From Bugula neritina (taxonomy: Eukaryota; Animalia; Bryozoa): DNA of 64,000 nt. Of this stretch, positions 1 through 64,000 are shown in pieces (positions within the stretch are counted from its first letter, which is position 1; every line of letters begins with the position of its first letter). The notes under the pieces are model-generated. The model was not told the DNA's origin, searched no databases, and saw only the letters and a program-made list of their open reading frames with translations. The stretch covers positions 5,880,722-5,944,721 of the forward strand of contig OZ037766.1 of assembly GCA_964035545.1 (NCBI GenBank). The letters run 5' to 3'. The position numbers and the translations under genes are program-made.

Positions 1-3000
1 TCAATTGAAGCTACTATAACATGGTAAAGTGTTAGGCTTACCAAATTGTTCATCCTAATTACACACTGTTTGTGAAACTAAATTATGCAATACTTAATTA
101 TTACAAAGCAATGTTTTCGAGAATAAATTGTAGCATTTAATATAAGTTTATTACCTACTTTTTAAACCGATATAATATTTTAATAAATTTATAGTCAACT
201 GCAAAGGATGTTTAGGATGATTAAACTGTGGTTATGTAAACATCTTTTCATTTTAGGATAGAGAATGCTTTGGCCAAGTTAGACTCTGTTAGTGACATGT
301 TAGACTTCTACAAGCTGAGTTTGCCCAGTTTTCCACCGCCGGTCCTACTTTTCGATTCTGATGATCAGAAACTGAGAGATGGCCTTGATAAAGATTTAGA
401 CTGGAAACCTGATGTTTCTGCCAGTTTGTATTAGAAAATGCTTCCACTGGTTCAATACCTGCATAGTAACAATTAGGATTATAAACTTGTTCTCCTCAGT
501 TAGTGATTGGTGAAAAATGTCACATGACTAGTAAGAGCTCATTGCATGTGATACTCTTTATGTTCACCTCTGTATTCTAAATTTTCTCTGTTTATACTTC
601 ATCATAAAATGTCTCTTCAAGAAATATTATGTAGGAGTCTAGTATATTTTCCAAAGGTGCAAAACATTAAATTAATTTAGTCATATGATGTAAAGTAACT
701 GATGCCGTTTACACTATGATTCATTTAATCATTATTTCATCAGCAAACATTTAAAAGTTTACCTAAACGTCGAAAGTTGACCATTTTAGTTTAGCTTGCT
801 GTTTTTATTGTCATGCATTTTAAATTGTGATACTTGATATCATCATAATTAGAAGTTTTCATCTCTATTTTCAGTGACTCCGTGTAACGTGTTTCGATAT
901 AAAAATGTGGAAGATGACGCTGAAGCGCCGTGGACAGTCAAAAGTCAAAGTTCGCTCATTTCTGCTGAGTCAATCAGTTATTTAGCTACCAACATCGTCT
1001 CTTGCAAACAAAGGTAGTTTGTTTGCAAACTCTGTAAACACTGGAATGTTGGTTTTAAACCTAATTCAAATAAGTGCTAGGTGCTACTGCAATAAAACTC
1101 ATGCAAGTTTATTGTTACCATCTCTGTAAGACAACCCCTGATGGAAGAGGTTTTTTGTTAAATTGGGCTAAAGACTTATCTAGATAGGGCACAGAAGCAA
1201 TTATGACTAAAAGCTCTTCCTAACATCACCAATGGCCTATTTCGGGCCTCGAACCCATGACCTCCTGCTTACTAGGCAAATGCTGTAACCCCTAGACCAT
1301 GGCTGCTCCTTCTAAGTGCTACTGTGATAAAACTATAAATTTACAATGATGGCTGTTGGTCATAATTTCTAGCTAATCCATCAGTGGGTCATTTTTATGC
1401 GTTGATTCTTTATACAAGGAAATATGGTAGATGGAAAACAAGAAAAATTGCAAATCTATTTTAAAGTTCCTAAGGTACTAGAAGACTATTTAAAACACGT
1501 TGCTATAGGTTGTGTACAGCTGCCTTGAATAACATTTTAGTATAGCCTTATTATAATAGTTTTGCAACATTTAAAGTCACCAGGTCATGTCATCATCTTG
1601 TAAGCTTGGTGTGATACTGCAAAGCAATAACATAATAACCAATTATGAGTAATATTACTTTATTTTCTTTTTCTTTGCATTAAAAGTCACTTGGCTTTGC
1701 TTGCAGGTGTCTTGTGGAACAATCATTTGACTGCAAAGCCGTTACGTTTGGATTCAACCGCTGTCTGCTTCACAGCCAGACATACGAAGAAGTTGATGAA
1801 TCCAAACGGTTTGATAATATTGACGATGAACAGTATTTTGCATTACCAAGTTGCCCCACAGGTAAAAAATTATCTTTAGTTTTGTTTGTATCTACATATT
1901 GTTTGTATTTTTATTTCCTTTGTAACATACCACTAAACATTTTTCCTGTAATTTAATTTGTTATATATATATAAGTAGACAATATTTATTTACTATACAG
2001 TTTTATACTATACATTAAAGTTGATACATTTCCAACCATATTTCACTTTTCACGAGAAGAAATAGCTGATGATTTTTCAAGTGTTCCATATTATTTTACA
2101 TCTATTTTCTTTGACGATTTAGTTTCTATTCAGCTTCTGTATAATTTGTTTCAGCAACCACCAACAGTTTCTCTCAGCTGCTACTAGCAGTAAAAGCTCT
2201 TTCCAATGGCATGTATGCAGTTGCTTTAGAGAAGTTGGAGGAGGCTATTGAGAAGGACGAGTTTATGGGTATGCCTAAAATCCTGAAGGCTATAGTTTTG
2301 CTGTAAGTTATTTCTAACCACAGTCTAACTAATTGACAACGTATGAAACTGTAAAAGTTGTTATTGTGTTTTAAACAATGTCCGACAAAAATAGCACGGG
2401 TAAAAATGGCACAGGTAATAATGGCGAAAAAGGCAAAGTAGGTATAAAAATGGCACATTTTTTATTTTAGGGTTTGGGGTGGGGTTGGATGTTTAGGGTA
2501 AGGGTTTAGGTTTGGAAATGGAGATTCGAGTTCGGGGTTGGGAATATTTTACATCATTGTGTCATTTTTTCCTACTTTTCCATGTGGGCCCTTATTATTG
2601 GTGCCTTTATTACTTGTGCTATTTTTACTGTGCTAGTTTTACCTGTGCCATTTTTACCTGTGCCATTTTTGTCAGTGCCATTGTTACCTAAAATCGTTTT
2701 AAACAGTCTATGGTGGGACAACTCTATAAAATATTAGAAGTTGATCTTCACTAATATGCTAATCTAATGTATTGTATATACCTTGATTGCAATATTCTAT
2801 AGCTAATCACACATAATAAGTAAGCTATATTAACTTTGATGTCACAAGTTTATCTGCTCACCATGACTAAATAAATAAAAAATGGAAAAAGTTTCTCACA
2901 CTACTGACAAAAAAGCCAGTCAACATTTGTGTGCGTTTTTCCACAACTGTAATAAACTTAGTGTGAGATCTTACTGTTCTAGTGCGCAGTGCTCTAGTCG

Positions 3001-6000
3001 TGTGCAGGAGGCCAGTGATTTGTTGGCAGAGCCAGCCTTTGAGACAGAATATGAGAAGATACTCAAGCTAGCAGTGCAGAGCATCCTTGCTGGCAACCTG
3101 CAAGATGCACGAAACTATTTTCAGGTTTTTTCTCTCTTCTTTCATTCACAACATATGCTTTTGCTTTTCATAATCTGAGAAAGTTAATTAAATAAAGATA
3201 ATTTTGTTGCTAGAAATAGTCAACCTATTTGTAGAATATTAATCTGAAAGTTAAGACTTGAACCACTAAGCTGATGGTAAAGTAAAAAATAGCCTAGATA
3301 CCTGTATAGAATGGTTTTACTATACATTATATGAAAATGCTAAGCCAATTTTGCTATTCCTTTCCATTACATTTTTAATTGAATACTAACTTTCATTGTA
3401 TGACATATACTATAATAAATTATATATCTATTATATATATTCAAGTACACATGATATACTATATTAGAGTGTAAACATACTATATTCAAATGTACTAGAT
3501 TAAAGTATCCCTGTTCGAAAATACTATATTAGTTAATAGAATCAATCAAAAATTAACATTGCAAATTGTAGGATTTGGCTGATGACTATCCAAGTGACCC
3601 GGTTGTTAACTCCTTGAGACAAGATCTGGTAAATGTGGTGAGTAACTAGTGTACACACTAAATAGCCAAGTCTACAGTGAAAGACTGCTTTACCAGATAA
3701 ATAAAAAACCGTATTATTAACAATATGTTTATCATTCTCTGTCACAATTGATCAAATACAGTATCACCTGTTAGGGTTTATTTTTATTGTTGTATACAAG
3801 ACATCTAATTGCTGCTATGTAGTCTATAAATGAGGTGAGAATTTCTCATACCTCTTCCTGTCAAATTTAATGCAGAATATACATAACATTTTGTTACAAT
3901 TATGAATTGTACAGTGTGATGTTTATTATTTGCTAAAGTTTACAATTTACTTTTCCTAAACACTAGAACAATAATGGAGGACCTGTTCTTGCTGCCGACT
4001 ACATTTCAATAATCAACCAGGATGTTGAAGATGCTGACGAGGAGATTGCAGCTCTGCGCACGCTATCTCCTGCCTCTGCCAGACCTCAGTAAGTGTAGTC
4101 AGCTGCTAAGGCAGCGAGTTTGTTATCTACTATAAAGCTATACATTATTTATAGAGCTTAGACTTGCCAAAACAAAATTTTTGAACATATCCTATCTCAT
4201 CGGTTAAATTGTGCATGAAAATTAATTATATGATTTCGATGCAAGACCTATGTCACACTTGTCTTCTAGACCACTCTGACCCGTTTTATCTTATTGGCTA
4301 AGCTACAAAAGAACAAAATATGTTATGTTGTAGCATTTTATTTGAAACATTCTCATGTTATATGGTAGATGGGCAGCTGACAAATGTTTGATAATCAATG
4401 AAACCAGAGCTGTGGTTTTAATAGACTTAAAAACTTCTATTTTGTCTAGCAATATTTTTCTCTCACTACTACCAGCTTTAAGCTTTGTCTGCATGTCATT
4501 TCTGCATTGTAGTTTATATGAAGCCTACCAGCTATACTTAAGTGGAAAATGGACGGAGTTGATAGGCAAAATCAATGCCATAGAAGAAGATGATTATTTA
4601 GATTATGATTCCGAGAGCCCACTCAAGCACCTTGCTGTTCAACTCAAGCACTTTGCATTGGTCCAGGTTTGTACACTGTTTAGTACATCACCAAAAATGC
4701 TAAATTCTAGACCATTAGTAGTCCAAACAGAATTACTTACAGTTTAAAAGTTGCAAACAGTGTTTTATAGTAGTTATTTTTGATACTAACTTTTTGCTAG
4801 TGCATTTTTTATTATTAATATCCCTGAATCTTACTAGCACACTTTATTGATTCCAGTATTTCGTAAGTTTTTGAAGGGGTATTGTAATTTAAATTATAAA
4901 TATATGCACAAAAACACACAAACGCACACATGCATATGTATAATTATATATTTTATATATGATGCATACTTACATTTAGTAACTGAAGCACTTTTTAATG
5001 TATTACATCGAATGTTTTCTTTAGAAAGGACAGTTTAATAAAGCTACTGAATTGTATGAAGAATACAAAGACACAGAGCAGTTGTCTGCCTTCATGTATG
5101 CTGCTCAGACATACACACAACTAATAGATTCAGTAAGTAACTCTCAATCATATCTAAAGCCCTGCACTCAAACATGATAAGTTAAATATTGGTTAATGGA
5201 AATTTTGTTTAAAAATTTAGTTTCTAAATGTTTGGCTGCTGATCTAAATTCTTATCATTTCAAGCGTTCAACTGTAGCATATATTGTGCCTGTGAATAAT
5301 TTAACCGAATTCCATATTTTATTGTGCCTTATGGTTGTGTTCATATATTATGAAATCACAATTATCTTTATAATGCTGTGCTCCCACCCAGACTACATGT
5401 CATAAAATGACATAACCTGACTATATCATGGCAACATGTCACAAGACTTCCTGTTGTTACGATGTTCCCAGCCTTAATTTATTATGTCACTAGATTGCTT
5501 GTCAAGGCATGTCATCATCGGACCCTGTGCCATGACACAATGTCTCTAGACCACACAATGTTATGACACAATGTCACATATAGACAACATTATGTTATGA
5601 CATATTGTCACTAGACTACATTATGTCATGACATGATGACACTAGGCTACATGTTCTAGCACATTGTCACTAAACTAGCCATGACATACATGTGTGATTG
5701 TGTCTTACAATAGGCAGCTAGACCATCCTTGGGAGATAAAGGAGAGTTTGAAGCTGCTGGAGACTGTGACATCAATAACAATATTGCTGACGTCGTTTAC
5801 TGGGCTATGAGTGGTGCTGTGGTATTCACAAGTGACAGTGATGACACCATAAAGTCAGCAAGAGTAAGATTCTACACTAAGCAATATTATTTTGTTGCCT
5901 GTAGCATAAATTTACTTAAGTGCAAGTACATAATTAACTGTTCCTCATCATGATGCAGTATGATATAATAATACTACACGGTTATTGGCCCTTGGTCTCA

Positions 6001-9000
6001 ACCTTCTATCAATTCAGTTTCTTAACATATTTCGAGAATTTTTACTATATTTGAATGTCTTCATAAAAAATTTTCAATCATCGGTACAATTTGTACATGT
6101 CAATGTTTTGCCTCTCTTTTTACTGCAATTTATGTTTTGTATTTATGTCACAGTTGTCAAAGATCAGCACAGATATAAATGCGTTGTTTGCCCCTGAGCT
6201 ATCTGTCTGGAAGTTTGTAGCCCAAGCATTCTATGAGTAAGTAGTCAGCATATTGGTGCCATTTTAATAATTACAGGTTAGAGAAAATTTAGATTAGAGT
6301 TTTAGCATGTGAATAAGGAAATTTAAATAAGTTATCGCTTTTCATTTCAACTTGAGATTTGTTTGCTATAACCATGCTTACAAACCAATGATCATGTTAC
6401 TATTCTAGTATGCCTGTAATTTGCTTGGCAATATACCTTAATTTTACTTTATAGAATATGTAATGCTTGTAGATTTGGTGACTCTCTTGATGCTGCAACA
6501 GAGGCTGCTGAATCATCAGATCAAATATACTTGTCTCCGTCCTTTGACCGATCGCTTGTCAGTGTCACCCTCATTTCGGCTGAAGAGCTTCTAGCCTGGG
6601 CTCGACTCGCTCAAGGCAACACCAACTTTGAGGAAACTGAAAGATTACTCAACACTGGCTCGTCATCTTCAAATAGAGCTGGTGTGCTTTTATCATATTT
6701 ACAGTATTTATCGTTTGTTTTCAACAACTGCATTAAATGCATCTCTATTTTCTTACACTCTTTTGGTACCCGTTTAAGTTTTGAAATTAATTCAATGAAG
6801 CTACACTTCATACCTATATATTCTATCTATTACATAGTCTGCTATTTTTCAATACAAATATCATTGCAAAATGCAAACATTTACATACATACATAAAATT
6901 TTGATGATTTCCTTTTACAAAAATTTGAAATTTAGATTGCGCAATATTCTGCGGACTTTTTCAAGATTCTGCTCAAAAAAGATCTCTCTTTTTTAGCAGA
7001 ATTCTATGCCTACTGCAGGCTCCTGAGAATTTATACTGTTGGTATATTTTATCCAAACTATCAAGAGTGCTGTGAACTATGTTACAATATAATGACTATT
7101 TGCTAGTTACACTGTGGCTGAAGTATAGACTGTACAGAGACTGGAGAGGAGTTGATGCCAGTAAGCGGAACGAGTCAATATCAGCAGCCGAGGAATTTGT
7201 TGAGCTTTGGGCTGACAGCGATAACACAACCGAAGGCAGTTTTTACTACGTAAGTATAATGCTGCTACATATATTTATGAATTAGCATTGGCTCAGTGGA
7301 TAAAGGCTGATGATTCAAATTTCTCAAGAGTGTTTAGTGATGTTGGGAAATGGATTAAGTGAAAATTGTCCCTAAGCTGTGTTGCTAGCCTAAGAAAAAA
7401 GTACATAACCCTAAAACCTTTTTAATTTAATGATATCCATAAAATGTATATTAATACACGAATTACTACTAAGTAGTATATGAGTATATTACCTCAAGAA
7501 GAAATAATGTATATATAATTACTGAATTTTTCTAGACTATGTCTTTAAAAGGTACTTTAATTTAGCTGATTTTATATTCAATAAAATATTTTCAAAAATG
7601 ATTTAAGATATAAAAAGAGGTGCAATACACAAAATTAGGTTTCTCTTTTTTCTGACCATTGCTATCATTCAACTGTCATATTTTGCCACTTTCTGAACAC
7701 AAAGCTATGTTGACAGGCAATAGCAGACTATAGCAAGTACCCTGATCCAGTTGATGACTACATAGTCAACTTTAACACTCAGGCCTCATCAACTAACCTG
7801 CCAGTCTGGGCTATATGGACTATCATAGGCATATCTGCAGGCGTCTTAGTTGCCATCGTCATCAGCTGTATTGTTGTAAGTTGTGTTACTTGTGGGTGTT
7901 ATGTAATGTCGGGACATGTGCATATTTGTTGATCCAAGAAAATATCTAATATCTAAAATTAAAAATACTTGTAAACCTGTAGTTGTAAATTTGTCATGTT
8001 CAACTCTTATTTTAATTGAAGAAACAAATATTTAATATTTAAAGTAAAACAATGCCATAATTCAATTACGGTTTAAAGAGCTTCAGAAATTACATGTAAT
8101 ACATTTTGCAAATTAACATTTGCCCATATGTATATGTACTTTCTTGGACTCAATATACATCCAATATAACTAAATTCCATGTTGTATATTATCCTTATTA
8201 CTATGTTTTACTTATTGCAAAATTTTTTTACTCGCTGTGAATTTGATGATGCCTTTGATTGTTGCAAACAGTGCTAATGATGTAGCGGTGTGATATAATA
8301 ATGTTGTTGTACTGTTACTATGGTTACAGTGGCTCTGTGTCAGAGAACGTAAGGGAGATGGAGAGAAGAAGAGAGTATACAGTGGAAGTATTCACTCTGC
8401 TAACAGTTTCCAAGACAACGTAATCCCAGGTCACGGAGAGGTCATGTATATAGGTCAAATGAGTGAAGGTAAGGTCAAACAACTCCCTACATTAAACTAA
8501 GGAATGCATATTTTAATTATTGTTGGGCAAACCAAGTGTGGTGTGTTTGAGATACTGGTCAACTCACAATTTGCATAGCCTAGCCCTGCTAAAAGACTTT
8601 CCTATGACTATATACTAAAATATAACAGTTTTATGCTTTTGTTATGCAATATCTGTATTCTGCTTTGTTATCCTATTAGTTTTTATCAATAATTACTGCC
8701 TTAATACCTTATTAGCCTTTTAAAAACATCAGTAAGTATTCATCGGCCATGAAAATAATTTTCAACTGCATGAAAATGTGCTGATTTGAATGTTATGTTA
8801 TGTTGTGTCTAGTTGTGTATTGCTTATAACTACTAATTCAGAGTGAAAAAACCTCTTCAACACAATTATTGTCTGCATGCTTTTAAATCTCAACTTTCTT
8901 GGTATTGTATTGTCACTTTACTTATAGTTTCAGCCACTCTTTCCTTTGTATTATGTCTCTCATCAAAGCAATTGACACTGTTTTATGTTCAAATTGAATT

Positions 9001-9203
9001 TAAGTTTTTTTTTCATTTGTAAGACATATGGGGTTTACTGCAATTTTTTCATGATGGTTTAATTTACCTCTTCAATAACTGCCATAGTTTAGTGCCACAG
9101 AAAAAATTCACATTACATGAGCTTAAAATTTTGATTGTCTATGACAAACTTTATTTCTGTAGACACCATGGGAGATCAAGCAGAAATGGACTTTAAGAAC
9201 TGA
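1..9203 (+). CDS. 5'-truncated multi-exon gene: type I membrane protein with PAN/Apple domain, TPR-like helical ectodomain, TM helix and short cytoplasmic tail (712 aa visible)
   Basis: 17 phase-compatible GT-AG exons: 1-23, 257-423, 875-1013, 1707-1861, 2155-2302, 2983-3124, 3572-3628, 3967-4088, 4513-4666, 5025-5132, 5714-5863, 6154-6236, 6473-6681, 7107-7249, 7717-7875, 8330-8468, 9163-9203 (TGA). PAN motif CNVF...SCKQRCLVEQSFDCKAVTFGFNRCLLHS...YFALPSC. TPR-like helices, e.g. ALSNGMYAVALEKLEEAIEKDEF and KGQFNKATELYEEY. TM VWAIWTIIGISAGVLVAIVISCIVWLCV followed by basic RERK. Confidence 0.85.
1100..1315 (-). mobile_element. tRNA-derived SINE in intron
   Basis: Minus strand reads GGAGCAGCCATGGTCTAGGGGTT...GGTTCGAGGCCC (A/B-box-like). 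Flanked by an imperfect 19-bp direct repeat GTGCTACTG(CA/TG)ATAAAACT at 1081-1099 and 1316-1334. A second copy lies at about 55010. Confidence 0.75.
2378..2695. mobile_element. Foldback-type MITE with GGTAAAAATGGCAC subterminal repeats (Mutator-like by TSD length)
   Basis: Inverted arrays AAAAATGGCAC / GTGCCATTTTT around a TAGGGTT-like core. Direct repeat GTTTTAAACA at 2368-2377 and 2696-2705. Confidence 0.65.
5390..5695. repeat. Degenerate minisatellite (CATGACACAATGTCACTAGAC-like units) in intron
   Basis: Recurrent ATGACAC / TGTCAC / CTAGAC motifs at roughly 28-30 bp spacing. Confidence 0.55.
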
Positions 9204-9860
9204 AGCTGTGTTTACACCTGGAATATGTAACCAGCTAGATGATTGGTTCTATATCAGCTATACAGAACGCTTTCCTTCTATGTACAACTGGTTATTAATG
9301 CAAACTTACATTCCATTTCAGACATTACAATGAATGATTAAAACTCTATAAGTATAAACTCTTTATATTACGCTAGTAGTTTACTAATGTTAATGGTTTT
9401 GTCATCTCTTTTCAGCTTACTGCGAGCAGAAAAACAAAGCAACCTTTCTTATACTTGTGATATCTATTTTGGTTTGTAGGCTTTAAATCTTTTTTGTAAC
9501 TCATTGAAGACATGTAACATGGCTCCTCTAAGCATTTCACACTTGGCATTTAAAATCATGGGTCATTTTAAGTACTCACACATGTATGTAGATGCCTGCA
9601 AGTAAAATTAGTTTTAGATCATAAAATCGGTCAGCTTCATAAAATGGAACCAAAAAATGAAGTTATAATACTGTCATCTGCTTTGTATGCTAAAAAATAG
9701 GTGAATATTTTTTATAAATTCTGTATAACTAAAGTTTCATCTACTCAAACTTCCTCCTAATAAACTTTGAGTTTTTCTTACACGTGTACATTTTTATAGC
9801 ATCTTTTTCACTGCACTTATATATTTATTGCCTTTTATACTAGCATAACAATGTACTGTA

Positions 9861-9866
9861 AATAAA
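9861..9866 (+). promoter_or_regulatory. Candidate polyadenylation signal of the PAN-TPR-TM gene
   Basis: AATAAA about 660 nt after the stop codon, followed by T/GT-rich sequence. The background is AT-rich, so the motif is not unique. Confidence 0.4.
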
Positions 9867-11296
9867 ATATAATAATACAATACAATTAGTTGATTTGTGC
9901 ATTATGGTTAAGACACATTGTATTATTTTGGCTTATCAGAAAGGTTTCTTATCATGAGCATAAAACAAGTCCCAATTTAACTCTACAAACTGATAAGGAA
10001 ACCATATGGACACCTGTATGATCATGTGTCTTTAAAATGTTGCAGCTTGTTAGCATCAAAATTATTTAACAATATGCAAAATGTTGGCATGGCACACCTG
10101 ATTACTGTTGTCAATTGCCATGGCATGCACATAAAATAGCCACGTTTTTAGTTAGGAAGAGGAAGGTTCAAAGTAGATTATTATGCGTTTATTTAATACA
10201 AAAAAACACAAGTAAAACTATACATCAACTATAAACACCTTACATAATTGCAGACAGAGCGTACACAACCTAGCAATAGCTGTCTGACTACCGGCTATCC
10301 TAGCGTGATAGCTGTCAGCTCTAATTACTAAGCTCCTCCCATTGTCCATAGCGTAGGTTAGTAGCGCAGTAGGCAATTACTAGCAGCCGAGTAGATGATG
10401 GACGCTACGCATTACGATAATAGAGAAGTAGCAGGAGAGTTGTCCTTTCGATACATAAGATAACTCCCTACACAAATTCTTGCAATACAACAAGCAAACT
10501 TTGCGAGGTTTTAATTTACAATACTTATAATGGTTATAATGAGGATATACATGTAATACTTTAAAGCCCACAGTAATGCTATTCTAGTGTTGAAAGACGT
10601 TTTTTCAAAGTTGATGGTGGTAACAATGGTTTTGTTCTTAATTTTATAATAATTAATAATATTGCAAAACTAAAACATGCTTCTTTATTGATGCATAGAT
10701 GTTATGAGTTACGATTATGCTGAAATAGAAGCAATAGTTAGGAAAAATTTTACCATATACATAAGCCATATATTGCAATAGTTCAATAATATCGTAATTG
10801 TTTTTGACCAAATGAAAATTTGGACTCCAATATATTTGTTATTATTCTTGGCTGCTATAATTTTTCATTGCTTTGTACTACAAACTGTTTCAATATGATG
10901 CAAAGTGACTGTTGAAAGTGTAAGATTTAAATTCTTGGATAAGATTGTTACAAGGGAACATTGTAACAATTTTTGCATAACATTTTATGTAATTGGAAAG
11001 TTATTTGATCATATATATCTTGCTAATTAAATATTCTAAAATGCTAATTATAAATTCTGAATTGTTAATTATATATTCTGAATACTGAATAGTTTTTAGT
11101 GGTTAACAAACAGTGATTGAGCTCTCTAATCATGGTTATAAACTTCTAAAGTGTTTTGAGCTCTCTAGTTAGAGTTTACACATCTTTTAAATATGCTCCA
11201 GTAAGGCTAATAAAAGGAGGCACGCAACCCAGTGTAGTCAGTCTACTGCCAGCACTGGGCAAGGATACATCGAGGAGCCATGGGACAAAGACCGCC

Positions 11297-11875
<579 letters not shown>

Positions 11876-12689
11876 TATATATATATATAAGAAGTTATCC
11901 ACTCGGACTCCCTTTTCTTAAATATTCTTATTTATTTATTGATAATAAATAGATTTATTTGACAAAGAGTCGCTGTGTTTGTATCAGCTGAAACCCACAC
12001 CTATAATTTCATGCAGCGAATAATAACATTCCACGCATAAATTATTACACAGATTGAAGTATATATACATATATATTACATACACGGCCGCGCACATGCA
12101 CACAGGCAGTTTATCAGGGTTCTCCCCAGAACAAGTTTGTGCTGAAATAGAACATCTTGAAACAGCGTGTAAGTGAAAAACTGGGCAGATGTAAACAACG
12201 AGATCTTGAAAGTGCTAACTAAATAATTTTGATTGATTTCAACAATCAATGCTTTTACAAAGGAATGAGTTTTAGACATTGTAAACAATGTCATCTAAAA
12301 ATATTGAATTTCAAAACTGATCAACTAATTAAAAAAGATTTCCCATTACCTATAATATAACTCCTCTTTATAGTTTATGTTGGAATATAGTTAATGTGGA
12401 TGATATTGTCTTTCCTACATTACTGGAAGCTATAATCAGTGTAAGTGTCAAGAGAGTGCATCTATCTCAAACTGTGCCAATCAACGCTTAACTTAATAAA
12501 ATAGTTTACTACTCATACAAAAAAAGTTCCTACAAATTTTTGAAAATAAGTCTTCAATTTCTCACATCATTGAAAAACAAAGTTTTATGTTAGTGTCTAT
12601 TTTATTGTTTTAGAATATTTTGCTTACAACAAACTCACTTTATTTACTTTGGAATATCTACTTATTTGTAGTTTTGCCAAATAAAGTAT

Positions 12690-12891
12690 TAATATGCCCA
12701 CAAGTTGACCTTTTTATATGAAGCCTTGTGATTGGTTAAATAGTTATATTTTTGACCGCCAAAAGGCTTTTTAAGCTGTTTTACAAGGAAGTAGCTGGAT
12801 AGTGATTGTGATAACATCCATTTGAATGGAAGAGCTTAGCTAACATTTCTAACAGACTGACAAACTCTGCCTGGAAAAAACTCTATCTGGT
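12690..12891 (+). promoter_or_regulatory. Putative promoter and non-coding first exon of paralogue A
   Basis: TTGTGATTGG (inverted CCAAT) at about 12726-12735, AGGAAGTAGCT at about 12786, donor GTAAGTTTTTA at 12890. The same motif order recurs upstream of B and C. Confidence 0.55.
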
Positions 12892-14308
12892 AAGTTTTTA
12901 TTATAGTACTTTATACGTTAGTTGCTTTGAATATAAGTGAATATACAGATTGTTTTTAAGCAGTACACATATAGAGGTAATAAATAACTGATTAGAAATA
13001 ATTTCAAGTTGCATGCGTGTTTTGTACCCAGGCTGTGATCTACACTATATATGAAACTAATATATGCTCATGTGTGGAGTGAATATAAGATTTGTCCATA
13101 ATGTGACAGGCAGTTTCATGTTTTCGGAAAATGCTTCTTAGTTCCTTGATCAGTTTTAGTTGCATAATCAATTGGTCTTATACTTAAATTTTACGTATTG
13201 AGAGCATTATAGTTTTTTGCACCTAGAAGGCTGTGATCCTGTATAATTGGGTAGTCGTTTTGTGAACTTCAAGCCCAATCAGTGAGCGTCATTATAGTTC
13301 TTTGCTGAGTTCCATACAAATATAATATACAAATATTTACATCAGAAAAATAAATTATATGATGAAGAAAGTCAACCGTATATGCAATTAATCTGTTGTA
13401 TAATGTTTAACGGGCATGTTTTCTAGGTATTTTTAACTCCACTGTTCAATGTACCTCTGCAGTGTGCAAGTACAGTGTTTACTAGAATCATTAGTCTCAA
13501 ACTATTTATTCTGTCAATAGCAAGGTGACAGTAAGTAGTAAAAACAAAGCAGGTGTACATTACTCCTCCAACTCAGCAGTGTTATGAGATAACTGCCTGA
13601 GGTTGTAGGTGTAGTATGTCCATTGCAGTATTAAACATATAGCTGTGAGCTAGAACGCTAATAATATTGCGACCTCTCAACTAATCTATGGCCTGTATCT
13701 AGTTATAGTGAAACTGACGCAATCTCTACTGTCAAGCTGCGCACATTTAGTTTATTTCCTTGTGTCTTTTCTAATACTAAACAACCAACTTGCATTAGCT
13801 TAAAGCAATGAAACAGAAGCGCAACTGTAAATCAAGATAGGTCCTTGTAATGGTTGACCTAATAACCCTTGACCTTCTATTGAACTCATCTCTATATGTC
13901 TGTTTTGGCTAGAACTTATCTACCTTGGCACTATGAGCAAAAAAATATTTGTAACACAATTTTTTTTCAAATTACTTTTCAAATATATTTTCTCACTAAT
14001 TGGTAGTTAATGTAGAAAATTATTATCTATAATATAGTATGCATTTTGACAACCAAAGAATAAGTGAAAGGACATTAGTGTCACAAATGAACTATTATTT
14101 TCAATAATTGTTACTTTCCTCATAAATTACATTTCTTTGCAAATTTCATGAAGTATTTATTGACAAATAACATATTTATTTTTGTAATTTTGAAGTGTAT
14201 CAATTGATTAAATATGCAATAGCAAGTTCATCCGTATATCTGTTTAATATTAATGCTGTGAATTTAAACTCCTGTTTCAGATTCCAAGGATTTATTTCCA
14301 ACTTCAAC

Positions 14309-17300
14309 ATGGCTGAAAAGGGTGAGGAAGATATTAACACGGACAACAATACTGCTGAGTCTGGAGAGACTGAAAATGACAACAATGAAGCCAAACCTGC
14401 ACCAGGAACTCGACAGGCACCCCTCACCTCTCAATCTGTTGATACTTCAAGTGGAATTATTGATCATGCAGAATATTTTGATAACAGACCAGAAATGACA
14501 ACTGATTTGAATCCTTTAAATGAAGCACTTTTATTGGGGTATCAAAAACAAGCTGAGAATAGAAGAAGGTTTGAACCTGAAGATTTGCAGGTTGAGCTTT
14601 CTGCAAGTACTATAAGTAGCACGCCTGAATTCCAAACCTCCCATCTGTCTAGAAGGCACATAGACCCTACTTCGCAAGGCAATAATAGTGCTGAAGCTGC
14701 AGAACAAGCTCACCTTACGCATGATGACTTGGGTCGTGTGGATCCAGCAGATGTCGTGCTTTCTATGACAGAGCTGTCAATCTCAGAAGAACCTACAGAA
14801 CCAGATGTTGGTCAGTCAGAGGATTACACTCCAGCTGATGTGCAGACTCCGCCTACACCACCACAACCAGCTGATGAGCACACAGCACCAACAACTCTAA
14901 CAGAAGAGGTTTTGCATGCACCATCCCACTTTGATATATTGTCGGCAAATGAAGAATCTTTACCAGCGACAACAGAAGCATCTGTTAGAGGCAGCAGACT
15001 GACTCACCCAGGAGATGAAGGTGATTGGGATCTCCCAACAGATCCTATTCAACCTGAATCAGTGAGTGTTGTTTTAGTCCTTAGTTTCCTACTTTTATGA
15101 ACTGCCAGTCTACATAATTGTATCAGGTTTGTGACAGTGTCTGGGTAACTTAGATTGTGATTGTCTATCTATTAGCCAACTTGGCAACAGGTTCATAAGT
15201 TTATTGACTATCGAACCTGTTGCCAAATTGGCTAATGGATAAAGACAATCACAATCTAAGTCACCTAGACACTGTCACAAACCTGATACAGTACCAAAAT
15301 TGATGCACAGATCAGATTCTTTGTCATCCAAAATGTCTAAACCGGTGGTCTAGATTCAGAGTGTAAATGTTAGAGTATAAAGTTGTGTGTTCGTATAATA
15401 TCGTAGCAAATGTATTAAGCCTTCAGTTGAAAAAGGGAAGTTAATAAATGTTCATCTGCAGCTGCTTGATCTGAACACACTGACCTGTGCTGTGCTGAGG
15501 ACAGTGAATTGTCGTAACAGCACTGCTAGCTAAGAATAGCTTTTGATGAATGTATTAAAATAAAGCAAGAAAGCTTTAACGATTGGTGGCATACTAATAC
15601 AATAATATAACATTGACCAAGTTCCAAAACATTATTTGAAATCTGTTCCTCATGGTTATTGTGATGAAACTTGTAATTTAAAACTTAAAATATCTGAGTT
15701 ATTATGACTTTGTGCTAATAAAAATTATGATTTAAAATTTAGAATCAGACATTCCTTATTCTACTATTTTTGCTCTGTGCAGAACATATAACTTGATTAT
15801 TATTTCTCTAGCTTCTCTTCATTGATGACAGAGGAAGCCTACAAATATATGACCGCAAGATTGAGGTAAGGTGCATAGAATAAACTATATGAACAGACAA
15901 GTTTTCAATCAAACTGCTCTCACCAAGCAACTGACCGTTACATAAAACAACATTTTTTTTAATTATCTGCTCACAACGAGCTAGGTGCAGTAAAGGAGAA
16001 ATTAAGAAAAGCTTGTGTTCTAGATTAGAAATGTAGCAAAACAAGTTATGTTCTCGCAAGAATTTCAATGATTTAATAATTGACAAACTTGGGCTATCTC
16101 AATTTCTCCACTACTGCTCCTAAATGCTCACAGCTAATTTTATATAAATAATCCTATTGTTTATTGAAGCTGCCCTACTATAATAGGTGCTATTAACTAA
16201 TATAAATCAAAATTTTAGTACTTTCAGGCTACTTACTATTGTATTTGAATGATTGTGGCAATATTGTGGTTGTATTCTGACAGGCTGGGCAATAGATTCA
16301 GGTACTAGGAGAGCCCTAAGCTCAAATCTTGCATATAAGTCAATCTCTTACCCCACCAATAAATAAAGAATTTAAATTTTGTGATGATATCATAGTTCTA
16401 GCTTTAGGTTACACATAACAGGCAAAATGATTAATGTTGAAGTTGGTATAATAGTATGTAGCTAGTTAGATGAGCATACTAGCTAGCGTTAGTGTTAGCT
16501 GTTGCATACCATGAATGATTCAACACGGATGTTTCTGGGTAGTTTTAATATTACTTTTTAACAATATTATCCAAGATTATTATAACAACTGGCTATAGCA
16601 GCTTGCTCAAGTGTTTACGAAAGCAAGATCATGTATATTGCAAGAATGCATCATCTTCCATAGTATATTTTTCTCATTTCTTCCATTAATAATTAATTAC
16701 TCATTTTTATTACATTTCAAGTATAGTGTCAGCCTCATACTATTACCAAAGTAAACTTTTATCTTGCTGGTGTACATTGTGCTTGATACAAAGGGGTATT
16801 TAATCTAGTGGCATGCAGAAGAGGTGCCAGAAAGTGAGCAGATTGCTCAGATGATTGAAAAATTGATCCGCACATTCCACACACAACCAAGTTACAGAGA
16901 GGAGCTCAAGAAGATGCTTGGAGATGCCCAAACTGACAACATAGTGAGTTTTCTAAAGCTTACATTTACTACAATGAATATTTTAATACAATGCAATAGG
17001 TTATATGTCCAATCCAGCCACCAGGGCAGGACCGCAGGAAAGGTGATCAAGAAGTTATACGTATTATATGTGATTCGAGCTGACATTGTATCTACTAATA
17101 GATGGAAACTTCTGTTTCTTCTTTATCCTTTGATCCCAGAAATCACGTGTTCATATTATTTCTAAATTTTGGTGCCTTGATGTAGACCTACAACTTATGG
17201 CAGTCATGTCTACAATGCCAATCACATCGTCTTTCAATGAGAATACCAAATGCTCAGTAGTTTGATGGATTAGTAATTACTGTAATACCTTGAGAGTTAT

Positions 17301-18465
17301 GCTCATTGGTTTAGTGAGATAATCCCTGTAGTCATATTTATATTTGATAAATTTTTTGCAGTGTATATATATATATTTTTTCATAACCAAGATATATTGC
17401 CAATTAATGTCTTTGAATGCATTAAAACCACATGGTTTTTAACTTTTCCAGTGCATGATGAGAGCCATTTTATGTAAATTATCTGTTGATACCGTACTCC
17501 ATTACCAATTGTCACAGCATGGTTTTTATTCTTTTAGTGGCCGGATATTCCTGACAACACAGATGCCACCATCCCACCTGATGCCAGAGATTACTTTGAA
17601 AATTTCAAGCTAGATCTGGTAGACTTAGGAGAAATGCATCTAACCAGTAGTGTAGAAGAGGCTCAGAATGCCCTCTCATTGCTCTGTTCTAATCATGCCT
17701 CTTTGTCCATTGGCTGCTTAACTGGAAAGTTGTCTTTTCCCAACAAGTCCTTCGGTTGTTTTCTTGCCAACTTTGTTAGCGGTAAATTATCTATAGACCT
17801 TAAGAGAGCTGTCTTTTCAAAAACTTTTTTCCGTAATATTAAATGCCCATCAGAATTGAGAATTGGTTGCATCAGAGAAATCTCTCTTGAAGAACAGAGA
17901 TTGGCTGAAAGAGTGCTGAAGATGTTAATCAAACAACATCTCAGAGTACAAGTTTTTCTGCCATATAAATCTATTTCTGAATGCATAAGTAAGGGAGGGT
18001 TAGGTGAACTGCCTATCAGTATATCCACGATGCCCATAGAGCAACCAGAAACAGACAAAAGTCATCTCATCAAAAAGTTGAGAACAGAATTGGATGCGGA
18101 TACGGAATTGAAAGGAGTTTTTTCTCTTTGCTATCCAGGTGAGTAAAAGTTGTAAAATATCTAAGTAGAAGTACAATATATAAAAACAAGGTGGCTACAT
18201 CAGAAATATGGCCACTACACCACGGCTGCTACACACACACACACGCACACACGCACACACGCACACACGCACACACGCACACACGCACACACGCATGCAC
18301 ACACGCACATGCATGCACACACATGCATGCACACACATGCATGCACACACACACACACACTCACACACACACTCACACACACACTCATACACACTCACAC
18401 ACACACTCACATACACACACTCACACACACACTCATACACACTCATACACACTCACACACACACT

Positions 18466-18503
<38 letters not shown>

Positions 18504-21382
18504 CGCATGCAAACACACCCATGTATGCACACACACGCATGCACACACACATGCATGCACACACACACACACTCACACACACACACACTCATACACACTC
18601 ATACACACTCACACACACACACTCACATACACACACACTCACACTCACACACACACTCACTCACTCACTCTCACACACACACACTCACGAACACTCACGC
18701 ACACCCACGCACACTCACACACACTCACACACACTCACGAACACTCACGCACACTCACACACACTCACACACACTCACGCACACTCACGCCCACTCACAC
18801 ACACTCACACATACTGCACACTCACACGCATGTTATAACATAGTTATATATCAGGTGTGTCAAACCTTATCGAGGTGAGGGCCACATTGTAAAATTTAGC
18901 TTGTACTGGAAGCCACAGCACCAGTGACTTTTAACCTACTTTATTCCAAACTCCTATAAAGCATAACACAATGAAGTCCCAATAATTAGTGCAGGTTTTA
19001 TGTTTCTTTAGCATATATAAGAATAAGATATTAAAAGAGTTTTTTTTTCACGCTAATTTATATGTGTACAAAATAATTGTATTTGCTATGGCTTTGGGGG
19101 CCACATAAAATGTGAATGTAAGCTGGAGACCGCATCTGGCACTGGGGCCGCCTGTTGGACAGCCCTGTTATATACACCACCTGACTCTTGAGTCTTAAAT
19201 TACATGATATTTCATATGTCTATACATGTCATATGCAACTTGAAGAGATTATAAAATCCGGTAAAATACATAATTATTAGCAAAAGCTTACTTATATTTT
19301 TTCAGATCCTGATGCTTTGGAGAGCGACTTTAACGTATTTGACAAGGTAATTGTATATTACTATACAGTATACATAACATTAAATGTGCTATCTAACAAA
19401 AGGAATACATGCTATAATAATGTACATGTAATATTGTTAATTGTAAATGCAACAATAAGTCAACATTTTTTTAAAAAATTCGCTAGTTTAGGCAAAACAA
19501 TATTTAAACTATCCAATACGTTCTCAAAACTTTGACAGTATTAAATGATGTTAAATAGCGTGTTATGCTTATAAGTGGCTTATTTAATTCCTATTCTGTC
19601 AACTTCTTTTAGCTATATAAATATAAAGAAATACTAAACTAAATTTAAACTTAATAATTAATTCTCATTAATTTTATTTAATTTATCAAATAAGGGCTCT
19701 ACTTGATCATTCAAGTAATCTATTTGTCTATTGCAGAATATTGCAGAAGCTATTTAATTATTATGCTTTTTTAGTGACTGAAGTAAATGCATAGAGACAA
19801 AAGTTTTACAAATGCAGAAATTATTTGGTGACATTATTAGTTGAATATGCAGCAATCATTCACTATCTGCATTTAAAACTACTTCGAGCCAACACTTGTA
19901 ATTTTAGAGTCAATACACATCCAATGAAAAACTTGAAAAGTTCTTCGAGTGTGGCGCTGGATGTGCTGAGCTAAAGACACGACTGAAACTATTGCCCTGC
20001 CAGCATAAAGTGTGTGGTACATGTCTGCCAAGTATAATGAAAAAAGATTCCTCAGAAAAGAAATGCTCTCGCTGTGACAGGGTAAATTCTAACTAAAACT
20101 TTAGTTAATGCAGTTCAATGCAAATTTTTTATTCAGACTTTCTTGTCAATTTGATAGCGCAATAAAGTTTTGTTAGCATTGAGACATTTCCATGAAAAAT
20201 AAAGTTGTTTTTAGGCATCTCCATTCTCAGTAAAACTGAAAATTTGTAAGTTAGCAGGTATCTGCTTCAGTCCTATTGAGTATCTAGATCAAATGTGGCA
20301 TCACAATATCGGTTTCGTGGCAGTAGGTTTTGATGACTGAAGCATTTAATTGTGAACTTCACACGATAGTGATGTTAAGCTGATCCAAATCTCATTCGTA
20401 ATTTATAGTCTAATATGGATACATAATATGTAATAAAATACCAGCTGTTTTGACTTGCTTGTTTAAGTATTTTTTACAGTTTCACACATTGCAATTATAA
20501 TTGTTCTAGGAATATGAAAAAGAAGTTCATAAGCATGTTATTCGCTGCCCACTTTGCTCAAAGGTAAAACATTTTACACAACATTCTATAAAATTTTATG
20601 TAGCCTACGGTATAAGTTCTACACGTGCTAATAATGTATATTATGGAATCCAACAAATCATCATTTAAGCTTGTTCCTTTTTTACTTCAACTATGCTTTA
20701 TAAAAAAGTGGGTTGTGAAAAAGTGTAAGTCAAGATTTTTTCATGCAGGAACATGATGTGAGAGGAGGGTTTGAAGATTGCCAACACTCATTAGCCATTG
20801 CTGATGTCATTAATCACCCTACTTACAAACAGCTTAAGGCAACGAAACCCAAGCAACAACCCAAAAAACAGGTAAGATAGATAAAACTAAGACAGATAGC
20901 ATTAGTCTAGTAAAACTGTTGCAGTATAAAATAAGGCGCAATTCATAGAATCAAACGTTAGCCTTATATTTTATGATGTAAAACAACTTTGATTTGCTTT
21001 ATGTAGGTTGAACAAGTTCTATCTTCTTAAGCAAGTGAAGTTATATAAAAATTTAATTTATAACATTAGAGTAACTGCATGAATAAATTACAAAAGAATG
21101 GGTTTAGTGTTTATATCTGCCTATTTTATTTCCATTTTACACCTTGAAATAACACATTTTAGTTTTAATTATAAAAATATTTTTAACATGGCATGCTATA
21201 TTGGCTGGCCCAGTTTCAATGCAGTTGGTCTAAAAGTAATTGCCTTCTTCATAGAAGTAGTGGATTAATTCATCTTGGAAAAAATAATAATCAGTGTTTT
21301 GAAGGTAAAGTTACCCCAATGGAGCTCTAGTGTAGGTGATGATGTGATAGTGCTTTTATCAAGATTCTGTTATATTTCACTT

Positions 21383-21453
<71 letters not shown>

Positions 21454-24400
21454 TAGAACAAGCTTAATTAAACTGCTAAATTGCCTAAAAAACTGTTATG
21501 CCGCATAAAAAGTTATTTTTTAGCCAACTATATAACCAAAAAATATTGTGAGGCTGTTAACATCATATTCTATTTTGTGCCTTATATTGGCATGAGTATA
21601 GTTAAAGTATCACATTGCTTCTATTAGTCTTGCTTGATTATATGTAAATAATAATAAACAGCACCTTGTTTTAAAGAATATCAGAAGCTCAGGCAATCTG
21701 TCCGCTGATAATAACCCAAAACCCTTTGATGTAAAAAGCAATGATGATAGTTCGGACATGGCTGCCCAGAAAAGCATGTTGAGAGAAGCATTTGGTGTTC
21801 TTTCAAATGCCTCCAAAAACTGTGAGTATTACCTGTGGGTTGAAAACTAGCTATTGAGTGGCACATGTATCTAAACATAGGTGAATGTTTAGATGTTACC
21901 AGGTGTATACAAAAAACCAAGTAAATATTTATATATTACCAACAACTGTCCATCTGTGAAATCACCTATAATTAATTATAATAATGGGTTGAAAGACTGG
22001 AGAGTAGATATATGATAGATACACTATACATATTAGGCTATAGTTTGTTTTAGAGCTTTGACAGTTTTCATTTTATGATTATAAAATTTCTAGTTTGAAA
22101 TATTGCAGTGAAAAATGGTGAACATTTTTTGAAATGTTTCAGTGTTACTGGACAGAATCTTCGTAGGAGACTTTGTTGAACTTAAAGACAAAGAGGTTAA
22201 GATTGGTGAAAGCAAAGAAGTTGGAGTTGTGACTTATGTGGATGATTATACTGATGTAAGATGTTTTTAGTTATTTTAAAAATATTTGAACATATTTTAA
22301 TCATTGTACAGCTCACAAAACACCACTACTTAAGGCATTGAATTTATTGATTTTTATCCCTATTGGCTTTCACAGTTGCTTGTCAATAAAGTACGTAATT
22401 ATCATGCCTGTTTCTTTATGTAAATGGGCTAATTTACATCACAATGATACAACTCATATATTCTTTAACAAACTATTAACTTTTTGCATAGCACTATAAC
22501 AAGCAGGATGGTTGCATTTTAAACTTTTAAACATTAGTGAACTGATTAATAATTATCATCGTGTTTGTTGATGTGAATGGGCTAATTTACATCATAATGA
22601 CATATCTAAGATATAATGCCTATTTTGATAAATAAAATTATTCTAAACAAGAAGGGTATGTTTAAAACTTTCTAGTCCATAAGGTCAAAAAGTTCCTTTA
22701 AAAGCTTCCTTGTTTTGCAGACTGTAGAGGTAGTTTTTCCTTCAGTTTCTGGTTGGCATGGAAACATTAGTGACTTGACACTCAGCTCTGACAGTTCAGA
22801 TCTACCTGTGAAAGGAGATGTTGTGAAGTTTGTAGATGACACTAACCCAGAGAAACCAGTGCATGGGTATAAATATATTTCACAAACAATGAAATAGTAA
22901 CAAATTCTTTGGGTTAAACTATTATACAGCAAGGTTCATCTTTATGGTGTACAATTGTAGTCTTGAGGTGCGAAACCACATTGCATTATCCACTTGCTGA
23001 ATAATGCAATGTGGTTTGAACAACTCATTTAAATACTGAAAAGAATATTGGGCATACCCAGTGCATGTGCTGATGACTTGGTGTATAATTAAAGTAAGCA
23101 ATTCTATGCAAAAAATTTCCTAGTAACAGTAATTTAGAAGGGAATGAATGAATTTTAGCACTGGAATTCTTAGTGGATGGCCAAAGTTTTTGGATGAAGA
23201 TAGTGCAGAAAGGATTTGTGAAATACAAGTGTTAGTAGAAAATGGTGTACCAATTAAAAAAGGTGGTCAAGTATTTCCTACGATTTCGGTTTCATACAGA
23301 AATATTAAGCAAGAATCATCTCTGCAGGTGACAGCTTTTTTGTAGCTACTAATAAATGTGCATGTATTAAAAATAACATCCTAAAAATCTTGCCAGTGCT
23401 TATATTATTATTATATTATATTATATTATATGCTTATATTATTTCTTGCATGTCTGTTACCAGTTTTGTCCTTCATTAGTACTAACTACTAAAGTATTCT
23501 CACATGCACAGGTTAGCACATAGCACTAATTAAATGACAAACCTCATCTATAATTCAAGTTTTTGTGAATATAAACCTTGGTTGTTAGTGGCGGGGGGGG
23601 GGGGGGGGGGTTGTTGATGCAAAACCACTGCATGTAGTACCTTAGGGGTGTTTTCATTTTACAGTTTTTGTTAGTTTATCTTCACGATTTATTTCAAGGT
23701 GCTTCTTATCCATGTTTATGTAGAATTTCTGCTTCTACTTAAAATTAAATCACAGACTTCTAAATTGTAAGCTAACATGTTAATCAGTACACTGCAATCT
23801 GGGCTGCGTTCTACCCAGTTCTTCAGAACTCCACTGGCTCCCCAATGGTTTAGGAGTATAGTACCTCACATCTCTCAGGGCTGAAAATAGCTTGCAAAAT
23901 AACTGCTCCCACTAGGAATTGAACTTCAAACTTGCAGACCATAGTGCTACACACTAGAAATTTTTATATACCTAACACGCTAGAAATTTTTTCCACCCAC
24001 TGGGATTTGAACCCGAGACCTCTGGCTAACCACTACGCCACAAGGGGAGGGAGAGGGGGACCACTGGGTGAACTCAACACTACATACGCTATGAGGGCTA
24101 CTTTTGAATCACAACACCCAAGTTTAACACTTTTCATCACCATTTCTCTAATCTTCTTTCACTATGGAGTAAACAGTATTCTTGGTATTCTTCGAGTTTA
24201 CTAGATTCATTATAATTAAGTCACTTAACTACAAAATATGAAACAAGCTTTTAACACTTGGTTACCTCAATTTACATTAATCTTAATCAATAATAGTTTT
24301 AATTTTTGCTCGGAGTCACCAGTATCTCATTCGTAAACATCTAAACTAAACTTGCTTTAGTTAGTAATATGCTATATAGTTATTTACTTTTTTTGCTAGT

Positions 24401-26377
24401 ACTTTATCTTCTTTGTTATAAAACTGTTCTAAGACTACAGCTTTCGTGCCTTTTACTAAAATTTAATTGAAATGGCTAGATTGGCGAAAGAGTGCTGGTG
24501 AGAAATGAGATAAATAATGAATATGATAAAGGAACTATCATTAGCTTGGATACAGAAACAGACTCTGTAGTTATTCAGTTATGGGAAAATGGTGAAGAAG
24601 TTTCAGCGAGGTATAATAATGTTGAGAGAGACAGACCTCTGCAAGCTGGAGATTTTGTCATGGTATGTTGAGTTATATCAATTTGACAGCTCCAAAAAAT
24701 ATAAATGTGTACATTATCTCCATATTTGTAGCTTCAGTATTGGTCATAGTCCATCATCAGCTATTTTTAAGATATTATTTCAGTGTCCAATAGCAAATTA
24801 ATGTGAAGAAAGTTTTAATTAATAGTCAAACACTTCACAAAAATGATATAGTTTATAGAATAAATTGAGACTGAAAGGAATGCAAAGCAGTCCTAGCATA
24901 AGAAAACACCAGTCTTAAATTGTTAGCTATTATCTTGCAGGCTCTAACTAACAGTTAGGTGTCAACTTGTTAAATGTCTTAGTATACTCGTGTTTTAGTA
25001 ATGCTGCTAAAGTTACAGGCATCATGTAATGAAAGTAAAATATCATGGTGATAATTACACTTCTACTTGACCCAATTGCTTTATGTCGTTAATGTAAAAC
25101 TGTAATGGACTTGCTTTATTTCATGCTACTTAATATTTTTCACTTTATATAGATTAATGGAACTGGCCAATCATGTATTCAAGGAGATAACAATGCTGGT
25201 GGTGTAGTGTGGGCAAGAGATGGAGAATGTGGCCGAGTTGTGAGAAGGATTCCAACTAGCTCAGGTGAAATATTCTATCCTTTGGATGTCTAGATAGAGA
25301 TGCCTAATGTACATCTGTAGATTAGAGGCCTATAATAACATGTCCAGACTGTATTAATTTTACTGTCAAAATGCATTCTATTTTTAAACTTTAAACCTTT
25401 ATATGCCTTCCACTTGTGTAGCTAGACCGGTACTGTACAACACCGACAAAGGTAAAAGCTAAATATAGTCAAATGTAGAAACCTCATGCTTATTATCATG
25501 GAGCTATATTTGATAACATAGCTGTCTATCTTGTTTTTTTAATGCATATATAACAATATAATCTACTTTTCAGACTACTGTGACGAGGTAGAAGTTGAGC
25601 TATTTCGACTTCCTTATCTTTCACTGACTTTCAGCTGCAAGAATATGATTCAAATCAACCGCAGGAGAGCGTACTCCGAGCAAATGAAATACAACAGGAT
25701 TTTAAATGAATTGTATGTTCATAGATTAATTTACACAAAATCTATATTAAAATGCCACGTTAAGTGATAAATGCTGCATTGGTCACAGCTAATAATTAAG
25801 CACCCTATGCAAACAGCTAAAATCGTCTTTGCTAAAATCAAAACAGAAAACTTATAGCCCTAAGCTTTGATAACTTTATTTAGACTAATGTTATTCTATA
25901 TACCAGCTAATGGTCTCGGATTCTATATATTTTCAGTCATCTCTGGTAAGAAATTCAAAAATTGATTTAAGGCATTATATTAGTAATATTACAAAGTTTT
26001 AGCTGAAGAATTATGTCTTCATTCTGTCTTAAATTTTGCATGTGCAAAATTTAAAAATAATAATATGTAGGCTTTTTAGTAAACAAAAGTTAAGGACCAA
26101 CTTGAAGTAAATAAATATGTAGAAATAGTAGTTTGAGTTTACAGCAACACTTATAAAATAACTATTGTGGAAGATAAAAAAAAGCTCATAAATTATTAAT
26201 CTTATTGTTTCAAAGCAACATATTATTTACGGTAACAAAAACAGAGTATTATTAACATAGTGTGTCACTTTAATTGGTAGATTCTTCTTGGACCGACCAA
26301 ATCTGCTGACAGAGATAACCAGGGATGCATATCCACAGTTAGCAAGTATATCTCAGAAGAGGACCAAAGCAGAGTAA
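14309..26377 (+). CDS. Paralogue A: RING-finger protein with C-terminal Mind-bomb/KEG-type SH3-like repeats (putative E3 ubiquitin ligase, 1012 aa)
   Basis: 16 phase-compatible coding exons: 14309-15061, 15812-15865, 16809-16943, 17538-18138, 19306-19346, 19908-20081, 20510-20563, 20749-20871, 21677-21821, 22143-22255, 22721-22866, 23159-23327, 24480-24662, 25153-25264, 25574-25712, 26281-26377 (TAA). RING CGAGC-x11-CQHKVCGTC...CSRC...CPLC. Repeats begin [27 protein letters not shown] and LQAGDFVMI. Every exon has a counterpart in paralogue B. Confidence 0.88.
15119..15290. repeat. Near-perfect 172-bp palindrome (foldback element) in intron of paralogue A
   Basis: TGTATCAGGTTTGTGACAGTGTCT...AGACACTGTCACAAACCTGATACA, arms about 76 bp, loop about 16 nt. 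Absent from the equivalent introns of B and C. Confidence 0.9.
15984..16120. mobile_element. Short MITE (~137 bp), copy 1
   Basis: Imperfect TIRs GGTGCAG..GGAGAAATT / AATTTCTCC..CTGCTCC flanked by TA. Homologous copy at 55552-55690 in a non-equivalent intron. Confidence 0.65.
18229..18830. repeat. Compound CA-derived microsatellite (CACG, CATG, CACT variants)
   Basis: About 600 bp of imperfect (CA)n. It produces spurious His/Thr ORFs. Absent from the equivalent intron of B. Confidence 0.97.
18852..19167. mobile_element. hAT (Charlie/Buster-like) MITE
   Basis: Termini CAGGTGTGTCAAAC...GTTGGACAGCCCTG. 8-bp TSD TTATATAT / TTATATAC with central TA. Confidence 0.8.
21385..21448. repeat. (TA)n microsatellite
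   Basis: About 32 TA units. Confidence 0.95.
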
Positions 26378-29128
26378 AATCTCTCTTATGCACATCAGAC
26401 AGTAGATTTCTTATGCAGCACTGCCATGCTTGCATATGATAACTTTGATGGCAGAGTGTTTGGAACTCAGAGCCCAAACATAAAGTTCTGAGTAACTCAT
26501 GCTGAAAGCAGTTTATAACCTCTGCTAACGTATCAATAAAACAGAATACAAGTATTTGGGTACATTTCCATTGCTTGCATTACTGGAATATATTTTTATT
26601 TAGTGTTTTGTAACAGTTGCATCTAATGAAACCACAACCGCAAACCTATCTTATGAGCATCCATTCGATGCTATGGAAACGAAGTGTAAGTGATGTCTGC
26701 CAACCTTATTGTTATTTGCTAATTTTTATCATTGTAGTTTATTATGTTTAGCATGAAGAGCTAACATAATATTATATACAAAATTGTAGAGTGGGGAAAT
26801 TTCTATTCTGTGCACTTTATAATAGTCTTTCAATACTTCTTTATTCAAAGCCTGTTTACATTACAAAACTTTTGAAAAAGCAGCGGCTATCAAAACCAGC
26901 AGACACATCGATACTTAATATTTTTAAAACAAAGCTTTTTTGGTAGCAAAAATTTTATGAGAATAGAAACACTTATAATTTCAATGAACTTTTTAACTTA
27001 AATTTACTGAAAGTGTTGCTAAGAAATGCTTAATTATTAATTTTTTTATCTAATCAAAGTACACGAATTAAAAAACTAATATGTTTAGCCAGTGTGAAAC
27101 GTATATATTACATACGCAGGTTTAGAGCAGAGAAACTTCTATCCTGTGTGCTTTATCTAGCAGTCTTTTCATTGTATTTTTATTCAAAGTCTGTTCACAT
27201 AACAAAACCTCTGAAAAAGGATTACACCAGGTTTGAAAAAAATGCATTTAGTCAGTGTGAAACGTGCAAAACATATCACATTATCATACTTCAATTAGTC
27301 TCACCAGTTTTTAAAAACAGTGTTAGCTAAAAATGGCCATTTACAAAAAATTTCAATGTGGTTAGACCACTTTTTGAACTTGCACTTAACTCTAACATTT
27401 TGGCTATCATAACTTCATCAAATTTAAACTGCATATTAGCTAGATTGTAATACTTTTTTTTTAAAAAGCAGAATTGACAATTATTATATCTCGTAAAAAC
27501 TAGTTTCTATGTTAGAGTTGCAGTAGATTTTCGAAGCAGGTTTTATCATTGTTTTGAAAGCCAAGAATATTTTATTATTTTTAAATTTTAACCACTGAAA
27601 GAATATAAAATATATATTATGTAAAATATTGATTGTATGTAGACTATATAATATCATATTTGGAAATACCATTTACAATTATCCTGTTTAAAGTTGTATA
27701 TTGTTACCTACAAGAGCTTTTTGGTCAAAGCTTTTAGTGAAATATTTTGGATGAAAGCCTTTTTTGTAAAAGCTTTTGGCAATAGCTTTTTCATTGTGCT
27801 ATGAGTCAGTGCAGCTCAGGAGGTGAAAGAGAGAAGTTGACTGTACTCATTTCTTTATTAATTTTCCTTTTGTTAGAAGATGCAAAGAACTTGCACCTTA
27901 TTGCCAAAATAATTGTGAGTATTGTATTACTTTTTGTTTCTAGCTGCATTAAATGAAAGTTTTGTAAGCTATAGCTGTATTGATGAGTGTGAATTTAACA
28001 AGATTCTTTTTACTTTTCTAGGTCACTGTATTATATGAAAATACAGACTGCTGGCAATAAGCAACAAATTGAGTTGTCATACAGCATCTGTGCTGTCGCA
28101 TATATTATAATGTTATATAATAGCTATATATATATAGACCATTATATAATACAACCAAATGATTTGGTAAATTGGTAAATGTTGCAGGTATTTTCTGAAT
28201 GAAAAAACTTTAAGCAAGTTTTTAGCAGTTAAAAGTTATGGCAGCCATTTCTAAGTATAGCATTACAACTCACAAGTTTATTTGAAATCTGCTCTAAAAC
28301 TCTTTGCTATAGCTATAGTAGATTAATAGAAATAGACACTTGAATTTTTTCTAAACTTGTATAAAATATTATTTGTAGTATGAGGCAAATAAAGATCCAT
28401 GCAAGTGCTGTTGCAAGGCCACACTCCTTTCTGAAAACATATTTCTGTATACAGATTATAGACAATGTCGCTAAAATTGTATATATTTATATATAAATAA
28501 ATAAGTTACATATGATATAGCATACTGTATTGTGTTTATAATAGAAATATATTAAAACTGATTTTATGATCAATATGTACACATATTATCTAATCTACAT
28601 GTATCATTACATATAAAGTAGGCCCTATTATGTTTTTATTTCAAATATAAATTAATGCAGTTTTTAAACAGTAGAAATATATATCAACACCAGGCGCATA
28701 CATATTATATTAAATAACTAACCAGAAGGAGTTTCAAGTTGCAATCCTTTTTAGCTTTCAATGTAAAACCAATACTTTAAACTTACCTATGCAAACGTGT
28801 TTCATAAACAAAAGATATTTTCTATATGCAGCTAAAAAAGTTGCAATTTTGTATTTTTTAAAACCAACTATAATTAGTTCCACGGCATTCTTTGTTTTAA
28901 AAGCAGCAGACTTGCACTTTACTAAGCCTAGTTATTTACAAAGTTAATTATAGCAACATAACCTGTGAGCTTGAGAATAAAAATCTTTGGATAATGAATT
29001 CCATAACAAAAGAGATCAACAGTGTGTAACAATCTATGCATTGCGTAAGGTTAGCTGTTAACTTAAAGTTGCGTTTATACCTCTGCTGAAAAAAGTACCG
29101 AGTTTAAGTTAATAATGCTTGTCCGGGT

Positions 29129-32100
29129 CAATGAACTCAATAATTATTAACTGGAATGGGTACGATTGTACTTTGTAATGTAACCTCGTTGCCGATTGGC
29201 TTTGTGAGCCCGAGCATGCTCTTTTTCTAGCGGGAGAAAATAGAGCCGGTCGTCCATCATTTCGATTGAGTGAATCTCACTTTTAAACTTTGTTTTTTGT
29301 CCTGCTTTATATCTGAAGCGACTATATTTTTATTTAATTGTGTTTTCTATCACCTCTACTTCGTTAAACATGTCGAATTCTCCGTATCCTAAGCAAACTA
29401 AGGGTCAAAGAAGCAAGACCACTGAGTCTCAGTGTTATGCATACAATTGCCGCAACTACCAGTACAGCAGTTACATGGAGACAAAAAAATCTCTTTTCAC
29501 AAGTAAGTATATGGCTTTAGTTACAACAATCAGTGAAAGTAATACATGAACTAGCGTAACAGTAGGCTTAATAGTTGTGGTAGCGGTGCTGCTGCCTACT
29601 AGTAGTACTAGTAGTAGTGCTAGTAGTACTCTACTACTAGTACTAGTACTACTACTGTCTACTACTACTACTAGTAGTAGTAATACTAATACTAATAGCT
29701 AAGCCTAAGGCTAATGGCTAATGTTATACTTACAGTATCAGTATGATGGTACTACTACTACTACTAGCCTACTGCTACTACTACTACTAGCCTACTGCTA
29801 CTACTAGTACTAGCCTACTGCTACTACTAGTACTAGCCTACTGCTACTACTAGTACTAGCCTACTGCTACTACTACTACTAGCCTACTGCTACTACTAGC
29901 CTACTGCTACTACTACTACTAGCCTACTGCTACTACTAGCCTACTGCTACTACTACTACTAGCCTACTGCTACTACCACTACTAGCCTACTGCTACTACT
30001 ACTACTAGCCTACTGCTACTACCACTACTACCACTACTAGCCTACTGCTACTACTACTACTACTAGCCTACTGCTACTACTACTACTACTACTAGCCTAC
30101 TGCTACTACTACTACTAGCCTACTACTACTACTAGCCTACTGCTACTACTACTACTACTAGCCTACTGCTACTACTACTACTAGCCTACTGCTACTACTA
30201 CTACTAGCCTACTGCTACTACTACTACTAGCCTACTACTACTACTAGCCTACTGCTACTACTACTACTAGCCTACTGCTACTACTACTACTAGCCTACTG
30301 CTACTACTACTACTAGTAGAGCGCTACTTTGGCAATGCAGTTATGATTGAGTGTTGAACTAATATCTTTATTGTGTCATCTACTCAGGTGTCTCTTGCTA
30401 CCCAGTTGCTGTCAGCTTCAGTGGCTGACTCACTAGATACGCTGAAACAGTTGGGACTCTCTAAATTCCAGCAGTGTGATGCTACCGTCAACTTCATTAG
30501 GGTTTGTTACAGCTTTTGGTTTTATTTCTTTAAAATACTGTAACTGCAATCGTCCCATGTTCTGCTGATATTACTTTTTCTGTAGCGAGTTGATCGGTTG
30601 TTTGACATCCTGAATAGTCGATCAGCAATAGCTAAAGGCTACAAGCAGCCTTTACATCTAAATGGTATCAGTGTCATCACTCCTTTTCTGAAAGATACAC
30701 GGCAATATTTGCTAGGCCTAAAGAATAATGAAGGGATACCTCTGTACAAGACCAAAAGGTAAATCTCCTATTACCATAGAAAGTGTTACTTGCTTATATT
30801 TCAGATCTAATATGTGCCTGTCCCTATTTGTGTTATTTGCAGACATGTTTGTATTACTGGACTTGTATGTGCCATTGACACAGTATTTGGGTTGGTGGAG
30901 AAACTGTTGGTGCTCGACTATCTGCTAATGTATAAATTTTCGCAAGACCATTTAGAGCTATGCATGAAGCCCAGTCTGCATGCACTTATGTTAACATGTT
31001 CATTTGTTCTCTTACTCTCTTATCTCTTTCCTTCAGGTGTTCGGTTTTTCACTTTGCTTTGATAGGGGCAACTAAGATGGTCGGTTGGACCAACTGTGTT
31101 GAAAAGTGAATTTTTTTGCTTGAGCTTAGCGGTTAAAATGCATGCAATATGAAGTATATTTTATTAACTTTTGAATACCAAGAGACAAAGATAATGAATT
31201 TTCAAAAATTTCCAAAACTGTGGTGTCAAAGCAATTGTGCATTTTTTAATTAAATAACTTTTTTGGCTTAATTGCATGCAAGGTTTTGCTTGTGTTCTAA
31301 AAAACATCATTTTTTCTGGGTAAACATAATCCAATCATTAATTGTGAACAGGCAATTGATGTCCAAGCATTTTTTTAATATCTGTTCTAGGTGGATGGAA
31401 TAATAACGCATCTGTAACTGGCTTTCAGTCTATCTTTAGAAAATTGGTGACCCGATGTGGTGTACATCCAGGCAACTCAGGAAATTCTAAGCCATTAGAT
31501 AGCACAACTGCTATTCATGGAGACATCATTAGGCATCGAAAATCATCATTTCTCCCTTTTAAATTTACTCATTGAAGTATATTATGACTTATTTCAGCAC
31601 CACATTGCTAAACTAACAAATATTGCTATGCACAAACTAAATTTCAGGCAATGTAGCAACAAAAGTGTACTGTTTAGAGGCCAGTAATAAGGATGTGGGT
31701 AATTAATCGTTTAGAAGTTATTACAACAGTATTTATATTATAACATTAGATGATAACAAATATTGTTATTGCAATATAATATTATTTTTTGTTTATTCTG
31801 TAATTCTATTTTAATCACTTATTGCTTTCAGATTAGCACTTGAAAACAGAATTTAAAACTTTGAAAGGTTTAAGGAAATCTGTTACTTGCCTGTGTTGTA
31901 AAGCTGTGTCTTACCACCGGTTTTTTTATATTATTTATAAACTTTTATACTTGTTATCCTTACTGCCAGTGTTCATGTACTAAGGCTGAAATTTGCTTTG
32001 CTGTTGCTTTTCATTTAATTTTGACTAATGTGTTGATCTAATCAATAAATATGTAATGCATTTGTTAGGTTATTAAAGTTATTATCATATGTACTTGAGG

Positions 32101-32376
32101 TACATGCTTCATAAAATGATAATTAGTCATGAAATTACAAATACCAAAAGTAAAATAAACAAAATAATTGGTTCCTGCTTCACATTGCTGAATTTTCATT
32201 ATTTTTTAGCATTTACCTCAATTTATAAGCTCTAATAGCTTGCATTTATAATGGATTTTACTACTACTGCGTGCAAAACAAGTAGGCGTGGTTAAGTTTT
32301 TCATGTTAAGGCGGAGCTAAACTATTTGGCCACGCTAAAACGTCCTTGGCCTCTCCAGGTCTATTCCAGCTCAGTG
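29129..32376 (+). mobile_element. Internally deleted P-element (THAP9-like) DNA transposon with an intron-containing transposase gene
   Basis: 8-bp TSD GTCCGGGT at 29121-29128 and 32377-32384. Ends CAATGAACT / AGCTCAGTG. THAP-start exon 29370-29502 (CYAYNCRN...SLF). Transposase exons 30388-30501 (VSLATQLLSASVADSL...DATVNFIR), 30586-30758 (DRLFDILNSRSAIAKGYKQPL), 30843-~30957 (YLLMYKFSQDHLE) and 31391-~31560 (GGWNNNAS..FQSIFRKL). Confidence 0.9.
29590..30320. repeat. (CTA)n / CTAGCCTACTG compound minisatellite inside the P element
   Basis: Units GCCTACTG(CTA)n with variable n. It lies where the central transposase exons are missing. Confidence 0.95.
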
Positions 32377-33368
32377 GTCCGGGTACCCCTTTATAGTCAA
32401 ACCGAAACTCGTTGAAATCATATTGATGCGGTTGCTCACTTTCTGAAATTTAAATTTGACTCGCATAATAGCTATGTGATGCCCTTTGTAAACGTCGTGA
32501 ATTAGTGAAGCGGAAATCATAAAAGCGATAATTGAGAAGGCGTAGGCTATATAATTATAACCGTATAAGTACGTTGTCTAATCGCCAAAGTAATGACTAA
32601 ATAACGATGTTTACAAGGAGTTACTACTCCTATTCTAAAATTGGCCGATTAAGTTATCACAGTACAAAAATTTCAACGGGTGGCTTTTACAATGCAATGC
32701 AACTCGGAGAAATTTCAACCCGGCCAAATTGAAATTTTGACCGAAAATCGTGAAGGTATAAACGCAACTTCATTTATTTCAATCATTTCTCAACAGCATT
32801 GTATAATATATTTCTGTAGCGTAGAAACCCTTCATTTATTATAACTATTGGTCTCAAAATTTCCGCCAATGCAGAAAATATGCCAAGTGGCAAACAAAAA
32901 TACAGGTGCACATACATTGTTCAATTGAAACTGTTACAACTGTGGCTTTGAAGCAATTGAATGCCATTTCTGACATCACCCTCTTTAAACTCATGACCAT
33001 GGGCCTACTAAATTAATGCTTCACCTGTAGTCTAGACTCTAGAATAAGACTGTTCTTTGGTTATTTTGAAAGTAAAGAGTTACTTGATGATTGTGCTGGT
33101 TGAGCGCTCATACAACAATACTATATCTCACTTCAATCAAATTCTATGGGTTAGTCAGCTCTCTGTTTTTAATAAATTAGAATTATCATTATATCTATTT
33201 AGTTGAATGACTAATTTTTACAGCAATAATATATTTATTACACAAAGTTATTGAATGGAAAAGAGCTCTATCATTTATACAACCCTTTATTATATAAGCA
33301 TAATAGATATAATTTAACATTTAGTGTCCAGTGTCGCAAAATTCCCACATTATTCATTACTTCTTTAA

Positions 33369-33514
33369 ACTGCAGAAGTAATTTTTCCTTCAACTTCTGA
33401 TTGGCATGGAAACAATAGTGACTTGACACTCAGCTCTGATAGTTCAGATCTACCTGTGAAAGGAGATGTTGTAAAGTTTATAGATGACACTGTACCAGAA
33501 AAACCAGTGCATTG
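33369..33514 (+). pseudogene. Orphan copy of coding exon 11 of the RING/SH3 gene family
   Basis: [48 protein letters not shown] matches 22721-22866 and 54564-54709. The GT donor is retained; the acceptor AG is replaced by AA. Confidence 0.85.
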
Positions 33515-34026
33515 GTAAAAAGATATTTCAAGAACTATGAAATAAATACAACTTAAACTGGGTATATATGTTTTTACAAACTTAATGATGACGGCTTCAA
33601 CAATTTAGGCATTTTAGTATTTTACTGAGCACAGCTAGCTTCTCATTAATAAATATGAGGAAATTTTAGAAAATTACAATTGAAGTTGATTTCAAACTTC
33701 TGAGTTGCAGAACAAAATTTGTCTTATATTAAACAACATAATAATCATAAAAAATTTAAATGTGCAATGCATGCAGTTTGTAAAAAGTTTGAAACTTGTC
33801 GTAGAGTCTTGTGGAATGATAATATTGATATCAGAGCGCACTATGTATACACATTTTTACTATCAATGGTTGCACAAACCTAAAGTACCTATAGGCAATT
33901 TTATCATTTGAAAAATGGAAGCAATAAAATTGTAGAGCTGAAAAGACTCCTAAAATACAGTAATTGGTGGATTATATATTTTATATGAAAATTCATACTT
34001 ATACACCAAGTTGTGATTATATAAAT

Positions 34027-35045
34027 CAGTGGTTCCCAAAATTTTTATATATCATTCTCTCTTTTTATAGACATTTACTATTAATTCCCTCTTTTGAAAG
34101 CTCAATCTGTACGACTGATATAATATATACAATATAAGTCTATTTTGATAGTCTTATTATATAGTCCAATAATATTGTATTATATGCATGGGTAGAACAC
34201 AAAGCAGCTCAATTATTAAAGTGATAGCTGCAGCAGATCTTTTGTGCCAGCTTGCTTGAGCTGGCTTTTTTGTTGAGTGACTTTAATTGCAGGTCAATGC
34301 AGTCTCCTTTCTTATTTTTACTGAGACTTCCATCTTACACAGATAGGTAGTGCTGAATGGCACTGATATTTTTAGCATTTTTCAGCTATGTGTAGATAGA
34401 GTTTGCTTGTTGAAACCCATAACTCATCAGTAGGCAAAGATTTCAGTCATCCTTTATTGCGGAATTGTTAATCAGCCCAATGAACTACTCTTGTAACTCA
34501 TCGGGAGTCTTTTGATCAGAGCGTTGAAATGGGCCATTTTTTAAGACAATCTTTTTTTTTCTGAAGGCAGCTCAGAGAAATACTGTTTAAAATCTATTAA
34601 GAGTTAAAAGAGATGTTCTTACTGAAAGATAGTCAGCAACATGTTATTTTCCTAATAATTCATTGAATGTAAGGAAAGACACCATATTTTAGATATGTAT
34701 TCACGTCTGCCACATGCAACTTTATTTTGGCCTTGAAAGCATTAATGGTGCTATAAAAGACAACGATGTGCTGATTGTATTCATGCACTTCTAGGTTTAA
34801 AATATTTAGTGCAGCAAATATATCTAGTAGGCATGCAGTATTAAATTGTTCATGGCTTCAGGTTGCATGGCTACAAAAAGTTCCTGTTGGTTTTTACTTC
34901 CAATTGAAACTTCTTAACTTTCATTCAAAGTAGCACGAGTAGACTAATGTAATGTGGATAAGTAAATGAACTAAGATACACGTAATTTGAAAAAACAAAG
35001 CAAGAGTTCAAAAAGGCGTTAATGAACTGAGTGAAATCTTTAGAA
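34027..35045 (-). mobile_element. Degenerate hAT-Buster (Charlie/ZBED5-like) transposon remnant, one terminus
   Basis: Terminus CAGTGGTTCCCAAA preceded by ATATAAAT. The minus strand at about 34330-34375 encodes ISVPFSTTYLC, the hAT dimerisation motif PFxTTYLCE. 34670-35045 is homologous to 59570-59975. Confidence 0.75.
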
Positions 35046-35216
35046 AACTAATCTTATTTTCTAAATTGCCTTTTTATGCAAAACTTGACTTTTGTTGCAA
35101 ACAAGTTCTAGTGAAGCAAATTATTATTTTTTGTTTACTGTACGCAATATGAGTAAATATGGGTAGATGTGGGAAATATTGGTAAATATGGACAAATACA
35201 CATATAATACATAATA

Positions 35217-36440
35217 GGGGTAAGGGGGGGGGGAGGGGCACAACGGTCATAGGGGTACAAAAAGCCGGCCAAATTGTGAGAGAACTTATTGACTGTGATT
35301 TTTCTTTCATAAAAAGATATTGACATGATTATTCAGTCTTTGTAGTTTCATCACTTGCGGAACATACATGTTGAAAAGGCGAGTAAAAAACTGTTTTTAC
35401 CTACTTTTTGTAAATTTTTTAGGATGTCGTTAAAGCTTTATAACTTTCTACACCCAAAGGCAAGGAGCCTATATTTTACCAATATTGTTGCCATTGCTTG
35501 CCTCTACATTGCTTAACTAGTATAACAGCAAAAACTGAAATAAATTTTCCTTGAGGCACATTTATTTTCAATTTGGCCACACCGGGCACAATGGGCCACC
35601 TGATTATTGCGCTCTGATCACTGTTATTAGTTTGTTTGCCCAAAAAGTTGGTTGAAATTTTACTAAAATTTATAGATATAGCCATTTCTGACCTTTTGGT
35701 AAAATATCAAAGACATCATGGTAAGACTACAAAACTACAAGGTGAAGCTCCCCTAATATATACATCTGGTGATCGAGGTTAAAGCTTTGCCATTTTATAC
35801 ATAATACAAAACACTCTGCTGCTGCTACTAGTAGATAGTAATGATATTCATTATATATTATATCATTGAGGGAATATACATGTATTTGGCTCAAATAAAT
35901 TATGATTTGCTTGCTCATTTGCTCCCCCCTCTCCCTTCCGTACTCCAGCCACAAACCTCAGCCATGCATGCACCTTAGCTACAGTTCATAGAAAAAAGTC
36001 CACTCGGAATTTTGTAGTACATGTTACTAAAGTTTTTTTTTTAATAAACGTTCCTTTGAAGTGAAAATAACAGAACATATTTAGTTTTAAACAGTAATGA
36101 TAATGGCACTGCAGAACCGAGTGACGTGCGTTTGATTTTGCCTTCCCCTGCTATCCGTAGTGGCACAAACTGTACAGCTAAAACATGAATTTTGCTGTAG
36201 ATCTGAAAGAGTATCTCTATTTATTTGTAATATTAAATAAATAAAGATCAAATGTAACAAAATACGCAAAATTTCAATATATGTGTTTCGTCCCACCCAG
36301 TGGCCCATTGTACCCCGGTATCGAGGCACAATGGGCCAATTTTTTCGTCATGAAAATTTCATTATTCTGAAAGTTGTGAGAGAGATAGAAACAACAAACT
36401 GGTACCTGCAATAGATAACAGATGCAGCATTAAGACTAGC
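35217..36440 (+). mobile_element. Truncated non-autonomous DNA element with GGCACAATGGGCCA repeats (pogo/Tc1-mariner-like)
   Basis: Starts TA|GGGGTAAGG...GGGGCACAACGGTCATAGGGGTAC. Internal GGCACAATGGGCCA / TGGCCCATTGTACC motifs. An inverted homologue lies at about 51170-52633. Absent from the paralogous B-C spacer. Confidence 0.55.
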
Positions 36441-36507
36441 ACATTCATTATGTTCAGTTTGAATGTAAGAAATATTGAGCACTGGCATCATGATAATTTA
36501 GGCAGAA

Positions 36508-37993
36508 TCACCGGCTTTCCATGGATCAATCTCAGATTGATCTCAGCGAGATCAATCCATGGAAAGACGCCAAAGATTGATCTCAGTCGATTTAGGCTGG
36601 TCGGTCTGTGGAGATCTAACTCAGATTGATCTCAAGGCAATCTGAGGAGTAGAAAAAAACTGCTTGCTACAATGTTGTCTGCTAATAAAAATGATAACTT
36701 ATTGATAATTACTAAGCAAAGTAATTAATAATTATGATAGCCACCTTTGCAGATGCAAAAACTTTGACTTTCAGTACAATAATTAGAAAAACTCAATTAT
36801 ATGCGGTAGAAGGTAAAAAACAACCGGAGCATTTAAAGGATTGCTCAATCTTGGTTTATTACAATCCCATTATAATTATGAACTGTAATCTAATGTGTAT
36901 GCAAACAATTGTGACTTTGCAAAGGGATATGTGCCTAGAAAACAGCTTTTCAAAATTCCAATTTTGAGGGAGGTAAAATTTTCAGCCATGAAAAAGAATA
37001 GCCTAATACGTGACGTGTGAACGCCAGTAACTATGCTGCGCGTGCTAACTATAACGCTAGTATTCAAGGTTGCTGAGCACAACATCAACCAATAACGCTC
37101 AAGCAGTTACAGCACGCTATATAGGTCAGCTTTGGTGTGCCCGTAATATTGCACAATCTGACCTAGTTTAGATCGATCGCAGGCATTCATCCTAAAGAAT
37201 GCATGTTTTTGCAATGCTTTTTTCTAATGTTATCACATACATGTTATTTAAAATGTCAAAAAACTATAGATTGAGATAATTCGCATTTGCACTTCTATAA
37301 ATATACAAATTACGAGCTGAAAGATCACATCTCACAGTCATATTTCTATAGTTATTCATTTGTATAGTCACGTGACCAGCAGGAATGCTGGCGCTGTTAC
37401 GTCACATTTCCCAGTTCATTTCAAAATCGGCGTTTTGGCTGTTACCAATCTACACCCACAACTTCAACTAACTTTTTCTACCTTTGGTCAAATGCTTTTT
37501 GTCAATGCATGCTTAGAAAAACACAATATTATGTGTGTTTGACCTAAATGGCTATTTATTAGACAAGATAGAGCAATCCTTTAAATTAAACTTAAAGACT
37601 ATTAAAACTTAGTTTCATTAGCTATTTTCTGCATAATTTTAAGCCTAACAGTCCTGTAAGTTTATAAACAATCTGCAAGACAACTATTAAGTTTATATAA
37701 GCTGCCAAGCTAACAAATTAAGATCAATTATCTTAAATTGGCCAAATTACTTTACTCTAAAAGCTTTGCTAGGTATAGTTTATAGCTGGTGTTAATTCCT
37801 AGACTGCAACAATCTTGTTTTCTGATCACAACAGCTTTCATCACTCAAGTGGGTGAACTAATCATCTTTAAAAAATTATTCACTTAAGAGGAGGCAACTA
37901 CGCAAGATCGATCTGACATTGTCATGGAAAACAATCGATCTGAGCAAAATTCTCAGATCGATCTTACCGAGATCATCCATGGAAAGCCGACGA
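36508..37993. mobile_element. 1.5-kb non-autonomous TIR element with GATCTCAG subterminal repeats
   Basis: TIR TCACCGGCTTTCCATGGAT / ATCCATGGAAAGCCGACGA. Absent from the paralogous spacer (about 60680). TSD and superfamily unresolved. Confidence 0.7.
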
Positions 37994-38483
37994 AAGGGTG
38001 GCTAGTAAATTATAAACTATTAATTAGTATTTTGTCAAATATATATTATTGCAGTTTGTAGTCAGTAGCCACTTCTGCAGTGGCAATATAATATATATAA
38101 GGAAACTGCACATTTCCGAGACAAAGAATATTTAACATTTTCAGCACTGAGGCAAAAAACCGGCATGCTATAACTTTTGTAATATATGAATAGGGTGGCC
38201 ATTATCGGCGCATACAGTCTTTTGCAGTCTTTTGTTTTGCTAAAAACTGCAGGACAATAGCTATACAGGTAAATGTTAGACCAGTGTCATTGTTGCTATC
38301 ACAGCTATTGGTGGTCCCACAAAAAATAGGTCTCTTGTTTTCGATAACGAACTTCTTATAAATCACCAACAGGTAATTTCACAATGACATCTAAATTCAT
38401 TTGCTAAACACCAATATAATTATGCTAATATAAGACTAATATTTGGTTGGATACATTTACTTGGACATGTGCCAATTAAAATA

Positions 38484-38636
38484 TTAATACACCCAGTTTG
38501 GGTCTACTTTTAGGATAAAGTCTTGTGATTGGTCAATTATGCAGTCACTAAAAAATAGCTGCCTGACGTTGAAGGGTTACAGCCACTCTGATACTATTAA
38601 GGATAACTAACTGTTTAGCTCTAGCAATTTCCCAGT
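38484..38636 (+). promoter_or_regulatory. Putative promoter and non-coding first exon of paralogue B
   Basis: TTGTGATTGG at about 38523 and donor GTAAGTTTTTA at 38635. Colinear with 61160-61312 and 12690-12891. Confidence 0.55.
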
Positions 38637-38702
38637 AAGTTTTTATTACATACAATGCGGATTATGTATAAATGAATGTAGTTTGTAAGCAGTGAGAGAT
38701 AT

Positions 38703-39055
38703 TGTAGTGAGTAGTGCAAAGTACAAACACGGGAATCGCCCTCTCCCTACTCTTGGAATACTTAGACTCTTATGTAGCAACCAATTAGCAGCTCCGGAAG
38801 ATATGCTTCCGATTCACGTGACACTTCCCGGGTTATTAACATTATATCACGTTGTTGTAAGCGGAGGCTTGTAGTAGTAACATGTGTTAGTAGTTGACTC
38901 TTGTATAGGATAATTTGATGTGATGTTTGTTTTATGCTTTATTGTGGATAATAAATATAATTACTCGACAGCTACCCTAGTAATTGATAGCAGAATAACC
39001 AGCTAACTATACGCAAGTAAATAACTCACGCTCAGTAATTGCACAAATTACTACA
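38703..39055 (+). mobile_element. Solo LTR (353 bp)
   Basis: TGTAGT...ACTACA ends, 4-bp TSD ATAT on both sides, internal AATAAA at 38950. Empty site in the paralogue C region (about 61400). Confidence 0.85.
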
Positions 39056-40200
39056 ATATACAACTTGCAGATATTGTTAGCATCCAGGTTGAAACCTACA
39101 CTTCTAGCAAAGCCTAAAAAGCTAATGCATGTATTACACTATATACAGCTTGGCTAGGCTAAGCTAGGTTAGATTGTAAAAGATATGAAAAAGGGGTAGA
39201 ACAACTACAAGAATATAAATTAAAAAGTATTTGTTCTATGTACTTGCTAATCAACTCAGCTTTTGAAAAGGAAATATACTTTTATTAAAAGACTTAGGAG
39301 CTCTCTGGTCTTTGGTTCATAATCAGCTGGTGGGATACTTACACTTTGTTATGCTTAGTGTTTCAACAACTTAATCATATCAATAGTCTGTGCCCTAGTC
39401 TATATACTAAATCTACTAAATCCATATAATATTTGCTCCAGAAAAGTTTTTTATGATGTAAAAGATCAAAGGTTTGCTATTTCTGTGTTGTTTAAGAGTA
39501 CATAGTTATAATATTTCAGAAGAAATTTTTATTTTCATTGTAGAATTTATTTCTGTAACGAGCAAACCCTGTGAGTATCAAACAAATACAAAAAAGGCTA
39601 AGAGACAGTAAAGTCAAATAAATAAAATACATCATAGAATACATGATAGAGCTTAGTCAATGCCAAAATCAGGTTAATGTAAGTCTGCCCATAATTCAAT
39701 ATACTGTGAGATGGCCCCTGCTTTGCAAATTGCAATATTTTTGTAGAATTTATTGGTTGAATGATCACCTTGCCATTCAGTCCATTGTATCTTAAATATT
39801 TTCAGCATATTATGTCTGTGAGTTAAAACAATATTTTCATGGCTTATCATCTAATTCTTGACCTATGTAGCCTATAAAAGCTAACTAAGATCATCTAACT
39901 GAAAGCACTTTGTCTAGTTTGTAGCCTTCCTACATTCAGTTTATTGTACAAAGCAGTCAACGTATGTTGGCATAATGTAACTGCACGGGGCTCGACTGCA
40001 AATTAAAGTAATGGCTGTTTTTTTTGTAAATGGGCGACCTAATAAAGCTTAAGTTTTTATAGAACTTGTTTGCTTATGAGAACACTGACACTATAGAACA
40101 AAGAGTTATATTTCAACAATTTCTAAAAATTGTAATGGATTTCAGTAGTACAAGTACAAATGCTTAATACAAATGCTCCTAGCCAGGGAGTAGAAAGAAG

Positions 40201-41073
40201 ATGGCCGACGAGGACGACGCGCCCGGACAGGAACCGGCAGCAGTAGAGGAGGATCACATAGGCGGCCCAGCGCTGCCTATGGACAGGTACCACTTGCGGG
40301 CTCCCATCTTGTCAGGAGAAGAAGATGTGGAGCAATTCATCACTGAGTTTAGTGATGTGGCGGCCATCTGCAGATGGCCGAATAGGGTTACTCTGATCCA
40401 GCTGCGGTTATGTCTGATAGGGCCGGCTAAACCCTATGGGATAAGCCAGAATGCCGGTGACATATTTGAAGCATTACGAGCTCGGTTTAGATTAACCGCT
40501 CGAGATGCTCGCGTGCAACTCCAGGGGCTTAGGAGAAATCCTAAGACCAACCTGCGAGAGCATGCTACCGTAGTCGAACGACTGGCACAAGTCGCCTATG
40601 GCGACTTGCCTGCTGATAGTTGACAGAGCTTAGCACTGGATGCATTCCTCCAGTCTATTAACAACCTCGGGTTGAAACAGCATCTGCTGGTGGCCGAGGT
40701 TGAGACTATGGAGAGAGCTCTAAGGCTTGGGAATGCCTATTTCCAAGCCGACAGTGCGTGCCGGCCTGGTACGACAATACAGCAGGTCGGAGCAGACGAC
40801 GACGTGTCGACGTCGCTGGCGAAGACAGCCATACATGTCGCCACGGCAGCAGCCGACGAGCCGACTAGCTTGACCACAAGCTTGGTTCGAGAGTTGCTAG
40901 CTGAGATCAGGCAACTACGCCAGCAGTCAACAGCCGAGCGACCCCGAGGGTCGTCGGCAGTTGTCGACGACAGGCGGCGCCCCGTATGCTGGGGCTGTGG
41001 TAGTGGTGGGCACTTCATGCGAAGTTGCCCTCACGGTAGTGAGAGGCAGTTAAACAGCAATGGCCCACGGTAA
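40201..41073 (+). pseudogene. gag: Gypsy gag with one in-frame stop (TGA at 40621)
   Basis: ORFs 40201-40623 and 40672-41073 share a frame. CCHC knuckle CWGCGSGGHFMRSC. Confidence 0.88.
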
Positions 41074-41092
41074 CTTCCGCCGACCGTGGGCC
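41049..41092 (+). promoter_or_regulatory. Programmed -1 ribosomal frameshift signal (gag to pol)
   Basis: Slippery G TTA AAC (41049-41055, gag frame), 6-nt spacer, 10-bp stem GGCCCACGGT (41062-41071) / ACCGTGGGCC (41083-41092). pol is in the -1 frame and open across the site. Confidence 0.8.
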
Positions 41093-44000
41093 CCAGTTTA
41101 ACCCCCCAAGGCAGAGGCCAAGGCCCAAACCCCACCGGGTGAGGAGGCCGCCTTCGCCAGAGTGGCAAGCCCCAAGGAGAGTTAGTAGGCCGCAAGGCCC
41201 GCCAAAAACTCCGGCTTGGGCACTCAAAAACCGCTTTGAAGGTTTGCCTGATGAGGGAGTGTACAACGAGTGGGAGCGAAACAGGGATTTCCCTCGGTTG
41301 CCCACACGAGCACCAGTTCGAGAATTCACTCGGCCGCCCATGTGTGAGCAAGACCGAGATGTAACCTGCTTGCCCATGCGACGTCGACGACCCCCTCGCA
41401 ACCGAAAAGCACAGGTGCATCCCCAACTCCATGCACATGAGGTGTCGCCTCAAGAGACGAATCGCTCAGTGAGCGCTCAGCCATATAAAAGCAGCTATTT
41501 CCTCCCCGGCAAGCTTGCCGGCAAAGCTGTCACATTCCTGTTGGATACTGGGTGCACCACAAACCTACTGAGTCGGCGTCTATTCGACACTCTCAGTGCC
41601 AGGGACAGGGCTAGCCTAGAACCATATGAAGGGGAACACGGCACGTTGGCGGACGGGTGGTGTATTCCTTTCTATGGGGTAATCCAGTTGACTGGTAGAG
41701 TCCGTGATCAGACGATCAGTGAAACCTTCATCGTCAGTCAACTCAAGAAGGACGCCATCTTGGGCATGCCATTTCTGAAGCGACACAGGTGCTACATCGA
41801 CTTTAACAAGTCGGCAGTGGTGATGGCCGAACGTGAGCTGGCCTGTGTCGACCGATTTGGCCGACCCTTGGTGGGGGGAGTGCAGGTGGTACAGCGCTGT
41901 ACTGTACCTGGGCACTCCCGTGCTACAGTTCGCTGCAGAGTGAACTGTAGGGAAATCTCCGAGCTAGGAGTGGTGGAAGGTGCACTGGGGGGCGTCCAGG
42001 GAGCGTACCCTGACCCTGCGAAGGAGTACATTTTGGATACTGATGCCAGTAACCATAATGTAGGGGCTGTGCTGTCGCAAGTCCAAGATGGTCGCGAGGT
42101 AGTGGTGGCTTACTATAGCAAAGCCCTGTCGGCGCCGGAGAAGAACTACTGTACAACCAGGAGAGAACTCTTGGCAGTAGTCAAGGCGGTCAAACACTTT
42201 AGACCATATCTATATGGGCGTACATTCCGGCTTCGGACGGATCATGCGTCTTTGATATGGCTGTGTCGACGGGCGGAACCATCAAGCCAAGTAGCGCGCT
42301 GGCTGGAAATCCTGGCAGAGTTTTCTTATCGGATCGAACACCGACCCGGTAAGAAACACGGTAATGCCGACGGACTCAGCCGCCGCCAGGCAGATGGGTG
42401 TAAGCAGTGCCAGAATACTGAACGCAGGGATGGTGGACCCCCTCGCTCGGACGTTGAAGAACAGTTGGGGAAAGCGGGTGTATACAGCTGGGAAGAAGGA
42501 CAACTCCGATCCGAATCTCCTAACGAAGCTGTTAACAACCTTCACGCAAACCCCACACTGCTCAGGAAAGTTAGGGAGCTGTGTCGGCTCCAAGCTACGC
42601 TACCAGGGCTGGTAGCTGATCTAGTCTGGGCCAAGAAGGACGGACGGCGGCCGAGTGAGGCCGAACAGCGGGTGAAGAGTGCAGAGTTTAAGTACTTCTG
42701 TGACCGCTGGGACTCCCTCCGGTTTAACAGCGATGGGCTGCTAACGATAACGTTGGCAGCCGGCACCAATCGCAGTGAACGAGAGAGGGTAGTCTGTCCG
42801 TCCGCTCTGAGGCGGGAGTTGATCTGGGACACCCATAAGCAAGCTCACGCGGGAGCTAGCCGGGTGACTAGGTGTCTTCAACTCCAGTGGTTTTGGCCCG
42901 GTATGAATCGGGATGTCCGACTCCGGGTGCGGAAGTGTGAGGTATGCCAAGCTAGTAAGCATGGTCGCCCCACTGAGACCGCAGGGAGGCGTCGCCTCCA
43001 TGCCGGTCGTCCGTGGCAGGTAGTTGCTGTAGATCTGGTAGGCCCCATGCCCACAACAGTGAGAGGTAATAACTGGATACTGGTATAAACTGACCATTTC
43101 ACGCGGTGGGCTGATGCACTGGCTATTCCAGATGCGTCGGCCCCCTCGGTGGCCAGAGCCTTGGATCAACAGGTTTTCTGCTATTTCGGCTTGCCGGAGC
43201 AGATACACTCTGATCAAGGCGCCCAGTTTCAGTCGCAACTTATGAGCGATCTCTGTAAAATGTGGGGGGTAAACCAGAGTCGGACGACCCCGTATCACCC
43301 GCAAGGGAACGGGGTTGTGAAGCGGAACAACCAAATGCTAGGGGACTCACTGAGAAGCCTGCTTATCGGTAGGAGCCAGGAAGAGTGGGACATGGTGCTG
43401 CCGCAAATCATGCGAGCTTACCGTAGTACCCCTCACTCCAGTACACTGGAGACCCCTAATTTTCTCATGCTGGGGAGAGAAACCAGGGTTCCTGAGCACG
43501 TAACTTATCATGTTCCGGCTCCCGAGAGCAACGTCCACGACTACGTGGACGAGCTCGTAAAACGCATGGGGACGGCTCACGAGGTGCTACGTGGCAGGTC
43601 AGGAGTGGTGACTCTGACGACCCCCCCCCCTTGTATAAGGTGGGAGACTGGGTCTGGATGACCAGTCATCGCCGGCGACGCGGACAGGCAGCTAAGTTGC
43701 AGCCGAAGTTCGTGGGTCCCTACTGCGGGATTGAGGTGATGCCTAATCACACCTATAAGTGGAACGGTCTGGACAAGTGTCGGTCCAGAACGAAGCACGG
43801 CTGAAACCTTACTGGGCGAGTCCTGATGCAGCAGGTCAAGCATCTCCTCTCTTAGAGCCCGCTAGACGCCCTCCTATGAGGGGACGAGGCATAGCGTATA
43901 GAGAGATAGAGGAGATACTGCAAGATCAGGACGGGGCGGCCGACCCGCCCCGGCCACCTCCACGCCATGAGGAGGAGGCCGAGACACCAGAAGACCTGTC

Positions 44001-44340
44001 TGAGCCGGCCCCACCACCAGTGGAGCCGGCCGACAGGCCCATCGCCCCGGATGAGATGGAAATTCCTCAAAATCATGAGGAAGAGGCAGCTGGGGGAGGA
44101 CCACCCGTACTGGTGGACCCTACCGTACCGGCGACACCACCCGTGGTGGAAGAGTCACCAGTAGTAGCAAATTCCCCAGTGCAGTTGGATCGTAGGCAAC
44201 GCACTAGGGCGCCTCCATCTTATTTAAAAGATTTCTTGTGTGATGCAGTGGAAAAACATCCATCAGCTATCATAAAAGAAATCTGGGGCGACAAGCAATT
44301 GAGAGTTGCGTTTCCGAAATACAAGGAGACACAACTGTGA
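41052..44340 (+). pseudogene. pol: Gypsy pol remnant: protease, RNase H and integrase; no reverse transcriptase
   Basis: Protease LLDTGC. RNase H YILDTDAS...ELLAV...TDH...ADGLSR. Integrase HHCC (HKQAHAG...CEVC), VAVDLVGP, IHSDQG. In-frame TAA at 43086, third catalytic residue reads K (GVVKRNN), frameshift near the poly-C at about 43621. No YxDD region between PR and RH. Confidence 0.9.
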
Positions 44341-46272
44341 GTTGCTTACCCAGTGGTGTAAATATAACACCACCGGGGGTAAAGAAAAGAGCGAAGCCAG
44401 CTCGCTAGTGAAAGGGGTATTATGTAATCACTTTCACTGCGAAGAGCGTTCTTTTCTATATCAACTGCCAACGTGCACGCACGTACTCGGCAGGCTGGCG
44501 TACTACGAGGCCTAAGTGGGCAGCAGACTAATGTCGTGGCTGTCTTATGGTAAGTCTACTAGTATAATTTTATTATTTAAGTAGTATTCAAGCTGGTAGC
44601 TTTAAATCAGTCTCGCTTTATCATAACGATAAAGCTGGTTTCCCAAGTCAGGTGATTTCACTGATGACTTGAGTGAGGCAGTCGACCGCGTGATTTAATA
44701 ATAATCAGTGGTTAGTAGATTGCGAGACTCAGTCGAGGTGTCGTACTGACCAGGCGAAAACCCCTTCAACAGTTTCTGGCATTCTGTTGCAGGTGAGACT
44801 TTGATGGCGGAGCATATTCTTTCTCCTGGCACCACCGTCACGCAGTCACCCATCATTCATTACATTATTAGTCGACTGCGATTCTGACTGCGTGACTGGA
44901 TTCCTGTAGCACCATAGCAGCAGTTCTGGTGACTGTCGTGGCGGATGGTGCCCTACAACAGTGAGGTGCAGGGATGCAATCAGACAGAGGAGTTTTCTCT
45001 CTCTTTTCGCCATAGCGACGACGTAATAATACTGCAAGGAGGGAGCAAATCGTAATGATAAGAAGTAATAAATGTAATACGTAATAGTAAAAGAATCCTG
45101 CATGAAAATTAATAAGTAAAGACGAAAGTCAAGATGAAGAAACTTTATATTCCCCCCTTTGGGAATTCGACGGTGATCAGTGTGAACTGTTGGTGTTCGA
45201 CGCTACCCTCTAGAAAGAGACCAGTCGACCCCCCTCCTTTTCTCCCCCCCTTTGGGGAGATTCCTTTGCAACGCTTGATTCTTCTGGTGGCTTCTCGACA
45301 CCACCAATTGCTTGGTTCGGACTATGTGAGTGTGATATAGCCCACCCTTTCCCCTCCTATGTTCATGCTTCCTTACGTGATTGGGTGAGAGACACATCGA
45401 CCCTGCGACGGGCCATAATCGTTCGTCTTGTTACTGTTATGTAAATCACTTTGATTATGTTATCCTGGTGTTATTTTGTGTTCTTTTATTCTTGTCTACT
45501 TTTCAATCGTTTTATTTTATAATGTTGTCATGCAAGAATTAATCATAGAGTGTACCTTTCGATAGGTGTGGCGAGTGTAATGGATTTCAGTAGTGCAAGT
45601 AACAATTAGTTTATATATCGAAAGGGTCGACTCTATGTTGTATATTATTGTGGAGATCGACTACATCTACTTCCAGCCGACTTACATCTCATAGTCGACA
45701 GTGGCACCACTAATACCAGCCAATCAGGAAGGACTGTTAATTGATAGCAGGTGGAGCTAGCTACTCGTAGTGGAAGCACGCTAAGTAGCTAGCCAGGCAG
45801 AGCAGCTTGGGACTTCGCTTAGAGTAGTTGTGTGCAACGTGCTCATTATTATGTAATTGTACAATTCATGTTAGTAGTAATTCAATTCTTGTGTCTTGTA
45901 AATAATAAACTTGTTAAAACGTAAATAACCTGGTGTAGTAGCTTTGTATAAGTCAACCCACATAATATAGTGAATTGAGAAATTCACTACAATATACGAG
46001 TACTTTTAGTTATTGGGAAATTAAGCAGTAATTTATCCTTTGCAATATTATTCCTTTTTACAATGAAAAAAAATTCATTTCGAAGATAAACAATTATCAA
46101 TAAATATAAGTTTCAGAACAAATTTTAATTAAGGCACCCATTTTAAAAAGTAGCAATTGGCAATCTACCAATTTTATTTTATTCATAATGTTTATCTATA
46201 TAGCTGTTCAATATTATTTCTGCAAAATGGAACTCTTGTTTCAGATTCCAAAGATTTATCCCATACTTTAAC

Positions 46273-49200
46273 ATGGCTGAAGGGGGTGAGGAACATCTTC
46301 ACATGGACAACAATGCTGTTGAACCTGGAGAGACCAATAATGACAAAAAAGCCAAGTCTTTACCGGGATGTCAACAGACAACCCCCACCTCTCAATCCGT
46401 TGATACTTCCAGTGAAATTATCGATCATGCAGAAGATTTCGATAACAGACCAGAAATGACAACCAATATTAATCCAATGAGTGAAGCACTTTTATTGGGG
46501 CGCCAAAAGCAAACTGGGGAAAAAAGAAGGTTGGAGCCTGAAGATTTGCGGGTTGGGCCTTCAGCAAGTACTAGTAGCTCCTCTGAAATTCAAAGCTCTA
46601 ATCTGTTCGAGCAGCAAATAGATTCTCCTCCACAAGGCAATAGTAGTGCTGAAGCTGCAGAACAATCCACACAGTCTACACACTATGACTCAAATAGTGT
46701 GGACCCAGCAGATGTCGTGCTTTCCATAACAGAGCTGCCTATCACAGAAGGACCATCAGAATCAGGTACTGATCAGTCTGAGAATTACACCCCACAACCG
46801 GCCTATGAGCACACAGCACCAACAACTTTATCAGAACAGAGTCCGTATGCACTATCCTACTTTGAAGATGAAGATTCCTTACCAGTGACAACAGAAGCAT
46901 CTGGTAGAGGCAGCAGGGTGGCTGACCCAGGAGATGAAGGTGATGAGGATCTCCCAACAGAACCTATTCAACCTGAGTCAGTGAGTTTTAAAATTTTCTT
47001 TTTTAAAACACTGCACGTCTTTGTACAAATATGACATTGACAAAGTCGTAAACTGTAAAGCTTTGTTAAATGAGAGCTGTTCCTAATAACTGTAGTGTGG
47101 AGTTTACCCTGCTCAAATCTCAATTGGAGCAAGAGTTTTATATCGACACACTGTAACAAACAAGTTGCAAATGCTTTCAAAACTTGAAACATCTATGAAT
47201 TATTAGGACTCTGTACTAATTAAAATTATGATTTAAATTTAGAATAAGACATTCCTTTTTCTACCATTCTAGCTTCTCTTCATTGATGACAGAGGAATAC
47301 TAAGGATATATGAGCACAAAATTGAGGTAAGGCGCATGTAATAAATTTTGAACAGCTTGTTTCCAGTCAAACATATCTCTAGGAAGCTTGTACATAGTTC
47401 TAAAAGAACTTGCTACAGCATAATACCCATGTTCTTAGGAAAGTACGATTTTTTATATTACTAGAATGCCTCACCTTTGTTTGTATTTTTCTCCATTTGT
47501 ACTTCATTAATATTATTTTGTTAGTTGACATTGTGCTGGTATAATATTAATTTAGTGGCATGCAGAAGGGGTGCCAGAAAGTGAGCAGATATTCCAGATG
47601 ATTGAAAAATTGATCCGCACATTCCACGCCCAACCAAGCTACAGAGAGGAGCTCAAGAAGATGCTTGGAGATGCCCAAACTGACAACATAGTGAGTTTTC
47701 TAAAGTTTATATTTTACTGCTATAAGTTTTTAAATGTTGGTGCACATGGTTTGATGTAAACTAAAGCTTCACACAGTCTATTTCACAACTATAATGTTTA
47801 ATCATCAAAATATTATTTGCATATAGTTGTATCTTTGATGGCTTCCTGTTTTCTACACATTGAAATTATGTCTGCAAAACCAATCACATTGTCCTTCAAT
47901 GAGAAAACGAAATTATCAGTAGTTTGATGAAATATTATACTTAGTAATTTTTGTAGTAGCTTGGGAGTTATATTCTCTTCATTCTTATCAATTTAGGTCA
48001 TCATGTGCAAAGGTGCAAAAGGAAGCTTATTATGCGAGGAAAGCATTTTTATTTTATTATAGGGCATGCGATGAAGATAATGCCAAGTGCTTTGAATGCA
48101 TTAAAGCCACATGTCTTTGCAGTTTCTTTATAAGGCATGATAAGTCAATGTATGTGTATTATCCATTGACAGTATCCTTTATTAGTAAGTGCCATCTCTT
48201 TGTTCTCATTCTTTTAGTGGCCGGATATTTCTGACAACATAGATGTTACCATCCCACCTGATGCCAGAGATTACTTTGAAGATTTCAAGCTAGATCTGGT
48301 AAACTTAGGAGAAATGCATCTAACCAGCAGCAAAGAAGCGGCTCAGAATGCACTCTCACTACTCTGTGCTAATCATGCCTCTTTGGTAGCTGGCTGCTTA
48401 ATTGGAAAGTTGTCTTTTTCCAACAAGTCCTTTGGTTATTTTCTTGCCAACTTCGTTAGTAGCAAACTATCTATGGATCTTAAGAGAGCTGTTTTTTCAG
48501 AAACTTTTTTTCGTAGTTTCAAATGCCCGCCAGACTTGAAAATTGATGGAGTTGGAGAAATCTCTCTTGAAGAACAGAGGTTGGCTGAAAGGGTGCTGAA
48601 GATGTTAATCAAACAACATCTCAGAGTACAGGTTTTTGTGCCATATAAATATATTTCTGAATGCATAAGTAAGGGAGGGTTAGGTGAGCTCCCTATTAGT
48701 ATATCCACGGTGCCCATAGAGCAACCAGAAGCAGACAAAAGTCATCTCATCAAAAATTTGAGAACAGAATTGGATGTTGATGTGAAATTGAAAGGAGTTT
48801 TCTCTCTTTGTTATCCAGGTGAGTAAAAGTTACTGTGAAAAAATTACTTGAGCTTCATATACAAAAATTATTTCAAATTTTTATATTACTCGATTTCTAT
48901 TTACAGTATACATGCATATTCACCATATGCAAGTATTGAAAATCTTCTATTTTGAAGCACTTATATAACACATTCACTATAGCAAGCAATATAGGCATTA
49001 TTCAGGTTTCATTTTACTGCAATGCATTATTTCTTATAATAATGGAGTTGAATATAAAATAGTTCACTTGGGTAATAGACAGCATATTGAAATTGTGTTG
49101 TACATGAATGACTAGTGGGTTAAGAGAGTAAAATGCTGCTTATATGATATAATTTCGATGGAGAAACTGAACGTCAGCTCAGATTTGATGCCTTTATTAT

Positions 49201-52200
49201 GCCCACATTTTAAGAAAGAACATATTAAATGTTAGATTCAGAATTAAGAAAGTGTTATTGTAGTTGATGATACAATGCATCATAATATAATAAACTATAA
49301 TTACATGCATATATACACTACTGGATTCATGGTTCTAGTATGCAAAACTCGGCTATATTATATTATCTGGTGAAAAATCATATAGCCTACTGACAAAACA
49401 TTTGCCTATATTTTGTTAGATCCTGAAGCCTTGGACAGCGACTTTGAACTACTTGACAAGGTAATTGTGTAATAATATAACATTAAATGTATTATCTTAT
49501 GAACAAAATTCATGCTATATTAATATTGTTTTTTGCGTACCAATGAATCAGACATCTTATTTTAAAACAAATTGCTGTAATTTGAGCAAAACAGAATATA
49601 ACTACTTCCAGAAGTTCTCAAGATTTTTCATATTTTGAAATTAACGACTTTAAGCAAAGTGTTATGAAATAAATAGTGGTCTATTTAATTCTTATTTTGT
49701 CAACCTTTTTTAGCTATATATTATGTGTAAATATGAACAAGTGCTATCTATGACTTAATTTTTATTTTAGTTGTTAAATTTAGAAATGCAGCGAGCTAAT
49801 GTTTATAATTTTAGAGTAGGTACACATCTAACAAAGAATTTGAGAAATTCTTAGTGTGTAATGCTGTGTGCTCTGAACTGAACACCCAGTTAAAGATGCT
49901 GCCTTGTCAGCACAAATTGTGTGGTTCATGTTTGGCAAAAATGAAAAAAGAATCCTCAGAAAAGAAATGCTCTCAATGTGACAGGGTAAATTCTAACTAA
50001 AATTTTACTCAATAGTTTAAACTTTAAAGCAAAGTTATTATTTAGACTTTCTTGAAAATTTTACAGCGCAATAAAGTTCTTTAGCATTGAAACATCTTAA
50101 TTCATAAAATAGTGCAAAATTATTTTACAATAACTGATTTTATTATAACCTTTAACTATTTGTGATGAGTTTCTTTATTACTATATAAATTAGTGATGAC
50201 TAAAAAATCATTTCAAAAAGATTGGTTGACCAAATAGTGTAGATTACATTTAAAAACAATTGTATGCAATTTAGAGATAGTTTTATAATAGTAGGGTCAG
50301 ATTATAATATTGTGTCTAAGAGTTTCTTATAATTTGGTGGCTATATGTTATTTCTGCATATTAGCAACGAACATAAGCAAGAATATTATCATTCTTAGTG
50401 AAACTGCGAAAGCAATGTGGCAGGTACTTGCCTTTAGCAGGTGCTTCTTTAGTTTCTATAGAGCATCCATGTCACAGATAATTGTAGCGCCACAACATTG
50501 ATTTTGCGGTAGCAGACTTTGATGGCTGAAACATCTAATTGTGAATTTCAGATGAATCCAAACCTTGTTCGTAATATCATCTAATATAGGTATTTAATAT
50601 TATAAATTAAATACTTTGGTCTTGCATTCAGTTAGTCTTATATACAGTTGGTCTTGCATATGCAAGACCAACTGTTTCAATATGCTTGTTTAAGTATTTC
50701 TTACAGATTTCACACACTGCAACTATAATTTTTCTAGAAATATGAAAAAGAAGTTCAAAAAATTGTTATTCGATGCCCAGTTTGCAGAAAGGTAAAACAC
50801 CTTACGAGAGATTCTATAGAATTTTATGTAGCATACAACACAAGTTATACACATGCTAATGGTGACCATTAAACCTAAGAAATCATCATATGAGTTTTTG
50901 TCTTTTTATTTTTATTATGTTGTACAAAAACTAGATGGATTTCGACAAAGAAGTAAATGAGATTTTTCTTGCAGGAACATGATGTGAGAGGAGATTTTGA
51001 TGACAGCCTGCACTCATTAGCCATTGCTGATGCTATCAACCACCCTACTTATAGACAGCTTAAATCAGAACCCGAGCCACAGCCCAAAACACAGGTGAGA
51101 TAGATAAAACTAAAATGGATAGTATTAGTCCAGTTAAACTATTACAGTATGAGAGAATGCGACATTTGTATAAGCTGATTTTTGAATTTTCTGCTCTCAA
51201 TCGTCTGTTTTTTTAAGTTACTAGTTCAATAATTTCTTATAGTATCAATGGTACACCAGTTGTCTATTACAGGTATCAGTTTGTTGTTTCTATTTCTTTC
51301 ACAACCTTCAGAATTTTGAATTCTTCATGATGGTGTCACGATTGATAATAAGCTGTCATTCGATCAACATATAATAAACATTTGCTCAAACGCTAATAAA
51401 TTATTACACATGCTGATGCGCTGTCTAAAAAAGGCTAAAAGTAAAACCAGAGCCATAGCTTATAAAACAGTCTGTCGCCCTATACTAGAATTTGCGACCC
51501 ACACCTGGTCTCCATTTAAATTGAAAAACATCAACATCATAGAAGGTATAAATAGAAAAGCCTTCAGGTGGACATTCTGTAAGAGAAAACGAGATCATAT
51601 AACTGAGCTCATGACAAATTCTAATTGGGATAGCCTTGCACAAAGACGTGACAATGCAGACCAAAAAATGTACTTTCGTATGCTTTCTGGTAGTGCCGCT
51701 ATAGACCAAGACCGGTTCTCCCTTCATTTTGCAGAGTCTCACAATACCAGACATGGTGATATTAAGGGCAATATCAATACCAAAACTGCCAAACATTCAT
51801 ATAAACATCGCATCCATAAACTTTTCTAATGATTCTAGCTGCTTTGCCTAACTGATTATAAGCACTTAACACCCACTCTACTTTATATCATCTGAAGCTG
51901 TGCGGTGTATATTTATTTATTTACTTTTTTTTTTTCTTTTCTTCTTTTTTTTCTCTCCTGGCAGTAGCTAGCTATTGAGCTTTAAATCAAAGCATAATTA
52001 ACTATATTCTTATCTCGTAGACAAAATGGTTTTCTTCCTTACTACTGATAATCTAAACAATTGTTCATACACCACTGCATCTCGATAAAGGAGCCAAAGC
52101 GCTCCGAGTGAGATTAATTAGATGAGATGAGATGAGATGAGATGGAAAAAGTGGCCCGTTGTGCCGCGGTACCGAGGTACAATGAGCCACTGAGTGGGAC

Positions 52201-55200
52201 ACAACAAATATATGGAAACTTTGCTGATTTGGTTGCCTCTAATCTTTATTTATTTATTATACACAAGGATATAAAAATACTCTTTTAGATCTACAGCAAA
52301 TATCATGCTTTAGCTGTAGCCTACAGTTTGTGCCACTACAGATAACAGGAGGAAACAAAATCAAAGGCACATCACTCATTTCTACGGTGCCATTATCATT
52401 ACCAGTTAGAACTAAAATTGTTTTTTCTATTTTTACTTCACAAGAACTTTCACTAGAAACAACTTTAGTAACATGTGCTACAAAATTTTGAGTGGAATTT
52501 TCTCTATGAACTGTAGCTAAAGTGCATGGCTGAGGTTTGTGACTGGAATGCGGAAGGGGAGAGGGGTGGACATCAGAATTTATTTGACCGGCTTTTTGTA
52601 CCCTATGACCATTGTGCCCCCTCCTTACTCCTAATGTTTTGTAAATCTTGACCTCATAAATTAACATGTTTAGAGAGACTGTAGATAATTATCTTAACCC
52701 AGCGTTGCAAAAATACTTCAATTGTTTACGTATTTGGAAGAATCTTAAGCTGCTAAACTGCTTAAAAACCGTATACAGCATATAAAAGTTACTTTTTAGA
52801 CAATTGTACGTTCCAAAAAAATTACAAGGCTTTTAACATCGCTGTAAAGGTATAATAGTCATCTCTTAGTTGACTCGGGCTACCCCAAGCTTTGTGTTTG
52901 GGAAAGCTTATGGATTGCCTGCTGCTCGACTTGACTTCTGTTGTATCTCATCCATGCTTGCTTGTGTAGCTTTTAAATGGCTTGTAATTCAATGGGCAAT
53001 CAAAGTTTCATTATGTAGGCCTATGGCCAACTGACAGATGTGAACAGCATAGATTTGGTTGTAGCTTTTGCGAACAGTCACTCTCAGCTCTTTGTTGTAA
53101 ATAGTCGTGAATTTTGCATAACGTGTAGTGTGTCAGCAGGAGACTAAAGGTTTTATGGTATATAATATTATTAATAAAGAACCAGTGAGACATTCCATGC
53201 AACACAGTGACGTACTTCCTCAATAGTAAAACCTCTACAGTAGAGTGAAACTCTGCAGTGAAACCTAACAATCATAATAAGATACTTATTCTATTTCGTG
53301 CTTTACATTGACATTTTTTGAAAACATGAGTTTAGTTGAAGTATTGCAGTACTTTTACTAGTCTTGTCTGACTATATGCAAATAATGATTACCAAAACTT
53401 TTTTTTCAAAGGATAAAAAAAGTTCTGCTGGTGTCAACTCAACAATTGCCAATGATGAAAGTCATGAAATAGCTGACAAGCAATCTATTTTGAGAGAAGC
53501 ATTTAATGTTCTTTCAAAGGCCCCCAAGAACTGTGAGTATTACCTGTGGGTTGAGAACTGGCTATTGAGTGTTACATGTATCCAAACATGAGTGAATGTT
53601 TAGATGTTACCAGCAAATGTATTATGTGTATATAAGATCAGCAGGGTATATACAAAAAACCATGTAAATATTTATATTATATTACCAACAACTGTTCATC
53701 TGTGAGATCACCTAAAATAACAATAGGTTGAAGTGCTGGAGAATAGATATATGATAGATACACTATATATAATAGTTTGTTTTAAGGCTTTGACAGTTTT
53801 CATTTTATGATTATGAAATTTCTAGTTTGAAATAACAATAATGTTTATTGTAGTGGTTGAAGAATGTATTCTTTAAATGTTGTTTCAGTGTTGTTGGAAA
53901 GAATTTTCATAGGAGATTTTGTTGAAATTAAAGACAAAGAGGTTAACGTAGGTGACAGGAGAGAGGTTGGAATTCTAATTCAAGTAAATGACCACGACGA
54001 CGTAAGAATTTAATAGTTATATTAAAATTATATAGTCATTCAAAAATATTGTAACTAAACACTCCTCAGTTCAAACTAAGAAAAAGTTATATTTTATAGC
54101 CAGCACAATACTTTGACTGATACACACACACACCACACACACACTACACACGCCACACACACCACACACCACACACACCACACACACCATCTTTATCAGG
54201 TTTTCTAGTTTCTAATTTATTTTATTTTCCCTAATTGTTACGGGAGTAAATACTTAGCTAAATATCAATTTTGACACCAGTAAACTGCAAATCCTATAAA
54301 TGGTGATAGAGCTACAAATAATCTAAGATATTTTTATTGCATTTATGAGTTTTTATCATTATTGGCTCTCATTGATGCTTTTCAATAAAGTATAATTATC
54401 ATCATGTTTGTTGATGTGAATGGGCTAATTTACATCATAATGACATATCTAAGTTATGATGCCTTTTTTAATTAATAAAATTATTTTAGACAAGATGGGT
54501 ATGTTTAAAACTTTCTAGCCCATAAGGTCAAAAAGTTCCTTTAAGGGTTTCCTTGTTTTGCAGACTGTGGAGGTAGTTTTCCCTTCAGTTTCTGGCTGGC
54601 ATGGAAACATTAGTGACTTGACACTCAGCTCTGATAGTTCAGATCTACCTGTGAAAGGAGATGTTGTGAGGTTTATAGATGACACTAACCCAGAGAAACC
54701 AGTGCATGGGTAAAACAAAATATTCCAAAAACTGTTAAATATAAAAAAAACATAGACAGTTATACAGCAGCATTAATATTTAAGCTGTGATGTAATCTTG
54801 AAGTGCAAAACTTTATTGTTTTTTATTGGTAGAAAGCATATTTTGCTTGAATATCAAAATTAATATTGGGCAGCTATTCCAATTTATCAATACTATAATC
54901 AGTTTAATAACAATATAAAACTGCTGGTATAATACCTGCGATGCACGTTGAAATTAGGGTAAGCAAATCTATGCAAATTTTTAATAGTAACAGTAATACA
55001 CTGCAGAAGAGAGCAGCCATGGTCTATAGGGGTTAGAGTGTTTGCTTGGTAAACATTGAGTAATATGTTCAAAACCCTTGAAAGGCCGTTGGTGAGGCTA
55101 GGAAGAGCATCTAGTCATAATTAGTTCTGTGCCCCATCTGAGTAAGTCCTTAGCTTGCTTTAAAAAAAATTGTCAGGGGGTTTTTGCAGGGATTGTGACT

Positions 55201-57576
55201 ATAAACTTGCGTGAGTAATACATGTACTTTTACAAGATAATGGGTATATTTTAGCACCGGAATCCTTAACCAATGGGGAAAACCTGCTGATAAAACCACT
55301 GTAGAAAGAACTTGTGAAGTGAAGGTCATAGTGGAAAATGGAGCACCAATTAACGGAAAGAGGGACATAATTAGGATCCCATATAAAAATGTTCATCCAG
55401 AACCATATCTGCAGGTAAAAAAAATGTGTAGCTGCAATCAAGTATAATAATATTTGCATGCAAACATTTTAAAAAAGACATTCCTGCAATTGTCCTAACA
55501 AAAATCTTGCATATCTTGCATACTTATAGTTTTAAACTGTGCTATGAGGTAGGTGCAGCAATCGAGAAATTGAGAAAAGCCTGTGTTCTAGATTAGAATT
55601 GTAGCAAGAAAGTTATGTTTTTAACCCAACTCAAAACCTAATAATAAAGTTGAAAAGCTTAGGCTATCTCAATTTCTCCGCTGCTGCTCCTAAGTGCTGG
55701 CTATGATATAGGCTAAAGTTTTCGTTCTTTTTACCAACTTGATTAGGTTGGTGAAGAAGTACTGGTGAGAAGTGAGAAAAACAACAAACACGAGAAGGGA
55801 ACAATTATTGACTTGGAAACAAAAAAAAACTCAGTCATAGTTCAATTATCGGAAAGTGGTAAACAAATATCAGTCAAGTATAATGATGTTGAAAGAGATC
55901 GACTTTTGCAAGATGGTGACTTTGTCATGGTATGCTGCTTTTAATTGATTTTTCTTTTTATTATGAAGTCCTAAATAAATACAATGCTTTTACGTTTGCG
56001 GTTTTATTACTTTGCTAGAACCAACTACTCATGAGTATTCAGATTAACAAAGTTGCTCTGTTCTGTTTTTATTTAGATAAACACAAACTCAATTAATACA
56101 ATGATGTAGCTCAAAAATACTTACGCGCTTAAGCTGAATATAGTCAGTGTATATAAAATAAAATATGTTTATATCACTTATTGTTTACTTGCTTTTTACC
56201 ATAAATAGAAGTCAACATTATACATGAAATATTTTTCAAAAAGTTTATAAATCTAGTTCGTTAATTGAAACAGCCAAAGCATACAATGAAAAAAAAATTT
56301 TCGAACTGACATTGGCAGTTATCATCCCAGCTATTCATATAGCCGGAACAAAACTTAATTACTATAAATAAAGGATCTTTTATTGTAGTTGTTATAGTTA
56401 TAGTTATAGATCAATGCAAATGGTGAACAGGCTATTCAATGTTCTAATGATGCTGGTGTTGAAGTGTGGGCAAGAGACGGAGAATGTGGCAGAATTTTGC
56501 GAATATTTTCTACACGCCCAGGTGCAATATTATTCTATTCAGTGGTAGTTCTCCAATGTCTGTCTAATGTATATGTGTCTATAGGTATATGATGGCAATA
56601 AACATAACTACAGTATTTAATATAGTACATGATAATTCTGAGCTTGAGCCACTTATATGTCTCTTACTTGTCTAACAAGGCCTGTTGTGTGAAACCTCAC
56701 ACAATGACACATGACTTCTTTCTAAGCTCATACTACAATTTCCTCCCACTTATAAATAAATAATTTAAATACAAGCTAAGCAAAGCTAAATGTAGGAGGC
56801 ACATCATCAAAATCATTTGCTAATGACTGTTCATCATGTGGTTTCAATGCATATTTAATGACACATTCTACGTTTCAGATTACTATGATGATGTACAAGT
56901 TGAGCTATTTCGATTCCCATACCTTTCACTGACTTTCAATTACGAGAATATAGTTCGAATCGATCGTAGCAAAGCTTACCCTGAGAAATTGAAATATGAC
57001 CGGATTTTCAATGAATTGTAGGTATAGATAAAATCACACAAAATGTTTATAAGAAAAAGTCATGATGTTAAGCAGTAACTGCCAAACTGGTTATTTCTAA
57101 CTCATTGTAGATAATTAAAAAGTTTTTTGATATATTTTTGTTGTTTGGATGTAAATAATTACTGTAGTAGTACTAAAAAGTTTCAGCTAAAGAGTTATGT
57201 GTTCATTCTGTAATTTGCTTCAATTTTATTCCTCTTAAATTTAGCATTGGCGCCAAATTGAAACAAATAAATATTTAAGAATGACAGTTTATCAAAAAAT
57301 GAATTCGATGGCCTATCAACAATTAAATTAAATACAAAAAATTAAAATAAATATGACAGATGATGAAAAATTTCTTTATGCAATCTCCATTTTTATTGTT
57401 TCAATATTGTTTTAATATTATACGCAGAACAATATAGTGATTATTTATATATATATAGTGGCCATTTTAATTTGCTTGGTAGATGCTTTTTGGACCGAGC
57501 AAATTCGCCAGAGATAACCAGTGATGCACATCCACATTTGGCAAGCACGTCTCAGAAGAGGACTAAAGCAGAGTAG
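46273..57576 (+). CDS. Paralogue B: RING plus SH3-like-repeat protein (983 aa)
   Basis: 16 phase-compatible exons: 46273-46980, 47273-47326, 47556-47690, 48218-48818, 49420-49460, 49815-49985, 50738-50791, 50975-51094, 53412-53532, 53889-54001, 54564-54709, 55255-55414, 55747-55929, 56410-56521, 56879-57017, 57483-57576 (TAG). RING CNAVC...PCQHKLCGSC...CSQC...CPVC. All indels relative to A are multiples of 3. Confidence 0.88.
51170..52633 (-). mobile_element. pogo-like non-autonomous element (inverted homologue of 35217-36440), interrupted by a LINE
   Basis: 51250-51330 and 52145-52500 are reverse-complement matches to 36430-36345 and 36345-35990. Terminus ...GTGCCCCTCCTTACTCC|TA. The left boundary is approximate. 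Confidence 0.6.
51332..52145 (+). mobile_element. 5'-truncated CR1/L2-group LINE (ORF2 C-terminus, 3' UTR, (GATGA)n tail)
   Basis: GVTIDNKLSFDQHIINICSNANKLLHML...YKTVCRPILEFATHTWSP, stop at 51829. Microsatellite tail at 52121-52145. GATGG at both junctions. Confidence 0.85.
54120..54189. repeat. CA / CACACAC short tandem repeat
   Basis: Imperfect (CACCACA)n run. Confidence 0.85.
55010..55215 (+). mobile_element. tRNA-derived SINE, same family as 1100-1315
   Basis: GAGCAGCCATGGTCTATAGGGGTT...GGCCGTTGGTGAGGCTAGGAAGAGCATCTAGTCATAATT aligns to the reverse complement of 1100-1310. Confidence 0.7.
55552..55690. mobile_element. Short MITE, copy 2
   Basis: Homologous to 15984-16120, with the same TIRs and TA flanks. 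Confidence 0.65.
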
Positions 57577-59569
57577 AATATGGCTCATGTACATCTGGAG
57601 AGTTACAGATTGCTTATACAGCGCTGCCATGCATGCATATAGTCATTTTGATGACAGAGTGTTTGAAACAGAAAGTAGTTTATACCTCTATACAAACACC
57701 TCTACTAACAGATTATTGCATTAAAATGCAAATATTTGGACCAAGTGATATCAGCCAACTTTATCATTATTATTATTATTATTGTAGTTTACTCTTTTTT
57801 TCATGACAAGCTAAAATATTGCATGTATACACAGCTGTAGAGTGAGATAATTTCTATTCTGTACACTTTATCTTTTCATTGCTTTTTTATTCAAAGCTTG
57901 TTCACATTACAAAACTTTTGCAATACTTCTAAAAAGTTTACTTTTTAGCAAAAATTTTATTAGAATAGAAATATATTTTAGCGCAATTTTTAAATTATAT
58001 TTACGAAAAGTATGAAATATGTTTTTGTGTGAGTAATTCTTTAATTTACAAGTTTCTCAGCCAATCAAAGTGCATCAGTTCTGAAAAATATGTTTAGCCA
58101 GCTTTGAACATGCAAAACATACCATATTATCATATTTTAAGTGTCACCAGTTTTTAAAAGCAGTGGTAGCCAAAAATGGTCATAATTTTGCAAAAACATT
58201 TCAATGTAGGTAGACTACTTTTTGAAGTTATGCCTAAATCGAAAAATTTTGGCTATTATAATAACTTCATTAAACTTAAGTTGTGCTTTAGCTAGATTGT
58301 AATATTATTTTTTATTAGAAAGCAGTAGATAAATATTATATCACATAAAAATATTTTATGTTGCAGTTGTAATAGGTTTTAGAAAAAAAATCATTGTTTT
58401 TTAAATCCAAGTATAGTTCATCTTTTTTAGACTTTCATCACTGAAGAAATATATATTATGAAAAATATTGATCATGTGTAGAGTGTAGACTATATAATAT
58501 CATATGTAGAAATGTATCATGTTTAAACTTATATATATATAATTATATGTATATGCACGTCCTGGACTGTGTTCAAAATTAAAAGTTATGGCTGCCATTT
58601 CTAAATATAGCATTACAACTCACAAGTTTATTTGACATCTGCTCTAAAATTATTTGTTAGCTATAGTAGATAATTAGAAATAAATACTTGGATTTTCTCT
58701 AAAATTGCATATAATGTTATTTATAGTACATGAGGCAAATTAAGATTCATGCCATTACTGTTGCAAGGCCACACATTTTTCTGAAGATATACTTGTGTAT
58801 ACAGCTCATAGACAATGTTGCCGTAACTGTATATTTAAATACAGCTAAATAAGATAACTCTATATGTTGTGCTTATAATGATGTGAAATCAAAATGAAAC
58901 CAATATACATATTATTATATTATACGAAAACAGATTTTGTACATGTTGCTAAAGTTGTATATATTTAGAGATAACTAAATAAGTTACATATGATATAGCA
59001 TATTATATTGTGTTTATAATAGAAATATATTAAAACTTATTTTATGATCAATATGTACACATATTATCTAATCTACATGTATAATAATATATAAAATAGG
59101 CCCTATTATTTCTTTATTTCAAATATAAATTAATGCAGTTTTAAAAAGGACTATAGTAGACATATATATCACCACCAGGCGTATAGATGTATTAAATAAC
59201 TAACCGGAATGAGTTTCAAGTCTGAAACCAATACTTTAAACTTACCTATGCAAATGTGTTTCATAAACAAAAGATATTTTCCATATGCTGCTAAAAGGTT
59301 GCAAATGAATTTTGTATTTTTAAAATCTGCTATGTTTAGTTCCATGGCATTCTTTGTTTTGTAATCAGCAGACTTGCCCTTTACTAAGCCTAGTTATTTA
59401 TTAATTACCAAGTTATTCATAGCAACAGAGCTTGTGCCTGAGAAATTAAAGTGGAATAAATATATTTAGATAATGGATTCCATAACAAAGGAGATCAACA
59501 GTGTGTAAACGATCTATGCATTGTGTAAGGTTATATGGTACTTATTTCAATGATTTCATTGAATTTGGG

Positions 59570-60042
59570 GGAAGACACCATATTTTGGATATGTATTCAC
59601 GTCTGCCACAACTTTATTTTGGCCTTAAAAGCATTAATGGTGCTATAAAAGGCAATGATGTGCTGATGGAATTCATACATCTATAGGTTTAAAATATTTA
59701 GTGCAACAAATATATCTAGTAGGTATGCAGCATAAAACTGTTCATGGAGATCAGGCTGCATTGCCTTGAAAAGCTCCTGTTGGTTTTTACTTTCAATTGA
59801 AACTTCTTAACCTTCATTCAAAATAACACAGGTAGTAGTTAAAGTATAGCAATTAATATAGACACATGCACGTGGAGTATAGCGTGAGTAAATAAATTCA
59901 CTAAGATAAATTTTTTATGCTTGAAAAACAAAGCAAGAGCTCAAAAGGCGTTAAGGAACTGTGAGAAATCTTTAGAAATAACACCCCTTTCCCCAAAGCC
60001 ATAATGCGCCAAGGGGAAATTCCCTCAGGTTCAGAGCCACTG
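59570..60042 (-). mobile_element. hAT-Buster remnant, opposite terminus of the element at 34027
   Basis: Ends ...AGGTTCAGAGCCACTG followed by TTATAAAT. Internal part homologous to 34670-35045. Confidence 0.7.
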
Positions 60043-61159
60043 TTATAAATGATATTGCATACAAATTTTACCTCAACTCAAAGCTTCAGTAAATTAGTGT
60101 ATATCAATACAGCTTATGCAGAACAAATATTTGGGTCATTAAACTAAACTAAAATACATACAAAATACTGAAGAGTGCAGCACAAGTTTTTATTTACCAA
60201 ATTATGACAACTTGTTGCAGTATACACAACATTTTCCTTTCTCATCTGTTGCATGTATGTCTATGAGTGAATGACGAAATTTAATCTTATTTTCTAAATT
60301 GCCTTTTATGTAAAACTGGACTTTTATCACAAACAATTTCTAGTGAGGCAAATTATTATTTTTTGTTTGCATGTAGTATATGTTAATATATTATATGTAA
60401 TATGGATAAATATTGATAAATATGAGTAAATATGAATAATTATTGGTAAATATGGGCAAATACACATATAATGCCTATAATGTTGGTCACGTTTTATAAC
60501 AATTAAGTGTGGTTTACCTCATTCAGAGCCTTTCCATTAATTGATGATTGAGCCTTTTTTATTGCAAAAATAAATTTTGCTGGCAGCTTGTTTTATTGGT
60601 AAACATTTTACACATGCACATTCATGATGTTTAGTCTGAATGTAAGAAATATTGAGAACAAATATTATGATAATTTAGGCTATTAGTAGTTTATCAAATA
60701 TGTAAAGTATTATTGTAGTAGTCTGTAGCCGGTCCTGCAGTGTTAATATAATATAATTATATATAAGGGGACTATACATTTTAGAGGCAAGAAATATTTA
60801 ACATTCTCAGTACTGAGGGAAAAACCTGCATGCTATAACTTGTGTAATATATGAATAGGGTGGCCATTATCGGTGCATGCAATCTTTTGCAGTCTCTTGT
60901 TCTGTTAGAAACTGCAGCACAATAGCTATAGCAGATGAACATTAGACTAGTGTCATTGTTGCTATCACAGCTATTGACAGTTTATTACTCACGCAAAAAT
61001 AGGTCCGTTGTTTTAGATAAGAAAATTTTCTAATAAATCATCAAAATGCAATTTCACAATGACATCTGAATTAATTTGCCAACCACCAGTATAATTAGGT
61101 TATCATAAGACTAATATTTGATTATATATGTTAACTTGGACATGTGCCAATTAAAGTAT

Positions 61160-61312
61160 TAATACGCCCCCAAAAGTTTGTGTTAACTTCTACAAAGTCT
61201 TGTGATTGGTCAATTATGCAGTCACTAGGAAGTAGCTACCTGGTGTTGAGGGGTTGCAGCTGCTCTGATACTAGTTAAGATAACTAACTGACTAACTCCA
61301 ACAAATTTCAGT
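61160..61312 (+). promoter_or_regulatory. Putative promoter and non-coding first exon of paralogue C
   Basis: TTGTGATTGG at about 61200, AGGAAGTAGCT at about 61227, donor GTAAGTTTTTA at 61311. Confidence 0.55.
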
Positions 61313-62588
61313 AAGTTTTTATAATGTACAGAATGTATTGGGTATAAATGAATGTAGTTTGTAAGCAGTAGGTACACATGTCACTAGGAGTGAGAGATAT
61401 TGCAGATATTGTTAGCATCCAGGTTGGAACCTACACTTTAAGCAAAGCCTATATAGCTAATGCATGTATTACACTATATACAGCTTGGCTAGGCTAAGCT
61501 AGGTTAGGTTGTGAAAGATAGGAACAAGGGGTAGAACAACTATAAGAATATAAATTAAAAAAATATTTGTTCTATGCATTTGCTAATCAACTCAGCTTTT
61601 GAAAAGAAAATATACTTTTATTAAAAGACTTAGGAGCTCTCTGGTCTTTGGTTCATAATCAGCTGGTAGGATACTTACACTTTGTTATGCTTAGTGTTTC
61701 GAAAAGTTAATCATATCAATAGTCTGTGCCCTAGTCTACATACTAAATCTACTAAATCCATGATATTTGCTCCAGAAAAGTGTTTTATGATTTAAAAGAT
61801 CAAAAGTTTGCAATTGCTGTGTTGTGTAAGAATAATTAATAAAAATATTTCCGGAAAAACTCTGAATTTTTATTGTAGAATTTATTTCTGTAATGTGCAA
61901 GCCTTGTGAGTCTCAAACCTTCAAATAGCAATACAAATAATGTTAAGAGACAGTAAAGACATGTAAATAGAATACATGATAGAGCTTAGTCAAGGCCAGA
62001 ATTTTCAGGTTAATGTAATTCTTCAATAATTCAATATACTGTGAGATAGCTCCTGCTTTGCAAATTGCAATATTTGTGTAGAATTTATTGGTTGAATGAT
62101 CACCTTGCCATTCAGTCCATTGTATCTTAGATATTTTTATCATATTATGTCTGTGAGTTGAAACAATATTTTCATGGCTTATCATTTAATCATTGACCTG
62201 TCTAGCCTAAAATCAAATTAGGATCATCCAACTAAAAGGTAATCAGCACAAGATATAATTTTTAATTTATTATACAAAGCAGTCAACTTGTATTGGTATA
62301 GTGTAACTGAAGCTCAACTGCAAATCGAAGTAATGGCTGTTTTTTGTTTATCCTTTTACAATATTATTCCTTTTTACAATGAAAGAAAAGAGATTTCAAA
62401 GCTAAAAAGTTATTAATAAATATAAATTTCAGAAGAAATTTTAATTAAGGCTCCAATTTTAAAAGATAGCAATTGCCAATTTACCAATTTTATGTTATTC
62501 AGAATGTTTATCTATATAGCTGTTTAATATTATTTCTGCAAAATATAACTCCTGTTTCAGATTCCAAAGATTTATCCCATACTTTAAC

Positions 62589-63699
62589 ATGGCTGAAGGG
62601 GGTAAGGAACATATTTACACAGACAACAATGCTGTTGAACCTGGAGAGACCAATAAAGACAAAAAAGCCAAATCTTCACCGGGATTTCAACAGACACCCC
62701 CCACCTCTCAATCTGTTGATACTTCAAGTGAAATTATTGATCATGTAGAAGATTTTGATAACAGACCAGAAATGACAACCAATATCAATCCAGTGAGTAT
62801 AGCACTTTTATTGAGGCACCAAAAGCAAACTGGGGAAAGAAGAAGGTTTGAACCTGAAGATTTGCGGGTTGGGCCTTCAGCAAGTACTAGTAGATCCTCT
62901 GAAATTCAAAGCTCTAATCTGTTCGAGCAGCAAATAGATTCTCCTTCACAAGGCAATAATAGTGCTGAAGCTGCAGAACAATCCACACAGTCTACACACT
63001 ATGACTCAAATCGTGTGAATCCAGCTGACGTTGTGCTTTCCATGACAGAACTGTCAATCTCAGAAACACCATCAGAACCAGGTACAGGTCAGTCAGAGGA
63101 TTACACTCCAGCTGATGTGCAAACTCCGCCTACACCACCACAACCGGCTGATGAGCACACAGCACCAACAACTCTATCAGAAGAGGTTCTGCATGCACCA
63201 TCCCACTTTGATATATTGCGGGCAAATGAAGATTCCTTACCAGTGACAACAGAAGAATCTGATAGAGGCAGCAGGGTGACTCACCCAGAAGATAAAGGTG
63301 ATTGGGGTCTCCCAACAGAACCTATCCAACCTGAATCAGTGAGTTTTAAAATTTTATTTTTTAGGCACTGCTCGTCTTTGTACAAATATGACATTGACAA
63401 AGTCGTAAACTGTAAAGCTTTGTTAAATGAGAGCTGTTCCTAATAACTGTAGTGTGGAGTTTACCCAGTGGCGCGTGTCCCTGCTCAAATCTCAATTGGA
63501 GCAAGAGTTTTATATCGACATACTGTAACAAACAAGTTGTAAATGTTTTCAAAACTTAGCACATCTAAGAATTATTAGAACTCTGTACTAATTATAATTA
63601 TGATTTAAAATTTAGAATAAGACATTCCTTATTCTACCATTCTAGCTTCTCTTCATTGATGACAGAGGCATACTAAGGATATATGAGCACAAAATTGAG
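62589..63699 (+). CDS. Paralogue C, first two coding exons (gene continues beyond the window)
   Basis: Exons 62589-63338 (MAEGGKEH...EPIQPES) and 63646-63699 ([18 protein letters not shown]), with the same splice sites as A and B. Confidence 0.85.
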
Positions 63700-64000
63700 G
63701 TAAGAGCATGAAATAAATTTTGAACAGCTTTTTTTGTAGTCAAATCTATATCTCTAGAGGCTTGTGTACATGGCGTTAGAAATTACTTGCTTAGTAGCCC
63801 TTGAGGAGGGGGAGTCAGACCCTAACTTGATAAAAAAAACTTCAATTGTTTACTCACAGCTTATTTTATAGCAATAATCTAATCGGGTAGAGTAGAGTAG
63901 ATTTCAGTACTTGCGGGCTACTAACCATTGTAGTTGAATGGTTATGGCAAGATTGCAGTTGTAATCCGACAAGTCGGTTAATAGTTTTTGCTAGGGGAGA

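Follow-up and report, generated by a model that had tools for sequence, protein, structure and literature searches.

RNF17/TDRD4, a Tudor protein of the piRNA pathway, carries an N-terminal RING and extended Tudor domains of ~180 aa. Mind bomb 1 and 2 are arranged as MIB/HERC2, ZZ, REP, ankyrin and RING domains, with the RING(s) at the C-terminus, while UHRF1 and UHRF2 are composed of a UBL, a tandem Tudor, a PHD, an SRA and a RING, and TRIM proteins of a RING, a B-box and a coiled coil. Here we describe a locus in the bryozoan Bugula neritina that invites comparison with each of these systems. It lies in a 64,000-nucleotide stretch (hereafter the window; GenBank assembly GCA_964035545.1, contig OZ037766.1, forward-strand positions 5,880,722 to 5,944,721) and is best explained, in our judgment with fair though not high confidence, as three intact tandem paralogs of a 14-exon animal gene that most likely encodes a single-subunit RING E3 ubiquitin ligase with a Tudor/SH3-like array.

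Comparison of the window with itself by blastn identified collinear duplication blocks at 14226-39905 (copy A), 46190-62238 (copy B) and from 62347 onward (copy C), and when 40 kb were added beyond the window, copy C was found to extend ~20 kb past its end, to ~87227 in extended coordinates. The three neighboring copies of the gene, all of them intact and on the forward strand, span 14.3-25.8 kb (A) and 46.3-57.0 kb (B) or start at 62.6 kb (C), with exons 2-14 of copy C located outside the window at contig positions ~5945068-5964804. Fourteen coding exons are common to A, B, and C, each open in all three copies, and in none of the copies does the gene take the form of a single ORF. The introns are GT-AG throughout, and the splice phases agree at every junction. 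These results bear out a previous sequence-only reading of the locus, which had listed the exons and proposed three tandem paralogs, none visible as a single ORF; its description of the family as expanding is at odds with a genome-wide copy number of exactly three. Splicing of the 14 exons would yield products of ~935-980 aa (~980 codons for the copy A coding span, 14309..25767, and ~935 codons for that of copy B, 46273..57021) with an acidic region encoded by exon 1, an unnamed module of ~260 aa, a C3HC4 RING, a linker, and a C-terminal repeat array. The spliced full-length product was absent from the protein collections searched. Copy A has lost the stop codon common to B and C and is thereby extended by 17 codons, while the last intron of copy C measures 8346 bp and contains a Ty3/Gypsy element, so that copy C, with this 8-kb retroelement, may be impaired.

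Exon 1 (A, 14309..15061, ATG plus 251 aa with a phase 0 GTGAGT donor; B, 46273-46980; C, 62589..63338) encodes 236-251 aa rich in Asp and Glu (18-21% together), Pro (9-10%), and Ser and Thr (20-22% together), matching the acidic, Pro-rich N-terminus of ~250 aa proposed earlier. No Pfam match was found for exon 1, and this acidic region is probably disordered. The unnamed module that follows is encoded by exons 2-4 (45, 200, and 14 aa, respectively). Exon 2 (A, 16809..16943, 45 aa; B, 47556-47690) opens this conserved module, exon 3 (A, 17538..18138, 200 aa plus 1 nt; B, 48218-48818) encodes the core of a predicted alpha/beta domain, and exon 4 (A, 19306..19346; B, 49420-49460) comprises 41 nt bounded by AG/GT dinucleotides conserved in A, B, and C. 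Exons 2-4 had no Pfam match, and neither a sequence-profile search of the PDB nor a feature-based search of the ESM Atlas (best score only 0.88, counted as negative) identified a relative for the exon 3 domain. An AF2 model of this domain reached a pLDDT of 80 and a pTM of 0.73, with only one of five models attaining that pLDDT, and structural searches with the model returned no fold match by Foldseek against the PDB (best E 0.23) or by a wide VIA search (best Z 4.5), and a TM of at most 0.34 against the ESM Atlas. The domain that the sequence-only reading could not name, estimated there at ~280 aa, is thus confirmed as a conserved module of ~260 aa that remains without a name.

A full HMMER search of 1.84 billion representatives recovered just seven remote matches to the exon 3 domain, all of them unnamed short fragments, in keeping with the proposal of a lineage-specific family. 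The closest relatives, detected by a word search with exon 3, were fragments 84-85% identical to it in a Bugula-linked sample from JGI, in which at least six distinct exon-3 variants were present; relatives elsewhere were unnamed single-exon fragments. No RING core was found in the flanks of the seven HMMER fragments on their contigs (1.1-4.2 kb), and a literature search on the sequencing runs behind these distant relatives found nothing.

Exon 5 (A, 19908..20081; B, 49815-49985) encodes a RING finger that exceeded the PF00097 cut-off of 21 bits in all three copies (A, 26.1; B, 24.7; C, 25.3 bits). The ligands in copy A are spaced C-x3-C-x11-C-x-H-x2-C-x2-C-x13-C-x2-C, and all eight are conserved in the three copies; the first pair is C-x3-C, versus the usual C-x2-C, and the first Cys is left outside the Pfam PF00097 alignments. 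Exon 6 (A, 20510..20563; B, 50738-50791), a 54-nt exon in phase 0/0, contributes an additional Cys-Pro-x-Cys pair, and the Pfam scan found no zf-B_box in exons 5-7. Accordingly, of the TRIM-like RING described earlier, the RING is upheld, while its likeness to TRIM proteins found no specific support and no B-box match. On the basis of this domain, E3 ubiquitin ligase activity may be expected. An alternative is that the protein is not a ligase, the RING having a structural, zinc-binding role within a scaffold protein, as the non-canonical first ligand pair might suggest, or that the locus encodes not one product but two, one from exons 1-3 and a separate RING/barrel transcript. The latter would be in line with the TAA that every copy has two codons past the start of intron 3, where a retained intron would truncate the protein. 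However, the conservation of eight ligands and the passing of the Pfam cut-off by all copies speak against a non-ligase role, and the 41-nt exon 4 restores the frame from exon 3 (phase 1) to the RING exon, with continuous phases in all three copies. Moreover, exons 4-5 offer no start codon ahead of the RING, nor is there any upstream of it within exons 4-14 as a whole, and therefore the RING/barrel half depends on the upstream exons. We regard this pair of alternatives as unlikely.

The RING is followed by a linker encoded by exons 7 (A, 20749..20871; B, 50975-51094) and 8 (A, 21677..21821; B, 53412-53532), the acceptor of exon 8 in copy A being the AG that is in phase in both A and C, and the exon 8/9 junction is in phase 1 and fits in all three copies. 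The repeat array occupies exons 9-14. Exon 9 (A, 22143..22255; B, 53889-54001) encodes the first half of repeat 1, exon 10 (A, 22721..22866; B, 54564-54709) the end of repeat 1 and the start of repeat 2, and exon 11 (A, 23159..23327; B, 55255-55414), joined to exon 10 by a fitting phase-2 junction, the remainder of repeat 2. Exon 12 (A, 24480..24662; B, 55747-55929) encodes the complete repeat 3 and the start of repeat 4, which continues through exon 13 (A, 25153..25264; B, 56410-56521) and ends in exon 14 (A, 25574..25767; B, 56879-57021) ahead of the C-terminal tail and stop. A degenerate additional exon 10 (33357..33542, forward strand; 79% identity by tblastn) with two in-frame stops is also present in the 3' flanking sequence of A.

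Along exons 9-14, a start motif (Gly-Asp/Glu-x-Val) and a last-strand motif each appear four times in the same register, so that the four-fold arrangement previously noted holds at the level of motifs, but profile comparison of the repeat exons by hhalign, exon by exon, was in register without reaching significance (probability at most 12%). Repeat 3, the only repeat contained in one exon, was the only one folded. Its AF2 model (pLDDT 76) is a small, four-stranded beta-barrel whose best structural match is the RDM15 Tudor domain (Z 5.6, rmsd 1.7 over 46 residues), with further matches to SMN, PHF1/19, MTF2, TDRD3, and TDRD4 (Z 5.0-5.1 for SMN, PHF19, and MTF2) and Foldseek probabilities of 0.9-0.99. 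For a barrel of ~60 residues these matches are weak in absolute terms (Z ~5, Foldseek E 0.2-0.8), and KOW and generic SH3 barrels scored equally. Repeat 3 thus models as the expected SH3/Tudor-like barrel, with Tudor nearest, and repeats 1, 2, and 4 may have a barrel fold as well. In language-model (Atlas) features, Tudor_3/Agenet clusters were nearest to repeat 3 (score 0.90, 182 shared features), and copy B repeat 3 gave sub-threshold SH3-like Pfam matches. No Tudor-family Pfam match (TUDOR, Tudor_3, Agenet) was obtained in the repeats, DUF4537 appearing only at E 0.066. Separately, a match of repeat 3 to a Cpl-7 cell-wall-binding repeat (PDB sequence, E 9e-5) was rejected as a three-fold short-motif coincidence.

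Given that the best matches of repeat 3 (RDM15, SMN, PHF1/19, TDRD3, TDRD4) are Tudor domains that read methyl-lysine or methyl-arginine, and that Tudor_3/Agenet clusters are its nearest neighbors by language-model features, the barrels might bind methylated Lys or Arg, like those of UHRF1 or of piRNA-pathway Tudor proteins such as RNF17/TDRD4, and steer the RING toward targets in chromatin or RNPs, coupling a methyl-mark reader to ubiquitination. We consider this improbable, as the aromatic residues of repeat 3 vary across the copies (position 15 is Tyr in A and His in the other two; position 35 is Trp except in B, where the residue is non-aromatic), Pfam TUDOR is not matched, and the fold scores do not separate Tudor from KOW and generic SH3 barrels. 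The sequence-only reading had instead assigned the repeats to the Mind bomb REP/KEG HERC2-like type, under which the family would be related to those E3 ligases but rearranged. Both combine a RING with several SH3-like barrels, and a loose pattern of Gly-Asp-x-Val ... Val-x-Val-x-Phe would allow such an origin, but even with E values up to 1 neither SH3_15 nor MIB_HERC2 was matched in the repeat exons scanned (9-14 of A and B, 11 and 14 of C), and no Mind bomb structure was among the top 50 fold matches of repeat 3 in either search. Additionally, the RING here precedes the repeats, and Pfam returned no ankyrin, ZZ, kinase, or B-box matches in the exons scanned, an absence that had been correctly noted. 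The assignment is not upheld by these data, the fold of repeat 3 being nearest to Tudor and KOW/SH3 barrels, and we give a Mind bomb/KEG relationship very little credence.

The divergence between copies A and B had been described as strongest in the linker and most repeat exons, and we find the same: amino acid identity is lowest in exons 8 (0.45), 11 (0.45), and 13 (0.54), with the opposite in exon 10 (0.96), followed by exons 2 (0.93) and 3 (0.83). This divergence had been attributed to diversifying recognition of substrates or pathogens, and the tandem arrangement, the low A-B identities, and the exon-3 variants of the Bugula-linked sample are what would be expected of a rapidly diversifying, immune or pathogen-facing family in which the linker and barrels are positively selected. 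However, overall dN/dS was 0.35-0.43 and dS 0.27-0.40 (930-956 codons). All groups of exons had a dN/dS below 1, ranging over 0.16-0.68, with the RING, linker, and repeat groups at 0.24-0.53; ratios above 1 occurred only in exons of 13 and 18 codons, which we take as noise. Even exons 1 (0.65-0.68) and 11 (0.64-0.76) remained below 1, and exon 2 is 93-100% identical in amino acids across copies with a dN/dS of 0-0.2. The family is under purifying, not diversifying, selection. Moreover, high dN is paired with high dS: in those exons where A and B differ most, dS is 0.5-0.9, compared with 0.13-0.29 in exons 1-3. The A-B divergence in the linker and repeats thus accompanies higher dS, which points to gene conversion and away from diversifying selection. 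The pattern of dS is mosaic: copies B and C are the closest pair over exons 1-2, copies A and C over exons 7-14, and copies A and B in exon 10, which in A and B lies inside a 356-bp tract at 91.6% DNA identity. Raised dS together with raised divergence fits a mosaic history of gene conversion in which the 3' half of B would be older and non-homogenized. With only three copies in the genome, diversifying recognition is a distinctly improbable account of the family.

Returning to the E3 ligase interpretation, we propose that the gene encodes an intracellular protein of 935-980 aa with a probably disordered acidic N-terminus, an alpha/beta domain of ~260 aa, a C3HC4 RING, a linker, and about four barrels. 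A charged E2 would dock on the RING, and binding of a substrate or partner would fall to the barrel array, possibly together with the ~260-aa domain. The copies probably arose when a 16-25-kb unit was duplicated locally, with gene conversion or unequal crossing-over afterwards homogenizing parts of them. No named protein in the collections searched showed the combination of orphan domain, RING, and barrels, in line with the new architecture suggested earlier. We therefore put forward, more tentatively and as a proposal whose chances are somewhat under even, that exons 2-4 encode an undescribed domain, possibly with a new fold, which together with the RING and barrels constitutes a new E3-ligase architecture restricted to bryozoans and some few relatives not yet sampled, multi-copy, and subject to turnover by gene conversion. 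If the model is true, it would add an unannotated RING architecture (orphan domain, RING, Tudor-like barrels) to a phylum in which functional annotation is very scarce. Copies A-C would also provide a clear case of uneven paralog divergence from partial homogenization rather than positive selection, and the orphan domain, for which the libraries searched contain neither a sequence nor a fold relative, merits consideration for structure determination. Animal genomes commonly encode lineage-restricted RING proteins, and the family therefore has no bearing on a long-standing question.

Among the described systems, RNF17/TDRD4 resembles the predicted product in having one RING plus several Tudor-fold modules (here about four predicted barrels, with repeat 3 modeled), and repeat 3 matched the TDRD4 Tudor core (2eqk) with a Foldseek probability of 0.95, a TM of 0.51, and 26% identity over 43 columns. 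It differs in that the RING here lies ~510 aa into the protein, the units are ~60-75 aa, an unrelated 260-aa domain is located upstream, and PF00567 (TUDOR) had no match in the exons scanned. Mind bomb 1/2 and plant KEG are likewise RING E3 ligases with small SH3-like barrels as binding modules, a role that the barrels here may share, but in the Bugula proteins the barrels come after the RING, and SH3_15, MIB_HERC2, ZZ, ankyrin, and kinase matches are all lacking. With UHRF1/2 the shared feature is a Tudor fold and a RING on one polypeptide, whereas the domain order is different, UBL, PHD, and SRA matches are missing, and the aromatic residues of repeat 3 vary among the copies. TRIM proteins, finally, share the C3HC4 RING with an additional Cys-Pro-x-Cys element after it (here in exon 6), but the family described here has no B-box match in exons 5-7, no identified coiled-coil module, and ~510 aa ahead of its RING.

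Comparison of the window with itself by blastn revealed three collinear blocks, unit A (14226-39905), unit B (46190-62238), and unit C, which begins at 62347; in the 40 kb fetched past the window end, C extends to ~87227 in extended coordinates (window numbering carried on downstream). Translation of conserved blocks and comparison among the copies yielded 14 coding exons per unit. No stops were present in any exon of A, B, or C, all acceptors were AG and all donors GT, and the phases agreed at 13 of 13 junctions in the three copies, including four split codons; exon 4, only 41 nt long, links phase-1 exon 3 in frame to the phase-0 RING exon. The coding sequence amounts to about 980, 935, and 961 codons in A, B, and C, respectively, and at window 25714-25767 copy A carries TAT in place of the stop codon common to B and C, so that its product is longer by 17 codons. 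Upstream of the RING, the RING/barrel half contains no separate start codon, and one gene per unit is therefore the economical reading. The three tandem paralogues proposed from the sequence-only reading are thus borne out by three collinear units with 14 intact exons each, and protein and profile searches returned exactly three copies genome-wide, indicating that the family is small. The locus is thus genuine: an intact gene for a candidate RING E3 ligase, present as three tandem copies.

The surrounding assembly comprises 216 Mb in 321 contigs, and the window itself (G000:C2:5880722-5944721) is AT-rich (~33% G+C). It contains LTR retroelements, extended (CA)n microsatellites, and genes whose several exons are separated by GT-AG introns, features that identify it as animal, non-human DNA. 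A near-perfect (CA)n tract of ~600 bp lies upstream of copy A (11156-11921), and an imperfect CA-rich tract of ~690 bp (18191-18878) lies within intron 3 of copy A, an intron of 1170 bp in A versus only ~600 bp in B and C. Also upstream of copy A, several open stretches of 98-130 aa on the plus strand (2882-6896) resemble exons of another gene, and none of them had a Pfam match. Between copies A and B, a Ty3/Gypsy-type LTR retroelement (40201-44340, plus strand) stands out at 55% G+C. Pfam matches identified a zinc knuckle, aspartyl protease, RNase H, and integrase zinc domain in this element; since the protease-RNase H interval had no reverse-transcriptase Pfam match, and the core of the integrase sits in a separate ORF, it looks internally deleted and broken. 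A second Ty3/Gypsy element, with a 1429-aa pol ORF (protease, RT, RNase H, and integrase), lies on the gene's strand in the last intron of copy C (L003:3962-9147 in a fetched downstream piece; about 5956961-5962146 on the contig, G000:C2). It explains the length of that intron, 8346 bp between exons 13 and 14, and the insertion may impair copy C. A dispersed repeat of ~1.3 kb was also observed in inverted orientation in intron 7 of copy B (51240-52624), in the 3' flank of A (35232-36438), and in the 3' flank of C (extended 86014-87227). It contains a 139-aa ORF (51410-51829) with no Pfam match, and is probably a mobile-element fragment.

Neither transcript evidence nor, in the protein collections searched, a spliced product of the gene was found; the parts of the predicted protein were searched and folded exon by exon. 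Exon 5 encodes a C3HC4 RING that scored above the Pfam cut-off in all three copies (A, window 19908-20081; B, window 49815-49985; C, L001:4635-4805 in a fetched downstream piece), with the eight ligands conserved and an unusual C-x3-C as the first pair. Exon 6, a conserved, phase-symmetric exon of 54 nt, holds a further Cys-Pro-x-Cys pair, and exons 7-8 form a linker. Exon 1 (236-251 aa) is acidic, with 18-21% Asp+Glu and 5-7% Lys+Arg, as well as ~10% Pro and 20-22% Ser+Thr, and is the least constrained part (dN/dS 0.65-0.68). The most conserved part is the module of exons 2-4 (45+200+14 aa; dN/dS 0.16-0.31), which had no Pfam match and no PDB sequence-profile match, and for which the best Atlas feature match was 0.88, to unnamed clusters. 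AlphaFold modeled exon 3 from an 11-sequence alignment as an alpha/beta fold with pLDDT 80 and pTM 0.73, a level reached by only one of five models. Fold relatives of this model were not found by Foldseek (best E 0.23), VIA-align (best Z 4.5), or Atlas structure search (TM ≤0.34).

The exon-3 domain matched seven of 1.84 billion representative proteins, all of them unnamed fragments of 117-263 aa: one represents the Bugula-linked JGI group, four derive from the single run SRR25569768, which means that another organism has several paralogues, one derives from SRR25569774, and one is a cluster from an ENA assembly. Aligned to copy A exon 3, the distant relatives show 25-32% identity and cover a region corresponding to the extent of the exon. 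The nearest outside relatives of the gene are located on contigs of JGI sample 3300002729, whose records are prefixed AY690838, the accession under which GenBank lists the mitochondrial genome of Bugula neritina (PMC2678162). These variants share only 82-96% identity with the window copies, implying that the sample represents a different though related genome. One of its contigs (L006, 8889 bp) carries a close relative with exons 1-9 in the same order; since its exon 1 lacks a large internal stretch and its exon 3 has a broken frame with a stop, this copy may be a pseudogene in that genome.

Pairwise dN/dS among A, B, and C, calculated by the Nei-Gojobori method over 930-956 codons, was 0.43 (A-B), 0.35 (A-C), and 0.39 (B-C), indicating that the family is under purifying selection. 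The highest value for any domain group was 0.68, and values >1 occurred only in exons of 13 and 18 codons. The sequence-only reading had placed the strongest A-B divergence in the linker and the majority of the repeat exons, which holds at the amino-acid level, and had taken this as expected under diversifying recognition, which the data argue against: dN/dS is ≤0.68 in all domain groups, and these diverged exons also have high dS (0.5-0.9 for pairs with B, compared to 0.13-0.29 in exons 1-3). Moreover, the closest pair shifts along the gene, from B-C in exons 1-2 to A-C in exons 7-14, with A-B closest in exon 10 only. Around this exon, a 356-bp tract (22549-22904 in A, 54392-54748 in B) shows 91.6% A-B identity against ~80% in its surroundings, and is likely a gene-conversion tract. 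The changing closest pair and the dS pattern point to gene conversion or unequal crossing-over having partly homogenized the copies on top of an older split, rather than to diversifying selection. An isolated, degenerate exon 10 copy, interrupted by two in-frame stops, was also noticed at 33357-33542, within a part of the 3' flank that is specific to A (~29-34.6 kb). In the RING exon, dS was 0.76-1.43, far above neighboring exons and alignable introns, while dN/dS was only 0.10-0.19; over 57 codons, this high dS may be small-sample noise.

In exons 9-14, motifs for the repeat start and for the last strand each occur four times in register, and exon-by-exon profile comparison among the repeats gave no significant match. 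Repeats 1, 2, and 4 straddle introns; the unit contained whole in exon 12 (repeat 3) was modeled as a small four-stranded barrel with pLDDT 76. Its top structural matches were Tudor domains, first RDM15 (Z 5.6, rmsd 1.7 over 46 residues) and then SMN, PHF1/PHF19/MTF2, TDRD3, and TDRD4, with KOW and designed SH3 barrels scoring beside them. A language-model search placed repeat 3 nearest Tudor_3/Agenet clusters (0.90, 182 shared features), and repeat 3 of copy B had sub-threshold matches to several SH3-like Pfam families. An SH3/Tudor-like barrel, as first proposed, is thus supported for repeat 3 by the model and its fold matches. The assignment to a Mind-bomb/KEG type is not supported: no exon scanned had a Pfam match to SH3_15 or MIB_HERC2, and no Mind bomb structure was among the top repeat-3 fold matches in either list. 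The aromatic positions of a would-be methyl-ligand cage vary among the paralogues, which makes a canonical methyl-reader function of the barrels doubtful. The RING is inferred to recruit an E2 and the barrels to bind the target. Kinship of the family with either Mind bomb or KEG is not demonstrable. An orphan domain and Tudor-like barrels are predicted to accompany the RING in this candidate E3 ligase, a combination not found in any named protein.
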